From an uncultured Verrucomicrobiae bacterium (GTDB lineage Bacteria > Verrucomicrobiota > Verrucomicrobiia > Chthoniobacterales > UBA10450): a stretch of DNA of 64,000 nt. Location: the NCBI GenBank assembly GCA_963726745.1, contig CAVSDR010000006.1, positions 544,001-608,000 on the forward strand, given 5' to 3'. The translations under genes and the position numbers were made by a program. Shown here in pieces: positions 1-64,000 of the stretch. Below the pieces are notes generated by a model that did no database searches, was not told the origin of the DNA, and worked only from the letters and a program-made list of their open reading frames with translations. How positions within the stretch are numbered: the first letter of the stretch is position 1; the number at the start of each line of letters is the position of its first letter.

Positions 1-1067
1 TTAGGCCGGCGAAAGCCGGCGGTCGAGAGCGGCACGCGTTCGCCGATCCCGGCGCGGCGTTTCGCCACTTCGAACATGCTGGCTATTTGCTGCGCAAAGA
101 CGCCTTCGCCGGTCTGCCGCACGCCCCAGCGCGCGTCGTAGACCTTCCCGTCGCCGCCGCGCAAGTCGCGGATGCGGCCGAGGACTTTCTCCTTCCGCCC
201 GGGGAAGTGTTCCTCCAGCCAGCGCTCAAAAAGCGGCGCCACCGCCCAGGGCAACCGGAGCACGACATAGCCGGCAAACTTCGCCCCGGCCTCGCCGGAC
301 GCTTTCAAAATTGCCGGCACTTCGTGGTCGGTAATGCCCGGGATGATCGGCGCGACCATCACGCCGGCAGGCACGCCCGCGGCGTTCAATTGCGCGACCG
401 CCTCCAGCCGCGCTTCCGGCGAGGAGGTGCGCGGCTCGAGGATGCGCTGGAGCTTCCGGTCTAACGAGGTGATGGAAAGGTTGACCGCGATCGCCTGATG
501 TTCCGCCAGCCGGCGAAAGAGATCGAGGTCGCGCGTGACCAGCCGATTCTTGGTCACGATGCCGACCGGGTTGCGGAATTTAGCCAGCACTTCGAGGCAG
601 CGCCGGGTCAGCTCGAGCTTCCGCTCGATCGGCTGGTAGGGATCGGTCACGCCGCTCAGGACCACCGTCTGCGGCTTCCATTTTGGCGAGGAAAGCTCCG
701 CCTCGAGCAGCTCGGGCGCGCGCTCCTTGACCATGATCTTGCTTTCAAAATCGAGCCCGGCGGAGAAGCCGAGATACTCGTGCGTCGGCCGCGCGAAACA
801 GTAAGCGCAGCCATGCTCGCAGCCGCGGTATGGATTCACGCTCGTCTCGAAGCCAACGTCCGGACTCTGGTTGCGCGAGATGATTGTCTTCGTGCCGTCG
901 CGAAAAAATTGCGAACGCAACGGCGGCCGCTCCTCCTCGGCGCCCGGCTCCACTGGGTCGAGCTCGACCTGCAACGCCTCGAAACGATTGGCGATATTCG
1001 CCGAGGCGCCGCGGCCTTTCGCGGCCTGGGGCGCACTGGTGAACTCTGCGCGAACCGGACGAAACAT
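1..1067 (-). CDS. Radical SAM protein, PA0069/Rv2578c family (3' end runs off the window)
   Basis: Hand translation (not in ORF track): MFRPVRAEF...VNPYRGCEHGCAYCFARPTHEYLGFSAGLDFESKI (CxxxCxxC), SGVTDPYQPIE, ...STAGFRRP at the edge. Confidence 0.9.
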   Translation of the reverse strand, partial: MFRPVRAEFTSAPQAAKGRGASANIANRFEALQVELDPVEPGAEEERPPLRSQFFRDGTKTIISRNQSPDVGFETSVNPYRGCEHGCAYCFARPTHEYLGFSAGLDFESKIMVKERAPELLEAELSSPKWKPQTVVLSGVTDPYQPIERKLELTRRCLEVLAKFRNPVGIVTKNRLVTRDLDLFRRLAEHQAIAVNLSITSLDRKLQRILEPRTSSPEARLEAVAQLNAAGVPAGVMVAPIIPGITDHEVPAILKASGEAGAKFAGYVVLRLPWAVAPLFERWLEEHFPGRKEKVLGRIRDLRGGDGKVYDARWGVRQTGEGVFAQQIASMFEVAKRRAGIGERVPLSTAGFRRP

Positions 1068-1170
1068 CCCGTATGTTCAACTGAACGCACCACCCTGTCC
1101 AGCCGGCGGGGCAATGTTTTCCGCGCCCCGGAGTTGCCCGAAGCCCAAGTTCAACGGAGGGAAAAGAGTC

Positions 1171-2532
1171 ATGGCTAAAACCACCCCCGCCCGGAGCAAG
1201 GGATCCCTGAGCGTGCTCGCCCGGCGTTCGCCATTCACCCGCCAGGTGGTCTTGCCGGCGGAGAACTTCATCCACAGCGAATCGATCAGCGCGCTCTTCC
1301 TGCTCGCGGCCGCGATCATCGCCCTGGCTTGGGCGAACTCGCCCTGGGCGCACTCCTACTTCGGCCTGCTCGAGACCGTGATCACGGTGAAGGTCGGGCC
1401 GCTCGACATCACCGAGACGGTCCACCATTGGATCAACGATGGCCTGATGACGCTCTTCTTTTTCGTCGTCGCCCTGGAAATCAAGCGCGAGCTCGTGCGC
1501 GGCGAGCTTTCCTCAGTCAAAAAAGCCGCCCTGCCGCTGGCCGGCGCCTTCGGCGGCATGCTCGTGCCGGTGATCATTTTTCTTGGCTTTAACTACGGGA
1601 AGGCGGGCGCGCATGGCTGGGGCATTCCCATGGCGACCGACATCGCCTTCGCCCTCGGGGTGCTCGCGCTTCTCGGGAACCGCATTCCGTTTGCGCTGCG
1701 CGTGTTCCTCCTGGCTTACGCGATTGCCGACGACATCGGCGCGATCCTGGTGATCGCGGTTTTCTACACCAACCACATCTCATACGTCGCGCTCGCCTGG
1801 GGTGCGGCGATCATTTTCGCGATCCAATGCGCCCGCGTCGCCGGCGTGCGCGACATCCCGGTCTACATCATCCTCGGCGCGCTCCTCTGGGTGGCCGTGC
1901 TCGAGTCGGGCATCCACGCGACCATCGCCGGCGTGCTCCTTGGCTTCATGACTCCGGCGAGCGCCTGGTTCGGCGCGCGGGAATCCACCCAGCAGATTCA
2001 CGATGCGCTCCCGGGTCTGGAGGATTCGGTGCAACAAAAGGACTACCCGCGCACGCAGGCGATTCTCGGCGAACTGGAAGTGCTCACCCACCACACGGAA
2101 GCGCCGCTGGAGCGAATCGAGCGAATCATGCATCCGTGGACCAGCTTCCTGGTGTTGCCGATTTTCGCGCTCGCCAATGCCGGGGTCGCATTCTCCCCGG
2201 AGATGGCGCGCTCGGCTCTCTCCAGCCCGGTCACGCTCGGGATTGCCGCCGGCTTGCTCGTGGGAAAACTGTTTGGCCTAACGACCTTTTCCTGGCTGGC
2301 AGTGAAGCTGGGCGCGGCCTCGCTCCCGAATGGCGTCGGCTGGCGCCACATCTGGGGCACGGCTTTCCTCGGCGCGGTCGGCTTTACCGTCGCCATCTTC
2401 ATCAGCGGGCTGGCCTACGACGACGCCCGCATGGTCGACCAGGCCAAGATCGGCATCCTCGCGAGCTCACTCGTGGCCGCGGTCGTCGGCTGGCTTTTCC
2501 TGCGCTTCGCCGTGCCGCCCGCGCGGGAATAG
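1171..2532 (+). CDS. nhaA: Na+/H+ antiporter NhaA
   Basis: WINDGLMTLFFFVVALEIKRE, GWGIPMATDIAFALG, AIADDIGAI, GVGFT-like motif; ATG at 1171 preferred over the ORF start at 871. Confidence 0.95.
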   Translation: MAKTTPARSKGSLSVLARRSPFTRQVVLPAENFIHSESISALFLLAAAIIALAWANSPWAHSYFGLLETVITVKVGPLDITETVHHWINDGLMTLFFFVVALEIKRELVRGELSSVKKAALPLAGAFGGMLVPVIIFLGFNYGKAGAHGWGIPMATDIAFALGVLALLGNRIPFALRVFLLAYAIADDIGAILVIAVFYTNHISYVALAWGAAIIFAIQCARVAGVRDIPVYIILGALLWVAVLESGIHATIAGVLLGFMTPASAWFGARESTQQIHDALPGLEDSVQQKDYPRTQAILGELEVLTHHTEAPLERIERIMHPWTSFLVLPIFALANAGVAFSPEMARSALSSPVTLGIAAGLLVGKLFGLTTFSWLAVKLGAASLPNGVGWRHIWGTAFLGAVGFTVAIFISGLAYDDARMVDQAKIGILASSLVAAVVGWLFLRFAVPPARE

Positions 2533-2542
2533 CCGGCAACTT

Positions 2543-3844
2543 CTACTCGAAACGGAGCGCCTTCACCGGGTCGAGCCGCGCCGCGAAATAGGCCGGGATC
2601 AACGCGGCTAACGAGCAGATGAGGAACGCGCCGATGCAGATTACGGCGACGTCGTGCGGCACCACCTCCGCGGGAATCTGCGAAAATTGGTAGACCTGCC
2701 GCGGGAAGACTTCGATTCCAAACGTGCCGGAAAGCCATTGGCTGAATTCGTTCCGGAAACGGATCAGCGTCATCCCCAAACCCAGCCCGCTCAGCGTGCC
2801 GAACACGCCCACGACCATGCCCTGCGCCAGGAAAACCCAGACGATTTGCCAGATGTTTGCGCCGATCGCCTTCATGATCCCGATCTCGCGCGTCTTCTGC
2901 ACGGTCACGGTGATGAGCGTGTTCATGATCCCGAACGCCGCCACGATGATGATGAAAAAAAGCAGGAAGAACATCACCGTGCGTTCGAGCCGCACGGCTT
3001 CGAAATACTGCGAGTTCATGTCGATCCAGGTCTGCGCGTATTCCGGCGGCTTGAGGAATTTCGTGATCGATTGCTTCACGCTTTCGGCCGCATACGGGTC
3101 GACCGTCTTGACCGTGATCCCGTGGAGCGCGTCCTCCAGCCCGTAGAGTTCCTGCCCCACGTGCACTGGCACGAGCAGGAACTCCGAGTCATGCAGGTAA
3201 TGCCCGGTCTCGAAGATGCCGGTAATCGTCAGCTCCTTCGGCAGAACGACGTCGCGCAGTTGGTCGAGCGCGGCCTTGTCCGCCGCCGCGTCTTTCGACT
3301 CCAGCTTCTTCAAGCCGTCCATGATCTGGCTGAGATTTCCCGGCGAATAGACCGTCAGCTTGTCGCCTACATCAATCTGGAGTTTGCGCGCCAGTTCCAC
3401 TCCCAGAATCGCGTTGTCCCCCTCGAGGTCGAGCTTTCCGCGAATGATAAATTTAGCCAGCGGGATGACCTTCTCTTCCTCCTCCGGATCAATCCCACGG
3501 ATCAACGGCGCCAGCCGGCGGCTCTCGAATTCCACGATCACCGGACCTTGCACGTAGGGCGCGGTCGCGACCACGCCCGGCGTGTTCCGGATTTTCACCG
3601 TCAGGTCGCGCCAATCGCTCAGCACATCCTGCGTGCTCACGAGGATGTGCGCGTCGAAGTCGATCACCTTCTGCCGCAGCTCCCGGTCAAAGCCGGTCAT
3701 GACCGCGATCACGAGGATGAGCACGGTCACGCCCAGCGTCACCCCAAGCACGGAGATGAGCGTGATGATGGAAACGAAAGTCCGCTTCGGCCGCAGGTAG
3801 CGCAGCGCGAGGAAGAGGCTGAATGGCAGTTTCAAGTCGCGCAT
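2543..3844 (-). CDS. Lipoprotein-releasing ABC transporter permease, LolC/LolE (FtsX-like) family
   Basis: ALRYLR...VIAVMTGFD N-terminus, KTREIGIMKAIGA, PAYFAARLDPVKALRFE C-terminus. Confidence 0.9.
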   Translation of the reverse strand: MRDLKLPFSLFLALRYLRPKRTFVSIITLISVLGVTLGVTVLILVIAVMTGFDRELRQKVIDFDAHILVSTQDVLSDWRDLTVKIRNTPGVVATAPYVQGPVIVEFESRRLAPLIRGIDPEEEEKVIPLAKFIIRGKLDLEGDNAILGVELARKLQIDVGDKLTVYSPGNLSQIMDGLKKLESKDAAADKAALDQLRDVVLPKELTITGIFETGHYLHDSEFLLVPVHVGQELYGLEDALHGITVKTVDPYAAESVKQSITKFLKPPEYAQTWIDMNSQYFEAVRLERTVMFFLLFFIIIVAAFGIMNTLITVTVQKTREIGIMKAIGANIWQIVWVFLAQGMVVGVFGTLSGLGLGMTLIRFRNEFSQWLSGTFGIEVFPRQVYQFSQIPAEVVPHDVAVICIGAFLICSLAALIPAYFAARLDPVKALRFE

Positions 3845-3886
3845 ACCGTCCGCAGAAACGCGGGCGAAGCCAGCGCGGAAATCGGA

Positions 3887-4011
3887 CGAACTAGACAGGA
3901 TTTACAGGATTAAGAAGATGAACAGGATCAAATGACTCAAAAGAAACCACGCGCCATCAGCCCACAGCAATCCTGTTCATCCTGAAAATCCTGTGAATCC
4001 TGTCTCGTTCG
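3887..4011. repeat. Intergenic inverted-repeat element built from 9-bp ACAGGAT-containing units (copy 1)
   Basis: Arms 3887-3928 and 3970-4011 are reverse complements at 36/42 positions; ACAGGAT recurs in a 9-bp register. Confidence 0.85.
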
Positions 4012-4021
4012 CCCGACCCGT

Positions 4022-4378
4022 TCAGACCGAGTGCGCCTGCATCTCCTCCAGGCTGACAAACTCGAGCGCGCTCGAATGCGTCGCTTCGAGATCGATCTTC
4101 CCGCCGCGGCCGCGCTCCATCGCCGCTTTCCAGCGGGTCACGCAGACGCACCATTTGTCGCCCGGCTTCAAGCCGGGAAAGCCGTACTCCGGTCGCGGCG
4201 TCATCAGGTCGTTCCCGTCGAGCACCGAGAAATCGAGGAAGTCGCGGTCCACCTCCACGCAGACGGTGTGCAGGCCCACGTCCTCCGGCCCGGTGCGACA
4301 ATAGCCATCGCGGTAAAAGCCGGTGAGCGGATCGCGGCAGCAGCACTTCAATTCCGTTCCCAGCACATTCGTCGGCAT
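4022..4378 (-). CDS. DUF2237 family protein
   Basis: MPTNVLGTELKCCCRDPLTGFYRDGYC...GNDLMTPRPEYGFPGLKPGDKWCVC...ATH. Confidence 0.9.
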   Translation of the reverse strand: MPTNVLGTELKCCCRDPLTGFYRDGYCRTGPEDVGLHTVCVEVDRDFLDFSVLDGNDLMTPRPEYGFPGLKPGDKWCVCVTRWKAAMERGRGGKIDLEATHSSALEFVSLEEMQAHSV

Positions 4379-4400
4379 GGTCGAAAAACGATTACAAACC

Positions 4401-4914
4401 GTGGCCGCGCAAGAGATGATCGCATTCTGGCTGCTTCCGGCGCCGGCGGAGCGCGCGGTTTTCGCGGCGCTCATCCGCGACTTCGCGCAACGCTGCGACG
4501 GCCCGGTCTTTGAGCCGCATCTCACCCTCGGCGGCGGGGAGCTCGAGGTTAAATTAGCCAGCGAGATGTTCGCAAAACTGCTGCCAGCGGCGCCGTTGGC
4601 ACTGGAGATTGAGCAGATCGGCTGGAGCGCGGAATACACGAAAACGCTGTTCGTCGGGTTCCGCCGCACGGCCGCCGTGGATGCGCTCAGCCGCGCAAGC
4701 GGCGGCGGCGGCGAGGAGTTCCAGCCGCACCTCAGCCTGCTCTACGCGCATCTGCCGGCCGCCCGGAAAGCGGAATTAGCCAGCGAGATCTCCCTTCCCT
4801 TTCACCCGCGTCCACTTCAACGCCGCGCAGATGATTCGCACGGAATTTCCCCTAACGAGCGGTGCGCAAGTCGAAGCCTGGCAAACGCTCGCGACCGGTC
4901 CGCTTTCCGGATGA
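4401..4914 (+). CDS. 2H-family cyclic phosphodiesterase (CPDase-like); frameshift near 4800
   Basis: Two HxT/S motifs (FEPHLTL, FQPHLSLLY); C-terminus continues in another frame (TRVHFNAAQMIRTEFPLTSGAQVEAWQ...*). Start uncertain (4377/4401/4416). Confidence 0.75.
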
Positions 4915-4996
4915 TGCGAGCATGACCGGCACCGACATCCTCCACCCAGACAAAGACTGACGGCCGCGCCGCTCCGGTCTAACTTCCCGGGAATTT

Positions 4997-6720
4997 ATGG
5001 ACGACATTGTGGGCATCGATCTCGGCACGACCAATTCGCTTATTGGTGTGATGGAAGCGGGCTTCCCGCTCCTGCTGGCGGATCGCGACGGGCGGCGGCT
5101 GACGCCTTCCGTGGTCCACTTTCCGAAGAGCGGCGCGCCGGTCGTGGGCCGCGCGGCGGAACGGATGCGCGTGCTCGACCCGGGGAACACGATCTACTCG
5201 ATCAAGCGCTTCATGGGCCTGCGCCCGGAGGAAATTTCCGCGACCGCGGCCGGCGTCGAATACTCGTTAGGCGAGCGCACGCCGGAAGAAATCTCCGCGC
5301 TCCTGCTCGCGAAATTGAAGGCGGACGCCGAGGCGGCGCTCGGGCGCAGCGTCAGCCGCGCGGTCATCACGGTGCCGGCGTATTTCAACGACGCCCAGCG
5401 CCAGGCGACGAAAACAGCCGGCGAATTGGCCGGCTTCACGGTCGAGCGAATCGTGAACGAACCAACCGCGGCCGCGCTGGCTTACGGTCTCGATAAACTC
5501 AAAAGCCGCGCAAAAATCGCGGTCTACGATTTTGGCGGCGGCACCTTCGACGTCTCGATCCTGGAGTTGAACCAAGGCCTCTTCGAGGTCCTCTCGACCA
5601 ACGGCAACACCCGTCTGGGCGGCGATGATATCGACCAGGCGCTCCTGGAGAAATTAGGCGACCAATCGAGCGCGCTGCGCGAAGCCGCGATCGCCGCGAA
5701 GCATCGTCTCTCGGAGGAGGAGACGGTCGCGATCGAGCTGCCGTTCCACCGCGGAACGGAGAGTTTTTCGCGCACGCTGACCCGCGCCGAACTGGAGGAA
5801 ATCGCGCGCCCGATCGTGGACCGCACCCGCGCGCATTGCCGCCGGGCGTTGGCCGACGCGAAGATTTCCGCCGGCGAACTCGACGAAGTCATCCTCGTCG
5901 GCGGAACCACGCGGATGCCGCTGGTGCAGCGGACGGTCGCAGGAAATTTTCGGCCGCGCGCCGAACCTTTCGCAGAATCCGGACGAAGCCGTCGCCCTCG
6001 GCGCGACCATTCAGGCCGGGATTCTCTCGGGCGCAATCAGCGACCTCGTGTTGCTCGACGTCACTCCGCTCTCGTTAGGCATCGAGACCTTCGGAGGATT
6101 AACCAGCGTGATCATCCCGCGGAATTCCACCATCCCGGTGAAAGCCGGCGAGATGTTTACCACCGCGGTGGCGAATCAGACGGCGATGCGGATCAAGGTC
6201 CTGCAAGGCGAGCGCGAGATGGCGCGGGACAACTGGCCGCTGGGCGAGATTCGAGCTCGAGTTCGCCCCGGCCCCGAAAGGCGTGGCCCGCGTGGGCGTG
6301 CAATTCGAGATCGACGCCAACGGCATCCTCCATGTGCTCGCGCGCGACACCCTCACTGGCCACGAGAAAACCGTGGAGATCAACAGTGCGGTCGATGTCT
6401 CCGACGAAGCGGTCGAGGCGATGCTGGCCGACTCCCTGGAACACGCTTTCGAGGACATGTCCGAGCGCGTCTGGACGGAGGCGAAACTGAAAGCCGACGA
6501 GTTGATCGCGGCGGTCGAGAGCGTTTTCGGAATTTTAGCCAGCGAGATCGACCCGGCGGAGAAGCAGCGGCTGGAGGAGTTGTTAGGCGAGGTGCGCACC
6601 GCCCTCGCCGCGGGGGAAGCGCAGCGCTTGAAGCGCGCCACGGCGACGCTCGACCAGGCAACCGAACCGCTGGCCGCGCGCCTGGTCGAGCGCGCGCTGG
6701 CCGCGGCTACGACTCGTTAG
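4997..6720 (+). CDS. Hsp70 family chaperone (DnaK/HscA-like); frameshifts near 5945 and 6250
   Basis: [72 protein letters not shown] spread over three frames. Confidence 0.9.
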
Positions 6721-8500
6721 GCGAAGCGGCCGGCGATGGGCTGGCCACGGGGGCGGCCACTTTAGCCAGCGCCTCGTCGAGGAGCTTCTTTTCCTCGAGG
6801 AAAAGCGGGCCCTTCTGCGCCGCCTCGAGATATTCCGCCGCCGCCGGCGGGTCGTTATTATCGAGATAAAGCAGGGCCACGTAGACCGCGGCATGCGGGT
6901 CGCGCAATTCCTCCTTGGGCAATTTGCCGACCACTTCCAGCGCCTCCGCAGTGCGGCCGGAGCTGTAGAGCGCAAAGGCATAGATGACTGCGGCGTGCGC
7001 ATCCTCCGGCGCGGCCTGGTAGGTCTCGCGCGCGACGCGCTGGGCTTCCTCGGTATTAGGAGCAAGCAGGAGCGCGAGGCGCGCGTAATTCCAAGCCAGC
7101 GGAAGCTCGCGCGGGGAACTTTCGTGCAGTTGCCGCGCGATCAGGAGGAGCTCCGGGAGATCGTTGGCGGCGCGGGCGTTGCGGTAGAGATTGTCGAGCG
7201 CTTCGCGACGCAGCGGCGGATTCCGGGCCACCCGCGTCCAGAGATTCTTCGCCTCCGCATTCAAATTCCAGCGACTGGCGAGCCGCGCGAGCGTGGCCTC
7301 GCGCTCGGGGGCGTCGGCAGCGGCCTTCTCGGCGGCGTGCCAAAGCGAATCGGCTTCCGCGCCCGCGCTCGCCTGCTGCGCCTGGCGGGCAGCGTAGGAT
7401 TGGTAGGCCAGCCGGAGAAATTCCGCATCGCCCCACTGGCCGCTGCGCGTCCAACGTTTTAAGCGGGACCAGTTTTTCAAGGCGGCGAAACTCTCCGCGA
7501 TCGCGACGGCCGCGGGCGGCTTCGCGGCCAGTTCGGGCGGCAATTTATCCGTCCACTTGAGCGCTTCCGCGGCGAGGCTGTTGCGGTTGAGCCACTCGAC
7601 CAGGGCGCCGACATCGGCCGGCGTGCGCGCCGCGACCGGCTTCACTTTTTCCAGGAGCGCGCTGAATTTTTTCTCGTCCAGCTTCCGGTAAAACTCGAGG
7701 CAGAGCAGGAGGTCGTTGAAGGTGACCTGCTGGGTCATCTGCAGGTCCTGCGCGAGACGGTCGGCGCGCTCGAGATCGTTTCGCTGGATGGCGTCGTTCA
7801 GAAGCGCGCGGATCGCGCCGGTGCGATAGCCAGCGACTTTGCTCAAACGCTCCAGCGTCTCGCGGGCGCGGGTGTTTTTCTCGGGATCAGGCGAACGCAC
7901 CTGGAGGACGGCGAGGTTGAACTGGTAGAGATCGTTGGCTGGTTCCTGCTGGACCGCGGCGGCGAAATGCTTCTCCAGTTCGCCATCGTTTCCCTGCGCG
8001 CGCGCCAGCCAGCCGGCGACAACATGGTAGGCCGCGCGGTCGCGCTCTTCCGGGCGCACGCGGTCGAGCGCGCGCGCGGCCACGTCGAGCTGACCAAAGC
8101 GCAGCGCGGCGGAGGCGAGGTTGAGCTGCGCCTCGGCATTGCCCGGCAGGATGCGCGCGATTTGCGCCCGCCAGGCGACCGTCTCGGCGCGGTTTTGCTT
8201 CTCCGTGGCGTCGGCTAAAATCTGGTAAGCCGGGAGCGACTCCGGCGAAACCCGGAGCATCTGGTGCGCGGCCCGGCTGGCGCCTTCGAGGTCGCCTTTT
8301 TCCTGCAGGGCAACGGCGCGTTGCAGCAGACGGCTTTGACGCCAGCCGGTGTAGGCGCGCGGCGCATAGGTGGTGAAAAGCAGGCCCAACCCCAAACCGG
8401 CGACGATCGCGAGCGCGTAAAGCAGGTAACGCGTGCGCGCGGCGAGAGCGTGTCGACTGCGCTTGCGTTTACGCCGAACGCGTCTGACCTCCTTTGCCAT
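6707..8500 (-). CDS. Membrane-anchored TPR-like helical protein
   Basis: Basic N-terminus plus one TM helix, then Ala-rich helical repeats ([23 protein letters not shown]); ATG at 8500. Confidence 0.7.
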
Positions 8501-8541
8501 TGCCGCCGTCTCTATGCGTGAGCCGCTGGGGCTTTGCAACT

Positions 8542-9912
8542 CTAGGCGAGCGCTTCGCTTTTGGCCGGCTCCAGTTCCGGCGCCTCCTCCAGGATCTCCT
8601 CCACCTGCTCGCGCAAACGCGGGCCCCAAACATAGCGCGCCAGCAGCACCTTGATGGTGGCGGTTAAAGGCACCGCCAGGATCGGCCCGAGCAACCCGCC
8701 GATGAGCAAACCCCAGACGAAGATGGAGACGATCACGGTCATCGGATGGAGGCCGACGGAATTGCCGACAATCCGCGGGGCCACAAAGATGGCCTCGAGA
8801 TTTTGCACCCCGAAGAAGACCACGGTGATGAGCAGCGGATGCGTCCAATCGCCCCATTGCGCCGCGGCGATGAGGACCGCCGGCACCCAGCAAATCACGA
8901 TGCCGATGTAAGGGATCATGGTGAGCAGGACCACAAGCAAACCGATGAGCGGGGCGAAGTTTAGCCCAAGGAGCATGAGCGTGATGCCGATGAGGGTGCC
9001 GTCGACCAGGCAAACCAGGAGCTGCCCGCGAAAATAAGCGACGATGTAGCGATTGATTTGCCGAAGGACGGTCGCGACCTCGCTCTTAAACGGAGACGCG
9101 CGCAGCGGCAGGTATTCGGTCCAGTGCTCCTCGATCGCAGGCCGCTCCTTGAGCAGGAAAAAGAGATAGATCGGGACCATGATGAAGCTGAAAAGAAAGC
9201 CGGTGACGCCGAGAAAGCCGCCAATGCTGGTGCGCACGAGCGCCCAAACCTTCGCGGTCACGAGCGGAAGTTGATCCTGCAGATTCGGCAGCTGCTGCTC
9301 CACCCAGACCTGGATGCGCTCGCGCTCGGCGTTGCTGATGCGCGGCTGCGGCGGGCCGATGAAGTCGCTGGCAGCCGCCGAATCCTGAGCAGCGGGCTTG
9401 GCCTTTGGCCGGGGCGATGGCGAGGCCGCCGGCAGGAGCCAATCGACCAGGCTGGTGGCGACGGCATTGCGCGAGCTGCCGGCAAACGTGGTGTGGAAGA
9501 ATTGATTGTAACGAAAGATCAGGTCGACCGTGGAATCGCGCGCCTTGACCGTGTAAACGGGAAGCTCGCGCACGAAGGCGCCCGCCTGGAGCGAGACCGT
9601 GGGCACGAGCCAGCCCAAGAGCGCGACGAGCGCAAGGCCGGCGACGGCGAAGAGCAGCCAGATCGCCTTCGCCCGGCTCATCCGGCGACGGCTCAGGTGG
9701 GTGATCACCGGGTCGAGCAGATAGGCCAGGATCACGGCGATGGCTACCGGGATGAGGATTGGCTGGAGGAAACCAAGCAATCGCCCGAGCAACCAGACGC
9801 CGGAAGCGACGATGCCGACGAGCAGCACACCGAAGAGCGCCGAGAGCGCGGTCCACATGATCTTCCGCTGGGAGGCGGTGGGATACTGCGGCGACGATTC
9901 GTTAGGCGGCAT
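8542..9912 (-). CDS. AI-2E family transporter (PerM-like)
   Basis: LAYLLDPVI, YFRGQLLV, IPYIG, PRIVGNSVGLHP...GGLLGPILAVP. Confidence 0.9.
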   Translation of the reverse strand: MPPNESSPQYPTASQRKIMWTALSALFGVLLVGIVASGVWLLGRLLGFLQPILIPVAIAVILAYLLDPVITHLSRRRMSRAKAIWLLFAVAGLALVALLGWLVPTVSLQAGAFVRELPVYTVKARDSTVDLIFRYNQFFHTTFAGSSRNAVATSLVDWLLPAASPSPRPKAKPAAQDSAAASDFIGPPQPRISNAERERIQVWVEQQLPNLQDQLPLVTAKVWALVRTSIGGFLGVTGFLFSFIMVPIYLFFLLKERPAIEEHWTEYLPLRASPFKSEVATVLRQINRYIVAYFRGQLLVCLVDGTLIGITLMLLGLNFAPLIGLLVVLLTMIPYIGIVICWVPAVLIAAAQWGDWTHPLLITVVFFGVQNLEAIFVAPRIVGNSVGLHPMTVIVSIFVWGLLIGGLLGPILAVPLTATIKVLLARYVWGPRLREQVEEILEEAPELEPAKSEALA

Positions 9913-9926
9913 GATCGCAGCGAGCG

Positions 9927-11753
9927 CTAGGGCACCGGAGCCGGCTTCTCGCTCTTGCTCATGGTCGTGCGGGTGCTGTGGATCTTCTCGGCCAGCGCCT
10001 TGTTTCCCGGGTCGAGCGCGCTCGCTTTTTGCCAATATTCCAGCGCCTGCGGGATGCGATTCATTTTCGCATAAGTGTCGCCGATGTGCTCGAAGACCAC
10101 CGGATCGTCGTGCGAGATCGTCTGGGCCGCGCGCTGGAGATCGCGCAGCGCGTCCTCGTATTTCCCCTGGCGATACGAGAGCCAACCGCGGCTATCCAGA
10201 TAGGCACCGTTATCGGGATCGAGCTCGAGCGCTTTCCCGATCATTTCCGCGGCCTCGTCGAGACGCATGTTTTTATCCGCCCACATGAAGCCGAGATAGT
10301 TGTAAGCCTCGGCCGCTTTCGCCGGATCGAGCGCGATCGATTGGTGGAAAAGCTCCGCCGCTTTGTCGTAAAGCCCGGCCTGCTCCGCCGCCGCGCCGTA
10401 GTCGAAGTAGAAGCGCGCGTTCAGCATCTCGCCGGTGGCGGGCCCGGCCTCCTGGAGCGCTTCCTCGAAGGTGACCACGGCCTGCGCGGCGTGTTTCGCT
10501 TCGCGTTGCGCGATCGCGAGGAAGTAGCTGAACTCCGGCGATTGCGCGAAGCGTGCCCGCGCCTCGGTGAGGATGCGCTCGGCGCGCGCGGGATCGCGCA
10601 GCGGACTGATGAGCAACTCGGCCAGGCGCAGGTAGGTCTGGCCGCGGTTCGGATTGATCAGGAGACATTGCTCATAATTAGCCGCCGCTTTGGCGAATTC
10701 CGCCCGCGCTTCCTCGGTCTTCTTGGCGCGGAGGAGCGCGCGGCCTTCCTCGTCCTGAAGCTGCGCGAGCAATTCATAAGGCTGATATTTCTCCGGCGTT
10801 TCGGCGATGATTTGGCCGAGAAGCTCGATCGCTTTCGCGCGCTGGTTTGTGGCCGCGAAGCTGCTGGCTAATTTCTCCCGCACCTGCTGGTCGTCCGGCT
10901 GGAGCTCAAGCACGCGCAGGTAAAGCGGGATCGCCAAGGGAATTTGCTGCGAGGCGGCGTAGAAATCGGCCACCTCTTTGAGGATCGCCGGATCGTCGCC
11001 CGCGTGCTCGCTCGCGCGCTTGAAGATGGCGTCGACCCGCGAGAGGGCGGCGGGCGACTCCCCGGCTTCCGGCACGAGCAAGGTGGAGGCGAAGAGTTTG
11101 CCGAGCCGCGTCCAGAAGGTGGGGTTCGTGCTCGAAACCCGCGCAGCCCGCTCGAGCGTCTCCATCGCTTTCTCCGGATGGCCGCGGCCAAGCTCGATCT
11201 CGTAGATGCGCTGGTAGGCGTCGATATTTTCGGGGTCGAGCGCGAGCGCCTGGTTGGCGTACTTCAGCGCCGGCTCCGGCTTTCCAAGATAGCGGGCGTA
11301 GATGAAGGCAAGCTGGAGGAAAGGCGTGGTCTCGCGGCCGTTGGCCTTGATCGCATCGCGCAGGATATCGATCGCCAGCGGGAACTCCTCCTGCCGCACA
11401 AGGAGCGAAGCGACCCGCGAAGCGAGCTCGATCTCGCCCGGATCGACCGTGAGCACTTTCTGGTATTTCTCGAGCGCGTCCTCGACTTCCCCCGCTTCCT
11501 CGAGGCGCGCGCCCTCGACAAAATTAGCCAGCGCGTCGGCCTTGCGAATCGCGGCGGGCGCCAGCGCAAGGTCGGCCGCCGGCGGGAGCCGCAGGGAATC
11601 GTCGAGCTTTCCGCGCGCTCCCGGCAGCGACCGCACGGGCGCGGCGACCTGCTCCTTCGCCGGGCGCGACGGCCGGGCCTCGGCCATTCCGCCGAGCCCG
11701 AAAACGAGGGCCGCCGGAAGGAGAAACTGGACCGCGCGCGCGAGCCGATGCAT
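9927..11753 (-). CDS. Secreted tetratricopeptide repeat protein
   Basis: Signal peptide; several TPRs; AYNYLGFMWAD...LDPDNGAYLDSRGW signature. Confidence 0.85.
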   Translation of the reverse strand: MHRLARAVQFLLPAALVFGLGGMAEARPSRPAKEQVAAPVRSLPGARGKLDDSLRLPPAADLALAPAAIRKADALANFVEGARLEEAGEVEDALEKYQKVLTVDPGEIELASRVASLLVRQEEFPLAIDILRDAIKANGRETTPFLQLAFIYARYLGKPEPALKYANQALALDPENIDAYQRIYEIELGRGHPEKAMETLERAARVSSTNPTFWTRLGKLFASTLLVPEAGESPAALSRVDAIFKRASEHAGDDPAILKEVADFYAASQQIPLAIPLYLRVLELQPDDQQVREKLASSFAATNQRAKAIELLGQIIAETPEKYQPYELLAQLQDEEGRALLRAKKTEEARAEFAKAAANYEQCLLINPNRGQTYLRLAELLISPLRDPARAERILTEARARFAQSPEFSYFLAIAQREAKHAAQAVVTFEEALQEAGPATGEMLNARFYFDYGAAAEQAGLYDKAAELFHQSIALDPAKAAEAYNYLGFMWADKNMRLDEAAEMIGKALELDPDNGAYLDSRGWLSYRQGKYEDALRDLQRAAQTISHDDPVVFEHIGDTYAKMNRIPQALEYWQKASALDPGNKALAEKIHSTRTTMSKSEKPAPVP

Positions 11754-11821
11754 TACCGCGAGTGTAACGGAGCGGTTCTCGGGGCGCAATGACCGTGGGC
11801 GCCAGCGAAGGGGAAACGTCC

Positions 11822-11926
11822 CTACGACTTGTAGCGGAGACGCTTCTTGTGGCGATTCTCCTTCATGCGCTTGCGGCGCTTGTGCTTGGAGATTTTCGCT
11901 TTACGACGTTTCTTCAGGGAGCCCAT
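11822..11926 (-). CDS. Small basic AURKAIP1/COX24-domain (bS22-like) protein, 34 aa
   Basis: Hand translation: MGSLKKRRKAKISKHKRRKRMKENRHKKRLRYKS*; below the ORF-track length cutoff. Confidence 0.8.
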   Translation of the reverse strand: MGSLKKRRKAKISKHKRRKRMKENRHKKRLRYKS

Positions 11927-12012
11927 GGGTAGTGATCAGCCGGTCGGTTAACCGGGCCGCAATGCAAGCATCGGTTGGGAGGCTCCGCAACTGACTTCTT
12001 CAAGCTTGCTGG

Positions 12013-12492
12013 CTAAAGCGCGAGCGCTTTTCGGAGCAGGTCGACATGCTCTTCCGGCTTCACTTTGCGGAAGACCTCGGCGATCCGGCCCGCGTCATCG
12101 ATCACGAAGGTGCTCCGCTCCGCGCCCATGTATTTCTTGCCATACATGCTTTTCTCCACCCAAACGCCGTAAGCCTCCACGAGCGCGTGTTCCGGATCGG
12201 CCAGCAGCGGGAACGGAAGCGCGTGCTTGCCGATGAACTTCTCGTGGCTTGCGACCGAATCCGGGCTGACGCCGAAAAGCTCGGCCGCACCGTCGAGCTC
12301 GCCCCAGTGATCGCGCAGGCTGCAGGCCTGCACGGTGCAGCCGGGCGTGTCGTCCTTCGGATAAAAATAGAGCACCACCCGGCGCCCGCGGAAGTCGCCT
12401 AACGAGACTTCTTTGCCGGCGCCGTATTTCCCGCCGACGGCGGTCGCGCGGAACGGGGGCGCGGCATCCCCGGCTTTCAGTTCAGTGGCCAT
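12013..12492 (-). CDS. bcp: Peroxiredoxin Q/BCP (thioredoxin-dependent thiol peroxidase)
   Basis: VVLYFYPKDDTPGCTVQAC, YGVWVEKSMYGKKYMG.ERSTF. Confidence 0.93.
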   Translation of the reverse strand: MATELKAGDAAPPFRATAVGGKYGAGKEVSLGDFRGRRVVLYFYPKDDTPGCTVQACSLRDHWGELDGAAELFGVSPDSVASHEKFIGKHALPFPLLADPEHALVEAYGVWVEKSMYGKKYMGAERSTFVIDDAGRIAEVFRKVKPEEHVDLLRKALAL

Positions 12493-12504
12493 GTCCCCCG
12501 ACGA

Positions 12505-13210
12505 TCAGGTCTCCAGGAAGATAATCAAGACGCCCACCGTGCAGAGGAGCGCGCCGATGAGGCCGCTCTCGTATTTTTCGAGCACGCGAAGCTTGATCCG
12601 CTTGACGCCGTTGAGCGTGAGCCAGGTAAACAGCACCATCCCCGCGACCGTGCCGACGGAAAGGATCACCGTGAGGAGCGCGAAACCAAGCCAGCCATAT
12701 TGCACCCCCGAGGCATAGATCGGGAGAAACGCCTCGCACGGCGAAAAGGTCAAAAGAGCCAGCAGGCTGGTGATGGCCACCCGGTCCGAAGCCGCCGCCG
12801 GCGCGTGTGTGTGCTCTGCTGGATGTTCGTGCTCGTGCTCGTGCGTGCTCGCCATGGGAATGCGCATGCCCGCAAAACAGATGGTGGTGCGCATGTCCCC
12901 GGCCTGTGAGCTGCCGGTAAAGGTAAAACCCGCCCAAGACCAGAAGCGCGCCCCCGGCAATCCACGGGAACCACGCGCCCACGCGATGCGTCAGGGCGAT
13001 TCCGAAAAACGCGATCAGGAACCCAAGCAGCGCGGTAAAGATGACATGCCCGGAACCGGCGAGCGCGGTGACCGCGAGCGTCTTCGAGTGGCTCCAATTC
13101 TGCGCCCGTGCCGCGAGCACAAAGGGCAGCCAATGCGTCGGGATGGCCGCATGAAAGAAGGCCACCCCAAACCCAGTCAGCGCAATGGTCGTGAGGACGG
13201 CGTGGTTCAT
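12505..13210 (-). CDS. His-rich membrane protein, putative Ni/Co transporter; frameshift near 12855
   Basis: FFHAAIPTHWLPF, HAHHH..HAHSHGEH..EHEHEH loop, FSPCE motif, split over two frames. Confidence 0.65.
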
Positions 13211-13274
13211 CGGCCCGTGCCCTTAATCGCAAACGCGCCCGGAATCGAGCGGGCACCGCGAAAAAAGAATCTCA

Positions 13275-13348
13275 TCGGGCTGGCGGGATTCGAACCCGCG
13301 GCCTCTTCGTCCCGAACGAAGCGCTCTACCAAGCTGAGCCACAGCCCG
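13275..13348 (-). tRNA. tRNA-Pro (CGG); CCA not encoded
   Basis: Reverse complement CGGGCTG acceptor stem, anticodon arm CTTCG-TTCGGGA-CGAAG, T-loop GGTTCGAATCC. Confidence 0.95.
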
Positions 13349-13622
13349 TGATGATTCGCCGGAAGGCTCCGGCGAGCCATTACTTCGCATAAAGGGTGGC
13401 GCTGGCAAGCCGTTAAAAGCGCCTGCTCGGTGCGCCGCTGCCGCCTTGGTGGGCTAACAAACCGGTTGACAGTCCCCAGCCGCGCCCGCAAGGTCACCGT
13501 TCGTTTTTTCCACCCAATAAATGCTCGCCTCAAAGTCAGTCCCAGTGGGTGTTTCCGGCGATTCACCCACGATCGTCCAGTTCCCGATGGAAGGCGCGCG
13601 CGCGCCCCGTTCCCTACGCAAT

Positions 13623-13844
13623 ATGACCGCACAACTCCTCCAGGAAGCCGCTACCGTGATCCCGAATCAGCAGTTGCTGATCAACGTCGTTTCCAAACGT
13701 GTGCGTCAACTCGGGCTGGGACATCGCCCGTTGGTCGAGGCGACCCCGCGCGCCTCGCTCACCGACATCGCGCTCAAGGAAATCATTGCCGGCAAGCTCA
13801 CCTTTGAATTGATCGCGGACGACGTCGAGCCGGCCGCGGCCTGA
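13623..13844 (+). CDS. rpoZ: RNA polymerase omega subunit
   Basis: LLINVVSKRVRQL...DIALKEIIAGKL; 73 aa. Confidence 0.85.
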   Translation: MTAQLLQEAATVIPNQQLLINVVSKRVRQLGLGHRPLVEATPRASLTDIALKEIIAGKLTFELIADDVEPAAA

Positions 13845-13896
13845 TTCCTCCCGAGCGCGCAGCCTCCCGGTCCCGCGGCTGGCGCTCCCCCGGGCC

Positions 13897-14358
13897 ATGG
13901 CGGCGGAAACCATTCTCAATCGCAAAGCGCTGCGCGATTTTCACATCCTCGACCGCTTCGAGGCGGGCGTGGAATTGAAGGGCAGCGAGGTGAAGTCGAT
14001 CCGCGCCGGGAAGGCGAACATCGGCGACGCCTTCGCCAAGATCGAGAAGGGCCAGGCCTTTCTCTACAACGCCGACATCCAGCCCTACGCGCAGGCCAGC
14101 ATCGAGGTGCCGCCGTCGAAACGCGTGCGCCGCCTCCTCCTCCATCGCCAGGAGATCGACAAGCTCTACGGCGAAACCGCCGTCGCCGGCCGCACCCTGG
14201 TGGTCCTGAAGCTTTACTGGAAAGGCGGCCGGATCAAAGCCGAGATCGGCGTTGCCACCGGCAAAGTGGCGCATGACAAACGCGCCGACCTGAAGAAGCG
14301 CGCGACCGATCGCGAGACGGAGCGCGAAGTCTCGCGTTTCAATCGTCGGCACGGCTGA
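13897..14358 (+). CDS. smpB: SsrA-binding protein
   Basis: NRKALRDFHILDRFEAGVELKGSEVKSIR, LLLHRQEI, GKVAHDKR. Confidence 0.97.
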   Translation: MAAETILNRKALRDFHILDRFEAGVELKGSEVKSIRAGKANIGDAFAKIEKGQAFLYNADIQPYAQASIEVPPSKRVRRLLLHRQEIDKLYGETAVAGRTLVVLKLYWKGGRIKAEIGVATGKVAHDKRADLKKRATDRETEREVSRFNRRHG

Positions 14359-14408
14359 GGTTTTTCGCCCGTTCCGCGCGACGCCGCGCGTGCTAGCTTC
14401 CCCGCGAA

Positions 14409-15637
14409 ATGCCGCGCGCCCGTTCCCCGCTCCTGGTTCTCTTCCTCACCGTCTTCATCGATATGGTGGGCTTCGGCATCATCATCCCGGTGCTGCCGCT
14501 TTACGCGCTGCACTTCCATGCCTCGCCCATGACCATTGGGTGGCTCACCGGCATTTACTCCGGGATGCAGATCATCTTCACGCCCATTCTCGGGCAATTA
14601 TCCGACCGCTTCGGCCGGCGACCCGTGCTCATGATCAGCCTTTTCGGGACCGCGATCGGCTTCGTCCTCATGGGGCTGGCGCACACCGTTTTCCTGCTTT
14701 TCGTGGCGCGGATCATCGCCGGCATCACCGGCGGCAATATCTCCATCCCGCAGGCTTACATCGCCGATGTCACTACGCCGGAGACTCGCTCGAAACACAT
14801 GGGCATGCTCGGCGCCGCCTTCGGCCTCGGCTTCACTTTCGGTCCGATGATTGGTGGAACTCTCAGCCGCGTTTCTTATTCGGCGCCGTTCTACTTCGCC
14901 GCCGGCCTGGCCTTCTTCAACGTCGTCCTGCTTTACTTCATCCTCCCGGAGAGCCTCGCGAAGGAGCACCGCGCGCAGCCGCATGCGCGCGCCTCGATCC
15001 TGGAAGTCTTCCGCCATGGCAAGGGCGCCGCTCTTCGGCATGGTCGTCGCGACCTACTTCTTCCTCGTGGTCGGCTTTGCGATCATGACCACGCTTTTCG
15101 CGCTCTTCACCGAGCGCCGTTTCGGCTACGACGCGCGGGCCAACGGCTACCTCTTCGGCTTCATCGGCATCGCCACCGTCATCGTCCAGGGCGGGCTCAT
15201 CGGGCGATTGGTCAAGCGCTACGGCGAGCGGAATCTGGCGCGCGCGGGCCTCCTCTTCACCGCCGGCTCGCTCGCGCTGCTCCCTTTCTGCCACACCCTT
15301 CCGCTCCTGCTCGTCGCCTGCCTCGGCCTCTCGTTAGGCACCGGCCTGGCCAGTCCGCCGCTCAACGGTCTCGCCTCGCAAATGATCGACCAGAGCTGGC
15401 AGGGCCGCGCCCTCGGCGTGATGCAATCTGCCGGGAGCGTCGCCCGCCTGCTCGGCCCGCTCCTCGGCGGCAGCCTGCTCATGCTCGACCTCCATCGGCC
15501 GATCGCCGATTACGGCCGCACGCCCATTCCTGGTCGCTTCCGTCCTGTGCCTCATCGGTGCCGCGCTCGCTTTCTCGATCAAGAAACCGCGCGCCGACGC
15601 CATGCCCGAGACCATTCCCGTCGGCTCGACCGTGTAA
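14409..15637 (+). CDS. MFS transporter, TetA/DHA1-like; frameshifts near 15030 and 15525
   Basis: FIDMVGFGIIIPVLP, GQLSDRFGRRPV, AYIADVT, GFTFGPMIGG; continues in two further frames to TAA at 15635-15637. Confidence 0.85.
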
Positions 15638-15641
15638 AACG

Positions 15642-16181
15642 ATGCGGCTTTTCGCGGCGCTCGACCTGCCCGGGGAAATTAGCCGGCAACTTGGCGCCCT
15701 CGATCCTCACCTCCCGGGCGTTCGCTGGACCCGCCCGGAGCAGTTCCACCTCACCCTCGGCTTCTTCGGCAACGTCTCGTTAGCGCAACAGACTGCGCTT
15801 CAGGAACGCCTCGCAGCGCTCCGTTTCACCGCGTTCTTCCTCCCGCTTCAGGGCGTCGGCACTTTCCCGGCGAAAGGCGCACCGCGGATCGTCTGGCTCG
15901 GCGTTGGCTCCGGGCACCCGCAACTTTTCCACCTCCACCGGAAAGTGCAGGACGCCGCCCTCGGCGCCGGGCTCGAGGCTGACCTCCGGCCCTGGCATCC
16001 ACATCTAACGCTCGCTCGCTGCGGCGACGTTTCGGCGCGAGCACTCCAGCCGTTCCTGAAGAAACACGCCGCGCTCGATGCCGGGCTCATCCGCGTGGAA
16101 TCGTTCTGCCTCTATTCCAGCATCCCAGGGCCGCTCGGGTCGGCTTACACCCGCGAGCTCGCCGTCCCGGCCACTCGTTAG
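15642..16181 (+). CDS. thpR: RNA 2',3'-cyclic phosphodiesterase (2'-5' RNA ligase family)
   Basis: MRLFAALDLP, two HLTL motifs (QFHLTLGFFG, WHPHLTLAR). Confidence 0.9.
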   Translation: MRLFAALDLPGEISRQLGALDPHLPGVRWTRPEQFHLTLGFFGNVSLAQQTALQERLAALRFTAFFLPLQGVGTFPAKGAPRIVWLGVGSGHPQLFHLHRKVQDAALGAGLEADLRPWHPHLTLARCGDVSARALQPFLKKHAALDAGLIRVESFCLYSSIPGPLGSAYTRELAVPATR

Positions 16182-17489
16182 GCCGCGATCGCCGTCGGCA
16201 CCAGAATCGCGTCGCGCATTCCGTGCAGCAGCTTTTTATCGGCCGGCACGATTGTGGCCAGCGCCCCGCGCAGCTTCGCTTTCCCTGCTTCCACGAAGTA
16301 ATACGGGCAAAGCCGCACGCGGCCGCGCATCGTCTGGAGCTCGTCGGAATCGTGCGGCCAATACGGCTGCTCGACCAGCCGCGCCTTGTGAAAGCGCTGC
16401 ATAATTTTCGGCCCTTGCGTGAAAGTTGCGAGCGCTTCCGCGATTCGTTCCTGCCATTCTGATTGCGGCAAATCCTGCCCCACCCAGACCCCGCGGCTGC
16501 CCCAACCGAGCGGCGAAAATCCGCTCACCTTCAGAAGCAGCTCGCGCTCTTTCTGGCTCAGTTTGCCGGCCTCGCGCCAATCGTGAATCTCCAGTCGAGG
16601 AATCACCGCATGCTGCGGCAGCGGCGTCGGGTCCATCAGCCAGGTGTAGGGGATGACTGCCTGCAGCTGGGTGAAATATTTGTCGCCCAGTTCACGCCGC
16701 CAAAACTCGCGTAGCGGCTGCAGCCAAAAGAGCGCAAACCACATCTTCTCCTCGAGGTAAGGCTTCATCGGCGGCGTGACCTGGACCGCGCCCTCCGCCG
16801 CCGCCTGCATCAGCTCGGCCACGCGCGGCAGGTTCGGCAGGTCGAACATTTCGAAAAAGCGGTAAACCTTGCGTCCTGCGACTGGCTGGTAAGTCTCGGC
16901 GGCTTCCACCCGCCACTCGTTAGGCGCGTGGCGCTGGTTGAGCTGCGCCGCCACCCAACTCATCTCGGGACGGTAAGTGCCAGCCTCCTCCGAAACGAGA
17001 ATGTCGCCTCCTTCCGGAAGCAGCGAGCGAAAGCCATCGAGCATTTCCTCGCGGCCTCCGATGACGTCCGCCCCTAACGAGGCGTAAGTCTGGTTTAACC
17101 AAGCAGTCAGGCCGATCCCGCCCGGCACCGAGTCGATCTCCGCAAGGGTGATTCCCTCTTCGGTCAGGATGACATCCGGCCGGATGACGTGCGGCAGTTC
17201 GTCGCGAAAAATTTTGGCGCGCGCAAACTCGACCAGCTCCGGCGGCTTGCCCGCGTCGAGGTATTGCGCCACCCAGGCCGGCTGCTTGCCTTTGACGCTC
17301 TGCTGGTAAAGCAAATTACCCGCGCGCTGGAAAACGTAGAGCTGATGACCCAGGCGCTCCAGAGTGCTGGCAAATTTCGCGTCGATCGCAAAAGGCTCCG
17401 GCGAAAGGAGCCAGTCCTTTTCCGCAAACAGACCGGCCGTGGGAAAAGCGGCGCGCAGAGCGGCGAGGCGAGTCGGTCGCGGCGGACAT
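16178..17489 (-). CDS. Conserved hypothetical protein, circularly permuted ATP-grasp-like; frameshift near the start (~17470)
   Basis: Frame stays open upstream of 17314 to ~17470; ATG at 17489 is in the adjacent frame; RPDVIL...AEIDSVPGGIG and LLKVSG...WGSRGV motifs. Confidence 0.6.
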
Positions 17490-17544
17490 CAGGATGGGAA
17501 CGTCGAATGTCCGACGCCTTCCGTCCAACGCTTCAACCACACGC

Positions 17545-18159
17545 TCACCGGCCCGCGGCGATCCGCTTCAACGCCTGCTTGACCAACTCCTCCGCGGTGG
17601 TGATCTCCGGCTGCCGTTCCTGCAAATCGCGCACGGTCTTGTGCGCATCGACCTGCTTGTAGCCCAGCGCAATCAAGGCAAGCACCGCTTCGTTCGCCTG
17701 CGATTCCTCCGCGCTGGGCGCGTGCGCCGCGCTGGCCGCTTCCCAAACGGCGGAGACGCCAAGTTTATCCTTCAACTCGAGCACGATTCGCTCCGCCGTT
17801 TTCTTGCCCAGGCCACTGATCTTCGAAAGCGAAGCGACGTCGTTATTCACCACCGCGCTCTTGAAACTGCCGACGCTCATCCCGCTGAGGACGGCGAGCG
17901 CGAGCTTCGGACCCACGCCGCTGACGTGATTCACCAGCAGGCGAAAAAGATCGCGCTCAGCCGGGCTCATGAAGCCGAAGAGCACGTGCGCATCCTCGCG
18001 CACGTGCAGGTGAGTAAGGATCTGGAGCGGCTGGCCGACCGCCGGAAGCCGGTCGTAACTCGAGAGCGGAATCAACAACTCGTAACCGACGCCGTGGACC
18101 TCGACGATGGCCTGCGTGGGCAACGCAGCGTGCAAGGTTCCGGCGAGGAAAGTGATCAT
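17545..18159 (-). CDS. ruvA: Holliday junction branch migration protein RuvA
   Basis: MITFLAGTL, VHGVGYEL, HVREDAHVLFGF, SGVGPKLA, GLGKKTAERIVLELKDK. Confidence 0.97.
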   Translation of the reverse strand: MITFLAGTLHAALPTQAIVEVHGVGYELLIPLSSYDRLPAVGQPLQILTHLHVREDAHVLFGFMSPAERDLFRLLVNHVSGVGPKLALAVLSGMSVGSFKSAVVNNDVASLSKISGLGKKTAERIVLELKDKLGVSAVWEAASAAHAPSAEESQANEAVLALIALGYKQVDAHKTVRDLQERQPEITTAEELVKQALKRIAAGR

Positions 18160-18174
18160 GCGGCTACAACCTGC

Positions 18175-19624
18175 TCAGGAAGATTTCAGGAGCAATGTGA
18201 GATCAATCGGACGGCCCCGGACGATCGCCAGCCCCTGGGTGCGGAAGCTCTTCCAGCCGGCCGGCAGTGTGGGGTAAAGCGTCTCCGCCAGAGGCGTGGG
18301 CACGACCATGAAACGCGCCCCCGGCCGGGCCATGAAGTCCCCGGCGTTGGTCTCATCGAGATCCTCCATGAAGCCGTCGACTTTCCCGCGAAAATACCAG
18401 ACCAGGCTGGGCTCGCGGAAGCGGACCGCGCCAAACTCCATCTCGCGGCGGAGATCGCCGCGCGCGGCCTGGAAAAGATGCCAGGAAGGAAAATAGGGCG
18501 CGAGGAAGAGCGAGGCCGTCGCCGCCACCACGACCAGCCCCGCCATGCCGATGGCGGTGCGGCGCGCGCTGCGCAACGCCGCAGGCTGGTGCTCCAGCGC
18601 CCGCGCCAGCAGGAGCGCGAGCAGCGGAAAAGCTGGCAGGGTGTAATGCGGCAGCTTCGTCTTCACGAGGGTGAACACGACAAAAATGACGCCGGCGCCG
18701 GCGAGCAGGTAGGTGTCGACTGGCGCTCGTTCTTTCCAGAGCCGGCGGAGCAGCCAGGGAAGCGCGAAGGCCCACGGGAAGAAGGCCCAGAAGACGGTCA
18801 CAAAGTAAAACGGCAGGCTCGCGAGATAGCCCCAGATCGAGCCGCTCCCGTGGCCTTCCATGGCCACGAGCGAACGCCCGACGACATGCTTGCCGAGGCC
18901 CACGCGGAGGAACTCGCCATCCGTCCGCAGAAGCGCGGGCACACCCCAAAGGGCGACGACGGCGACAGTCAAAGCCAGGCCGGCGAGGAAGTGAAAGCGC
19001 TGTCTAAACTCGAGGTCGCGCTCGGCAAAACTTTAGCGCCACAAGGGTGAGCAACGGCGCCCAACCGATCGGGCCCTTGGCCAGGAAGGCGCCGGCTAAC
19101 GAGAGGTAAAAGACCCACCACCAAACGCGCGCCGGCGGTGTTTTCTCCCTCGTTAGGCGATCCCGCAGGAGCTCGTAGCCGGCCCAGTGCGCCGCGGTTA
19201 CAAAAAGAACCAGCCACATGTCAGCCACGGCCGCGCGCGCATGCACGATCGCTTGCAGGCAGGTGGTAAAGATGATCGCCGCCCACCAGGCGACACGCTC
19301 ACTCCCGAGCCGCCGGCCCCACGCGAAAAGCAACAGCGCGGTGGCCGCGGCCGCGAGCGCCGAGGGCAGGCGGGCGGCAAAGTCGTTCACCCCGAGGAGG
19401 CGATAGCTCGCGACTTGAAACCAGTAAGTCAGCGGCGGCTTGTCGAAGCGGTAGCTGTTATTGAAATATGGCACCACGTAGTCGCCGCGCTGGAGCATTT
19501 CGCGGGAGGCCTCGGCGAAGCGCGGCTCGTCCCGGTCGATCAACGGCAGCGTCCACGAGCCGCCGAGCTGGAAGAGCAGCGCGAGCACGAAAACCAGGGC
19601 GAATTTGCGGTTTGCAGGTTGCAA
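18175..19624 (-). CDS. ArnT/PMT-family (GT39/GT83-like) glycosyltransferase; frameshift near 19030
   Basis: LIDRDEPRFAEASREM, FDKPPLTYW, LAKGPIG, KTKLPHYTLPAFP; start uncertain. Confidence 0.85.
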
Positions 19625-19674
19625 GGGCGGAAAAGAAACTAGATGAGCGTGAAAGAGAAACTGGAATCTGCCTC

Positions 19675-20307
19675 GTGAAAGAGTCGCATCGTCTGCTTCG
19701 CTGGCTGTTTTGGCTAGTGCCAGCTGCGCTTCTGCTCGCGGGTGCTTTTTCGCTCGATGCGGCCGCACAGGCCTGGATGGCCCGCCACACCACGCCAGCA
19801 GGATTGCATTTCATGGCGCAGGTGAGCCGGTGGGGCGATTGGCCGGGGCTGATTGCGCTGGGATTAGCCGGCGCGCTCATCGCTTACGCGCTGGGCAATC
19901 GCCGCTGGCTGATGATCTGCGCCGCCATGATCATCGCCTGCGCCTTGGCTGGGTTGGTCAATCGCGTGATCAAGGTGAGCACCGGACGCGCGCGCCCGAG
20001 CGTGACCGTGGACGCGGGGTGGAATGGCCCGCGCTGGAATTCGAAATATCACGCCTTCCCCTCCGGACACACCGCCTCGGCGGTGGCGTTTTTCGTCACT
20101 CTCCTGCTGGCGCGTCGGCGGGTGGGATTGATCGTTTTGCCGGTGGCGTTCCTGATTGCCGCCTCGCGGATTTACCTGCGGGCGCATTTCCTGTCCGATG
20201 TCACCGCCGGAGCGCTGGTGGGCGCATTGTGCGCCGTCGTCACCTGGCGGGTGATCTCCGCGAACATGCTCGATACCCGGCCGCATCGACGCGCGCTGGT
20301 CGAGTGA
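19675..20307 (+). CDS. PAP2 family phosphatase
   Basis: KVSTGRARP, FPSGHT, SRIYLRAHFLSDV motifs. Confidence 0.9.
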   Translation: MKESHRLLRWLFWLVPAALLLAGAFSLDAAAQAWMARHTTPAGLHFMAQVSRWGDWPGLIALGLAGALIAYALGNRRWLMICAAMIIACALAGLVNRVIKVSTGRARPSVTVDAGWNGPRWNSKYHAFPSGHTASAVAFFVTLLLARRRVGLIVLPVAFLIAASRIYLRAHFLSDVTAGALVGALCAVVTWRVISANMLDTRPHRRALVE

Positions 20308-20346
20308 AACTGCGCGGTCCCGCAGCGGAGCCACCGCGGAGAGGTT

Positions 20347-20434
20347 TGGCGGAGGGGGTGGGATTCGAACCCACGAGGGCTTGCGCCCTGCCGGTTTTCA
20401 AGACCGGAGCCATCAACCACTCGACCACCCCTCC
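20347..20434 (-). tRNA. tRNA-Ser (TGA), CCA encoded
   Basis: Reverse complement GGAGGGG acceptor stem, CCGGT-CTTGAAA-ACCGG anticodon arm, long variable arm, GGTTCGAATCC, ends GCCA. Confidence 0.96.
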
Positions 20435-20488
20435 AGCGCGGCTAGAGTCTGGCATCCGCGATTCAATCAGCAAGTCCTTGCCGCTCCC

Positions 20489-21277
20489 ATGAAGTTCGCC
20501 GTGGCCCAGATCTCCTGTGTGGTCGGCGAGGTGGCCGCGAACGTGGCCAAGTTTGCCGCGCTCGCGGCGCAAGCCAAAGCCGCCGGCGCGGAGTGGCTCC
20601 TTCTCCCGGAAATGGCCGACACGGGTTACGTCATGCGGGTTATCCGGGAACGCGCCCAACCCTGGACCAGCGGCGCGGTCCCGGAGCTGCAACGGCTCGC
20701 GCGCGAGCACTCGTTAGGCATCGTCGCCGGCGTTTCCGAGCGGACCGCGGAGGCAATCTATAACACCCAGGTGGCGATCGATCCGCAGGGCGAAATCCGG
20801 GGCCGCTACCGGAAGACCCATCTCTTCGCGCCACCGCCGATCGAGGAGCAGCGCTGCTTTGCCCCGGGCGGGGAACTGGTCGCGCTCGACGCCGGGCCGT
20901 TTCGCTTCGGCCTCGGGATTTGCTACGACCTGCGCTTCCCGGAATTCCATCGCACCCTCGCCTGCGTGCACGGGGCCAATGTGCTGCTTGTTTCCTCGGC
21001 CTGGCCGTTCCCGCGGGTGGAACATCTGCGCACGCTCGCGACCGCGCGCGCGATCGAAAATCAATCCTACGTCTTGCTGTCTAATCGCGTGGGCACAGAC
21101 GACGGCGTGACCTTTTGCGGCAGCTCCGCGATCATCGATCCCGCGGGCACACTCGTGGCCGCGGCTTCGCCCGAGCGCGAGGAGCTGCTCGTGGCCACGC
21201 TTTCCGCGGAACGAAGTGCGCAGGTGCGCGCGGCCATGCCCGTCTTCGAGCATCGCCGGCCAGAGCTCTACCGCTAG
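20489..21277 (+). CDS. Carbon-nitrogen hydrolase (nitrilase superfamily)
   Basis: E-K-C triad contexts: LLPEM, YRKTHLF, ICYDLRFPE; ARAIENQ. Confidence 0.92.
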   Translation: MKFAVAQISCVVGEVAANVAKFAALAAQAKAAGAEWLLLPEMADTGYVMRVIRERAQPWTSGAVPELQRLAREHSLGIVAGVSERTAEAIYNTQVAIDPQGEIRGRYRKTHLFAPPPIEEQRCFAPGGELVALDAGPFRFGLGICYDLRFPEFHRTLACVHGANVLLVSSAWPFPRVEHLRTLATARAIENQSYVLLSNRVGTDDGVTFCGSSAIIDPAGTLVAAASPEREELLVATLSAERSAQVRAAMPVFEHRRPELYR

Positions 21278-21286
21278 CGGCCTGGG

Positions 21287-21433
21287 CTAGTAGCGCGTGC
21301 CGCGGGTGTGCCCGGTCGGGTCGTAGCCCGAATGCTGGGCCGCCATTTGCGACTCGGTGTAATGACCGCCATCGGCGCATCCGCCCAAGCCCAGCGCCAG
21401 CCCGACCAACAGAAGCAACGCGAAGAATTTCAT
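21287..21433 (-). CDS. Small putative lipoprotein (48 aa)
   Basis: MKFFALLLLVGLALGLGGC lipobox-like signal; co-directional with the two upstream genes. Confidence 0.55.
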   Translation of the reverse strand: MKFFALLLLVGLALGLGGCADGGHYTESQMAAQHSGYDPTGHTRGTRY

Positions 21434-21485
21434 CCCGCCACTTTCTCGCGCCGCCTCCGTTTGTCCAACGGCGGAAAGGCCCGCG

Positions 21486-21917
21486 CTATTCGAAGAGGTC
21501 GCCCGGCAAATGATATTTCTCCTGCCAGACCTGAATCTCGGTGTCGGTCCCACCGAAGCGCCAGTGCACTACTTCCCACTCGCCTCCGCGCCGGCGCAGG
21601 AGCGCCTCGCCGCCGGCGTCGAACATTCCTTCGCGCTGCGCCTCGGCATACCGGGTTTTGCTGTAATCGATCTTGCTGCCATCGGGACGTTGCGGTTCCA
21701 CCCGGGCAAAGGCCCACGAGCCGGAGACGCGCAGCTGTCCGACGACAAAAGCGACCGGCTGGCCTAGATCTTTTTCCGCGGGGATGCGGAGCGCATCCAT
21801 GATCTCCTTCCGTTCGGCGCTGCCGGGTGGCGGCGTGCGCGTCTCGCCGGCAAAAACTCCCATCGTGCCCGCGCCGAGTAGCGCCAACAGCAGACCAAAC
21901 TTTTTCGTTATGCTCAT
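21486..21917 (-). CDS. Secreted hypothetical protein
   Basis: Signal peptide; PPPGSAERKEIMDALR...SGSWAF; 4-bp overlap with the upstream gene. Confidence 0.7.
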   Translation of the reverse strand: MSITKKFGLLLALLGAGTMGVFAGETRTPPPGSAERKEIMDALRIPAEKDLGQPVAFVVGQLRVSGSWAFARVEPQRPDGSKIDYSKTRYAEAQREGMFDAGGEALLRRRGGEWEVVHWRFGGTDTEIQVWQEKYHLPGDLFE

Positions 21918-23167
21918 TCTTCCTTTAAGTAAGCGATCGGCATGATGCCGTCTTTCCGGGCTTCGTCGAGATCGATGATCTGAAACTCCGGGCTGTCCTC
22001 CTCCTCGAACTTGGCGGCGTTAGCCTGCAAATTGGCCGTGCCCGCGACGACCGCGGCGGCAAAGGTTTTCCAGGAATCGCTCGCGGCGATTTTCGGGCCG
22101 AGCTTCTTCTCGAGGTTGCGCAAGCCTTCGGGTAATTGCGCGGCGCTCTTCTCCGGCTTCGAGCCGAGGAGCGTGGTCTCGAGCGCGATTCGATCCTCCC
22201 CTTCCCCGTCGAGGTAAAAGCCCATGAACATGTGGCCTGGGACGATCACGAGAAAGGGCCGCATCCCGAGCTTCCGCAGAAGCGAGGCAAAAAGCACGCT
22301 GCCATCCACGCAATTCGCCTGCTCGTTGGCGACCGATTCGTCGACAAAACGCACATGCTGGCTCAGGACCGTCTCGGACGTCCCCGCGGTGGTGGTGATG
22401 TTGCTGTATTTGATCCCGCGTTTTTGCAGCGCCGTCCAAAGCGCCAGCACTTCGCGCACGACATCCTCCTGCCCGCCTTGATAGCCGGCGAAATGATCGA
22501 CCACTCCGGTGCGCAGCCCTTCCTTAAGCACCTGCTCGACGATTGGGCCGTTCTCGTTCACGTAGGCGGCGAACATCCAGCCCATGTCGGTATAGCCGGC
22601 ATCTTCTCCGCTCGGCGGCTCCTCCGAGGCTTTCCCCAGGCTCCCAGCGGCCGGCTCGTCGCGGATCGACTGCTCCTTGTCGGCCACGCCGAAGGGACAA
22701 TCATTGATCGTCCGCAAAGTCACCGTCTGCGTCTGTTCGCCCACGATTTTGCCAGCTACTTCCAAGCGAAAAGTCACGTTCAATGGGACCTGCTGGCGCA
22801 CCCGGCGGAGGGCGTCGAACTTGTAGTTAATCGTCGGCGCGACCCAGTATTCCACCTCCGCCTGGTCGAGCACACCGGACCAGCTGCTCTGGTTCATCAC
22901 GCTGTTTTCCAGCAGCGTCACCTTCACCGCCGTTTTCGGCGCGGGCGAGGTGATGGAAATGCCGACCGCGCCGTAGGCGTCGCCGAGAACTTCGGGATCG
23001 TTCTCCTCATCCGCCCCGGGCCGCACGGTCGCGGTTGCCAGCAGGAGCGAAGGAAAAAGCTGCGAATCCATGTTCGCATCGGGGTGCCACGAAAGCTCCG
23101 CGGCCGGCAGGGAAAGCGCGCTTGCGACCCAAGCGCAGGCAAGCAGGAAGGAGAGGTTTGGCTTCAT
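21914..23167 (-). CDS. Secreted hypothetical protein with a transglutaminase-like/cysteine-protease-like core
   Basis: Signal peptide; ANCVDGSVLFASLL...VIVPGHMFMG...ALETT (C-H-E/D spacing). Confidence 0.6.
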   Translation of the reverse strand: MKPNLSFLLACAWVASALSLPAAELSWHPDANMDSQLFPSLLLATATVRPGADEENDPEVLGDAYGAVGISITSPAPKTAVKVTLLENSVMNQSSWSGVLDQAEVEYWVAPTINYKFDALRRVRQQVPLNVTFRLEVAGKIVGEQTQTVTLRTINDCPFGVADKEQSIRDEPAAGSLGKASEEPPSGEDAGYTDMGWMFAAYVNENGPIVEQVLKEGLRTGVVDHFAGYQGGQEDVVREVLALWTALQKRGIKYSNITTTAGTSETVLSQHVRFVDESVANEQANCVDGSVLFASLLRKLGMRPFLVIVPGHMFMGFYLDGEGEDRIALETTLLGSKPEKSAAQLPEGLRNLEKKLGPKIAASDSWKTFAAAVVAGTANLQANAAKFEEEDSPEFQIIDLDEARKDGIMPIAYLKEE

Positions 23168-23326
23168 CGGAAAGTCGGGAAGCATTCAGCAATCCGCGCA
23201 CCGGCGCGACCCGGAAATTTTCGATGCTCTCGTCCAGCGAGGACAAGGAATTCGCTTTCGGAAAAAGGTCACGTCCACGCGCGCGGCGAAAACGAATTGC
23301 TGCGGAAACATCATCGTTCCCCTCCC

Positions 23327-26161
23327 GTGAATCCAGCCGAATCCACCATTTCGCCGCCTTCGCTCGAGGAGAGTTTGCAGGAGAGCGAGGAACGCCTGCG
23401 CGCGGCATTTAGTCAATCCGTCACCGGGATGGTGATCACCGATCTGCATGGCGTGATCCAGCGGGCAAATGACGCCTTTTGCCGCATCGTTGACCGCCCG
23501 CGGGAAGAGTTGCTCGGGCGCACCTCGGATCACATGACCCCGCCGGACGACCAGAAAAATAACGTCACCGCCATCCGGGAATTGCGCGACGGACTGGTCA
23601 AGAGCGCCATCTTCCACAAGCGCTACCTCCGTCCCTCCGGCGAGGAAGTCTGCACGCGGATCAATCTCTCGCTCGTCCGCAACGCCGCCGGCACGCCGGT
23701 CAATCTCATGGCCACGGTCGAGGATGTGACCGCGCAGCGCCGCGTCCAGGCTGCCCTGGAAGAACGCGAGGAACGCCTGCGCCTCATCTTCGACAGCATC
23801 ACCGACTACGCCATCATCACGATCGATCCCGCCGGGGCGGTGATCGATTGGAATCCTGGAGCGCAGGAAATTTTCGGCTATCGCGCCGAGGAAATCATCG
23901 GGCAGCCATGGGAGGTGCTGTGGACATCGGAAGATCGCGCTGCGAAAGAGCCGGCCAAAGTCCAGACCGCGGCCTTGGCCTCGGGCCGCGCGCATAACGA
24001 GCGCTGGCACCTGCGGAAAGATGGCGGGCGCTTTTTTGCCAGCGGGATGCTGCGCCCGATTCGCACGAGCAATGGAGAGCTCCGCGGCTTTACCAAGATC
24101 TGTCGCGACGTGACGGCGCAACGCCAGGCCGAGAGCGAACTCGCGCAGGCGCGTCTGCAGGCCGAGCGCGCGCTCGAGGAGGAGCGCGCGCGCCTCGCGG
24201 AAGTTTTCCAGCATTCGCCCTCCTTCCTCGCGATTTCACGCGGGCCGGAGCACGTCTTCGAATTTGCGAACGAGCGGTATCTCGAGATCAGCGGACATCG
24301 CGACATCCTCCAGAAAACTGCGCGCGAAGCCTTCCCGGAGATCCAAGGCCAGGGCTTTTTCGAAATCCTCGATCGGGTCTACCAGACGGGCGAACCCTTC
24401 GAAGGCAAGGAGATGAGCGTCTACCTGCAACGGCAACCAGGGCAGCCGCCGGAGGAATGCTTCATCGACCTGGTTTACATGCCGATGCGCGATGCCACCG
24501 GCGCGGTCACCGGCATTTTCACTCACGGGATCGACATCACCGCGCGCAAGCTGGCCGAGGAGTCGCTCGAGCAACAGGCGCGCACCTTCGATGTCCTCCT
24601 GTCGTCCATCCAGGATTACGTCTTCCTTTTCGATCGCGAGGGCCGCTTCACCTACGCGAATAAAATGCTGCTCGATCTGTGGGGCGTCCCGGCCTCGCGC
24701 CTGCCCTTGTCGATGCTCGAGGATCTGCACTACGACCCCGAGCTCGAGCAATTTCTCATGAGCGATCTGCGCGCGGTCTTCCAGACGGCGCGACCGGTCA
24801 TGCGGGAAGTCCCTTACGTGAGCCCCACCGGCATCTCCGGGCACTACGAGTATATCCTCGCACCGGTGCTCAGCCCGGCCGGCGAAGTGCTGAGCGTCGC
24901 CGGCACCAGCCGCAACATCTCCGAGCGCAAGCGCGTGGAGCTGGAGCGCGAGCAGCTCCTCGCGAGCGAACGCGCCGCCCGCACTGAGGCCGAGCGCGCG
25001 AGCCAGATGAAGGACGATTTCCTCGCCACCCTCAGCCATGAGCTTCGCACGCCGCTCAACGCCATCCTGGGCTGGGCCAATCTCCTCGGGGCCGATGCCA
25101 ACCCGGCCGATGTGCGCGAAGGCGTGCAGGTGATCGAGCGGAACGCCCGCGCCCAGGCGCGCATCATTGACGACCTCCTCGACATGAGCCGGATCATGTC
25201 GGGTAAGATCCGCCTCGACGTGCAGCGCACCGATCTCGCGGCGGTCATTGAGTCCGCCCTCGAGACCGTGCGACCGGCGGCGCTCGCGAAAAAAATTCGC
25301 CTCCAGAGCATCCTCGATCCGCTGGCCCAGCCGGTCACTGGCGACCCGAGCCGGCTGCAGCAGGTCTTTTGGAATTTACTCAGCAACGCGGTCAAATTCA
25401 CCCCCGCCGGTGGGCGCGTGCAGGTGCTGCTCGAGCGGGTGAACTCCCACCTCGAAGTCAGCGTGGTCGACACCGGGGAAGGAATCTCCGCGCAATTCCT
25501 CCCGCATGTGTTCGATCGCTTCCGCCAGGCCGATGGCTCGACCACCCGCGCACACGGCGGCCTTGGCCTGGGCCTCGCGATTGTGAAGCAGCTCGTGGAA
25601 CTCCATGGCGGCAGCGTTTCCGTGCGCAGCGGCGGGCGCGACTGCGGCTCCACCTTTACCGTTTCGCTCCCGCTCGGCGCGGTGCGGCCGGAAGACCACG
25701 GCCCGCCCGAGCGCCGGCACCCACGCTCACCCGATGTCGTCCCGGTCGAGGCCGTGGCCGGGATCGATTTAGCCGGCATCATCGTCCTGATCGTGGACGA
25801 TGAAGCGGACGCCCGCTCCGTGGTCGCCCGCAGCCTGGAGAACGCCGGTGCCACCGTCCACGCGGCCCCGTCCGCGGCCGAGGCGCTGGCTCTTTTGGAG
25901 CGGGAACGGCCGCATGTCTTGATCAGCGACATCGGGATGCCGGGCGAAGATGGCTATGCCCTTATCCGAAGCGTCCGCTCGTTAGGCGCGGAACAGGGCG
26001 GCCACGTCCCCGCGATCGCGCTCACCGCTTATGCCCGCACCGAGGATCGGATGAAAGCCATCCTGGCCGGCTTCCAGATGCACGTGGCCAAGCCGGTCGA
26101 GATCGCGGAACTCCTCGCGATGGTCGCGAGCCTCGCGGGTCGCACCGGCCCCACGAGCTAG
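23327..26161 (+). CDS. Multi-PAS hybrid sensor histidine kinase/response regulator
   Basis: Four PAS/PAC-like segments, FLATLSHELRTPLN, NLLSNAVKFT, GGLGLGLAIV, receiver domain ISDIGMPGEDG...HVAKP; start inferred (GTG 23327). Confidence 0.93.
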   Translation: MNPAESTISPPSLEESLQESEERLRAAFSQSVTGMVITDLHGVIQRANDAFCRIVDRPREELLGRTSDHMTPPDDQKNNVTAIRELRDGLVKSAIFHKRYLRPSGEEVCTRINLSLVRNAAGTPVNLMATVEDVTAQRRVQAALEEREERLRLIFDSITDYAIITIDPAGAVIDWNPGAQEIFGYRAEEIIGQPWEVLWTSEDRAAKEPAKVQTAALASGRAHNERWHLRKDGGRFFASGMLRPIRTSNGELRGFTKICRDVTAQRQAESELAQARLQAERALEEERARLAEVFQHSPSFLAISRGPEHVFEFANERYLEISGHRDILQKTAREAFPEIQGQGFFEILDRVYQTGEPFEGKEMSVYLQRQPGQPPEECFIDLVYMPMRDATGAVTGIFTHGIDITARKLAEESLEQQARTFDVLLSSIQDYVFLFDREGRFTYANKMLLDLWGVPASRLPLSMLEDLHYDPELEQFLMSDLRAVFQTARPVMREVPYVSPTGISGHYEYILAPVLSPAGEVLSVAGTSRNISERKRVELEREQLLASERAARTEAERASQMKDDFLATLSHELRTPLNAILGWANLLGADANPADVREGVQVIERNARAQARIIDDLLDMSRIMSGKIRLDVQRTDLAAVIESALETVRPAALAKKIRLQSILDPLAQPVTGDPSRLQQVFWNLLSNAVKFTPAGGRVQVLLERVNSHLEVSVVDTGEGISAQFLPHVFDRFRQADGSTTRAHGGLGLGLAIVKQLVELHGGSVSVRSGGRDCGSTFTVSLPLGAVRPEDHGPPERRHPRSPDVVPVEAVAGIDLAGIIVLIVDDEADARSVVARSLENAGATVHAAPSAAEALALLERERPHVLISDIGMPGEDGYALIRSVRSLGAEQGGHVPAIALTAYARTEDRMKAILAGFQMHVAKPVEIAELLAMVASLAGRTGPTS

Positions 26162-26215
26162 CGCGCGCTTCCACCTTTCTCCGCCCAAGCGCCCATTCCC
26201 GGCGTATAGTGAGAG

Positions 26216-26491
26216 ATGAACTCTGCGCCTCCTGCCTATTCCCCGCCTGTGGTTACCGAAGCGGTCGCCTATCGGCGCGCCCACGCCGGCAAGCTCATGG
26301 TCATCCAGCGCGCCGAGGGGCGGGACCTGGTCGCAGCCGACTTTTTCCAGTTCGACTCCGTCGGCACTCACCCGACTGGCCTCTTCGTGACCGGCCTCTT
26401 CGGCGATGCGAAACTCCGGCACATGCTCTCCTCCACCGTGCGGCCCGCCTCCAACGACGAGATCGCCTGGCATAGCCAACAGGCTGGCTAA
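26216..26491 (+). CDS. Hypothetical protein (91 aa)
   Basis: ATG downstream of GAGAG, GC3-rich codon usage, fills the gap between genes. Confidence 0.55.
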   Translation: MNSAPPAYSPPVVTEAVAYRRAHAGKLMVIQRAEGRDLVAADFFQFDSVGTHPTGLFVTGLFGDAKLRHMLSSTVRPASNDEIAWHSQQAG

Positions 26492-26503
26492 ATTTTAGCC
26501 AGC
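26483..26503. repeat. Perfect inverted pair of the TTAGCCAGC motif (GCTGGCTAAA-T-TTTAGCCAGC)
   Basis: 10-bp arms around one base, overlapping the TAA stop of 26216-26491. Confidence 0.8.
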
Positions 26504-26561
26504 GACTTCAGCCGCAAGCTGCCCGCGGCGTTTGGTCGTGGGAAGCTGGGGTCCGCTCCGC

Positions 26562-26951
26562 ATGCCCTGTCCCGACCCTGCCATCTGCCCGCTCTGCGGC
26601 GCGCCTAACGAGTGCCGGCTCGCCGCCGACCCGGGCGCAGCGATTGCCACCTGCTGGTGCGCCCGCGAAGATTTTCCCCCGTCGCTCCTGGAGCGCGCGG
26701 GGCAAAAAGAGTCGGCCGGCTGCATTTGTCGCCGCTGTCTCGTCCAAGCGCGTTTCGCGGAAGCGCGCACGCGCCCCGCGCCGCCGCTGCAGGCGGGCGA
26801 TGCCTACCTCGAGGGCGGCTTGCTTGTCTTCACGGCACAAGGTCACCGGCGTCGCGGCTATTGCTGCGGGAGCGGCTGCCGGCATTGCCCCTTCGATGCG
26901 CTGGAGCGCTCGGTCGCGGGCGCTCCGCCGCGACGCCCGGCTTCTCGCTAA
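26562..26951 (+). CDS. Cysteine-rich CWC family protein fused to a DUF5522-like domain
   Basis: CPLCGAPNEC...CWC...CICRRCL then YLEGGLLVFT...HRRRGYCCGSGCRHCPF. Confidence 0.75.
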   Translation: MPCPDPAICPLCGAPNECRLAADPGAAIATCWCAREDFPPSLLERAGQKESAGCICRRCLVQARFAEARTRPAPPLQAGDAYLEGGLLVFTAQGHRRRGYCCGSGCRHCPFDALERSVAGAPPRRPASR

Positions 26952-28393
26952 AGCGGATACGGCAAGGTCGCTCCGAGCACGGTCACCAGCACGAGAACCA
27001 CCGGCACGAGCACGAGGAAAACGATGAAGGTGTAGCCCATGACATCGCGCGCCCGCAATCCAAAGAGCCCCAGGATTGGCAGCATCCAGAAGGGCTGGAT
27101 TAAATTAGCCAGCGCCTCGCCCAGATCATAAGCCGCCACCACCCAGCCGAGGTGGACTTTTAATTCATGCGCCGCCGCCATCACATACGGCGCTTCCACG
27201 ACCCACTTCGAGCCGCCGGAAGGCACAAAGACTCCCAGCACCGCCGAGTAGGTGGCCACGATCGCCGGGAACGTTTTCGCATTCGAGACGCCGACAAAAG
27301 CGTGCGCAATCTGCTGGCTAAGATGCGTGGAGGTGATCACGCCTGCGATCCCGGCGTAGAACGGAAACTGCAGGATCACACCCCAGACCGCCGGCGTAGC
27401 CGCTTGCACCGCATGCATCAGCCGCGCCGGCGTGCGGTGCAGGAGGAAGCCTAACAAGAGGAAGGTGAGGTTCACGATGTTAAGCGTGATCGCGCTCAAA
27501 GGTTCGCCCGCCTGGAGGAAATAGCGCACGAGATAAGTCGCTCCCAGGAGCACGATCAGCCAGTTCAGAATCGGCGAATGCTCCAGCCACTGGCCCGGCG
27601 TCGGTCGCGCCACCGGCGCCGGCGGTTCCAGCTCCGACTTCCGGAGATCGATCCCAAGATCGCGCGCAGTTTTGCCGCTTCCGGCAGGCGGAGTAACCAG
27701 CCACATGACCGCGGTCACAAGCGCGATTTCCACCACTACTGAGGCCAGGCTTTGCCAGAGAAAAATCGTGTGCTGGAAGGAAATGATCCCGCCGGGAACG
27801 ATCCCGCCCTGGGCCACGATCTCGCGGATCTGCGGTTGCAGCGCACCCGGCGTGGCCATCTGCAGCGCGGCCGAGCCGCTCAAGCCTTGCGCCCAGATGC
27901 TCCCCAGCCCGAGGAAGCTGGCCGCGGCCAGCGCGCGGTAGTCGACCCCTTCCACCCGTCGCGCGATCTCCCGCGCCAGCACCGCGCTGAAGATTAAACT
28001 AAAGCCCCAGTTGAACCACGAGCTTGCCATGGCGAAAAACGCCACCAGCGCGACCGCCCCGCGCGGCGTCGCCGGCCAGGAAGCAAGCGCGCGGATCACC
28101 CGACCGACTGGCGCCGAGGTCGCGAGCACGTGGCCGGTGATAATAACCAGCGACATCTGGAGCGTGAAGGGAATCAATTCCCACAAGCCTTTCCCCCAGG
28201 CGTCCACCACCTCGGGGAAAGTCGAAGGCGTCAACGCAACTCCCGCCACCACCACGATGACCGTCGCCAGGAGCGCAAAGATGAATGCATCTGGCACCCA
28301 GCGCTCGGTCCACGCGGTCATCGCCAGGGCCAGGCGCGCGAGGAGGCCCAGCGGGTTCGCGGGGCTTTTCTCTGCGCCGGCCACGGAGCTCAT
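26948..28393 (-). CDS. Short-chain fatty acid transporter (AtoE/TIGR00366 family)
   Basis: ERWVPDAFIFA, FTLQMSLVIITGHVLA, LQFPFYAGI, VPSGGSKW, NLIQPFW. Confidence 0.9.
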   Translation of the reverse strand: MSSVAGAEKSPANPLGLLARLALAMTAWTERWVPDAFIFALLATVIVVVAGVALTPSTFPEVVDAWGKGLWELIPFTLQMSLVIITGHVLATSAPVGRVIRALASWPATPRGAVALVAFFAMASSWFNWGFSLIFSAVLAREIARRVEGVDYRALAAASFLGLGSIWAQGLSGSAALQMATPGALQPQIREIVAQGGIVPGGIISFQHTIFLWQSLASVVVEIALVTAVMWLVTPPAGSGKTARDLGIDLRKSELEPPAPVARPTPGQWLEHSPILNWLIVLLGATYLVRYFLQAGEPLSAITLNIVNLTFLLLGFLLHRTPARLMHAVQAATPAVWGVILQFPFYAGIAGVITSTHLSQQIAHAFVGVSNAKTFPAIVATYSAVLGVFVPSGGSKWVVEAPYVMAAAHELKVHLGWVVAAYDLGEALANLIQPFWMLPILGLFGLRARDVMGYTFIVFLVLVPVVLVLVTVLGATLPYPL

Positions 28394-28414
28394 GCTGCGG
28401 TCGAAAACGAAGCG

Positions 28415-28540
28415 CTACTGAAAAAGAGCCGGCAACTTGAGCACGGTATTATAGACGCCCCACGCGAGTGGGATTCCCACCACCGTCCAGGAAAGCAGGA
28501 GCATGAGGCCGTTGCCGGATGAAGTCCCTGTCTCGTTCAT
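28415..28540 (-). CDS. Small membrane protein accompanying the OFA-family MFS transporter (41 aa)
   Basis: Hand translation: MNETGTSSGNGLMLLLSWTVVGIPLAWGVYNTVLKLPALFQ*; ATGA overlap with the MFS stop. Confidence 0.75.
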   Translation of the reverse strand: MNETGTSSGNGLMLLLSWTVVGIPLAWGVYNTVLKLPALFQ

Positions 28541-29889
28541 GAATGCTTCGCTCCCTGGAAATGGTGACGCTCATCCACTGGCCGCACCAGCAAATTGCAG
28601 ATCAAGCCGATGACCAGCAACCCCGCCATGAGATACATCGTCGGCGCGTAGAGGCCCACGCCGCTGGCGCCGCGGGCCTTCAGGTATTCGCGAATGTAAT
28701 TCACCAGCACCGGACCGAGCACCCCTGCGGCCGACCAGGCAGTGAGTAAACGTCCATGGATCGCGCCCACCTGCATGACACCGAACAAGTCTTTCAAGTA
28801 GGCCGGCACGGTGGCAAAGCCGCCGCCATACATGCTGATAATGACCGCGCAGACGGCGACAAAGAAAACCACATGCCCGCTCCGGCCAGCCAGCGGGATC
28901 AGGCAGTAAAGGATCGCGCCTAACAAGAGGTAGATCACGTAGACCGTCTTCCGCCCGAGGTAATCGCTTAGGGAAGACCAGATGAAACGCCCGGCCATGT
29001 TGAAAAGGCTCAGGAGCGCGACAAACCCACCCGCCGCCGCCGCCATTACCTTGCCCGGAAACATCTCCTGAATCATCGGTGAAGCCTGCTCGAGAATGCC
29101 GATGCCGGCGGTGACGTTGAAGCAAAGCACCACCCAAAGCAGCCAGAACTGCGGCGTGCGCACCGCCTGGCTCACGAGGACATTCGCGGTTGTGATCATC
29201 CGCCGCGGCTGCGTCGGCGCGACATAGCCTTCCGGCTTCCAGCCTTCCGCCGGCACGCGGATAATGAAGGAACCAAAGAGCATGTAGCAGAAGTAGATCA
29301 CGCCGAGCGCGAGGAAGCTCTCGGCCACGCCGGTGCTGGTCGCGGACTTAAAGGTATTCATCAGGAGCAGGCTAAGGTTCGACCCGATAAAAGCGCCCCC
29401 GCCGAAGCCCATGATCGCCATGCCCGTGGCCATCCCCGGCCGGTCCGGGAACCATTTCACCAGGGTCGAGACCGGCGAAATATATCCCAGTCCCAGCCCG
29501 CAACCGCCGAGCACTCCGTAGCCGAGATAGATCACCCAGAGCTGGTGCCACCAAACGCCGAAAGCGGAAATGACGAAGCCGCCGCCAAAACAACACGCCG
29601 CCGCCAGCATGGTTTTCCGCGGGCCCACGCGTTCAACCCACGTCCCAAAAACCGCCGCGGACGCACCCAGGAAAAGAATCGCGATGCTAAAGATCCAGGC
29701 GAGCTGCGGCTGCGTCCAATCGCCCGCGGCCGGCGCAGTGATCCCGAGGATGCGCGTCAGCGGGAGCTTGAAAACACTGAAGGCGTAGACCTGCCCGATG
29801 GAGAGATGGACCGCGAGCGCTGCCGGCGGGACCAGCCAGCGAGTGAACCCCGGCCTGGCTACGGTGTGTTCCCGGTCGAAAAAGCTCAT
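28537..29889 (-). CDS. OFA (oxalate/formate antiporter) family MFS transporter
   Basis: SIGQVYAFSVF, GLGLGYISPVSTLVKWFPDRPGMATG, YGGGFATVPAYL..FG...GAIHGRLLTAWS. Confidence 0.92.
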   Translation of the reverse strand: MSFFDREHTVARPGFTRWLVPPAALAVHLSIGQVYAFSVFKLPLTRILGITAPAAGDWTQPQLAWIFSIAILFLGASAAVFGTWVERVGPRKTMLAAACCFGGGFVISAFGVWWHQLWVIYLGYGVLGGCGLGLGYISPVSTLVKWFPDRPGMATGMAIMGFGGGAFIGSNLSLLLMNTFKSATSTGVAESFLALGVIYFCYMLFGSFIIRVPAEGWKPEGYVAPTQPRRMITTANVLVSQAVRTPQFWLLWVVLCFNVTAGIGILEQASPMIQEMFPGKVMAAAAGGFVALLSLFNMAGRFIWSSLSDYLGRKTVYVIYLLLGAILYCLIPLAGRSGHVVFFVAVCAVIISMYGGGFATVPAYLKDLFGVMQVGAIHGRLLTAWSAAGVLGPVLVNYIREYLKARGASGVGLYAPTMYLMAGLLVIGLICNLLVRPVDERHHFQGAKHS

Positions 29890-30821
29890 CAGTTTCCCTT
29901 TGCCTCCAGCTTCCACTTCTTCGGCAGCTTTTGTTTCAGCGTTAGCACCGGTTCGAAGAGGTCACCCACCTCCTCTACGCGCGCGAGCACCTGCTCGGGG
30001 GTGAAACTCAGCAGCGCCGGCTTCCTTTTCTTTCGGCACTGCTCGACCTCCTCCCAGCTTACCGGCGTGGAAACTGTCGGCTGCTCCTTCGCCCGGAGCG
30101 AGTAAACGCTCACCGTCGTCTTGTGCTCGTCGTTTTGACTCCAGTCGACCAGCACTTTTCCCTCGCGCAATTTCTTCAGCATCTTATGCACGACCAGCTT
30201 CGGGTGCGCCTGCTCCAGGTGCTCGGCGAGGGCTCGGGCCAGCGCCTTGGTCTGATCAAAAATAGCCGGCGAGTTCAGCGGCACGTAGACCTGGAGACCC
30301 TTCGAGCCGCTCGTCTTGGCAAAGCTCTCGAGCTTCATTTCGCCTAACAAGTCGCGCAGCAAAAGGCCCACCTCGCAGCATTGCACCATGTCCGCCGGCG
30401 CGCCCGGGTCGAGGTCGAAAACCATCATCGTGGGCTTGGCGACGTTCCGCTTCTTGGCCAGCGATGTGTGCAGCTCGATGTCCGCCAGGTTGGCCGCCCA
30501 GACGAGCGTCGGCAGATCCTGCGCCAGGCAGTAATACATGTCGCGCTGGTTCCCTTCGCTCCAGACCTTGGCTGTCTTCACCCAGCCTGGCCGATGCGAC
30601 GGGCAGTTCTTCTCGTAGAAAAACTCCTCCTCCACGCCATTTGGGTAACGCTTTAAGGTCAGCGGCCGGTCCTGCAGATGCGGGAGGAGCACCGGCCCGA
30701 TGCGGACGTAGTAATCGATCATCTCTCCCTTGGTGAATCCGGTCTTGGGCCAGAGCACCTTCTCCAGGTTCGAGACCGGCAGCTTCCGTCCCGCCACGAT
30801 CAATTCCGCTTTCGTACCCAT
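29889..30821 (-). CDS. Stand-alone LigD polymerase (primase-polymerase) domain protein
   Basis: SNLEKVLWP, RPLTLKRYPNG, VFDLDPG, KTSGSKGLQVYVPL, VLVDWSQN..KT.VSVYSLR. Confidence 0.9.
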   Translation of the reverse strand: MGTKAELIVAGRKLPVSNLEKVLWPKTGFTKGEMIDYYVRIGPVLLPHLQDRPLTLKRYPNGVEEEFFYEKNCPSHRPGWVKTAKVWSEGNQRDMYYCLAQDLPTLVWAANLADIELHTSLAKKRNVAKPTMMVFDLDPGAPADMVQCCEVGLLLRDLLGEMKLESFAKTSGSKGLQVYVPLNSPAIFDQTKALARALAEHLEQAHPKLVVHKMLKKLREGKVLVDWSQNDEHKTTVSVYSLRAKEQPTVSTPVSWEEVEQCRKKRKPALLSFTPEQVLARVEEVGDLFEPVLTLKQKLPKKWKLEAKGN

Positions 30822-30961
30822 GCTTCAGCGAAAGAATCGCAGCCCACCGCGCCCCCGCGTGTCACCCTCGTCGAGACTAACCCGCCGGCTCGGGCCGATC
30901 GTGCAAAACATGGCGGACCGCGCGCTTAAGCATCCGCCCTTGAACGTTGCGGGCATTATGC

Positions 30962-31435
30962 CTAACGAGGCTTGCTCTGTCGGAATGTCCGGCAGCAGAA
31001 AACCGGCAAGGTGCGTGGCTCGCCTTCGAAGATCGTGGTGTTTGTCCGAATCTGCGTCGCTCCCATGCGCGCATAGAAGCCGGCGGCGTGCGGGTCCGAC
31101 TCAATCTCAAAACTCTCATAGCCCCATCCGTAGGCGGATCGCTGCGAGTGGAGAAAAAGCGCGCGCCCAATTCCGCGACCCATTTCCGCAGGTCTCACCC
31201 AAAGATGCTCGAGACGGAGCGCGCCGTCTTCCTGGATGAAGGCGGCAAACCCAAGGGTGCGCCCTCCCGTCCGCGCCACGAAAGTCTCGTGCGTCGCAAT
31301 AAACTCCGGCGTCACTGTCAGGAGCGTGTGCCATTGCCGCAGCCACGCTTCCGGGTATCCCCAGTGGCGCTTGGCCGCGAAGGCGATCTCCGTGAGGATT
31401 TCAGCCTCGGCCGGAAGCGCAGGCGTGATTTTCAC
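30962..31435 (-). CDS. GNAT family N-acetyltransferase
   Basis: AKRHWGYP, LWVRPAEMGRGIGRAL, SDPHAAGFYARMGA. Confidence 0.88.
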   Translation of the reverse strand: MKITPALPAEAEILTEIAFAAKRHWGYPEAWLRQWHTLLTVTPEFIATHETFVARTGGRTLGFAAFIQEDGALRLEHLWVRPAEMGRGIGRALFLHSQRSAYGWGYESFEIESDPHAAGFYARMGATQIRTNTTIFEGEPRTLPVFCCRTFRQSKPR

Positions 31436-31707
31436 AAAAGGGTTGGACTACCTAACGAGACCCCAAGGCTCGAAGGGATCATGCGCCGCGCGCCGTCGAA
31501 GGAGCGCCCAATAAGAGGAGAGGCACGAGAAGAAACCCGCATCCAGGGCCAGAAGTCGTCCGCCAGGGTATCAGCCTTCTGCATCGTGATCACGACCCGG
31601 AGTAATCCGATCACCGGGAGGCACACGCCCACCATCCCGGCGGACACCGTAAAGATGTGGATGCAGAGGTCGTCTTCGAGAGGAATTCGTGATCCCGTGG
31701 GACGCAT
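31432..31707 (-). pseudogene. Degraded or frameshifted small membrane protein gene
   Basis: LEDDLCIHIFTVSAGMVGVCL.VIGLLRVV...DTLADD continues in another frame as LALDAGFFSCLSSYWAL and then degenerates. Confidence 0.45.
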
Positions 31708-31872
31708 GGTTAAAGGTGGAGCGCTTCGTCACGGGGTCAAAACAGACCACGTGCAGAACTGCGGAAGCAGGCAATGGAACAAGGCGCGGTTGTTCTTCGC
31801 TCGCTGCCCAATCCTGGCATTTTCGTTCCGGTAGTTCGCGCCATCCGGTCCAGGCATCAGACACGACCGCCA

Positions 31873-32349
31873 TCAGATGGGCTCACTCGGCCCGCGGTCG
31901 TCGCCCAATGCCATCACCAGTTCCACAATCCCATCCCCCTCGCCGGTCTCCTCGCGCACCGGACGGAAGCCGCACTTCTCGAGCACGCGAATTGAGGCGC
32001 GATTGTGCTTTGCCACGTGAGCGTAAAGCGGCCGCAGCTCGATCCCGGCGACGAACTGCGCCACCGCCGCCGTCGCGATCCCTTGGCCCCAATACTCCCG
32101 GCCGAGCCAGTAACCGATGTTCGGCGCACCGGCCGCGTCCCAACTGGCAATGTTTCCCGCCACCGCCCCGTCCACTAGGATGGTGCGCAGCAGGCCGGTC
32201 GTGTTCCCCATGATCTTCTCCCAGTGCGCCATGAAAGCTTCCCGGTCGCGGCTCGGAAACGCGGCCATCCGCGTGGCCTCCGGATCGAGTTGATGCTCAA
32301 AAAAAAGCGGCAGATCTGCCGGGCTGACTTTGCGGAGCGTGACCGTCAT
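31873..32349 (-). CDS. GNAT family N-acetyltransferase (RimJ/RimL-like)
   Basis: IGYWLGREYWGQGIATAA, HNRASIRVLEKCGF. Confidence 0.9.
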   Translation of the reverse strand: MTVTLRKVSPADLPLFFEHQLDPEATRMAAFPSRDREAFMAHWEKIMGNTTGLLRTILVDGAVAGNIASWDAAGAPNIGYWLGREYWGQGIATAAVAQFVAGIELRPLYAHVAKHNRASIRVLEKCGFRPVREETGEGDGIVELVMALGDDRGPSEPI

Positions 32350-32489
32350 CTGCCAGTAGTCATGAACATCGGATTCGGCGACGGCAAGCTCTCGCCGCTA
32401 GGGAAAAGAATTCGATCGGCGGCCGAGGGTGGACGATCCCCTTCCCCCTTGCGCGTCCAACACTGCCTTGAAACCTTTGGAGCTTACAC

Positions 32490-33365
32490 CTACGACCGTT
32501 TGAGTTCGGCGCGTGCTTTCTTCATCTCGGCTTTTTTCTCGGCGTCGAGTTCGGGCAGGTGGAGGTGCAGCGCCTGCAGCTGATCCACGATCACGGAGCT
32601 AACGACCAGCCGGGCAAACCATTTGTTATCCGCCGGGATGACATGCCAGGGAGCGGCGGGCGTGGCCGTGGCCCGCACCATTTCTTCGAAGGCCTTTTGA
32701 TAGCGTGGCCAAAGCTTGCGCTCCTCCACGTCGCTCTTCTCGAACTTCCAGTTTTTGGTGTCGTCGTTCAGGCGCTCGAGAATCCGCCGCTTTTGTTCTT
32801 CTGGCGAAATCTGCAGGAGGAACTTGAGCACAACGGTGCCATTGCGGGTGAGATGACTTTCGAAGTCGTTGATGCTCCGGTAGCGCTCATCCCAGATTTT
32901 TTTGGTGCGCCGCTCCTTTGGCAGATTTTGGTTGTCGAGATAATCGGGGTGCACCCGCACGACGATCACCTCCTCGTAATAACTGCGGTTAAAGATGCCG
33001 ATGCGGCCGCGCTCTGGAAGCGCGAGCGAAGCGCGCCAAAGAAAGTCGTGCTTTCGCTCCTTCTCGCTCGGGGCGCGAAAGCTGGTGACCTCGCAACCCT
33101 GCGGGTTCACCCCGGAAAGGACGTGCTTGATCGTGCCATCCTTCCCGCCGGCGTCCATTGCCTGAAAGACGAGCAGGAGCGACCACTCGGCCTGCGCGTA
33201 AAGTTTCTCCTGCAGCTTGCAAAGCTGATCGCAGCCTTTCCTCAGCTCACCCTCGGCTTCCTTCTCCGACTTGAACTTGCCGGTGTCGCCGGGATCGATC
33301 TGCTTGAGCCGAAAATCTTTTCCGTGAGTGACTTGATACTGCCGGGCGAGTTTGTTTTTGGCCAC
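32490..33365 (-). CDS. ppk2: Polyphosphate kinase 2 family protein
   Basis: FQAMDAGGKDGTIKHV, GIFNRSYYEEV, PWHVIPADNKWFAR. Confidence 0.93.
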   Translation of the reverse strand: MAKNKLARQYQVTHGKDFRLKQIDPGDTGKFKSEKEAEGELRKGCDQLCKLQEKLYAQAEWSLLLVFQAMDAGGKDGTIKHVLSGVNPQGCEVTSFRAPSEKERKHDFLWRASLALPERGRIGIFNRSYYEEVIVVRVHPDYLDNQNLPKERRTKKIWDERYRSINDFESHLTRNGTVVLKFLLQISPEEQKRRILERLNDDTKNWKFEKSDVEERKLWPRYQKAFEEMVRATATPAAPWHVIPADNKWFARLVVSSVIVDQLQALHLHLPELDAEKKAEMKKARAELKRS

Positions 33366-33424
33366 GAGCCGGACTATCGCCAGTTTTGCAACCGGCGCAC
33401 GTAGTTAGCCTGCGACACTCCCCG

Positions 33425-34610
33425 TTAGGCAAAGAAGCGCGCCGGTGAGAGCATCGGCTGGGGCTGGCAAATGCGAGCCACGCAATGCTCCCAGCTCTCG
33501 TGGCCGCTCAAGATCTCGATCTCGACGCGCAGGAAGTAGATCGGCACCTCCGGGTTCATCAGGCGCGGGAAACGGACGGCGTCTTTCTCGGTGGTGACGA
33601 TCATTTCGAGGTCGCGACGCAGGCAGCGGTTGATGAAGCTTTGCAGCTCGGCCTCGGTGTAGCGGTGGTGATCGGTGTAATGCTTCGAGATCTCGATCTT
33701 GGCGCCAAGCTTTTGCAGGCCGCCTTCGAAGCTCTCGGGCGCGGCGATGCCGCAAAGCGCGCCAATGTAAGTCTCGCGCAGCCGCTCGAGCGGGAGTTGC
33801 TCGCCGGTGAAGACGTTTTGCAGGTGGAGCGGCTTGTGGGCGCACTCGATGATCTCGGCAGTGCGATTGTACTCGCGGATGCGCTGGATCAACTGGTCGT
33901 TAGGTTCGCCGGTGCTTTTGGTAATGAAGATGTAGCTCGCGCGGCGGAGATTTCGCGGTGGCTCACGCAAGGTGCCGCGCGGGAGCAAGTGTTCATTGCC
34001 GAACGGGGCCTGGCGATCGATCAGGACGATGTCGAGCCGATGCTTCAGGTGGAGGTATTGCAGGCCGTCATCGAGCAACAAAGTGTCGGCTTTTAATTCG
34101 CGGATCGCGAAGAGGCCGCTCTTCACGCGGTCTTTGTCCACCAGGACGATTACGTCCTTCAAGTTGTTCGCGAGCATGTAAGGCTCGTCGCCGGCGGTTT
34201 GGGAATCGAGCAGAAGTGACTTGCCATCGGAGACCACCCGCGGCGGCGCCGGCGACTTTCCGGCGGAAAAAGCCCTGCCGCGCCGCGGGCACCGGCACGC
34301 TTTTGTATCCGCGGCTCAGGATGGCCACGCGGCGCCCGCCGTTGTGCAGGGCGCGTGCGAATTTTTCCACGACCGGCGTTTTCCCGGTGCCGCCCACGGT
34401 TAAGTTGCCGATGCTGATCACGAGGCAGCCGAGCTGGCGCTCGCGGAAAATACGGTGCCGGTAAAGGAAGAGCCGGAGCTGGACGATGCGCTCGTAGACG
34501 ACCGAGAGGACATGGAGCAGCCCGCGGAGGAGCGAGGCGCGCACGCCATGGCGCCGATCGAGGATCACATCGATCGCGAACTGCTCGAGACTTTCAGCGC
34601 GCTGGCCCAT
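33425..34610 (-). CDS. lpxK: Tetraacyldisaccharide 4'-kinase; frameshift near 34250
   Basis: [53 protein letters not shown] over two frames. Confidence 0.92.
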
Positions 34611-35453
34611 CTAGGGATTTCGAATTTGGCGGGCGCCTCCGTTGTCGGCGGTGGTGATGATCGTGCGCGCCCCCTCCCCGGCGGCGGCGGACATGGCGTC
34701 GGCTATTTTCTGCGCCTGGCCTAACGAGACCGCGGCGATGGTGGAGCCGGAGCCGCTGAGGAAGGCGCCGAGCGCACCAGCGTTTTCGGCGGCGGCGACG
34801 ACCTGGTCGAAGAACGGGACGAGCGGTTTCCGGAAGGGTTGATGGAGCCCATCGCGGAAGGCGCCGCGGAGGTTCGCATATTTCCCGGAGGCGAAGGCGG
34901 CAGTGATGGCGGCCGCGTGGCCGCAGCTCTCGACCGCATCTTGCCGGCTAATTTTCGCCGGAAGGAGCGCGCGCGCCTTGGCCGTGGAGACTTCGAAGTC
35001 GGGGATAAGGAGGATGAACTTCAGCGCCGCGGCGACGGGGAAGCGCTGCGGGTCCGCGCCGCTGACGACGTTGAACCCGCCAAAGGTCGCGGGCGCGGCG
35101 TTGTCGGGATGGCCCTCGAGCTCGGCACAAAGCGCGAAGATCTCCGCGCGCGCAAGCGGACCGCCAGCGAGTTGATTGAGCCCATGGATCGTCCCAAGGC
35201 GGACGGTCACGCTGCTGCCGAGACCGCGCGCCATCGGCACCTCGCCAGTGATGCGCACGCGAAAGGCGAAGGGGGCGACCGCGGCGCGGGCGAAGAATTT
35301 CTCGGCTGCCGCGGCCACCATCGGCGGCACAGTTTTCCCGCGGCCGCGGGTGACGGTGATGTCGTTGTAGAGCCGCAAGGCCACGCCCAGGCAATCGTAG
35401 CCGGGCCCGAGATTCGAGGTGCTGGCAGGAACGCGAATGGTAACGGCAGGCAT
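34611..35453 (-). CDS. thrB: Homoserine kinase
   Basis: VPASTSNLGPGYD, PMARGLGSS, EGHPDNAAPA, LHQPFR, LSGSGST. Confidence 0.95.
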   Translation of the reverse strand: MPAVTIRVPASTSNLGPGYDCLGVALRLYNDITVTRGRGKTVPPMVAAAAEKFFARAAVAPFAFRVRITGEVPMARGLGSSVTVRLGTIHGLNQLAGGPLARAEIFALCAELEGHPDNAAPATFGGFNVVSGADPQRFPVAAALKFILLIPDFEVSTAKARALLPAKISRQDAVESCGHAAAITAAFASGKYANLRGAFRDGLHQPFRKPLVPFFDQVVAAAENAGALGAFLSGSGSTIAAVSLGQAQKIADAMSAAAGEGARTIITTADNGGARQIRNP

Positions 35454-35560
35454 GGCGTAGCTCCTCCGTGCGTGCCTTGCATCCGCACGCGGGGCAAGCG
35501 GATTATGCAATCGCGGACGCGCAGGGCCGCGGCGCGGGGCGAATCTTCTGCGGTGCGCAG

Positions 35561-36478
35561 ATGAAGATGTCGGAATGGATCGGGCCGGAAGCGGTGGCCG
35601 CGTTTGCCGCGGAGGAGACGGACGCCTACCGCCTCTGCACCTTTCCCGATGGCTGGGTCGAGCGCTTCGGCGCGGACATGCTCATCTCCTACAAAACGGA
35701 GAGCGCGCGCGAGCGTCTGACGACCGAACTTTTTCTCTGGGGCGCCTCGGTGCAGTTCAAGTTTCGCCGCGTCTTCGCGCGCTTTTTGCCGAAGCAGAAT
35801 GCCGAGCGCGAGGCGCCGCGGATCGTTTTTGGCGACGAGCTGGCGGACATCGCCGCGACGGCACGGGAACGCGGGGTGCGCTACGGGATCGACTTCGAAG
35901 CTGGTTACTCCTGCGGGCTCTTCCTCGACCAGCGCGAGAACCGCTCGTTTGTCCGGCGGGCGCATCCGAAGAATTTGCTGAATTGTTTCGCCTACACCTG
36001 CTCGTTCTCGGTGGTGGCCGCGCTCGCCGGGGCGAAGACCGTGAGCGTGGACCTGTCGAAGAAGTCGCTCGCGCGGGGGAAGGAAAACTTCGCGCTCAAC
36101 GGACGGGAGACGACGCCGGACCACCGCTTCATCGCGGACGATGTGATGGAATATCTCCCGCGGCTGGCGCGCAAAGGGGAGCACTTCGACGTGGTCATCC
36201 TCGATCCGCCGACCTTCTCGCGCTCGCACCGGGGCAAGGCGTGGCAGGTGGAGCGGGATTTCGAGACGCTCCTCCTGGCCGCGCTCGAGCTGGTGGAGCG
36301 CGATGCGCACATCTTGCTGTCTACCAACTGCACTTCGCTGAACGAGCGCGCGCTCGACGTGATGGCGCGCTTCTGCCTCAAGGCCACCCGCCGTGCCGGC
36401 TCGATGCAACGGACGGCGCCGCTAGTGGATTTCCCGGCCGAAGTAGGCGCGCGCACCCTCTGGCTGACGCTGCGCTAA
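35561..36478 (+). CDS. Class I SAM-dependent methyltransferase (RlmI/RlmK-like)
   Basis: GLFLDQRENR, LNCFAYTCSFSV, VDLSKKSL...NFALNG, ILDPPTFS. Confidence 0.88.
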   Translation: MKMSEWIGPEAVAAFAAEETDAYRLCTFPDGWVERFGADMLISYKTESARERLTTELFLWGASVQFKFRRVFARFLPKQNAEREAPRIVFGDELADIAATARERGVRYGIDFEAGYSCGLFLDQRENRSFVRRAHPKNLLNCFAYTCSFSVVAALAGAKTVSVDLSKKSLARGKENFALNGRETTPDHRFIADDVMEYLPRLARKGEHFDVVILDPPTFSRSHRGKAWQVERDFETLLLAALELVERDAHILLSTNCTSLNERALDVMARFCLKATRRAGSMQRTAPLVDFPAEVGARTLWLTLR

Positions 36479-36536
36479 ATGGCGGGCGGCGCCATTGCGG
36501 ACGCGCAAAAAGCCCGCACGGTGCGATGAGTAAGTG

Positions 36537-36818
36537 ATGGAAGAACAAATTGCCGAAGCCGACTTTGCGGAGCGCAGCCTGCGTTACACGCGCGATCAAT
36601 GGGATCAACTCCTCGAGCAGACGGAGGAATTTGTGCGCGAAAACCCGACCCGCGCGGTCGGCTACGCGGTCCTCGCGGGCGTGGTCCTCGACCGGCTCCC
36701 GGTCTTTCGGATTTTCGGCGGGCTCGCGCGCCTTTCGCTCATGGCCCTGAAGCCGGCCATCCTGATCTACGGCGCGACCAAGCTCTACCAGGTGGCGCAG
36801 ACCCAGGACGAAGCGTAA
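36537..36818 (+). CDS. Hypothetical protein (ElaB/DUF883-like tail)
   Basis: EEFVRENPTRAVGYAVLAGVVL segment; codon usage consistent with coding. Confidence 0.6.
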   Translation: MEEQIAEADFAERSLRYTRDQWDQLLEQTEEFVRENPTRAVGYAVLAGVVLDRLPVFRIFGGLARLSLMALKPAILIYGATKLYQVAQTQDEA

Positions 36819-36825
36819 CCGCTCG

Positions 36826-37035
36826 TTAGGCGTCGAGGGTAAAGCCGACGTCCACCGTCACCTGCCAGTGGGCCACCTGGCCATTCTCGATATGGCCGCG
36901 CGTTTCCGTGACTTCGAACCAGCGCATGTTGCGCACGGTTTTGCCGGCGCGGGCGATGGCATTGGTGACCGCTTCTTCGATGCTGTTCGGCGAAGAGCCG
37001 ACGAGCTCGATTTTCTTGTAAACGTGATCGCTCAT
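36826..37035 (-). CDS. Dodecin (flavin-binding protein)
   Basis: [41 protein letters not shown]...WQVT..VGFTL. Confidence 0.93.
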
Positions 37036-37120
37036 CCCGGAGGTTGAACGCTCCCGGGCGTGCTGACAACCGCGATGCTTGCCCTCCCCAGCGCTTCTCT
37101 TTAAAGAGCAGGCTGTTGCC

Positions 37121-39065
37121 ATGGAAAAAAATATCGAGTCGCACCTGGTCGAGAAACGAGTCTTCAAGCCGGGCCGCGATTTCAACCGGCGGGCGCGCAT
37201 CAGCAGCCGCGAGCAATACGACCGGATGTATCGCGAATCGATCCACGCGCCGGATAAATTCTGGGCGCGCGAAGCGAAAGAGCTCACCTGGACGCGGCGC
37301 TGGAAGAAGGTGGTCGACTGGAAGCCGCCCTTCGCGAAATGGTTCGTCGGCGCCGAGCTGAACGTCTCCGAAAATTGCCTCGACCGGCATCTCGCCGGCC
37401 CGCGCCGGAACAAGGCGGCGATCATCTGGGAAGGTGAGCCGGGCGAGAAACGCACGCTCACTTACCAGCAACTTCATCGCGAGGTTTGCCGCTTCGCGAA
37501 TGTGCTCAAGCGCCAGCAAGTGCACGAAGGCGACCGCGTAATTATTTACCTCCCGACGATCCCGGAAGCCGCGATCGCGATGCTGGCCTGCGCGCGCATT
37601 GGCGCGGTCCACTCGGTCATCTTCGGCGGCTTCAGCGCCGATAGCATCCGCGACCGAATCGCGGATTGCGGCGCGACCGCGGTGATCACCGCCGACGGCA
37701 GCTACCGCCGCGGCGCGGTCTTGCCGCTGAAGAAACACGTCGACGATGCGCTCCGCGGCGAGACGACCGTGCGGCGGGTGATCGTCTTCCGCCGTGCGGG
37801 CAACGACGTGCACATCGAGGAAGGCCGCGACGTCTGGTGGCATCGCGAGATGGAATATGTGAACGCGGATTGCCCGCCCACGCCGGTCGACAGCGAGCAC
37901 CCGCTTTACATCCTCTACACCAGCGGCTCGACCGGGAAACCAAAGGGCATCCTGCACACCACTGGCGGGTATTTAGTCGGCACTTACGTGACCACGAAAT
38001 ACGTCTTCGACCTGCGCGAAGAGGACGTCTACTGGTGCACCGCGGACGTCGGCTGGGTCACCGGGCACAGCTACGTGGTCTACGGCCCGCTGGCTAATGG
38101 CGCGACCACCTTGATGTATGAAGGCGCGCCGAACTGGCCGGAGCCGGACCGCTTTTGGCGGATCATCGAGGAGTACGGAGTCAACATTCTCTACACCGCC
38201 CCCACCGCGATCCGCGCCTTCATTCGCTGGGGCGACGATTGGGTCAAGAAGCACGACCTCTCCTCGTTGCGTTTGTTAGGCAGCGTGGGCGAGCCGATCA
38301 ATCCCGAGGCCTGGATGTGGTACCACGAAAAGATCGGCGGCGGCCGTTGCCCGATCGTCGACACCTGGTGGCAGACGGAAACGGGCGCGATCATGATCAC
38401 GCCGTTGCCGGGCGCAATTCCCACGAAACCGGGGAGCGCGACACTCCCGTTCTTCGGGATCGACGCCGCGATCGTCGATGAGGAAGGGAAGGAAGTGGGC
38501 CCGAATCGTTGGCGGCAAATTGATCGTGCGAAAGCCGTGGCCCTCGATGCTGCGGACGATCTACGGCGACGACGCGCGCTACAAGGAACAATACTGGAAG
38601 GAATTCAAAGGCAGCTACCTCACGGGCGACGGCGCGCGCCGCGATAAGGACGGCTATTTCTGGATCGTCGGCCGGATCGACGACGTGCTCAACGTCGCCG
38701 GCCATCGCCTGGGCACCTCGGAAATCGAGAGCGCGCTCGTGAGCCACGCGGCGGTCGCCGAAGCGGCGGTGGTCGGCCGGCCCGATGAACTCAAGGGCCA
38801 GGGCGTGGTCGCGTTTGTGACTGTGAAAACGGGCGTCAACGCCACCCCGGCGCTCAAGGAAGAGCTGCGCCAGCACGTGGCCCAACACATTGGCGCCATC
38901 GCCCGGCCGGACGAAGTCCGCTTTGCCGAGGCGCTGCCAAAAACGCGCAGCGGCAAGATCATGCGCCGTTTACTCAAAGAGATCGCGAGCGGCAAAGCAG
39001 TCACGGGCGACACGACCACGCTGGAGGATCTCGGCGTGCTGGCAAAGCTGAGCGCGGACGACTGA
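37121..39065 (+). CDS. acs: Acetyl-CoA synthetase; frameshift near 38505
   Basis: [63 protein letters not shown]. Confidence 0.96.
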
Positions 39066-39124
39066 AGCGAGCGTCGCTGCTTGTTTTCGCTTTGGCAAAC
39101 GACGCGCGCGGCTAGCGTTCGCTT

Positions 39125-41002
39125 GTGAATTTCATTCGCACCGGATTTCGCGAGCTCGGCCTGAAAGTGCGCCGGCAGCGCACCGGCATGGCCTTGCGCC
39201 ACGAAAAGCGCGTCCTCCAGCGGGCCGAGGTCGCGCTCGGCCGCGAAGGCGTGAACCAGGCGGGCAACGTCCCCGAACTGCGCACCGAGATCGTGGCGCT
39301 GAAGAAGCTCGAGCAGGAGCAACGCGAAGTCGCGGTCCGCATCTCGCAGATCGAGGCCGCGCTCAAGCAGCTCGAAACCCAGCGGCAGGAGAACGCCCGC
39401 GCGCAGCAGGAAGCCGTCTCCGCGCTCGAGCAACGCAAGCAGCCGATCCTCCAGCGCCGCGATGAGGCACGCAAAGCTTCCGACCTGTGCGACCGCGAGC
39501 TTTCCGGCGTCGACCGCCGGTTGAGCGCGAACGATGCGACCGATCGCGACTTGCTGAAGAAGCTGACGGAGTTGCAGGCGCAAGTCCCGCCGCCGGCCGA
39601 CCTCGACACGCAGACTGCGACCCTGGGCGTGCGCCGTGGGCGCCTGCCCGAGGAGCGCGCGGAGATCGAACGTGCGCGCCTGGGCGCGGCCGAGGCTTGC
39701 CGCCAGGCGAAGACGAAATTAACCGCCTGCCAGGGCGAGCTCGACGTAATCGAAAAGGAAATCGCCGCGGTGCGCGGCGAGTTCGAGGCGAAGGATCGCG
39801 CGCTGAACGAGAACAGCCGCGCGCAGCAAGAGACGCTCAAGGAAGCGCGTGCGCAGCACCAGACCGTCGAGGAACGCAAGAACCCGGCCTACCTGAACAT
39901 CGGGCGCCATCTCGGCTCGCAGGGCATCGCGCCGCCGAACGCGCCGCATTTGCTCGAGGAAGTGCAGCGCCATCGCGCCGCGGTCGAACGCCACACGCAG
40001 CACAAGCGCGAGCTCGCCGTCCTCTCCGCCGAAATCGACAAGCAGGAGCTGCGGAAATTTTACTTCAGCATCTTCTCCGTCCTCGTGCTCCTGCCGATCA
40101 TTGTCTTCTTCGTGATGCAATCGCCGCGGCAGCGCGATTGGCTCCCGCAGGAGACGGAGGCGATCATGTCATTGAACCTGCAACAACTCCCGCAGGACGA
40201 CTTCGTGAAGCGCTGGGAAAAGGAACGCGCGCCTGAATGGCAATCGATCTGGGCCGGCCTTACCTCCAACGCCGGCCGCACTCCCGCGCTCAATCTCGTG
40301 CGCGACGCCACCCGCCTCACCCGCGCGCTCACTTCAGGCCACGCTGGCGCGGTGCGTGAGTTCCTCCTTGTGCAGACGAAGGGCGACGTCGCCCCAGTCC
40401 TCCGCGCGGTCGTGCCCGAGCAGGGCTTCGAGCGGCGCGCAGTCAGCGGGCTGCCGATTTGGGTGCGCTCGGATTTTGCGCTCGCGCGCGTCGGGCCGCG
40501 CACGCTCGCGGTCGGCACTTTCGAGAGCGTCGAGGAACTCGTGCGCGTGCGTCTCGGGATTCGTCCGGATTTGAAGATCACCGGCTCGCTCTTCGATCGG
40601 CTGGAGGCGCTGGACAAGGAGACGAGCGTGCGTTTGATCGCGCGCGATCCTGCCAGTCTCGCGCAGTTTTTCCCGGCGATCTTCAAACGCGAGCTGCTCG
40701 AGGTTTCGCAAACTCTCGCCTTCGGCCTGGCTCTCGGAAATCCGGTCAAAGGCCGGCTGATCCTGCGCACGAAATCGCCGAAAATAGCCAGCGACCTGGC
40801 GGAGCAGGTGCGGACCGATCCCGAGCGCTACCTCCGCCTGGAGAACTCCGATTACCTGCTCTACGCGCAGCCGCCGGAGGTGGTGGCGCAGGGCACCGGA
40901 GTGGAGATTCGCTTCGAGATTCCGGAGAATAGTGCTCGACTTCTCCTCCAGCGATTTGCGAGGAACAACGCCCCGCCTGCGGTCGCCGCGGCCGGGAATT
41001 AG
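39125..41002 (+). CDS. Hypothetical protein: long coiled coil, one TM helix, C-terminal globular domain
   Basis: About 310 aa of E/Q/R-rich heptads, hydrophobic FSIFSVLVLLPIIVFFV, then a mixed alpha/beta region. Confidence 0.7.
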   Translation: MNFIRTGFRELGLKVRRQRTGMALRHEKRVLQRAEVALGREGVNQAGNVPELRTEIVALKKLEQEQREVAVRISQIEAALKQLETQRQENARAQQEAVSALEQRKQPILQRRDEARKASDLCDRELSGVDRRLSANDATDRDLLKKLTELQAQVPPPADLDTQTATLGVRRGRLPEERAEIERARLGAAEACRQAKTKLTACQGELDVIEKEIAAVRGEFEAKDRALNENSRAQQETLKEARAQHQTVEERKNPAYLNIGRHLGSQGIAPPNAPHLLEEVQRHRAAVERHTQHKRELAVLSAEIDKQELRKFYFSIFSVLVLLPIIVFFVMQSPRQRDWLPQETEAIMSLNLQQLPQDDFVKRWEKERAPEWQSIWAGLTSNAGRTPALNLVRDATRLTRALTSGHAGAVREFLLVQTKGDVAPVLRAVVPEQGFERRAVSGLPIWVRSDFALARVGPRTLAVGTFESVEELVRVRLGIRPDLKITGSLFDRLEALDKETSVRLIARDPASLAQFFPAIFKRELLEVSQTLAFGLALGNPVKGRLILRTKSPKIASDLAEQVRTDPERYLRLENSDYLLYAQPPEVVAQGTGVEIRFEIPENSARLLLQRFARNNAPPAVAAAGN

Positions 41003-41019
41003 CCAGCGCTTTCTCTCCC

Positions 41020-41682
41020 TTGATCCGTCTGTCACTCCGCCTCAGCCTTATCCTCGGCGCGTTCGCCAGCGCCGCCGCCGCGGAGCCAGAATTGGTCGAC
41101 CTGCACACGGTCGACCCGACGATCGTGATCGAGCTGCGCTACGCGAGCGCAAACAACTTCACCGGCCGCCCGCTTTATCCGCCGAACATGCCCGCGCTCG
41201 TCCGGCCAAGCGTAGCCGCCAAGCTGGTCGCCGCGCAAAGCGAACTTCTCCCGCGCGGCTATCGCCTGAAAATTTGGGACGCCTACCGGCCGAAGTCGGT
41301 CCATGACCAGCTCTGGCAGGTCTACCCGAACAAGGATTACGTCGGAAACCCAAACGACGGCATCGGCTCGCTCCACACCTGGGGCGTGGCGGTCGATGCG
41401 ACCATGGTCGACAGCAAAGGCCGCGATGTCACCATGCCGACGGACTTCGACGATTTCACGCCCGCCGCCATGCTCAAATACACCGGCAAGGACCCGATCG
41501 TGAGCCTGCACCTGCACATCCTCCAGCGGGCTATGGCCCGGGCGCAATTCTTCGGGCTGCGCACCGAATGGTGGCACTTCATTTCGCGCGGCTGGACAAA
41601 ATTCCAGCCGATCAAGGAAACGCCGCCCGTGATCGAGCCCGCGCGGCGCGCGGAAGCAGTCGTTAGGCCACCGCAGCGTTGA
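41020..41682 (+). CDS. D-alanyl-D-alanine dipeptidase (peptidase M15D, VanX/DdpX-like), secreted
   Basis: LRYASANNFTG, IWDAYRP, SLHTWGVAVD, EWWHF. Confidence 0.9.
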   Translation: MIRLSLRLSLILGAFASAAAAEPELVDLHTVDPTIVIELRYASANNFTGRPLYPPNMPALVRPSVAAKLVAAQSELLPRGYRLKIWDAYRPKSVHDQLWQVYPNKDYVGNPNDGIGSLHTWGVAVDATMVDSKGRDVTMPTDFDDFTPAAMLKYTGKDPIVSLHLHILQRAMARAQFFGLRTEWWHFISRGWTKFQPIKETPPVIEPARRAEAVVRPPQR

Positions 41683-41693
41683 ACACGTGATCG

Positions 41694-42794
41694 CTAGGCC
41701 GCGACGAGCGCGGCATGCCGGCAAATCCAGCCGCCGCCCAGGACCACATCGCCATCGTAAAAGACCGCCGCCTGTCCCGGCGTGACCGCCTTCTGCGGCT
41801 CGTGTAATTCGATCCGCGCGGTCCCATCTGGTAGCGGATGGAGCGTCGCGCGCGTGCCCGGATGCGCGTAACGGATCTTCACCGTGATCTCGATCGGCTC
41901 CTCGCTTTCCCCGCGGCTGACCCAATTCACCCGATCGATTTCGAACGCTTCCGTGACCAGGTCCTCGGCGCTGCCGACAATCACGCGATTGGTCTGCGGG
42001 TCGATGTCGATCACATAGCGCGGCTGCGCGGAGCCTCCGGGCAAACCTTTGCGCTGACCGATGGTGAACATCTCGATCCCGCCATGCTCGCCGAGAAAAT
42101 TGCCAGCAAGATCATAGATCCCGCCTTCGTGAAATTCTGCCTCGCCGAGATGCGAACGGAGGAACGCCTTGTAGTCATTTCCCGGGACAAAACAAATCTC
42201 CTGGCTGTCGACCTTGTCGGCCACTTTTAAGCCGAGCGTGCGCGCGATCTCACGAATCGCCGGCTTCGACATCGCGCCCAGCGGCGTGAGCGCCCGCCGG
42301 AGTTGTTGCTGGCGCAGGCTAAAAAGAAAATACGACTGGTCCTTTCGCGGATCGGCCCCTTTGCGCAGGACCGCGTGGTCGGCGTGGTGCTCGATGATCG
42401 CGTAATGCCCGGTGGCAATGAAGTCGCAGCCAAGCGCGGCCGCCTTGTCCCAGAGCTTGCCGAACTTCAGCTTCTCGTTGCACATGACGCACGGATTCGG
42501 CGTGCGCCCGGCCTGGTATTCGCTCGAAAAATAATCGATCACCAGCTTCTCGAATTGGTCGGCTTCATCGACCACGTAATGGGGGATGCCTAACGAGTGA
42601 GCGACATTGCGGGCATCGGCTACCGCCTGTGGCCCGCAGCATTTATCCTCCGCACGCGAGATGCAGTCCTGCGGCCAGACTTTCATGGTCACGCCGATGA
42701 CCTCGTAGCCCTGCTCGCGCAGGAGATAGCCGGCGACGCTGGAATCGACGCCGCCACTCATCCCAAGAAGGACGCGCTGTTGGTTGCCTGGCAT
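41694..42794 (-). CDS. mnmA: tRNA 2-thiouridylase MnmA
   Basis: GMSGGVDSSVA, GRTPNPCVMCN, ATGHYA, KDQSYFL, DSQEICF, TIGQRKGL, TPGQAAVFY. Confidence 0.97.
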   Translation of the reverse strand: MPGNQQRVLLGMSGGVDSSVAGYLLREQGYEVIGVTMKVWPQDCISRAEDKCCGPQAVADARNVAHSLGIPHYVVDEADQFEKLVIDYFSSEYQAGRTPNPCVMCNEKLKFGKLWDKAAALGCDFIATGHYAIIEHHADHAVLRKGADPRKDQSYFLFSLRQQQLRRALTPLGAMSKPAIREIARTLGLKVADKVDSQEICFVPGNDYKAFLRSHLGEAEFHEGGIYDLAGNFLGEHGGIEMFTIGQRKGLPGGSAQPRYVIDIDPQTNRVIVGSAEDLVTEAFEIDRVNWVSRGESEEPIEITVKIRYAHPGTRATLHPLPDGTARIELHEPQKAVTPGQAAVFYDGDVVLGGGWICRHAALVAA

Positions 42795-42803
42795 TCGGCG
42801 ACC

Positions 42804-43397
42804 TTACAGCTTCGGGCGGCGGCTTACAAACGGGCTCCCGGCGAGCGTGAAACGCCAGGGCAACTCGGCCGCGCGCGAGATGCCGATGCGCCCGTCGGCC
42901 ACGACCTCAACTTGCTGTCTATTTTTACGCGGAGCGAAGCCATGCCGCGGGTCGGCGCAAAGGTCGCGCTCGTGATCCTGCTGGTTAATCGCGAGCGCCT
43001 GCGTGAGTTTCCCGGGGCCGGAGCAAAGCTTGCGCGGCTCCGCCGTGCCGCGGCGTGCGGCCATGAGTTCGAGGCCGGCGGTCGGCTCGATCGCACGCAC
43101 AAGAATCAAGCCGGTGCGCGGTGCGCCTTTAACCAGGACATTGAGCATCCAATGGACGCCGTAATTGAAATAAATGTAGGCTGTGCCCGGGCCGTTCCGC
43201 TCGACAAAGGCGCGCGCGCTCGGCCGGAAGAAAGTGTGACAAGCCTCGTCGTTCTCGGTCAGATAGGCCTCCGTTTCCACGATCACGCCGCGGCATTCCT
43301 CCCAGAGCAGCGTGGTGCCAATCAGCGCGCGGGCGCACTCCAGCGGATCCTGCTGGAAAAACTTTGCGGGCAGAATCCGCTCCCCGGCCTGGCCCAT
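42804..43397 (-). CDS. mpg: DNA-3-methyladenine glycosylase (MPG/AAG family)
   Basis: GVIVETEAY, AYIYFNYGVHWMLN, LCSGPGKLTQAL, RIGISRA..LPWRF. Confidence 0.93.
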   Translation of the reverse strand: MGQAGERILPAKFFQQDPLECARALIGTTLLWEECRGVIVETEAYLTENDEACHTFFRPSARAFVERNGPGTAYIYFNYGVHWMLNVLVKGAPRTGLILVRAIEPTAGLELMAARRGTAEPRKLCSGPGKLTQALAINQQDHERDLCADPRHGFAPRKNRQQVEVVADGRIGISRAAELPWRFTLAGSPFVSRRPKL

Positions 43398-43405
43398 GCG
43401 CGCGC

Positions 43406-44248
43406 CTATTGCTCGGGCGGCGCGGCCGGCTCGGGCACGATCTTGTAGGCTAAGGGCAGGGTGGTCTCCGAGTCTGCCGGGTCGCCGTTGCGGAAGGCGG
43501 GGATGAACTTCGCGCCCGCGAGATCCTGACGCGCCGCTTCGGCAAACCCGAGCAGCGGCGGCTCTTCACTCACCAGGTCGAGTCCGGTCAGGTTGCCCTT
43601 TGCGTCTACTTTCAACCGCAGGTCGACGACCGCGGTCATGGCGATCGGATTCTCCAACGCCGGCATCTTGAGGCCATTGAATTTCGAGTCCGCCCCGACC
43701 ACGGGCTGCGGCCCGATGAAGTCGCTCGCCTGTTTGATCTCGTCGCCGTCCTGGTTCAGGAAAATGTGGACGTGCGGCGTCCCTTCGGCGGAAAACACGA
43801 CCGTGCCGTAGAGCATCACCTCGACCGGTTGATGCTCGTAAAGTGCCGGGGTGAATTTCGTCTCGTCGAGCTGACGGTTCAGCTCCGCCTCGAGCGCGGT
43901 CGAGCCGGGCATCGCCCGGTAAGTCCAGGTCGATTTCGGGACGCCATCCTTCCCCACCATGGCGGCAAACATGACCGCGCCATCTTTCTGCCCAGCTTTC
44001 AAGAGCGCCTCGCTATCGATTCGATTAACCAGCGAGCTCGGGCCCACGCCGAGGACCGAAGGGCGGAATTGCGGTCGTGCGGAAGGCGCGGTGGATTTCT
44101 CCGATGATGCGCTGGCGGCGGGCGTGGCGCTGGCGCGCGGCGTCGACTTCGGGGCAGGCGAAGCTTTGGCGCCTTTTTGGGCTTCCGCGACCGCCGCCAA
44201 CGAAGTGCAAAGAGTCAAAGTGAGGAGGGAGAAAACGAGACGGCGCAT
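43406..44248 (-). CDS. Secreted protein with two TonB-C-terminal-like segments
   Basis: Signal peptide, Pro/Ala/Ser linker, KFTPALYEHQPV and AKFIPAFRNGDP endings. Confidence 0.6.
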   Translation of the reverse strand: MRRLVFSLLTLTLCTSLAAVAEAQKGAKASPAPKSTPRASATPAASASSEKSTAPSARPQFRPSVLGVGPSSLVNRIDSEALLKAGQKDGAVMFAAMVGKDGVPKSTWTYRAMPGSTALEAELNRQLDETKFTPALYEHQPVEVMLYGTVVFSAEGTPHVHIFLNQDGDEIKQASDFIGPQPVVGADSKFNGLKMPALENPIAMTAVVDLRLKVDAKGNLTGLDLVSEEPPLLGFAEAARQDLAGAKFIPAFRNGDPADSETTLPLAYKIVPEPAAPPEQ

Positions 44249-44307
44249 AGGCGAAAGAAGCAACGCATCGCCCGGCCTTCCGCAACTGCATTCTCCTGCG
44301 CGGCGGC

Positions 44308-44958
44308 CTAGCGGCGGAAGAAACGGTCGAAGGGCGCGAATACCTGGCGCAGCCAGCGTGCACGCAATTCTGCCGCCACGTCTCCCTCGTGCACCGGCCA
44401 CGAAAGCACCGGCCCAGAGAGCGGCACCTGCCCGAGCTCCACGGGCGCAAACGGATCCTTCGCCAGCGTCCCCTGCCGCAGAGTGAAAAGGTCAAAGGCG
44501 TAGGCCTCTTCGGCGTTTGCTTCCGTCCCCGTCCAAAAAATGCAAGGAACGCGCCCGTGTCGTAATTGGACGATGCCGGGGTGCTCGCGAAAAACACCAA
44601 GATAGAGATGGCCGAGCTCGCTACTGGCAGCATCGCGCCCCGCCCGCGGCAGCCGCCATCCGCCCACACCGCGATAGACTAACGAATGCGTCCAGGCGAC
44701 TGCTTCCGGCCAGGTCAACTGCCCGTCCCGCGAGCGGCCGACGGTTTGCGCGTAATTCAAGTCTTGCAGCCAGGTAAGATCGAGCTCGGTGTCGTAGATC
44801 AGGCCCAGGCCGCGATCGACCAAAGGCGGAGGCGGCGGGCGCCAGGCGTCGCCGCGACGCAAAAGCTGCGCAACTCGGGACCAAAGCGTGTCTTTCGTTC
44901 GGCATACGGTCTGCGTCCGATCAGGATTGCCTGCGCAGCCCTGCGGGAGCAATTGCAA
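44308..44958 (-). CDS. DUF1566 (Lcl-C)-like protein; start uncertain
   Basis: LIYDTELDLTWLQD...LTWPEAVAW..SL...GVGGWRLP...ELGHLY. Confidence 0.6.
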   Translation of the reverse strand: MQLLPQGCAGNPDRTQTVCRTKDTLWSRVAQLLRRGDAWRPPPPPLVDRGLGLIYDTELDLTWLQDLNYAQTVGRSRDGQLTWPEAVAWTHSLVYRGVGGWRLPRAGRDAASSELGHLYLGVFREHPGIVQLRHGRVPCIFWTGTEANAEEAYAFDLFTLRQGTLAKDPFAPVELGQVPLSGPVLSWPVHEGDVAAELRARWLRQVFAPFDRFFRR

Positions 44959-44990
44959 ACGCAGCTCGCCGCGCCGACCTTTTCCACTCG

Positions 44991-45347
44991 ATGCGCCTGG
45001 CCTTGCTCGCTTTCCTCTCGCTGGCTGCCGTCACTTCGGCCGCGGCGGCGGAGAAGGCCTGGTATGGTTTTCACATCAAGCCGCAGTTCGAGGGCTTCCC
45101 GCTCAACCCGATTGTGCGGTCGGTCACGATCGACCGGGTGCGCCCAAACTCGCCCGCCACCGCCCATCGCATTCGGGTAGGCGACGAGATCCTGGAGGCG
45201 GAAGGTCGGGTGGTGCCAGGTTCTCGCGCACTCGCCTGGATTTTTCTCCGCTACAAACAGCCAGGCGATTCTCTGCGCCTACGCTTGAAACGGCGGAACG
45301 GCGAGAGCTACACCGCGGTCGTGCAGGGAATCAAGGAGCCTGACTAA
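44991..45347 (+). CDS. Small secreted PDZ-domain protein
   Basis: Signal peptide; IDRVRPNSPA...IRVGDEILEAEG...PGDSLRLRLKR. Confidence 0.75.
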   Translation: MRLALLAFLSLAAVTSAAAAEKAWYGFHIKPQFEGFPLNPIVRSVTIDRVRPNSPATAHRIRVGDEILEAEGRVVPGSRALAWIFLRYKQPGDSLRLRLKRRNGESYTAVVQGIKEPD

Positions 45348-45383
45348 CGAGTGCGAGACCGAACGGGTAATTCCAACGAGACA

Positions 45384-48158
45384 CTAATCCAGTTCATAGA
45401 CTTCGACCAAGGCGTTGCCAGTCGTCTGCGCGTCTCCTCGAACAATCGCCGTGTACGCTCCCGGCAGAAGAGATAGGATGACGGCAGGTTCTCGTTCGTT
45501 CCCCGGGGCTAGTCCGGTCGCTGCAATTTCGCTTTCCTGAGTCGCTCGCCAGTCGTTATTCATCGCAATCACACCTTCGGAATCATGTAATTCCAAGGTG
45601 GGATTTGCCAACACGTTGGGAACACCGGCCTGGCTGAGACTGGGCCCTTGGGCGCGCACGAGGACCCGCTTCTCCCGGGTCCCATTGATGATGAACCCAG
45701 CGATCATCACACTGTCGCCCAAACCGACCGGGCCACGAGTCGAGATATTGACCAAGCCTGGGGTGTGATCGGTATCGACATTGTAAACTTCGAGCAAGCA
45801 GTTGCCGGTGCCGCCGTTTTTCCCTCGCACGATGGCCGTATAGCTTCCCTCGCCGAGGTTGATTAGGAGGCAGCTATCAAGGTCACGCCCGCTCCCGAAG
45901 TGCAGGGACAGCCGGTATACGCCCAGCTCGTTCTGCTCTGCGTAGGTAAGATCGCTGTAGTCGTCGTTATAGGCCACTCGCCGGCCAGCGGAGTCCACTA
46001 TTTCCAAAGTCGGGTCAACCATCCAGTCCGGGACCTGACCCTCTAAAGCAGGACCAAGCGCGCGAATGACCATCCTTCTTGTCCCACCGCGCACGATGAA
46101 GCCACCAATGGGCACGCTGTCACCGCTGCCGCCGGCGAGGCGGGTGGAAATGTTCCTGAACCGCGTTGGAACTCCAGTTGGAAGACCCGAGATCGGAGTG
46201 GCAATAAAAGGTTCGCTTTCCCAATTGTGCCGCCAGCCGATGCCGACGATCTGACCGGCGTTGTTAATTCCGACGGCAGACTGCAGCGCCCAACCATCCC
46301 CGCTGGCATCGAGTAAATCGTTCAGGTCCCGCATCCGGCCATCCAAATAAAGAAAGGCACGCTGCTGCCCACCGTCCTCGAGTTGAAACTGACCAACGAC
46401 TTCGCCCAAGTCATTTAGTCCGAAAGCCGCGCTCCTGGGCGAGTTCCAAGTATCAATGTCGAAGACCTGATTTTCGCTCAGGAAAAAGGCGTGTTCGGAG
46501 TAAAGGTAAACGGGTCTATATGGCATATTGGAATAGCCTGCCAATTGGCCGCTCGCGTTAATCCCAGCTACGCGACAAGCGAAATCGTCCAGCGGAACTC
46601 CTGCCAGATTCGGCAAAAAGGTCATTGCTCCCTCCGGCGACCGCCGAAAAGGCTTACCGTCGGCCACTCCTGCTATTTGCCCGGCATCATTGATTCCTCC
46701 GACCGAAATTGCCATCGTCCCGAGGGTGCCAAAGTCGGTCAGTTGCCCGGCCGTCGTGTCGAAAACATAAAGACCATGTTTCTCGGCCGTGCCCGGATAG
46801 TTCTGATATGCGCCGGCAATAATTCCGGCGGCATTGATCGATGGCGCCGTGGCAGAGATGTTCCCTAACGGGTAGAGAATTCGGCGCCCCGGAAGTTGGA
46901 GGCTCCACGTGATTCGTCTTACTCCGAAATATCCGACATTCACTTCGGCCGCGACCACTCCCGCTTGGTTAACCGCGTTTGCTACCGTCGCCGCGTAATC
47001 GGTCGTATCATAGTAGGTCGCAGTTCTATCCCGCACGGTCACCGCCATATTGCCTGCGGCCCCGGCGATCACTCCTTCGTTGTTGATCGAACGAACCTCG
47101 GTTAGAACTCCATTCGTTAGTTGCTTTAAACTGCGCACGGAATAGGTCCGGCCAGTTCTCGGGGGATCCTCCAGCGCGGTCGCGATCAGAGCTTGCCCGC
47201 CAGCTGGAGCTGAGCCCACGGTGACGAAACGCGAGATGCCGTCGAATGCCACTGCGGTGAGCATTTCGTCACTCCTCGCCAGCGAAGGTAACGGCAACCA
47301 ATAACCGCCTCTTTCCGAAATCCAAGGACGGGCCTGCGCATCCACCGCGACCACGGAGTTTTTGCCGTAGACGATTGCCTGAACATAGCCAGTCCGGCGC
47401 GGATCCTTATCAGCGTAACGATAGGCCAGTCCAGGGCCGGTTTGAACAGAGAAGCCCGCGTCGATCGAGAACCGGGACGGTCCAAGACTGAGCTTGGTTA
47501 CTCCATCAGTCGCCAGAATCGAAACCGGGTTTCCCCAGTGCACCGAATTCCATTCGCGCCCGTCGGTCGAGCTAGCCAGCGGCTGGCCGTAGTAGTTGCT
47601 CCCCACGTAAAATCGGCCGCGAAAGAACATGAATTGTGAGAGCTGATCGGTAAACCAAGGATGCGAGCCAACGACAGTGACTTTTGCGAAATTGATTCCG
47701 TCGTCCGAGGTGATGAACTCGGTCGCGGAGTTCCAATGACCGGTAATGAGGAAATGCCCGTCGCCGAAGGCGATCATGCCGAAAGCATGGGTCGTCTGCG
47801 GCGAACCAGCGGCATCGCGAACTGTCACGGGGCTCCAGGTAATCCCGTCGACGGAAGTAAGCGCTGGACTGTCAATGTTCGCGCGCAGAGCGACGAAGCG
47901 GCCATCTCCGAAAGCGATCGAGGTAAGATTTTCAATCGCTCCGCTCGCTCGTTGCGTCCAGGAAACGCCGTCCAATGAGGTCACAACACTGCCGCTGTCG
48001 CCCACCGCCACCCAAGTTCCGTTACCAAAGGCGACGGCACGCAGAGAGGACGCGAGCCCACTTTCTACTACCTGCCAATGCTCCTGTCCGAAGGCCGCCC
48101 GAGGAGAAAAGCACAGAAAGATGCAGGCGCACGAGATGACTCCGGCCCATCGACGCAT
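45384..48158 (-). CDS. Large secreted protein: beta-propeller-like N-terminus, HAF-type extracellular repeats, tandem 'NISTR' C-terminal domains
   Basis: Signal peptide; VAFGNGTWVAVG repeats; GINDAGQIAG/HAF/RAFLY repeats; two NISTR...GF.....RA.GP.L...PTLE..D...N.DW...PGAYTAIV...LVEVY units; many A/T-ending codons. Confidence 0.8.
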   Translation of the reverse strand: MRRWAGVISCACIFLCFSPRAAFGQEHWQVVESGLASSLRAVAFGNGTWVAVGDSGSVVTSLDGVSWTQRASGAIENLTSIAFGDGRFVALRANIDSPALTSVDGITWSPVTVRDAAGSPQTTHAFGMIAFGDGHFLITGHWNSATEFITSDDGINFAKVTVVGSHPWFTDQLSQFMFFRGRFYVGSNYYGQPLASSTDGREWNSVHWGNPVSILATDGVTKLSLGPSRFSIDAGFSVQTGPGLAYRYADKDPRRTGYVQAIVYGKNSVVAVDAQARPWISERGGYWLPLPSLARSDEMLTAVAFDGISRFVTVGSAPAGGQALIATALEDPPRTGRTYSVRSLKQLTNGVLTEVRSINNEGVIAGAAGNMAVTVRDRTATYYDTTDYAATVANAVNQAGVVAAEVNVGYFGVRRITWSLQLPGRRILYPLGNISATAPSINAAGIIAGAYQNYPGTAEKHGLYVFDTTAGQLTDFGTLGTMAISVGGINDAGQIAGVADGKPFRRSPEGAMTFLPNLAGVPLDDFACRVAGINASGQLAGYSNMPYRPVYLYSEHAFFLSENQVFDIDTWNSPRSAAFGLNDLGEVVGQFQLEDGGQQRAFLYLDGRMRDLNDLLDASGDGWALQSAVGINNAGQIVGIGWRHNWESEPFIATPISGLPTGVPTRFRNISTRLAGGSGDSVPIGGFIVRGGTRRMVIRALGPALEGQVPDWMVDPTLEIVDSAGRRVAYNDDYSDLTYAEQNELGVYRLSLHFGSGRDLDSCLLINLGEGSYTAIVRGKNGGTGNCLLEVYNVDTDHTPGLVNISTRGPVGLGDSVMIAGFIINGTREKRVLVRAQGPSLSQAGVPNVLANPTLELHDSEGVIAMNNDWRATQESEIAATGLAPGNEREPAVILSLLPGAYTAIVRGDAQTTGNALVEVYELD

Positions 48159-48265
48159 GTGCAATCCGCCTTCGCCGAAACGCATTCCGGCAGTAAATCC
48201 TGATCGAGGGGAGGAAGCAAAGCTTATCCCGCTACGCCACTCGCCGACGTAGCCAACTCGACGAC

Positions 48266-51200
48266 CTAAGCCGTGCGCCCGCAGCAGGCCTTGAACTTTT
48301 TCCCGCTGCCGCACGGGCAAGGATCGTTCCGGCCGACCTTCGGCATCTCGCGGCGCAACGGCGCCAGCTCGAGCTTCACTTCGTTGTCGCTCTCGCCATT
48401 CTCCGCGCGGCCGCCGTTCTCGCCGAAAGGCTCGCGCCGCCCGGGCGCGGGACCATCGGCGGTCGGCGCGGTGGGTGCGTGTTCGCGCATGAGGAATTGC
48501 GGGAGCGTCGAGAGAAAGGTCTCGAAAGCCTGCAAGTTCGAGGTGCTGCGGAAGAGATTATGCAGCACTTCGTTCTTAATGTTCGCCATCAACTCGGTGA
48601 ACATGTCGAACGCCTCGGTCTTGTATTCGATCAGCGGATCCTTCTGCGCGTAGCTTCGGAGGTAAACACCCTCGCGCAGCGCATCCATCGCGTAGAGATG
48701 CTCCTGCCAGAGGCGGTCGATCGCGTTCAGGATGATGTAGCGCTCCAGGCCCTTGACCGCGGCCGGCTCTTCGTGGCTCGACTTGCGCTCGTAGCTGTCC
48801 TTTACCTTCTCGATCAGGAACTGCGCGTTCGCTTCCTCGGAGCGGCCTTCGAATTCCGCTTTCTCGCTCGTTAGGCCGAGCGGGAAGGTGGTGTTCACCC
48901 AATGCAGGAGGCCGGCGTAATTCGGCTCGTTGGTTTCGCCGGAAGCGAGCTGCTCCTTGACCTTCGCGGGAATGGCTTCGTCGATCACCTCGTAGATCAG
49001 GCGGCGCGGCTCATCCGTCTCGATCGCGTCGTTGCGCCAGGCGTAGACCACCTCGCGCTGGTTGTTCATCACGTCGTCAAAATCGAGCGTGCGTTTGCGC
49101 GCGAGATAGTTCCGCTGCTCGACCCGCTTTTGTGCGGTCTCGACCGATTTGTTGAGCCACGGATGCTCCAGCTCCTGGCCTTCCTCGAGGCCGAAACGCT
49201 CCATGATCTTGGTCATGCGATCGGCCGCGCCGAAGTTGCGCATCAGATCGTCCTCGAAGCTGACGTAAAAGCGCGAGCCGCCGGGGTCGCCCTGGCGGGC
49301 GCAACGTCCGCGCAGCTGCCGATCGATGCGGCGCGACTCGTGTCGCTCGGTGCCGATGACGAACAAGCCGCCGGCTTCCTGCACGCCCGGCCCGAGCTTA
49401 ATGTCGGTGCCGCGGCCGGCCATGTTCGTCGAGATGGTGACCGTGCCCGCCTGCCCGGCGCGCTGCACGATCTCGGCCTCCTGCCGATGGTATTTCGCAT
49501 TCAGCACATTGTGCGGAATCTTCTCGCGCTTGAGCATGCGCGAGAGCAATTCGCTCGCTTCCACGCTCACCGTGCCCACGAGCACCGGCTGCGACTTCGC
49601 GTGGCGCTCTTTGATTTCGTTGATGACCGCGTTGTATTTCTCGCGGCGCGTTTTGTAGATCCGGTCGTTCTCGTCCTTGCGCGCGATCGGGCGATTCGTC
49701 GGGATCGCGTTCACGTCCAGCTTGTAGATGTCGTGAAACTCCGAGGCCTCGGTCTCGGCGGTGCCGGTCATGCCGGCTAATTTTTGATAGAGCCGGAAGT
49801 AATTCTGGATCGTGATCGTCGCCAGCGTCTGCGTTTCGCGATCGATCTGCACGCCTTCCTTCGCCTCGACCGCCTGGTGCAGGCCATCGCTCCAGCGGCG
49901 GCCCGGCATTTTGCGGCCGGTGTATTCGTCCACGATCACGACCTTGTTTTCCTCGACCACGTACTGCACGTCCTTCTCGAAGAGGCAGTAGGCGCGGAGG
50001 AGCTGGGAGATGTTGTGAATCCGCTCGCCCTGCGCGTCACAAATCCGCTGGCGCTCGGCTTTCTCCTTTTCCTTCTCCTCGTCGGAGAGCGTGCGATTCA
50101 AATCGATCTCGGTGAACTCGCTGATTAAATCCGGGAGCACGAAGGCGTCCGGCTCGTCGGGATTGAGGAAGGCGCGGCCCTGCTCCGAGAGATCGGACTC
50201 GTTCGACTTCTCGTCGATCGTGAAAAAGAGCTCTTCCTTGAGCGCGAAGAGTTCTTCCTTGCGCGAGTCCTGGAAGAACTGGAGCTCGGCCTTGTCCATC
50301 GCCCGGCGTTTCTCCGGGTCTTCCATCATGCGCAGGAGCTGCTTGTTCCGCGGCTGCCCGAGCTTGACCTTGAACATCAGGAGCCCGCCATCTTCGGTTT
50401 TGCCCGCCTCGAAAGCCGCCTTCGCTTCGCTCGCAAAACGGTTCACCAGCATGTTTTGCTTCCGCACGAGCTGCTCGGTCAGCGGCTTCCACTTGTCGTA
50501 TTGGTGCGTCGAGACCGTCGCCGGGCCGCTGATGATCAAAGGCGTGCGCGCTTCGTCGATCAGGATGGAATCGACCTCATCGACGATCGCAAAGTGATAG
50601 CCGCGCTGGACCTGCTGCTCGCGAGTCGTGGCCATGCCGTTGTCGCGCAGGTAATCGAAACCGAACTCCGAGTTCGTCCCGTAGGTGATGTCCATCGCAT
50701 ACTGCTGCCGGCGGACATCGGGCGGCTGATCGTGCTGGATAATGCCTGTCGTTAGGCCGAGGAAACCGTAGAGCTGTCCCATCCACTCGGCGTCGCGCCG
50801 GGCGAGGTAATCATTCACCGTCACCAGGTGCGCGCCGCGGCCGGTGAGAGCATTCAGATAAAGCGGCAAGCGTCGCCACCAGCGTCTTGCCTTCGCCCGT
50901 GGCCATCTCCGCGATCCGCCCGCGATGGAGCACGATCCCGCCGACTAATTGCACGTCGAAATGCACCATCGCCCAGTTCATCGGCTGGTCGCAGACGGTG
51001 AATTCCGCCTGCCGTTCGGTCAGGCGGCGCGCGCCGTTTTTCACCACCGCAAAAGCTTCCGGCAAAATCTCGTCGAGCCGTTTCCAGCGATCGTCTGGGT
51101 CCTCTATGTCCCGCAGCTCGGCCTGCCACTGCGCCGTCTTGGCGCGGAGGTCATCGTCCGAGAGCGACTTGAATTGCTCATCCAATTCGTTGATGCGACG

Positions 51201-51275
51201 GACCACTGGCGCGAGGCGTTTGATCTCGCGCTGATTCTTTGATCCCAGGACTTTCTTTAAGACGAAGCCAACCAT
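48266..51275 (-). CDS. secA: Preprotein translocase subunit SecA; frameshift near 50870
   Basis: [71 protein letters not shown]. Confidence 0.97.
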
Positions 51276-51358
51276 GTGAACGCGGAATATCAGCGAGTTT
51301 CGCGCCTGTCGCAATGCTGGCGCGTTGCCCGCGCGCTTTTCCCGTTTAAGCTCGCGCG

Positions 51359-51772
51359 ATGAAGAAGATCGTCTCCACCACCGAAGCGCCGGCCGCCGTC
51401 GGCCCCTACTCCCAGGCCGTCCGCATCGGCTCCATGCTTTACACCGCCGGGCAGATCCCGCTCGACCCGAAGACCGGCGTGATCGTCAGCGAAGACATCG
51501 CCGAGCAGACCCGCCGGGTGATGGACAATCTCACCGCGATTCTTCACGCCGAAGGCATGACCTTCGACAACATCATCAAGACAACCGTCTTCATGACTGA
51601 CCTCGGCCAGTTCGCGACCATGAACGAGGTCTACGCGAGCTACTTCAAGAGCGAGCCGCCCGCCCGTTCCACTGTCCAGGTCACGGCCTTGCCGAAGGGC
51701 GCGCGCGTCGAGATCGAAGTAATCGCGGTCGCGAACAAGGTCGGCGACAAGACGGTCGATACTTGGGAGTAG
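51359..51772 (+). CDS. RidA/YjgF family reactive intermediate deaminase
   Basis: APAAVGPYSQA, GQIPLDP, MNEVYASYF...PPARS.VQV..LPKGARVEIE. Confidence 0.93.
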   Translation: MKKIVSTTEAPAAVGPYSQAVRIGSMLYTAGQIPLDPKTGVIVSEDIAEQTRRVMDNLTAILHAEGMTFDNIIKTTVFMTDLGQFATMNEVYASYFKSEPPARSTVQVTALPKGARVEIEVIAVANKVGDKTVDTWE

Positions 51773-51774
51773 GA

Positions 51775-51860
51775 GACGAACTAGACAGGATCAACCGGAT
51801 GGACAGGATTTTGCAGGATTACAGAATGCTGAATCCTGTTTAATCCTGTAAATCGTGTCC
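51775..51860. repeat. Intergenic ACAGGAT inverted-repeat element (copy 2)
   Basis: Starts with the same 17-mer GACGAACTAGACAGGAT as 3885-3901; CAGGAT units followed by ATCCTG units form a hairpin. Confidence 0.8.
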
Positions 51861-51870
51861 AAAAAACCGC

Positions 51871-52440
51871 GTGAGCCAGGATCTCCTCGCCCTCTTCCGC
51901 CAAACCGGCGCGCTGCTTGACGGTCATTTCGTCCTGCGTTCCGGCTTGCATAGCCGGCAGTTTTTCCAGTGTGCCCTGCTCCTGCAGCACACCGGGATTG
52001 CCGCCGAGGTTTGCGGGCAATTAGCCGACAAGCTGCGCGACATCCCGGCTGATGCCGTCATCTCGCCGGCACTTGGCGGGATCGTCGTCGGCCAGGAAGT
52101 CGGCCGCTCGTTAGGCAAGCGTCACATTTTCGCGGAGAAAAACGATGCCGGCGGGCTGGTCCTGCGCCGCGGTTTCCAGATCGCGCCCGGCGAGCGCTTC
52201 ATCGTCGCGGAGGATGTGGTCACGCGCGGCGGACGCGTGCAGGAGACGGTCGACATCGTCCGCCAACACGGCGGCGTGGTCGCGGCCGTGGGGGTGATCG
52301 TGGACCGCAGCGGCGGGCAACATCCGGACTTTGGCTGCCCTTTCGTCAGCCTGGTGGAGATGAACGTCGAGACTTTCGAGGCCGACAAGTTGCCGCCTGA
52401 TTTAGCCGGCACTCCCGCGGTCAAGCCCGGGAGCAAGTAG
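51871..52440 (+). CDS. pyrE: Orotate phosphoribosyltransferase
   Basis: GHFVLRSGLHS, PALGGIVVG, IVAEDVVTRGG, IVDRS. Confidence 0.95.
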   Translation: MSQDLLALFRQTGALLDGHFVLRSGLHSRQFFQCALLLQHTGIAAEVCGQLADKLRDIPADAVISPALGGIVVGQEVGRSLGKRHIFAEKNDAGGLVLRRGFQIAPGERFIVAEDVVTRGGRVQETVDIVRQHGGVVAAVGVIVDRSGGQHPDFGCPFVSLVEMNVETFEADKLPPDLAGTPAVKPGSK

Positions 52441-54204
52441 CTCCTCGATTCGCGCCCGCATCCGTTCCCCCGCGGCTGCCGGCGCCAGGAGCACGCGCAT
52501 TTCCTCCGCCGCGCGTTCACCGATCGCGCGCGCGGCCGCGCGATTCTGGAAGACCCAGCGCATCAGCCGCGCGGCGTGATCCTCACTCGGCTCCGCCCAG
52601 CGGTAGCCCTGCCGGTAAATCCCGCCGTCCTCCGCGATCGGCACCAACTCGTAATCCACCAGCAGGCTGTTCTGCGCGTTCATGAACGCGGTGTTTCCGG
52701 AGTAATTCGTCGCGATCACCGGCTTTCCGAGCAGCATCGCTTCCGCCAGCACCAGGCCGAAACCTTCCGAGCGATGGAGCGAGACCAGGCAATCAGCCAG
52801 CGAGATGTAACCGCAGGCCCGGGGGCGCGTGGTCACTTCATCGACGAGGACGATCTTCGCCGCGCCCGCTTCCTCGCGCAGCCGCGCGAGATTGGCCGCA
52901 TCGTAGGACCCACGGCTGACCTTGATCACGAGCGTGGCCGCATCCTCCGGCCCGAAGACGCGCTGGAAGGCGCGCACCACCGCGAGCGGATTCTTTCGGC
53001 GAAAGTCGCTCGCCATGTCGAAGAGAAACAGGAAGACAAACTCGCCCGGATCGAGCCCGAGCTCGGCGCGCGAGATTTCTTCCACCTCCGGCAGGGCCAC
53101 GGGCGGCAGGAGTTCGCGCACCGGCACGGTCAGCTGCGTGCGCAAGGCCTCGGCCACGAAAGGCGTCGGCGCCCAGACCTCGTCCAGTTCCTCTGCGAGC
53201 GGTGCCCACTCCGCTGGGATCGCATCCAGTTCCCAGGCCCAATACGCGATCTGCACCCGGGCGCGCCGCGGCAAGCCGGCGCGTTGGTAGCGCACGGCAA
53301 AATGCGGCTCCGGCGCGACGTTCGTGATCGTGACCGGGAAGTCCTCGAAGCCGAGATACGCGGTCCGCGGCGCCAATTCCGTGCGCACCCCGGTGGGCAC
53401 ATCTCGCCGGCTAATTTCGAAGCCCGCCGTCTCGAGGGCCGCGGCCGCCTCCACTGCCGCCTGGCGAATGCCCGAGCTGTAGCAAAAGTGGCTCAGGAAA
53501 TTCACCCCCGCCCGGTTGGCCGACGACTCGTTAGGCGCGAGCGGCGGGAGCGTTTTCACCGCGCGCAGCGGCGCGTATTTCGGAAATTCCGCGTGCAGCC
53601 ACGCGAGCAAGCCAGAGGCGTCCGTGCGCGCCTCGGGGAAGCGCTCCTGCCAGTCCGGCAGGATCAAATAGGTGAGCGCGATGTGCCGTGGGAGGTCCTC
53701 TGCGGTCGCGTGGAGAAACCAGAGAATCTCCTCGTCCGAGCAGCCATGTTCCGCGCGGCCTTTGCCCACGAGCCATTTTGCGAAGCGCTTCTGCCCCACT
53801 GGCAGGAGGCCCAACGGGTAACGCCACTGCACCTCCGGCGTGTGCAGGAAAAACTCGCGCAAGGCCGCGCCCGGGTCGGCGGGGAAAGCGCTGCCTAAAT
53901 TCGCCGCGGTGGAAGAGGGCAGCTTCAACTCCCGCGCGCCCTCGCCTTTCAACCATTCGCGGTAGGCCGGGTCGCCCACGACCGCGCGCGGAAAGCGTTT
54001 CCGCAAATCCGGCCGAGAGCGTAACAATCCGAGGAGAAAACGCGGAGCGGTCGCGGCGCTTCCAGCATCCGAGGGCGACCAGCGGCCGAAAGCCAGTCCG
54101 CGCGTGTCGACCAGCGCAGTCATGGTGCGCTCATGATAGATGTCGAAGAGGTCGGAGGGCGCTTCCGGGACCTCGGTGCGGCGGAGAAATTTGGGTAATC
54201 GCAT
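52402..54204 (-). CDS. Glycosyltransferase family 4 (GT-B)
   Basis: YWAWEL, DEVWAPTPFV, FDMAS..RRKNP, SLHRSEGFGLVLAEAMLLGKPVIATNYSGN. Confidence 0.88.
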   Translation of the reverse strand: MRLPKFLRRTEVPEAPSDLFDIYHERTMTALVDTRGLAFGRWSPSDAGSAATAPRFLLGLLRSRPDLRKRFPRAVVGDPAYREWLKGEGARELKLPSSTAANLGSAFPADPGAALREFFLHTPEVQWRYPLGLLPVGQKRFAKWLVGKGRAEHGCSDEEILWFLHATAEDLPRHIALTYLILPDWQERFPEARTDASGLLAWLHAEFPKYAPLRAVKTLPPLAPNESSANRAGVNFLSHFCYSSGIRQAAVEAAAALETAGFEISRRDVPTGVRTELAPRTAYLGFEDFPVTITNVAPEPHFAVRYQRAGLPRRARVQIAYWAWELDAIPAEWAPLAEELDEVWAPTPFVAEALRTQLTVPVRELLPPVALPEVEEISRAELGLDPGEFVFLFLFDMASDFRRKNPLAVVRAFQRVFGPEDAATLVIKVSRGSYDAANLARLREEAGAAKIVLVDEVTTRPRACGYISLADCLVSLHRSEGFGLVLAEAMLLGKPVIATNYSGNTAFMNAQNSLLVDYELVPIAEDGGIYRQGYRWAEPSEDHAARLMRWVFQNRAAARAIGERAAEEMRVLLAPAAAGERMRARIEELLAPGLDRGSAG

Positions 54205-54299
54205 AATCAGCCAGCGAGATTGCGCGCCGCTTCTTGACCGCATCGGGCGCGGCTTCTACTTTCGCTCATCCGCGGCCTAACGGCTGACGAACCATAATT

Positions 54300-54995
54300 G
54301 TGAATCGCATTTCCGCCTTCTCCAGTTCATCGATCGGGCGGAAATACATCGTCGCAGTGACCGGCCTCGTCCTGATCCTTTTCGTGGTCGGGCATCTTCT
54401 CGGCAATCTCCAGATTTTCCTTGGGCCGGATTGGATCAATAGCTATGCGGAGCACCTGCGCGCGCTCGGCCCGCTCCTTTGGGTCGTCCGCATCGGCCTG
54501 CTCGTGACCGTGGTCCTGCACATCTACTTTACCATCCGGCTGGCGATCGATAACCGGCGCGCCCGGCCGCAGCGTTACGTGCAAAAGGATTGCGTCAAAG
54601 CCACCTTCGCCTCGCGCTCGATGGCGCTCAGCGGGCTGGTGGTTTTAGCCTTCATTCTCTTCCACCTCGCGCATTTCACCGTGCGCGTGACCGATCCGCG
54701 CTTCGCCCTCCTGAAGAACGATCCGCTGAACCGCTACGACGTCTTTTCGATGATGGTTTACGGCTTCCAGAATTACTTCGTCTCCGGCTTTTACGTCCTC
54801 GGGCTCTTCCTGCTCACGCTCCACCTGACCCACGGCACCTCGAGTTTCTTCCAGTCGTTAGGCTTGAACGACAAGAAGCTGACCCCGCGGCTGGCCTGGG
54901 CCGGGCGCGTCGTCGCCTGGGCGATCTTTGTCGGCTACACCTCCATCCCGGTCGCGGTGCTGCTCGGGTTCATCAAGCCGGCGCAGCAATTATGA
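54300..54995 (+). CDS. sdhC: Succinate dehydrogenase cytochrome b subunit
   Basis: [31 protein letters not shown]; first gene of sdhCAB. Confidence 0.92.
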
Positions 54996-56921
54996 TCGGC
55001 ACGCTCGATTCGAAAGTTCCGCCCGGCCCGCTGGCGTCGAAATGGACCGATTACAAGGACCACGCGCGTCTCGTGAGCCCGGCGAATCGCCGCAAGCTCG
55101 AGGTGATCGTCGTGGGCAGCGGCCTGGCGGGCGGCGCGGCCGCGGCCACGCTCGGCGAGCAGGGCTACAAGGTGAAGTGCTTCTGCTTCCAGGATTCGCC
55201 CCGGCGCGCCCACAGCATCGCCGCGCAGGGCGGGATCAACGCCGCGAAAAACTATCAAAACGACGGCGACAGCGTCTTCCGCCTCTTCTACGACACCATC
55301 AAAGGCGGCGATTTTCGCTCGCGCGAGGCCAACGTCCATCGCCTCGCGGAAGTGAGCAATCTGATCATCGACCAATGCGTCGAGCAGGGCGTCCCTTTTG
55401 CCCGCGAATACGGCGGCCTGCTGGCGAATCGCTCCTTCGGCGGCGCCCAGGTTTCGCGCACCTTTTACGCGCGGGGCCAGACCGGGCAGCAGCTCTTGTT
55501 AGGCGCTTACCAGTCGCTTTGCCGGCAAATTGACGCCGGCACCGTGCTGATGTTCCCGCACACCGAGATGCTCGATCTCGTGCTCGTCGATGGCCACGCC
55601 AAGGGGATCATCACGCGCAATTTGATCACCGGGAAAATCGAGCGCCACGCGGCCGATGCGGTCGTGCTCGGGACCGGCGGCTACGGCAACGTCTTTTATC
55701 TCTCGACCAACGCGCGCGGCTCGAACGTGACCGCGACGTATCGCGCCCACAAGAAAGGCGCGCTCTTCGCGAATCCTTGCTTCACCCAGATTCACCCGAC
55801 CTGCATCCCGGTGAGCGGCGCTTACCAGTCGAAGCTCACCCTGATGTCGGAATCGCTCCGCAACGACGGCCGCGTCTGGGTGCCGAAGAAGCAGAGCGAC
55901 GACCGCAAGCCGGCCGACATCCCCGAGGCGGAGCGCGATTATTATCTCGAGCGGAAGTATCCCAGCTTCGGCAATCTCTCGCCGCGCGACATCGCTTCGC
56001 GCGCGGCCAAGGAAGCGTGCGACGACGGCCGCGGCGTGGGCCCGGGCGGTCGCGGAGTTTACCTCGACTTTGCCGACGCGATCGCGCGCCTGGGCGAGCC
56101 GTCTGATTCGCGAGCGTTACGGCAATCTCTTCGACATCTACGAGAAGATCACCGGCGAGAACGCCTACAAGCAGCCGATGCGGATTTACCCGGCGGTGCA
56201 CTACACCATGGGCGGCCTGTGGGTGGACTACAATTTGATGTCTAATCTTCCGGGCCTGCACGTCATCGGCGAAGCGAACTTCTCCGATCACGGCGCGAAT
56301 CGCCTCGGCGCAAGCGCGCTCATGCAGGGATTGGCGGATGGCTATTTTGTCCTGCCCTACACGCTCCCGATCTATCTCGCCGGCCAAATCGGGAAGCGCC
56401 CGAGCGTCGACCACGAAGCTTTCGTCACCGCGGAGAACGAAACCCGCGCGCGGATCGACCGCATGCTCAAGATCAATGGCACCCGCAGCGTCGATTCCTT
56501 CCATCGCGAGCTCGGCCTGCTGATGTGGGACAAGTGCGGCATGGCCCGGAACGCCGCCGGCTTGCGGGAGGCGATCGAGCGGATTCCGAAGCTGCGCGAG
56601 GAATTCTGGAGCAACGTCCGCGTGCTCGGCGAGAACGAGGAATACAACCAGTCGCTCGAGCGCGCCGGACGTGTTGCTGACTACTTGGAATTCGCCGAGC
56701 TGATGTGCCGCGACGCGCTCGCGCGCGACGAGTCCTGCGGCGGGCATTTCCGCGAGGAACACCAGACGGCCGACGGCGAAGCGCTGCGCAACGACGAGGA
56801 TTTCGCGGCCGTCTTTGCCTGGGAATACCAAGGCTCCAACGGCACCTTGCGCGAGCCGATTCTCCATCGCGAAGCATTGGATTTCGAAACCGTTGAGCTG
56901 ACGCAGAGGAGCTATAAATGA
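54992..56921 (+). CDS. sdhA: Succinate dehydrogenase/fumarate reductase flavoprotein; frameshift near 56100
   Basis: [50 protein letters not shown]. Confidence 0.95.
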
Positions 56922-57691
56922 ACTTCAAACTCCGCGTTTGGCGCCAGAAAGTCGGCGAGCCGCAGGGCCGCCTGGCCGAATACGAGGCGCGCGATATTCC
57001 GCCGCACGCCTCTTTCCTCGAGATGCTCGACATCATCAACGAGGACCTGGTCACGAAAGGCGAAGACCCGATCGCCTTCGAGTCGGATTGCCGCGAAGGC
57101 ATTTGCGGAACTTGCAGCCTAACGATCAATGGCGAGGCTCATGGCCCGGACCATCCGGGTGCGGCCTGCCAGCTTTACATGCGGCGTTTTCGCGACGGCG
57201 AGACGATCACGGTGGAGCCATTCCGCGCGCGCGCCTTCAAAACCGTGCGCGATCTGGTGGTCAATCGCAGCGCGCTCGACCGTATCGTCCAGGCCGGCGG
57301 CTACATCTCAGCGCGGGCTGGTTCCGCGCCGGAAGCGAACTCCATCCCGGTGCCGAAACACGATGCCGACCTGGCCATGGAAGCGGCTGCCTGCATCGGT
57401 TGCGGCGCTTGCGCCGCGGCCTGTCCGAACGCCTCCGCGATGCTCTTCACCTCGGCCAAGGTTTCGCATCTCTCGTTGCTTCCGCAGGGCAAGCCGGAAC
57501 GCGACAAGCGGGTGATCAAGATGGTCCAACAAATGGACGCCGAAGGCTTCGGGAACTGCACCAACACTTATGAGTGCGAAGCGGTTTGCCCGGCCGAAAT
57601 CAGCGCCAGCTTCATCGCCAAGCTCAACCGCGAGTATGCCCGGGCGATGCTGCGAAGCTCGGCCGGGAGACTAGCGGCTGCTGGCGAATGA
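56918..57691 (+). CDS. sdhB: Succinate dehydrogenase iron-sulfur subunit
   Basis: [33 protein letters not shown]. Confidence 0.95.
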
Positions 57692-58522
57692 AGTCTCGCA
57701 CGGCGTGCGTCCAGAGTTCCGGGTCGAGCTCCGCACGGGCGCGCTCGGCTAACGAGTCGCTCTCGGCTCCGTCGCGCAACACCGCCATCATGGTCGCGCC
57801 GGAACCCGACATCATCGCCGACGCCCACTTCCGGTTGCGCCCGGAGCCAGCGCTTCATCTCCGCGAGGAAGACGTATTTCTCGAAGACCGGACGCTCGAG
57901 ATCATTCACGAAGGTGATTCCGCCAAACTCCTGCGGCGCGGTAATCGATTCCCGCTCAGTTCACGCGAATCGCGCCAGCGGCTGTAAGCCCAGGGCGTGG
58001 GCACGCCGAACTCCGGCTTAAGCAGGAGCAGCCGGAAATTAGCCGGCAACTTCACCGGCTCGACCTGCTCCCCGCGCCCGCGGCACCGCGCCGCCGAGCG
58101 AAAGAGGAAGAACGGCACATCGGAGCCCAGCTCCGCGGCCATCTCCGTCAATTTCTCGTTAGGCAGACCGGCTTCGCAAAAGCTCATTCAAGCCCAGCAG
58201 CGTGCTCGCGGCGTCGCTGCTCCCGCCGCCGAGCCCGGCGCCGTGCGGGATGCGTTTCTCCAGATGGATCTTCACCCCGCCGCGTGAGCGGAAAAAGCCG
58301 CGCCGCGCGGACGACAAGATTATCCTCGCCCGTGGAAAGCGAGGGGTCGTCGCAGGTGAATTCAAGGCCGCTCGCGGTCCGCTCAAGCGTGAGCCTGTCG
58401 AAAAGCGAGACCGGCGCCATCAGCGTCTCGATTTCGTGAAAGCCATCGTCGCGCCGCCGCAAAATGCGGAAGGAAAGATTGACCTTCGCCGGCGCCCGAA
58501 GCTGCATAAGTTCGCCTTCCAT
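57624..58522 (-). CDS. ispE: 4-diphosphocytidyl-2-C-methyl-D-erythritol kinase; several frameshifts, 3' end uncertain
   Basis: [43 protein letters not shown] found in successive frames. Confidence 0.85.
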
Positions 58523-58527
58523 AACGA

Positions 58528-59232
58528 ATGAACTTCACCGAGACAACTGCGCGCGAACGTTTGATCATCGCGCTCGACCTGCCGAACGCCGCGGAGGCGA
58601 TCGCGCTGGCGGAGGAACTGGCGGGCGCGGTCACGCATTTCAAGATCGGCCTGCAGCTCTACACCGCCGCCGGGCCGGAGATTGTGCGCGCGATCGCCGC
58701 GACCGGCGCAGAAATTTTCCTCGACCTGAAATTGCACGACATCCCGAATACGGTTGCGAAGGCGGTGAGCGCGGCTGCGGAATTGCGGGTGAAAATGCTC
58801 ACGCTCCACTTGAGCGGCGGGCGGCGAATGCTCGAGGCGGCCGCAGCGGCCGCACCGGCTGATTTGCTCTTGTTAGGCGTGACCGTGCTCACGAGTTCGG
58901 ACGAAGCCACCCTGCGCGAGACGGGAGTCCATTCGACCGTCGAGGAACAGGCCATCCGGCTGGCTAATTTGGGCGCAGCGGCGGGCATCGGCGGCTTGAT
59001 CGCGAGCCCGCACGAAGTCGTGGCTTTGCGGAAACAGTTGGCCAAACCAATGACCATCATCACGCCCGGAGTCCGCCCGGCGTGGGCGGCGGCGGACGAC
59101 CAAAAGCGGTTCACCACCCCGCGCGAGGCGTTGGAAAACGGCGCCGACTTTCTCGTCATCGGACGGCCGGTAACCGCGCAGGCCGACCCGCGCGCGGCGG
59201 TGGAAAAGATCGCGCGCGAGATTGCCGGCTAA
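58528..59232 (+). CDS. pyrF: Orotidine-5'-phosphate decarboxylase
   Basis: LIIALD, FLDLKLHDIPNTV, GVTVLTS, TPGVRP...DDQKR, VIGRP. Confidence 0.97.
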   Translation: MNFTETTARERLIIALDLPNAAEAIALAEELAGAVTHFKIGLQLYTAAGPEIVRAIAATGAEIFLDLKLHDIPNTVAKAVSAAAELRVKMLTLHLSGGRRMLEAAAAAAPADLLLLGVTVLTSSDEATLRETGVHSTVEEQAIRLANLGAAAGIGGLIASPHEVVALRKQLAKPMTIITPGVRPAWAAADDQKRFTTPREALENGADFLVIGRPVTAQADPRAAVEKIAREIAG

Positions 59233-59237
59233 TTTCG

Positions 59238-59879
59238 ATGGAGCTCGCCGCGCTCGACGTTTATCCGGAGGAAACGCCTGGCTCGGCCGCGCGGCACATG
59301 GCGCTCGACGAAGCGCTGCTCCGGACCACCGACGTCCCGGCGTTGCGCTTCTACCGCTGGCGCGCCCCGGCGGCTTCGTTCGGTTACTTCAGCCGTTACG
59401 CGGAGGTCGAAGCGCTCGCGGCCGGGCGCGAGTTGGTGCGCCGCTGGACCGGCGGCGGGATCGTGCTGCATGGCGAAGACCTGACTTACGCCTTCGTGCT
59501 TCCGCGCAGTGCGCTGCGCTCGCGGGTGATCTACGAAGCGGTCCACCGGGCGATCTGTGCGGCGCTCGACGGACGAGCCGCGCTGGCCGCCGCCGCGGCG
59601 CCCCGAGTTTCCGACGCCTGTTTCGCCAACCCGGTCGCGGCGGACGTGCTCCTCGACGGCCGGAAGGTCGCAGGCGCGGCGCAGCGGCGGACGCGCACCG
59701 GCCTCCTGCAACAGGGCAGCATCCAGGGGGTGAAGTTGCCGGCTAATTTCCCGGAGGCTTTCGCACGCGCGCTCTGCCCGGAATTCAAAACCCGCAGCTT
59801 TTCCGAGGAGACGCAGGCGCTGGCGGAAAGCCTGGAGGCGGAAAAATATGCGAGTCTGGCGTGGCTGCGCGCACGTTAA
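59238..59879 (+). CDS. Lipoate-protein ligase family protein (LplA/LipM-like)
   Basis: MALDEALL, LRFYRW, VRRWTGGGIVLH, CF...DV...GRKVAGAAQRR, LQQGSI. Confidence 0.88.
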   Translation: MELAALDVYPEETPGSAARHMALDEALLRTTDVPALRFYRWRAPAASFGYFSRYAEVEALAAGRELVRRWTGGGIVLHGEDLTYAFVLPRSALRSRVIYEAVHRAICAALDGRAALAAAAAPRVSDACFANPVAADVLLDGRKVAGAAQRRTRTGLLQQGSIQGVKLPANFPEAFARALCPEFKTRSFSEETQALAESLEAEKYASLAWLRAR

Positions 59880-59962
59880 TTTCCTGGACCCCGGACGCGC
59901 CCAAAAGCCCGTCCTGCCACCGGAGCTTTGACTTGAGAAACGCACCCTCCTATCGTGAAACC

Positions 59963-60988
59963 GTGGAAGTTTCCCTAGGGGCGCCCGCGGCCAAATCGTC
60001 TTCGTTAGGCCCATTGGCGCAGGTGGCGCGGGGCGTGCAAACGCAACTCGACGAGGTCGAGCGGCGGATCGCGCACCAGGCGGCTTTGTTCGACCCGGCG
60101 GTGGAAGGTTATGTGGCCTACGCGATCGGCGGGCGCGGCAAACGGCTCCGTCCTTTGCTTGCGCTTCTGAGCGGCGGGGCGACCGGCGGCGTCTCTTCGG
60201 CACATGTCGATCTCGCGGTCATCCTCGAGTTAATCCACATCGCCACCCTGGTGCACGACGACATCATGGATGAGGCGGAACGCCGCCGCGGCTTGCCGAC
60301 GGTGAACGCGCGCTGGGGGAACGCGCTCAGCGTCCTGTTAGGCGACTGCCTTTTCGCGCACGCGCTAAGTTTGGCGACGCAATTCGAGAAGGCCGACGTG
60401 AGCCGCGCGATCGCGGATGCCGCGCGCGAAGTTTGCACGGGCGAAATCATCCAGACGCAACGCCGCTTCGACCTGCATCTCGCGATCGAGGAATACCGCC
60501 GGATCGTGGAGATGAAGACCGGTTCGCTCTTCATGGCTGCAGCGCAGCTCGGGGCGGTCTTGAACGACGCCGACGAAGCGACTGTGCAGGCGTTGAAAGA
60601 TTTTGGGATGAAGGTGGGCACGGCCTACCAGATCTACGATGACTGCCTCGACATCGCCGGCGACGAAGCGGTGATCGGCAAGACGCTCGGGACCGACCTG
60701 CGCAAAGGGAAATTGACGCTGCCGGTGCTCATCCTCCTGCGGACCGCGCCGGTAGTGGAGCGCGAGCGTTACGCGAAAATGATCGTGGACGGGAAGGTCG
60801 ACGAGGTCACCGCGGTTCTCACCGCCGGGCTCGCAGGCACGCCGATCGGCGAGTCGATCGACGCCGGGCTGGCCTTGATTCGCGAAGCGCAAGACGGGCT
60901 GGCCATCCTCCAGCCGGGCAGCCACGCGGAGGCGCTCGGGCAATTTTGCGAGACGCTGCGCGATCTCTTCGAGCAACTGCGGGGCTGA
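59963..60988 (+). CDS. Polyprenyl diphosphate synthase
   Basis: GKRLRP, LVHDDIMDEAERRRG, KTGSLF, YQIYDDCLD, GTDLRKGKLTLP; start uncertain. Confidence 0.92.
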   Translation: MEVSLGAPAAKSSSLGPLAQVARGVQTQLDEVERRIAHQAALFDPAVEGYVAYAIGGRGKRLRPLLALLSGGATGGVSSAHVDLAVILELIHIATLVHDDIMDEAERRRGLPTVNARWGNALSVLLGDCLFAHALSLATQFEKADVSRAIADAAREVCTGEIIQTQRRFDLHLAIEEYRRIVEMKTGSLFMAAAQLGAVLNDADEATVQALKDFGMKVGTAYQIYDDCLDIAGDEAVIGKTLGTDLRKGKLTLPVLILLRTAPVVERERYAKMIVDGKVDEVTAVLTAGLAGTPIGESIDAGLALIREAQDGLAILQPGSHAEALGQFCETLRDLFEQLRG

Positions 60989-61683
60989 TGTCGCCGCTTA
61001 AAATCCGCGAGCTGCCGGAGGACGAACGTCCCCGGGAAAAAATGCTCGCGCTGGGCCCGGCGGCGCTCAATGAAGCGGAGTTGATCGCAATTCTTCTGCG
61101 CACCGGAGTGCCGGGCGCGAATGCGGTCGAGGTCGCGCGCCAACTGCTGGCCCGCTTTACTTCGCTGGCCACGCTGAGCCGCTGCGGGGTCGAGGAACTG
61201 GCGGTAATCAAGGGCATCGGCGCGGCCAAGGCAATGCATCTGGTCGCCGCTTTCCAGCTGGGCCAGCGCCTGGCGAAGGAAACGCTCAAAAACGAGAAGC
61301 TGGAAACACCGGAGCAAATCTACCATCTCCTCGGAAACGAAATGCGCAGCCTGCACAAGGAATCGCTCCGCGTCCTCTTGCTCGATACCCGTTACCGGCT
61401 TCTACGCATGGAGGAGGTCTCGTTAGGCAGCATCAACGAAAGCATCGCGCACCCGCGCGACGTCTTCCGCCCGGCAGTCATCTTCTCGGCTTTTGCCGTC
61501 ATCGTGGTGCACAATCATCCCTCCGGCGATCCTTCGCCCAGCCAGGCCGACCACAGCCTCACCCGGCGCCTGGCGGAGGCCGCACAGCTTTTGCAGATCC
61601 GGCTGCTCGATCACCTGATCATTGGCGCACCATCTGAAGGGCGGCTGCCCTATTTCAGCTTCAAGGAGGCGGGCGTGCTTTGA
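60988..61683 (+). CDS. radC: RadC family JAB-domain protein
   Basis: ERPREKM, ELIAILLRTG, HPRDVF, HNHPSGDPSPSQAD, LLDHLII. Confidence 0.95.
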   Translation: MSPLKIRELPEDERPREKMLALGPAALNEAELIAILLRTGVPGANAVEVARQLLARFTSLATLSRCGVEELAVIKGIGAAKAMHLVAAFQLGQRLAKETLKNEKLETPEQIYHLLGNEMRSLHKESLRVLLLDTRYRLLRMEEVSLGSINESIAHPRDVFRPAVIFSAFAVIVVHNHPSGDPSPSQADHSLTRRLAEAAQLLQIRLLDHLIIGAPSEGRLPYFSFKEAGVL

Positions 61684-62482
61684 AAATTCATCCGACGGCG
61701 GTGGTTGATCCCGGTGCGAAATTAGACAGCGAGATCGAGATCGGCCCGTATTGCGTGCTCGGGGCCGGCGCGGTTGTCGGCGCGGGCTGCGTCCTGCAGT
61801 CGCATGTCGTCCTCGAGGGATGGTGCACCTGGGGGAGAACAACCGATTCGGACCCGGGACGGTCATTGGCGGCTGGCCGCAGGACTTGAGCTTTCAGCCA
61901 TCCACGCACAGCCGGGTGGAGATCGGGCGGAACAATGTTTTCCGCGAGCATTGCACAATTCATCGCGGGACCGCGGAGGGGAGCGCGACGACCATCGGCA
62001 ACGACAATTTCCTCATGGCCGGGGCGCACGTGGGCCACAATTGCCGGATCGGCGATGGCGTGATTATCGCGAACAATTGCCTGCTTGCCGGCTACGTGCA
62101 GATCGATGACCGCGCTTTCCTCGGCGGGGGTTCGACCTTCCATCAATTCATGCGCGTGGGCCGATTGGTGATGGTGCAGGGCAGCTCGGCGTTCGGGAAA
62201 GACATCCCGCCGTTCCTGCTCGCGGCGGAACGGAATTACGTCTTCGGCTTGAACGTGCTCGGGCTGCGGCGTGCGGGTTTCAAGGCGGAGGAGCGCGAGG
62301 AAATCAAGCGTGCCTTTAAGCTGCTTTACCGCAGCGGGCTGAATCTCCAGCAGGCGCTGGCGCAGGCCGCGGCGACGGAGTTCGGGCCAGTCGGCCGGGA
62401 GTTTTTTGAGTTCGTGGCGCAGGCGAAAAAGCGCGGGATTGTCCCCTACCGGCACGCGGACGAAGCGCGGCCTAACGAGTAA
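61680..62482 (+). CDS. lpxA: Acyl-ACP--UDP-N-acetylglucosamine O-acyltransferase; frameshift near 61820
   Basis: MKIHPTAVVD, IGGWPQDL, REHCTIHRGT, HVGHNC, HQFMRVG, GLNVLGLRRAGF. Confidence 0.92.
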
Positions 62483-63140
62483 GCGCGAGGAGCGCGAGCA
62501 TCCGGCCCGTGCGGCCTTTTTCGGCCCGGTAGGAATAATAGCCGGCAAGATCACAGGCGGTGCAGACGCCGTCGTCGTGCACTTTTCCCACGCCGCACGC
62601 GCGGAGGCTGCGGACGATCTCAGCCGCGAAATCGATCTCGTAATGCGGTGGCCGAATGCACGGGCTGAGCTGCGCCACCAGATCGGCCGGCCGCGCGCCG
62701 AAGCGGGCGCACATCAGCTCAACCGCGCGCGGCGCGATCCCAAGCTCTGTCCCTTTTTTGCCGGAATGCACCAGCCCGATGGCGTGCTGGACCGGATCGA
62801 CCAGGTAAACTGCGCAGCAATCGGCCACGTAAATCCCAAGACAAACGTCTGGCTGATTCGTGACCAGCCCGTCGCAATCTTCAAAGCAGAAGTCGTCGGC
62901 TAACGACTGATCGACCACCGCAACTTCGGCCCCATGCACCTGGCGCGCGGTGATGAAAGGCCGGCCCGCCATGCCAATGGCCCCGCGGATTTCGCGATGG
63001 ACCGCATCCAGCCGCCGCAGCGCCTCGTCCTTGTCCGCGCGCACGTCGATCTCCGGAACGCGCCGAGTAAAGGCGTGCGCAATTCCTGGCAGGGCGCGGA
63101 GCGCGGGGAATTGTTCCGCTGGAAGCGCGGCCAGGCTCAC
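62472..63140 (-). CDS. YfiH/PgeF-family (polyphenol oxidase/laccase-domain) protein
   Basis: QVHGAEV, CDGLVTN, VADCCAVYL, HSG..G, CTAC...YYSYRAEKGRTGRM. Confidence 0.88.
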   Translation of the reverse strand: MSLAALPAEQFPALRALPGIAHAFTRRVPEIDVRADKDEALRRLDAVHREIRGAIGMAGRPFITARQVHGAEVAVVDQSLADDFCFEDCDGLVTNQPDVCLGIYVADCCAVYLVDPVQHAIGLVHSGKKGTELGIAPRAVELMCARFGARPADLVAQLSPCIRPPHYEIDFAAEIVRSLRACGVGKVHDDGVCTACDLAGYYSYRAEKGRTGRMLALLALTR

Positions 63141-64000
63141 CGGGCCGGCTGGCGCGTGCCCGCGTGGTTCAACGGCAGCGGCGTGGGCTTCGGCTTCGGC
63201 GTGGGCGCGGCGTCGGTGCGCAGGCGTTTGCGGCTGGCGGGCTCGTCGAGCTGATTAGCGAAGAAGATTTCCGTGCCGGTCACGCGGGCGTATTCCGCAA
63301 GGGCGGCGTTGTAAGTGTAGAGCGCCTGCAGGGTGGTCGATTGCGCCCGCGTGACTTCGACGCGCGCATTCAAGACCTCGAGCTGCGTGCCCGCACCGGC
63401 GCCGAGGCGCGCGCCCGCAAGGCGGAGCGCTTCCTGCGCCTGCCCGACGTTCTGCTGCTGGCTACGGATCAATTCCTCGGCCTGGGTGAGGTTCGAATAG
63501 GCCTGCTGCACTTCCAATTCCACCTGCCGGACGGCGTCGTCGTAGGTCACCTTCGATTGCTCCAGCTGCGCGCGCGCCTGCTTGAGGCGGCCGTAATTCG
63601 AGCCCCAATCCCAGATGCTCCAGCTGCCGGTCGCGCCCACGGTGTAGCCGGTGCGCGCGTCGCGAATGTTCTCGCTGATCGCGTTGCTGCGGGCGTCGGT
63701 GCTGGCGACGGCATTGATCTGCGGCAGGAAAGCGGAGCGGGCCACGTTCACCTGCTGGTTTGTGCTCAGGACAGTCGCCTTCTCGCGTTTTAAGAGCGGG
63801 CGCCGCACCTTCGCGAGTTCGATCGCCTGCAGCACCGGGATCGGGTTGCCGGCGGGGGCGAGTTCGCCCACGGCTTCCAAGCGGTGGCTCATCGCCGCGC
63901 GCGGGATCGTAATCGAGTCCCATGGTCTTCGCGAGCTGGAGCATGGCGATGCGGTAGTTGTTCTTCGCGCTGATCAACTCCGGATACTGGTTTGAGAGCG
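63137..64000 (-). CDS. TolC-family outer membrane efflux protein (5' end beyond the window; frameshift near 63885)
   Basis: ARSAFLPQI, SWSIWDWG, LEVQQAY, G.GTQLEVLNAR. Confidence 0.85.

What the first reader, a model, noticed from the sequence alone, without database searches (positions are those of the whole stretch)
459..62907. Highly iterated 10-mer CTCGTTAGGC inside unrelated genes: candidate DNA uptake sequence or genome-wide binding site
Seen: 21 exact copies by hand count (15 on +, 6 on -; positions in features) plus about 30 near-copies, e.g. GTCGTTAGGC 41659, 50748, 54854; TTCGTTAGGC 9898, 60001; CTTGTTAGGC 55495, 58869; GCCTAACAAG 27449, 28918, 30342. An A often precedes it (ACTCGTTAGGC). 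A zero-order estimate assuming ~66% GC (judged by eye) gives about 0.1-0.2 expected exact copies on both strands. It is read in different frames and strands: Ser-Leu-Gly (TCG TTA GGC) in Hsp70, bcp, thrB, mnmA, pyrE, radC; Pro-Asn-Glu (CCT AAC GAG) at 16916, 26603, 53527, 58155; Leu-Thr (CTA ACG) in secA and the ArnT-like gene; Arg-stop elsewhere. It imposes TTA/CTA codons that look rare elsewhere in this window, so the constraint is on DNA rather than protein. Known: this pattern matches Neisseria DUS (GCCGTCTGAA) and Pasteurellaceae USS (AAGTGCGGT), and partly cyanobacterial HIP1, but the sequence matches none of them. Inference: an uptake signal or a nucleoid/segregation/modification protein site that I do not know to have been described.
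Basis: partly seen in the sequence, partly recalled or inferred. Interest (0 to 1): 0.9.

Follow-up and report, generated by a model that had tools for sequence, protein, structure and literature searches.

The report
Family-wide iterated DNA word TCGTTAGGC
A nine-to-ten-letter DNA word is written hundreds to thousands of times, on both strands and in every readable frame, into the genomes of one family of uncultured soil Verrucomicrobia, in the way that a few bacteria tag their own DNA for uptake, but what reads it is not yet known.

Summary
CTCGTTAGGC occurs 21 times in the window (0.06 expected) and 820 times in the 3.41 Mb genome (6-8 expected). It is the commonest 10-mer there.

The constrained core is TCGTTAG(GC). 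The weaker flanks read W-N-N-A-C.

A synonymous-codon shuffle leaves 8.3±2.4 of 593 copies in genes. Of 715 Ser-Leu-Gly tripeptides, 413 use TCG-TTA-GGC.

There is no replication-strand skew. Copies are rarer than random below 200 bp. The word is missing from polysaccharide and secreted-protein islands.

The trait is not confined to one genus, as first suggested. In 79 of 81 genomes from 36 genera of the family, the core exceeds every one of 56 genomes from 15 sister families.

A DNA-uptake gene set is present. No ComP homologue, terminator pairing, RecBCD or Vsr was found. An orphan methyltransferase is near-universal in the family, and two phage-like contigs carry the word.

Best reading, at 0.45: a self-DNA tag of the DUS/USS/HIP1 kind. 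Function is untested. This scan has noted comparable words on other DNA.

The parts
5263..5272 (+). Exact CTCGTTAGGC in the Hsp70/DnaK-like gene, sense, Y-S-L-G-E
6071..6080 (+). Exact copy in the same Hsp70-like gene, sense, L-S-L-G-I. The aligned site carries the core in 7 of 13 relatives
6713..6722 (+). Exact copy at the 3' end of the TPR gene (6707-9013, - strand). Low coding score
12397..12406 (-). Exact copy in the bcp (AhpC/TSA) gene, sense, V-S-L-G-D. Other species mostly have V-S-L-E-D. Covered by soil contigs of X1 and X2 with no listed difference inside it
15330..15339 (+). Exact copy, sense, L-S-L-G-T in the best local coding frame (ORF 14851-15783)
16174..16183 (+). Exact copy at a boundary between convergent ORFs. 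Its TAG is the stop of the ORF ending at 16181
16916..16925 (+). Exact copy antisense in ORF 16178-17314 (-), read as A-P-N-E-W
19149..19158 (+). Exact copy antisense in the PMT/ArnT-like ORF 19004-19768 (-), read as R-L-T-R (weak coding score)
20710..20719 (+). Exact copy in the carbon-nitrogen hydrolase gene, sense, H-S-L-G-I
25978..25987 (+). Exact copy in the PAS/histidine-kinase/receiver gene 22136-26161, sense, R-S-L-G-A
26603..26612 (-). Exact copy between my gene calls (26491-26948). Low coding score
30960..30969 (-). Exact copy at a gene boundary downstream of the LigD prim-pol gene. Low coding score
34719..34728 (-). Exact copy in the GHMP-kinase (thrB-like) gene, sense, V-S-L-G-Q
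36822..36831 (+). Exact copy just after ORF 36534-36818. No open frame spans it
42588..42597 (-). Exact copy in mnmA, sense, H-S-L-G-I
48867..48876 (+). Exact copy antisense in secA, read as G-L-T-S-E (CTA ACG). The aligned site carries the core in 21 of 65 SecA genes
52107..52116 (+). Exact copy in the phosphoribosyltransferase (pyrE-like) gene, sense, R-S-L-G-K
53527..53536 (+). Exact copy antisense in the GT4 glycosyltransferase gene, read as A-P-N-E-S
58155..58164 (+). Exact copy between sdhB-like and pyrF genes (57691-58528). Low coding score
61419..61428 (+). Exact copy in radC, sense, V-S-L-G-S
62470..62479 (-). Exact copy where the lpxA-like ORF (to 62482, +) meets the Cu-oxidase_4 ORF (from 62472, -)
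461..467 (-). Core TCGTTAG in variant CTCGTTAGAC
2278..2284 (-). Core in variant GTCGTTAGGC
2608..2614 (-). Core in variant CTCGTTAGCC
4852..4858 (-). Core in variant CTCGTTAGGG
9899..9905 (+). Core in variant TTCGTTAGGC
15777..15783 (+). Core copy with two or more flank differences
17074..17080 (-). Core in variant CTCGTTAGGG. The aligned A-S-L-G-A site carries the core in 6 of 8 species
19096..19102 (-). Core in variant CTCGTTAGCC
31452..31458 (-). Core in variant CTCGTTAGGT
32599..32605 (-). Core copy with two or more flank differences
33897..33903 (+). Core copy with two or more flank differences
41660..41666 (+). Core in variant GTCGTTAGGC
44679..44685 (-). Core copy with two or more flank differences
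45344..45350 (-). Core in variant CTCGTTAGTC
47114..47120 (+). Core copy with two or more flank differences
50749..50755 (+). Core in variant GTCGTTAGGC (in secA)
54855..54861 (+). Core in variant GTCGTTAGGC
57119..57125 (-). Core in variant ATCGTTAGGC
57749..57755 (-). Core in variant CTCGTTAGCC
60002..60008 (+). Core in variant TTCGTTAGGC
62900..62906 (-). Core copy with two or more flank differences

Best explanation
The word 5'-W-N-N-A-C-TCGTTAG-G-C-3' (core TCGTTAGGC) is a genome-wide 'self' tag. It is read as double-stranded DNA by a sequence-specific machine that is conserved in one family of soil Verrucomicrobia. Relatives' records are labelled Chthoniobacterales or Candidatus Udaeobacter.

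The most likely machine is the DNA-uptake or transformation apparatus. Fragments that carry the word would be bound and imported, or recombined, in preference to others. Alleles that gain the word would then spread through the population (molecular drive), and alleles that lose it would be replaced. Over time the word is written into every tolerant position of the core genome: Ser-Leu-Gly, Pro-Asn-Glu, Leu-Thr and Leu-Val-Arg codon strings, and spacers between genes.

Shown here: the over-representation, its independence of coding, its spread through the family, its absence from accessory islands, its regular spacing, and the presence of uptake genes.

Inferred: that uptake or transformation is the step at which the word is read, and that drive rather than per-site selection maintains it. 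The receptor is unknown.
For: 1. Size of the excess. The genome holds 820 copies against 6-8 expected, a 107- to 134-fold excess, and the word is the top 10-mer. TCGTTAGGC occurs 1312 times and TCGTTAG 2025 times.

2. A DNA-level signal.
- All four stop-free frames are used: 323 S-L-G, 50 L-V-R, 119 P-N-E and 97 L-T-S/R.
- A synonymous shuffle leaves 8.3+/-2.4 of 593 copies. Of 715 S-L-G tripeptides, 413 use the word's codons, against 0.55% expected.
- S-L-G is itself inflated: 715 against 403-540 for its permutations.
- Flank preferences are the same in coding and non-coding subsets.
- Orthologue alignments show amino-acid replacements that create the word, for example D-S-P-E-S to D-S-L-G-S.

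3. Strand symmetry. Counts are 375 on + and 445 on -. The correlation with GC skew is r=-0.17 over 50-kb bins.

4. Mismatch spectrum like that of uptake sequences. Observed/expected is 54, 1.61, 0.67 and 0.86 at 0, 1, 2 and 3 mismatches. A control word gives 2.4, 1.8, 1.4 and 1.2. Passages of PMC1939737 report 92- and 82-fold drops between 0 and 1 mismatch for the known uptake sequences.

5. Action over a distance. TCGTTAG pairs closer than 200 bp number 108 against 229.5 expected, with z about -5 in each bin. Pairs 400-1600 bp apart number 1026 against 813. DUS spacing is reported to match conversion tracts (PMC2397512, abstract and passages).

6. Core genome, not islands. The longest word-free stretches are an O-antigen/polysaccharide island (35 kb, G+C 58-61%), an exosortase/EPS locus, and genes for giant secreted proteins. 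This matches DUS behaviour (PMC2397512 abstract).

7. Clade trait. The core-to-control ratio has median 2.87 in 81 family genomes and 0.13 in 56 genomes of 15 sister families. 79 of 81 family genomes exceed the outgroup maximum. Density is structured by genus (ICC 0.82). The first flank position differs between genera: C in G000, C or T in G095.

8. Uptake kit in the genome: ComEC, a ComEA-like HHH_3 protein, DprA, 3 secretins, 10 T2SSE ATPases and 18 prepilin-type proteins.
Against: - No uptake experiment exists. I found no report of natural transformation in this family.
- No match to the ComP_DUS family clears its cut-off (best 21.9 bits against 27.3).
- There are no inverted pairs or terminator placement. 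Among 37 close pairs, orientations were 12 +-, 10 --, 9 ++ and 6 -+. Core density is 1.00 per kb in convergent spacers, 0.85 in divergent and 0.81 in tandem. About half of the known uptake sequences lie in terminators (abstract of bioRxiv 10.1101/2025.10.24.684340).
- ComEC (78 of 81 genomes) and secretins (80 of 81) are present whatever the word's density. The uptake genes therefore do not track the trait.
- One candidate minor pilin is poorly conserved even within the family.
- Two phage-like contigs carry the word at host-like density: 8 cores in 20.6 kb and 17 in 21.3 kb. A reader inside the cell explains this more easily.
- In the densest genome sampled (G095), short-range avoidance is weak and very close direct pairs are in excess: 55 against 42.5 below 50 bp.
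- The gene calls behind the frame counts come from a crude caller of my own that misses some genes.
Confidence: 0.45

Rival explanations
1. The word is an intracellular tag, read inside the cell rather than at uptake. It could be a HIP1-like site tied to the family's orphan DNA methyltransferase. It could be the binding site of a nucleoid or repair protein. It could also be a non-polar protective or loading signal for a nuclease or recombinase that spares or favours 'self' DNA. Selection on many sites, not uptake drive, would maintain it, and resident phages would copy it.
For: - A beta-class N6/N4 methyltransferase (G000 C3:981068-982039) has no neighbouring restriction gene. It is present in 76 of 81 family genomes at 58-77% identity. 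Only 6 of 56 outgroup genomes have a close homologue.
- HIP1 of cyanobacteria shows that a hyper-abundant, conserved, quasi-periodic word can be tied to orphan methylases (abstracts of PMC5861425 and PMC13756078).
- Two phage-like contigs carry the word at host-like density, while 57 other loci with related terminases have 0-2 cores.
- Regular spacing also fits an array of binding sites.
- Uptake genes do not track density.
Against: - The methyltransferase's target is unknown, and the word contains no palindrome of 4 bp or more (direct reading).
- The six outgroup genomes with a close homologue of the enzyme show no enrichment.
- The state of the enzyme does not track density. Median ratio is 2.87 with a one-piece gene (n=63) and 3.21 with no match (n=5). 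G108 has ratio 14.3 with the gene in pieces.
- No Vsr was found, and the C5 methylase is sporadic (20 of 81).
- Nucleoid and segregation sites that I know of number tens to hundreds and are mostly palindromic or polar (recalled).
- HIP1 is itself now proposed to act in transformation (PMC13756078 abstract), so this rival partly merges with the best explanation.
Confidence: 0.33
2. The word is a neutral by-product of a sequence-specific mutation or repair bias, such as very-short-patch-like correction or biased gene conversion. It has no function and no reader beyond the repair enzyme.
For: - One one-step neighbour, TTGTTAG, is enriched 3.5-fold (162 against 46). It is the C-to-T product at the word's CpG. 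The other 20 neighbours are at or below expectation, summing with it to 3674 against 4452. This could reflect a deamination-and-correction cycle.
- Phage-like contigs also carry the word.
- Density varies continuously among genera.
Against: - No Vsr family member was found.
- The excess is 50- to 130-fold over 9-10 positions, and creating the word costs amino-acid replacements of several bases at once. Purely local bias does not predict a deficit of close pairs.
- Sites are kept across deep divergence despite rare codons: 21 of 65 SecA genes, 8 of 14 Hsp70-like genes once G000's frameshifted copy is counted, and 6 of 8 at a third site. Species share only 69-78% nucleotide identity.
Confidence: 0.07
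3. The word is a polar chromosome signal. It would be either a Chi-like site for a helicase-nuclease or a KOPS/AIMS-like site that guides FtsK or chromosome organisation.
For: - The density of the 10-mer, 1 per 4.1 kb, is close to the density I recall for Chi in E. coli.
- Contigs with negative GC skew (C3, C4, C6) hold 288 + and 345 - copies, a mild bias.
- In phage-like L260, 13 of 17 cores lie on one strand.
Against: - There is no strong replichore skew (r=-0.17). A 54:46 split is within what gene-orientation bias could give (inference).
- RecC was not found. The only PDDEXK_1 hit is a 470-aa ORF, so no RecBCD or AddAB-size enzyme was seen in a genome 94.7% complete.
- The excess far exceeds the few-fold enrichment I recall for Chi and KOPS.
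Confidence: 0.03
4. The word is a remnant of a mobile or repetitive element (REP, MITE, IS end), or an assembly or binning artefact.
For: There is a high copy number of an exact short sequence. A few tandem direct pairs occur 7-22 bp apart in G095, and one cluster occurs in G000.
Against: - Information content falls to about zero beyond 14 bp. Copies sit inside unrelated conserved genes in frame.
- The word is present in over 100 independent assemblies, and one copy was seen in soil contigs of other runs.
Confidence: 0.01

Closest known systems
DNA uptake sequences: DUS of Neisseriaceae (12-mer with 10-mer core, bound by the minor pilin ComP) and USS of Pasteurellaceae, together called DUES
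   Same: - A short non-palindromic word on both strands equally, roughly one per 0.6-4 kb.
- Frame-independent, and it shifts codon and peptide usage.
- A sharp fall from perfect to one-mismatch copies.
- Core-genome bias with absence from recently acquired or diversifying loci.
- Non-random spacing near 1 kb.
- Family-level restriction, with density and flank differences between genera.
- Pilus, ComEC and DprA genes are present.

Sources. For the known systems I used the abstract and passages of PMC2397512, passages of PMC1939737, the search listing of PMC3630211, and the abstract of bioRxiv 10.1101/2025.10.24.684340.
   Different: - A different phylum and an unrelated sequence.
- No ComP_DUS homologue over the cut-off.
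- No inverted pairs and no terminator placement, whereas about half of DUES lie in terminators.
- The 9-bp core is constant across 36 genera, whereas Neisseriaceae have several core dialects.
- Uptake bias has not been tested.
HIP1 (GCGATCGC) of cyanobacteria
   Same: - It is 15- to 300-fold over-represented and conserved within and between ORFs.
- It has no gene-level role and is quasi-periodic.
- It is spread over a large clade with exceptions.
- It is associated with orphan methyltransferases, and is now proposed to aid transformation.

Sources: abstracts of PMC5861425 and PMC13756078, and the listing of bioRxiv 10.1101/2024.09.10.611283.

Here the excess is 54- to 134-fold, there are shared sites, the spacing is regular, and an orphan methyltransferase is near-universal in the family.
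   Different: - HIP1 is a palindrome that contains the methylases' own sites. This word is asymmetric, and no link to the methyltransferase's target is known.
- The state of the enzyme does not track density.
- The period seen here is 0.4-1.6 kb. I did not test the 10-90 kb periods reported for HIP1.
Methylation-dependent self-DNA discrimination in Campylobacter jejuni transformation
   Same: It is a precedent for uptake machinery that recognises a methylated short motif written by a conserved methyltransferase (abstract of PMC8468864). A comparable two-part scheme of word plus orphan methylase is possible here.
   Different: As I recall it, the C. jejuni motif is a short degenerate palindrome and is not hyper-abundant. 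Here the word is long and hugely enriched, and its methylation is unknown.
Chi sites (RecBCD/AddAB) and KOPS/AIMS
   Same: They are short asymmetric words over-represented genome-wide. Chi also acts as a 'self' mark.
   Different: They are strongly skewed to one replication strand and need RecBCD, AddAB or FtsK-gamma. Here there is no skew and no RecC or AddAB-size nuclease. FtsK-gamma was not searched.

Membership tests
DUES (DUS/USS uptake sequences) | Hyper-abundant short word, equally frequent on both strands, independent of reading frame | tested here: met
   820 copies against 6-8 expected. 375 on + and 445 on -. Four frames used. A synonymous shuffle leaves 8.3 of 593.
DUES (DUS/USS uptake sequences) | DNA carrying the word is taken up or transforms preferentially | not testable with these tools
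   No culture or uptake data. Literature searches found none for this group.
DUES (DUS/USS uptake sequences) | Clade-restricted, with variation between genera | tested here: met
   79 of 81 family genomes exceed all 56 outgroup genomes. The first flank position is C in G000 and C/T in G095.
DUES (DUS/USS uptake sequences) | [quoted passage not shown] | tested here: met
   The longest word-free gaps are polysaccharide, EPS and secreted-protein loci, and the largest has low G+C. Core versus accessory was judged by gene content, not by a pangenome.
DUES (DUS/USS uptake sequences) | Frequent inverted pairs within transcription terminators | tested here: not met
   37 pairs closer than 150 bp against 98 expected, with mixed orientations. 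Spacer classes have similar density.
DUES (DUS/USS uptake sequences) | Sharp drop in over-representation from 0 to 1 mismatch | tested here: met
   Observed/expected falls from 54 to 1.61. Compare the 92- and 82-fold drops in passages of PMC1939737.
DUS of Neisseriaceae specifically | ComP-family minor pilin receptor (Pfam PF16732) | tested here: not met
   Best match 21.9 bits against a cut-off of 27.3, covering only the generic pilin N-terminal part.
DUES (DUS/USS uptake sequences) | Type IV pilus/secretin, ComEA, ComEC and DprA are present | tested here: met
   These genes are widespread in control genomes too, so they permit uptake but do not show it.
HIP1-type highly iterated palindromes | Palindromic octamer | tested here: not met
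   The word and its reverse complement differ.
HIP1-type highly iterated palindromes | Recognised by conserved orphan methyltransferases | tested here: inconclusive
   An orphan PF01555 enzyme is in 76 of 81 family genomes and in 6 of 56 outgroup genomes. Its target is unknown and it does not track density.
HIP1-type highly iterated palindromes | Sites conserved between genomes within and between ORFs | tested here: inconclusive
   Shared sites occur in 21 of 65, 8 of 14 and 6 of 8 species. However, 20 of 27 sites in 12 genes are species-specific. I ran no control word.
Chi | Orientation skew with replication and a RecBCD/AddAB-type enzyme | tested here: not met
   r=-0.17 with GC skew. RecC not found. 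One 470-aa PDDEXK_1 ORF only. The genome is 94.7% complete.
REP/MITE-type repeats | Extended conserved or palindromic unit, mostly intergenic | tested here: not met
   No information beyond about 14 bp. About two thirds of copies lie in coding sequence.

The most novel reading that the evidence does not exclude
The word is a 'self' mark of a kind not yet described. An unknown machine inside the cell would read an asymmetric 9-10 bp tag without regard to orientation, for instance a nuclease or recombination regulator that spares or favours tagged DNA. The family's orphan methyltransferase might act with it. The tag would be shared by the host chromosome and by its resident phages, which copy it to pass as self. 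This would be a third principle beside uptake receptors (DUS/USS) and polar Chi recognition, found in the family that includes the most abundant soil Verrucomicrobia.
Probability: 0.2. Interest if true: 0.9.

Novelty: new variant of a known kind. Interest (0 to 1): 0.75.

Why it matters
Sequence-specific DNA uptake is documented for only two bacterial families, both in Proteobacteria and mostly host-associated. The abstract of bioRxiv 10.1101/2025.10.24.684340 defines DUES as just these two. HIP1 of cyanobacteria is only now being drawn into the same discussion (PMC13756078 abstract).

This case has several unusual features:
- The word has all the statistical hallmarks of such a tag, yet it is fixed across at least 36 genera of an uncultured soil family. 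Relatives' records include Candidatus Udaeobacter.
- No ComP-like receptor is present.
- The word is not associated with terminators.

If the word is an uptake or transformation tag, it would give the following:
- A third independent origin of such a system.
- Evidence that a dominant group of soil bacteria exchanges DNA by self-selective transformation.
- A practical handle: adding the word to donor DNA, for genetics in a group with no genetic tools.

If the word is read inside the cell instead, it points to an undescribed genome-wide DNA-reading system shared with phages.

This scan has noted similar iterated words in other, unrelated genomes. The phenomenon may therefore be general and under-appreciated.

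Tried and rejected
- **Genus-only trait.** One search suggested restriction to one genus. Searches showed the core is enriched across the whole family, so I dropped that reading.
- **A different dialect in a low-count congener.** A 254-kb sample of G002 showed the same word, only 16-fold enriched, and no alternative word.
- **Uptake genes as correlates of density.** ComEC is in 78 of 81 genomes and secretin in 80 of 81, regardless of density. Neither is informative.
- **ComP.** No hit over the cut-off. The weak hits at C3:432284 and C4:323062 are generic pseudopilins.
- **Minor-pilin operon C3:1032975-1034820 as a conserved receptor.** The first gene finds only weak matches (E of 1e-4 to 1e-11) in other genera of the family, and equally weak ones outside it. 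Rejected as a conserved reader with this query. Fast pilin divergence could hide orthology.
- **C5 methyltransferase C5:212447-214066 as a partner.** It is sporadic, in 20 of 81 genomes, and not found in the four g19 genomes, which are word-rich. Rejected.
- **Vsr.** None found.
- **Frameshifts as a sign of motif-linked sequencing error.** The breaks in the Hsp70-like gene (about 5943-5956 and 6250-6278) and in secA (about 50868) are not at copies of the word.
- **Sequencing runs.** Three soil-metagenome runs of one study hold only small shares of the stretch (0.13, 0.06, 0.00). No RNA holder is listed. Laid contigs cover too little for a population test.
- **Literature.** Full-text searches were run for the word itself, 'DNA uptake sequence' plus Verrucomicrobia, natural transformation plus Verrucomicrobia, and Udaeobacter plus competence or DNA uptake. 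None gave a description of this word. Subscription-only papers are not covered.
- **Viral scan with one 14-mer.** Of 46 loci, 45 hold a single, chance-level copy of the searched word.
- **Not used.** Structure prediction, complex prediction and large protein-database searches. No candidate reader justified them.

Full report
**1. The observation**

Dinucleotide-preserving shuffles gave 0.06 copies, and 0 of 100 reached 21. Within one mismatch there are 43 sites against 3.6 expected. The 7-mer core TCGTTAG occurs 42 times against 2.7 expected.

The window is G000:C6:544001-608000 of a 3.41 Mb, 7-contig genome with 63.6% G+C. The genome holds 820 copies, 375 on + and 445 on -, spread over all seven contigs at 0.16-0.40 per kb. 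This is the most frequent 10-mer in the genome, although it contains TTA. Order-0 and order-3 Markov models expect 7.7 and 6.1 copies, so the excess is 107- to 134-fold.

**2. Anatomy of the word**

Sub-word counts point to a tight core: TCGTTAG 2025 copies, TCGTTAGG 1514 and TCGTTAGGC 1312. Anchored logos give 5'-W-N-N-A-[C>G,T]-T-C-G-T-T-A-G-G-C-3'. Information content is about zero beyond these 14 positions.

Single substitutions are tolerated at the ends. At position 1, G gives 237 copies and T 226. At position 9, C gives 166. At position 10, G gives 99. At position 3, T gives 93. Core positions hardly vary, with 0-28 copies per variant. The flank preferences are the same in sites I classify as confidently coding (n=1116) and as likely non-coding (n=582). 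They therefore belong to the DNA signal and not to codon context.

The mismatch spectrum of TCGTTAGGC is steep. Observed/expected is 54 at 0 mismatches, 1.61 at 1, 0.67 at 2 and 0.86 at 3. The reversed control word gives 2.4, 1.8, 1.4 and 1.2. Among the 21 one-step neighbours of TCGTTAG, only TTGTTAG is enriched (162 against 46). All 21 together sum to 3674 against 4452 expected.

**3. A DNA-level signal, not a protein or RNA signal**

No gene caller was available, so I wrote a crude one: 2523 calls covering 82% of the genome. Pfam checks on the window show that it misses or mis-frames some genes. Frame counts are therefore approximate.

With that caveat, copies inside called genes use all four stop-free frames:
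- sense S-L-G: 323
- sense L-V-R: 50
- antisense P-N-E: 119
- antisense L-T-S/R: 97

An independent local coding-potential classifier gave 323, 37, 106 and 89, with 265 of 820 unclassified. Word sites are coding about as often as random sites, 68% against 71%.

Shuffling synonymous codons within each gene leaves 8.3 +/- 2.4 copies (maximum 14 in 30 shuffles), against 593 observed. Shuffling codon order leaves 1.6. Codon use shows the same pull:
- 413 of 715 S-L-G tripeptides use TCG-TTA-GGC, against 0.55% expected.
- 140 of 229 P-N-E use CCT-AAC-GAG.
- 614 of 2832 TTA codons lie inside TCG-TTA-G.

S-L-G is itself inflated, at 715 against 403-540 for its five permutations. The word therefore reshapes the proteome as well.

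Short intergenic spacers are 1.6 times denser than genes, at 0.85 against 0.52 cores per kb. Spacer class makes little difference: convergent 1.00, divergent 0.85, tandem 0.81.

The window's word-bearing genes are unrelated housekeeping genes:
- Hsp70-like, bcp, a nitrilase-type hydrolase and a hybrid kinase
- a GHMP kinase, mnmA and secA
- a phosphoribosyltransferase, a GT4 glycosyltransferase and radC

**4. Distribution along the chromosome**

Orientation does not follow replication. Over 50-kb bins, strand bias correlates with GC skew at r=-0.17. Contigs with uniformly negative skew hold 288 + and 345 - copies. GC skew is weak in this genome, so the test is coarse.

Spacing is not random. 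I compared it with a null that re-places sites within 100-kb blocks:

| Distance between TCGTTAG sites | Observed | Expected |
|---|---|---|
| under 200 bp | 108 | 229.5 (z about -5 in each of three bins) |
| 400-1600 bp | 1026 | 813 |
| 3.2-6.4 kb | 199 | 252 |
| over 12.8 kb | 7 | 1.3 |

Close pairs show no preferred orientation and form no hairpins.

The long word-free gaps are as follows:
- a 35-kb O-antigen/polysaccharide island with 58-61% G+C (C7:60-95 kb)
- an exosortase/EPS/autotransporter locus (C3:2.8-25 kb)
- two loci of giant secreted proteins (C6:655-702 kb)

Two further gaps contain ordinary genes (C3:1115-1133 kb and C6:818-835 kb).

**5. Phylogenetic spread**

All 24 congeneric genomes hold the 10-mer above the reversed control, from 51 to 1549 copies. 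Sixteen genomes of other families hold 0-14 copies. The core search widened this picture:
- In 81 genomes of 36 genera of the family, the core-to-control ratio runs from 0.25 to 38, with median 2.87. G095 is the densest, with one core per 675 bp.
- In 56 genomes of 15 sister families, the ratio has median 0.13 and maximum 0.39.
- 79 of 81 family genomes lie above every outgroup genome.

Density is a lineage trait. The intraclass correlation is 0.82 over 21 genera with two or more genomes.

A 254-kb sample of a low-count congener (G002) shows the same word at 16-fold and no other word. A 367-kb sample of G095 shows A-[C/T]-TCGTTAGGC. Its 3' GC is stricter and its first position more degenerate.

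Record titles of 80 related loci read Chthoniobacterales, Candidatus Udaeobacter, Spartobacteria or Verrucomicrobia. Together these loci hold 442 cores against 158 control words in 1.25 Mb.

These tallies include unpublished genomes: G001 and G008, and G048, G052 and G059. Removing them changes no conclusion, because they are 2 of 24 and 3 of 81 rows.

**6. Turnover at orthologous sites**

Congeners share only 69-78% nucleotide identity with G000 in this region. I made codon alignments of 12 window genes across up to 14 species. These show 27 core sites, of which 20 occur in one species only.

Some sites are widely shared. L-S-L-G-I in the Hsp70-like gene carries the core in 7 of 13 relatives. 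G000's frameshifted copy at 6071 has it too. A-S-L-G-A in ORF 16178-17314 carries it in 6 of 8 species.

Several gains needed amino-acid changes. Examples are D-S-P-E/G-S to D-S-L-G-S in bcp of G024, V-S-L-E-D to V-S-L-G-D in G000 and G044, and L-S-V-G-T to L-S-L-G-A in G011 and G013.

I started from 67 SecA sequences and dropped 2 that had internal stops. The remaining 65 have 7 sites and 32 occurrences. One site, G-L-T-x (window 48868-48874), carries the core in 21 species, G000 among them.

The word is therefore both gained independently and held for long periods, against codon preference.

**7. Candidate machinery**

Present in G000:
- ComEC (849-aa frame)
- a ComEA-like HHH_3 protein
- DprA
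- 3 secretins
- 10 T2SSE ATPases
- 18 prepilin-type proteins

Not found (genome 94.7% complete):
- RecC
- any AddAB-size PDDEXK protein
- Vsr
- any ComP_DUS match over the cut-off

ComEC (78 of 81) and secretins (80 of 81) are kept throughout the family whatever the density. A minor-pilin operon gene and the single C5 methylase fail as conserved partners.

One lead emerged. The only PF01555 N6/N4 methyltransferase (C3:981068-982039) has no restriction gene beside it. Its neighbours are DUF1353, a YhaM-like HD protein and SodC. It is found in 76 of 81 family genomes at 58-77% identity, but close homologues occur in only 6 of 56 outgroup genomes.

Several facts weaken this lead:
- Those six outgroup genomes show no enrichment.
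- The state of the enzyme does not track density.
- Its target is unknown.
- Its nearest solved relatives are unnamed methyltransferases (8urk, 9c3u) and CcrM.

**8. Phage-like contigs**

I scanned IMG/VR with one 14-mer. It gave 46 loci, of which 45 hold a single copy of the searched word and one (L237) holds 5 copies of the 9-mer in 11.7 kb. L237 encodes a terminase-like protein and a methyltransferase.

Among 59 loci with related terminases, the same contig (L245) has 8 cores in 20.6 kb. A second contig (L260, 46% identical terminase) has 17 cores in 21.3 kb, 13 of them on one strand. L260 also encodes ParB-like and terminase genes. The other 57 loci have 0-2 cores.

So at least two mobile elements, presumably of these hosts, carry the word at host-like density.

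**9. Interpretation**

The features in sections 1 to 6 are those reported for DUS and USS:
- strand-symmetric hyper-abundance
- proteome effects
- a sharp drop from perfect to one-mismatch copies (passages of PMC1939737: 1471 perfect against 764 one-mismatch USS, with 92- and 82-fold drops)
- core-genome bias and spacing linked to conversion tracts (PMC2397512, abstract and passages)
- differences between genera (PMC3630211, listing only)

The deficit of close pairs argues against a purely local mutational or repair bias. It favours a process in which one copy serves a stretch of DNA. I therefore rank a self-DNA tag acting in uptake or transformation first, at 0.45.

I rank it no higher for these reasons:
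- Nothing shows uptake.
- The ComP family and terminator placement are absent, whereas about half of known DUES lie in terminators (abstract of bioRxiv 10.1101/2025.10.24.684340).
- Uptake genes do not track density.
- The phage-like contigs and the family's orphan methyltransferase fit an intracellular reader at least as well.

The intracellular reading has HIP1 as its precedent (abstracts of PMC5861425 and PMC13756078). I give it 0.33. HIP1 is itself now proposed to be an uptake or transformation signal, so the two readings may converge.

The remaining rivals rank lower: neutral bias at 0.07, polar Chi/KOPS-type signals at 0.03, and repeat element or artefact at 0.01. The remainder is left for something not considered.

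**10. Novelty and limits**

I found no description of this word, nor of sequence-specific uptake in this phylum, in the searchable library. Subscription journals are not covered.

Earlier notes of this scan report comparable iterated words in other, unrelated genomes. Those notes are unchecked by me. They suggest the class is wider than the two textbook families.

I file the finding as a new variant of a known kind. It works like DUS, USS or HIP1, but it fails the membership tests specific to each.

The main limits are these:
- The gene calls are home-made.
- There is one genome per species, so no population data.
- GC skew is weak.
- There are no modification data.
- No reader has been identified.

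Noticed in passing
window 5940-5956, 6250-6278 (Hsp70-like gene); ~50868 (secA); 56070-56245 (sdhA-like): Conserved genes are split by frame changes. A relative's Hsp70 protein matches three different frames, and SecA matches two. sdhA is split into two overlapping ORFs. A near-identical soil contig (X1) lacks one base at 5940. At least that break therefore looks like an assembly indel and not a pseudogene.
   Followed up: partly
G000 C3:981068-982039 (locus L198:1252-2226, +): An orphan beta-class N6/N4 DNA methyltransferase with no adjacent restriction gene. It is single-copy in 76 of 81 family genomes, but close homologues occur in only 6 of 56 genomes of sister families. Five genomes carry an extra segment near residue 175, within one ORF. 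It resembles a CcrM- or Dam-style housekeeping methylase. Its target is unknown.
   Followed up: partly
L260 (IMGVR_UViG_3300044812_000039, 1553-22851) and L237/L245 (IMGVR_UViG_3300049984_000018): Two phage-like contigs (terminases, a ParB-like protein, a methyltransferase) carry the host family's word at 0.8 and 0.39 cores per kb. In L260, 13 of 17 cores lie on the strand opposite to the genes.
   Followed up: partly
G095 sample, loci L093-L112: In the densest genome, very close pairs (under 60 bp) are mostly direct (43 same orientation, 18 opposite). Four are 7-bp tandem overlaps of the core. This hints at local duplication or slippage as one way copies arise.
   Followed up: no
G000 C5:155144-158683: Three tandem paralogues of a small major-pilin-like gene (132, 131 and 134 aa). 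The middle copy diverges in frame after about residue 85, so it is probably frameshifted.
   Followed up: no
G000 genome-wide: A hexamer-unit tandem repeat (unit GTTGGC, about 142-146 overlapping 12- to 14-mers) and a GGAGTC-unit repeat are the next most frequent long k-mers. They were not located or examined.
   Followed up: no
G000 C6:232431-232540: Two copies of the word, 101 bp apart in the same orientation, lie about 330 bp from the Competence-domain match, inside the span a single 849-aa comEC frame would occupy. This is probably coincidence.
   Followed up: no
G051:C9:459447-460251: ComEC of one family genome (g21) is matched in two pieces with an in-frame TGA, so it may be disrupted. 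That genome has a modest word density, with ratio 2.7.
   Followed up: no

Follow-up and report, generated by a model that had tools for sequence, protein, structure and literature searches.

Why does one nine-base word recur across a stretch of bacterial chromosome, and what, if anything, reads it? The window, a 64,000-nucleotide stretch of the genome of an uncultured Verrucomicrobiae bacterium (Chthoniobacterales), contains TTAGCCRGC 27 times (15 on the plus and 12 on the minus strand, spanning 580 to 59746), against 0.81 in dinucleotide shuffles (maximum 3, n=100). These are the counts given by an earlier sequence-only reading, which had expected about one copy.

Plus-strand copies lie at 580–588, 6535–6543, 6762–6770, 11524–11532, 15679–15687, 19864–19872, 25769–25777, 27105–27113 and 58039–58047, and minus-strand copies at 10863–10871, 27313–27321, 38089–38097 (posterior 0.85), 58959–58967 and 59738–59746. 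Another is antisense in a lolE-like gene (3453–3461, +), and one lies in secA (49772–49780, −), where congeners differ synonymously. Two copies form a divergent pair over a common A/T run (26483–26503; 26483–26491 on the minus and 26495–26503 on the plus strand). Frame arithmetic on the coordinates bears out the earlier view that the core is sometimes read as a stop, both at 40999–41007 (+), whose TAG ends the frame 39125–41002, and at 52402–52410 (+), which overlaps the stop of a GT4 gene on the minus strand; stop codons are also overlapped at 12008–12016 (−) and at 59224–59232 (−, the stop of 58528–59232). The Ile-Ser-Arg translation that had been proposed holds in the thrB-like gene (34943–34951, −) and in the GT4 gene (53406–53414, −), but not in the 2H-phosphoesterase gene (4401–4925), where both copies (4554–4562 and 4776–4784, both +) encode Leu-Ala-Ser. 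The remaining match (19091–19099, −), one of the 27, was assigned by a mixture model to a first word, M1, whose left arm stands on the same TAG.

A genome-wide profile of the second word, M2, accepts 56 sites on both strands of the window (85 to 62539), 30 of them beyond the cores above, anchored at 85, 2530, 3369, 5655, 7827, 8217, 10679, 19006, 21083, 22021, 22482, 22593, 26473, 30263, 34705, 36323, 37974, 38656, 40785, 42921, 43452, 46534, 50947, 52022, 53897, 54646, 56244, 56683, 61723 and 62539. For the looser ATAGCCRGC class that had been pointed out, a first position of either T or A yields 38 copies against 1.71, with 8 of the 11 extra copies accepted by the profile. Interleaved with M2 are 53 M1 sites (2 to 62902), which belong to a separate system.

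Genome-wide, TTAGCCRGC occurs 797 times on all 7 contigs (162–245 per Mb), the M2 profile finds 2,698 sites (~2,700), and strict M2 copies number 578 and 589 on the two strands. Within called genes, the 9-letter core is present 619 times against 55 after synonymous shuffling and 97 after context resampling, and a 15-letter M2 pattern 873 times against 14 and 25, respectively (8 replicates each). The sequence-only reading had named uninformative flanks, or no enrichment over a codon- and dinucleotide-preserving null, as results that would speak against it; we found informative flanks and an enrichment of 35–60-fold over codon-preserving nulls. The base profile is alike in five reading frames and at 282 intergenic M2 sites, which argues against a peptide effect, in a comparison that is partly circular because sites were chosen by profile. 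That M2 is an artefact of codon usage, repeat elements or assembly is hardly credible against such nulls, even though the assembly contains frameshifts and a 12.8 kb stretch that is present twice (C1/C6); the 9 M2 sites in this stretch, where 2 of 108 core columns are mismatched (2.6% overall), are too small a sample to judge strain-level conservation. Further evidence against an artefact is that related words occur in independent assemblies and that, of 2,326 M2 contexts, only 309 match any other over 35 bases, most of these matches being short, with 76–86% identity. REP/MITE or other inserted repeats were rejected, as flanks are not common to the copies and comparison with relatives gives no insertion signal.

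M2 is a graded, non-palindromic word of 18–20 bp and roughly 19 bits, extending the recognition site of about 15–17 bp that had been suggested. The nine-base core is its commonest form, but three core positions were over-specified and the actual site is more degenerate: it is not TAG that is invariant but two C's at a distance of three bases. As described earlier, an A/T run precedes the core, and T occupies the 14th position in 82% of cores genome-wide. The profile has a rough two-fold symmetry around a central C-purine step; the T that would complete a palindrome is rare (0.05 among cores unselected at that position), perfect 10-base palindromes number 7 in the genome, and the profile is asymmetric, so M2 is not a strict palindrome of the HIP1 type. 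A hairpin reading was rejected, mirror positions showing no covariation beyond neighbour effects, and so was a likeness of the left arm to the KorB operator, which gave 0 full matches.

Methyltransferase targets are unlike words of this length, gradation and asymmetry, which makes it very improbable that a HIP1-like methylation or repair process generates M2 around a methylated base. Such an origin has been proposed for HIPs (PMC4390886), and it would suit both the two near-invariant C's and the conservation of an orphan SPPY-type methyltransferase (C3:981 kb), but this enzyme is also found in the M2-poor genome G185, and a C5 methyltransferase was found only in the present genome, in an atypical region. 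HIP1 of cyanobacteria itself is, like M2, hyper-abundant and mostly genic, with a function argued from genome statistics (PMC5861425 and PMC4390886), whereas its 8 bp form a strict palindrome for which methyltransferases have been named, and M2 has no co-occurring methyltransferase that we could find.

Alignments with relatives are gapped at 8 of 204 M2 sites, compared to 3.8% in the control; M2 copies arose by substitution, not insertion. Amino-acid identity is 0.71 within sites and 0.77 in flanks, and is lower within sites in 5 of 6 relatives, placing M2 at less conserved, permissive codons; lower protein conservation within sites is likewise reported for USS and DUS (PMC2817400). M2 density, at 7.2–7.6 per 10 kb in typical windows, falls about threefold, to 2.3, in 9 windows below 59% GC, our proxy for islands or recently acquired DNA. 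Any slow process encoded by the host could account for both the scarcity in islands and the placement at permissive codons, which counts against a reading specific to DNA uptake.

Along the chromosome, M2 is uniform (variance/mean of 0.9 in 10 kb windows) and consists of thousands of sites, not of tens held within or kept out of one domain as with matS, Noc, SlmA or parS; the domain restriction raised earlier as an alternative to uniformity is absent. Plus and minus copies number 715 and 747 in negative-skew blocks and 238 and 239 in positive-skew blocks (the genome has only weak GC skew), extending to the whole genome the argument from balanced orientation against a polar Chi/KOPS-type role, which we reject. 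The rRNA region, taken as a whole with gene bounds unmapped, is not depleted (5 M2 sites in 5.9 kb). A promoter role was rejected because no upstream peak appears save in one same-strand bin (−20 to 0), a signal that may come from overlap with stop codons.

The first word, M1 (GCCTAACGA), has a density similar to that of M2 and the same 300 bp self-avoidance; the two words have only TAG in common, and their rigid cores differ. Relative to a block-preserving null, M2–M2 pairs are reduced to 0.55 at 30–100 bp, 0.67 at 100–200 bp and 0.75 at 200–300 bp (z of −5.2, −6.0 and −3.3), and M1–M1 pairs to 0.37, 0.64 and 0.71 at the same distances, whereas M1–M2 cross pairs, at 1.13, 1.05 and 1.11, show no mutual avoidance, and five control word sets lie mostly at or above 1. 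M2 is thus a new second word, spaced independently of M1. M1 sites that also carry the M2 right arm number 154 of 2,209, with about 18 expected from generic context. M1 is above control in 34 of 34 genus genomes and starts attC-like repeats, in which we saw no M2 by eye; an integron integrase was sought by tblastn with XerD, which gave XerC/XerD only. At orthologous positions in congeners, M2 is kept in 6 of 209 cases and M1 in 38 of 189. Taken together, the self-only avoidance, the near-absent orthologous retention and a patchy enrichment among relatives suggest that M2 is a younger layer than M1, probably read by a factor of its own.

We give an even chance to the reading that M2 is a second uptake-sequence-like 'self' tag, marking the DNA of kin for uptake and built up by biased DNA acquisition. 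Fragments bearing M2 would be preferentially acquired and recombined, so that M2 accumulates, through a sequence-preferring factor separate from that of M1 and most plausibly a component of the type IV pilus/ComEC route of DNA uptake. Two M2 copies within about 300 bp would sit on the same fragments, the second adding less, and the lack of M1–M2 avoidance suggests that the two words may feed separate channels or steps. In Haemophilus, a second USS within 100 bp gives no extra uptake (PMC7811141). Against this reading, the self-avoidance of M2 is only partial: full redundancy would put close pairs far below 0.55.

The same self-avoidance would also fit a shared sliding range of an abundant intracellular DNA-binding protein, such as a nucleoid organiser or a recombination/repair loader, with sites about one per few hundred bases written by selection, a reading that we consider unlikely. 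It is favoured by the graded 19-bit profile with its rough two-fold symmetry, by the lack of terminator bias and the presence of M2 in the rRNA region, and by the case made for HIP1 that it is periodic and under selection (PMC5861425). It is disfavoured by the rarity of the palindrome-completing T, by the lack of any domain or replichore pattern, and by the candidate proteins: the genomes G000 (the present one), G011, G036 and G185 have one ParB each and G015 has two, which gives no extra ParB in G000, and a winged-helix-like pair (C3:581048/C2:186183) is present in 5 of 5 genomes tested, with both copies in 4, M2-free genomes included. A housekeeping role is also ill-suited to the spread of M2 among relatives.

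Of 325 family genomes, 4 are clearly enriched in M2 (G000, G011, G015 and G036), and their right arms differ; the signal is weaker in G017, G057 and G158, and roughly 315 of the family are M2-poor. None of 300 other genomes of the phylum is enriched. Related words with a common left arm in G011, G015 and G036 are dialects around one core, that of G036 coming from an unpublished genome. On a secA tree the enriched genomes are scattered patchily over at least three lineages. What looked like a third word in G053 turned out to be low-complexity sequence in tandem. In the literature searched, outside which most subscription papers lie, we found no report of a word of this type in Verrucomicrobia.

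A patchy, lineage-jumping spread would suit a mobile driver, and the same drive by another transfer route, in which packaging by phages or gene-transfer agents, or nicking by a relaxase, starts at M2-like sites, would likewise predict an origin by substitution and scarcity in islands. We nevertheless regard this as quite improbable, as the 300 bp scale is short for packaged or conjugated DNA and crude signature patterns revealed no packaging or relaxase gene.

For the uptake reading, the gene content speaks on both sides. The present genome encodes ComEC, ComM, DprA-like and PilB/C/T-like proteins, with 13 pilin-motif and 3 secretin matches, while evidence against uptake comes from competence genes that occur also in M2-poor or M2-free kin (G053, which has ComM and secretins, shows neither M1 nor M2 over the 60 kb that were read), from the failure to find an intact full ComEA-like HhH protein in G000, and from a recA split over two frames in an assembly with many frameshifts. 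The scarcity of terminator pairs and the absence of rRNA-region depletion weigh against it too, as does the finding that no candidate protein tried as M2 reader tracked M2. A PilX-like gene (C6:624655) has its nearest matches in G015, G018 and G002 (68–71%), but also at 71% in M2-free G053, and G036, G011, G017 and G158 have no close match; a FimT-like gene (C3:1034137) has a close match only in M2-poor G220. Ssn-like small GIY-YIG proteins were not found in G000 or G015 apart from a UvrC-type match.

By membership, M2 is not DUS/USS, HIP1, Chi/KOPS or matS. The letters of USS are, to our knowledge, unrelated to M2, and USS, like DUS, has terminator pairs and is scarce in rRNA genes, whereas M2 forms few such pairs: of 30 close divergent pairs genome-wide, 20 lie inside genes and 6 near a 3' end. 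Also unlike USS, M2 coexists with a second independent word and is known here from sequence alone, with no receptor found. Nonetheless, the USS of Pasteurellaceae resembles M2 in its density (~1 per kb), its occurrence on both strands, its G+C core with A/T segments, its origin by point mutation and its scarcity in newly acquired DNA (PMC7811141). The DUS of Neisseriaceae, with its ComP receptor, shares with M2 species-specific variants around a common core (PMC3630211), although by eye we saw no core common to M2 and the published DUS forms. DUS dialects track the core-genome tree, whereas M2 is patchy, and the two DUS dialects of Simonsiella muelleri are one base apart, whereas M1 and M2 differ in rigid cores and are spaced independently.

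Sequence-tagged DNA uptake is established in two families, Neisseriaceae and Pasteurellaceae, with one tag family each. Tentatively, and with less confidence than in the tag itself, we propose two sequence-gated acquisition channels, an old, family-wide M1 and a young M2 with a mobile reader that would have reached at least three lineages and rewritten thousands of codons in each, in a dialect peculiar to it; self-avoidance over 300 bp may then reflect the size of naturally exchanged DNA pieces. A younger, unrelated tag atop an older one would be a natural experiment on selfish drive versus selection for kin recombination, and a layer present in few relatives and absent from hundreds also bears on the beginnings of a new specificity. 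As a genomic test, the self-only spacing rule costs little and is applicable to DUS, USS and HIP1. Should the reader of M2 be intracellular instead, the word would point to a novel DNA-binding system with an imprint on the codons of a whole proteome.

The second iterated word, M2, occurs in its commonest form TTAGCCRGC 27 times in the window (15 on the plus and 12 on the minus strand), just as the sequence-only reading had counted, against 0.81 in dinucleotide shuffles, and a looser core class occurs 38 times where 1.71 are expected. The window lies at C6:544001–608000 of the source genome, G000 (3.41 Mb in seven contigs, C1–C7, ~64% GC). By eye its 16S gene is that of a member of the Verrucomicrobiota, and homologues of a conserved G000 protein carry the label Chthoniobacterales. 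G000 holds 1,167 copies of a 15-letter M2 pattern and 16 of the reversed pattern. Within its 3,028 genes, approximate calls made with a purpose-built hexamer model on an assembly containing frameshifts, the pattern occurs 873 times against 14 and 25 under two codon-preserving nulls, an excess on which the sequence-only reading had made its proposal depend.

A mixture model of all 26,137 TAG contexts in G000 split out two words without prior input on either: M1, the first iterated word (~2,200 sites), with its information left of TAG, and M2 (~2,700 sites), whose profile carries 19 bits, in line with the longer recognition site suspected earlier. M2 consists of three to four A/T-rich bases and TAG, followed by C (in ~64%), C, two purines, C and a purine; the distal part reads A/C, any base, A/T, T and C/G. 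Leave-one-out comparison with synonymous shuffles shows the two C's fixed at 99–100%, the late T at 85% and each TAG letter at only 75–80%, so that TAG-anchored M2 counts are a lower bound; the M1 core is rigid in the same test. The M2 profile is similar across five frames and intergenic DNA, a partly circular comparison, and its TAG serves as the stop in 158 genes. Among called genes genome-wide, stops are most often TAG (1,078/3,028) and leucine is encoded by TTA more than twice as often as by CTA; M1 and M2 account for part of both biases. A six-base unit with ~145 copies of each rotated 12-mer is probably one long tandem array.

The number of M2 sites per 50 kb stays level along six contigs, on either strand, which answers for uniformity the earlier question of clustered or uniform sites, and M2 strand is independent of GC skew, in keeping with the doubt already voiced about a polar Chi/KOPS-type role. 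High-confidence sites number 2.3 per 10-kb window below 59% GC (9 windows) and 7.2 at 63–65% GC (392 windows); several of the long gaps coincide with glycosyltransferase or otherwise atypical regions, and others with ordinary genes. No promoter peak was found relative to called genes in G000, close divergent pairs are about twice as frequent as chance but few (n = 30, 20 of them within genes), and the 5.9 kb rRNA region contains five sites.

Compared with orthologous positions in a relative, G015, M2 sites are gapped in 8/204 cases against 3.8% of control windows, and most of the changes are synonymous or conservative; in 5/6 relatives the sites have a lower amino-acid identity than their flanks. 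A methylation-repair process giving rise to M2 seems to us highly improbable. By core-only scores, M2 is kept at 6/124 positions in G015 and 0/85 in five others, and M1 at 25/115 and 13/74 elsewhere. A looser whole-profile score gives 26/196 M2 sites kept in G015 against 3/88 in M2-poor loci, so that a little site sharing between G000 and G015 is possible. These comparisons cover 400 kb from G015 and 60 kb from each of the other genomes. M2, rarely kept where M1 often is, is thus the younger layer.

The 15-letter pattern exceeds control in only 3/201 family genomes (G000 1,167, G036 189, G015 78). Across 325 family genomes, the match/control ratio of a 10-letter core is 10.7 in G000, 4.6 in G011, 2.3 in G015 and 2.2 in G036, ~1 in G017, G057 and G158, and below 0.85, mostly 0.3–0.55, in all others. 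No level comparable to the enriched genomes was found among 300 other phylum genomes, where core ratios reach ~1.9 at fewer than 100 matches and one genome has 17/4. M1 exceeds control in 34/34 genus genomes. G011 has the core and lacks the distal arm; the dialect of G036, an unpublished genome, has a more specific right arm, with 0 M1 9-mers in 88 kb of loci that had been chosen for M2. A secA tree (1.5 kb, 31 genomes), weak at deeper nodes, places G011 and G015 within a clade of support 100, with G000 outside; the unpublished G001, G008 and G222 are counted in the tallies, G001 and G222 also in the tree.

Spacing was compared with a null of 60 draws that preserves the number of sites in each 20 kb block. 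Observed versus null pairs at 30–100, 100–200, 200–300 and 300–400 bp are 83 vs 150, 144 vs 214, 161 vs 213 and 204 vs 214 for M2–M2, 39 vs 105, 95 vs 148, 106 vs 150 and 139 vs 148 for M1–M1, and 286 vs 253, 381 vs 363, 396 vs 358 and 378 vs 353 for M1–M2. Self-avoidance is present in all three pair orientations; five control word sets and non-motif TAG sites mostly give ratios of at least 1. This shows that each word has diminishing returns over ~300 bp, towards its own kind only, from which we infer two separately read systems. Spacing leaves the place of reading unspecified; an intracellular DNA binder reading M2 is a possibility we hold distinctly less probable than biased acquisition of M2-bearing DNA.

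G000 carries an unbroken ComEC, ComM, a DprA-like gene (signature match only), PilB/C/T-like genes (by eye and signature), 13 pilin-motif matches and three secretin matches; recA is split over two frames (C6:172,199–172,988), and where relatives have a nuclease-HhH fusion, G000 has the nuclease portion and a short stretch of HhH at separate places. M2-poor genomes carry the same machinery, and none of the candidate reader genes examined tracked M2 presence across the genomes compared. Another transfer route behind M2 is improbable in our estimate.

Several further observations concern these genes and the assembly. Three separate minor-pilin tip-like clusters lie at C3:584 kb, C6:624 kb and C3:1,033 kb, and a PilX-like family, very patchy in the family, reaches several paralogues per genome. 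An orphan SPPY-type DNA methyltransferase (C3:981,251–982,042) is present in 5/5 genomes tested with partly common neighbours; the most depleted tetramers of the whole genome are two palindromic ones (0.16 and 0.28 of expectation). A small Verrucomicrobia protein has two paralogues (C3:581,048 and C2:186,183), one adjoining a xer recombinase gene, and Atlas puts it close to the E2F/DP winged-helix domains at a score of 0.90, no more than a lead. Six attC-like repeats of 123–124 bp, each beginning with the M1 word, lie outside the window at C6:736,500–744,900, and one more at C4:150,942; no integron integrase was found in the assembly. Many genes besides recA are split in frame, in the window apparently a dnaK-like and an sdhA-like one, probably through assembly error, and a 12.8 kb stretch present twice at 97% identity (C1:1–12,776 and C6:1,022,417–1,035,158) is probably explained by a bin that mixes two strains. 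Type I methyltransferase fragments at the ends of two contigs (C4:371,575–373,000 and C6:484–1,458), with a DarT-like gene (named by eye) between them, suggest that a defence island joins C4 and C6. The window also holds a gene of the radical-SAM family that ends near 1067 (region 557–1067) and an rpoZ-like gene (13623–13844) with a 61% alike paralogue at C3:1,083,995.

Searches of paper texts and abstracts turned up no report of the M2 word, though bioRxiv supplements may name more such over-represented words; comparison drew on PMC7811141, PMC2397512, PMC5861425, PMC3630211, PMC12378983, PMC2817400, 10.1101/2025.10.24.684340, PMC11893778 and PMC4390886. Despite its uptake-sequence-like behaviour, M2 belongs to neither DUS nor USS, the known uptake sequences of Neisseriaceae and Pasteurellaceae. 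Few terminator pairs, sites in the rRNA region and merely partial avoidance fit biased acquisition less well. M2 behaves like an uptake sequence in most of the respects that could be tested, and we see an even chance that it is the product of biased acquisition, in which M2-bearing DNA would be taken up preferentially and copies would accumulate; this would account for the substitution origin, permissive placement, depletion in low-GC islands, lack of polarity, dialects and short-range self-avoidance.
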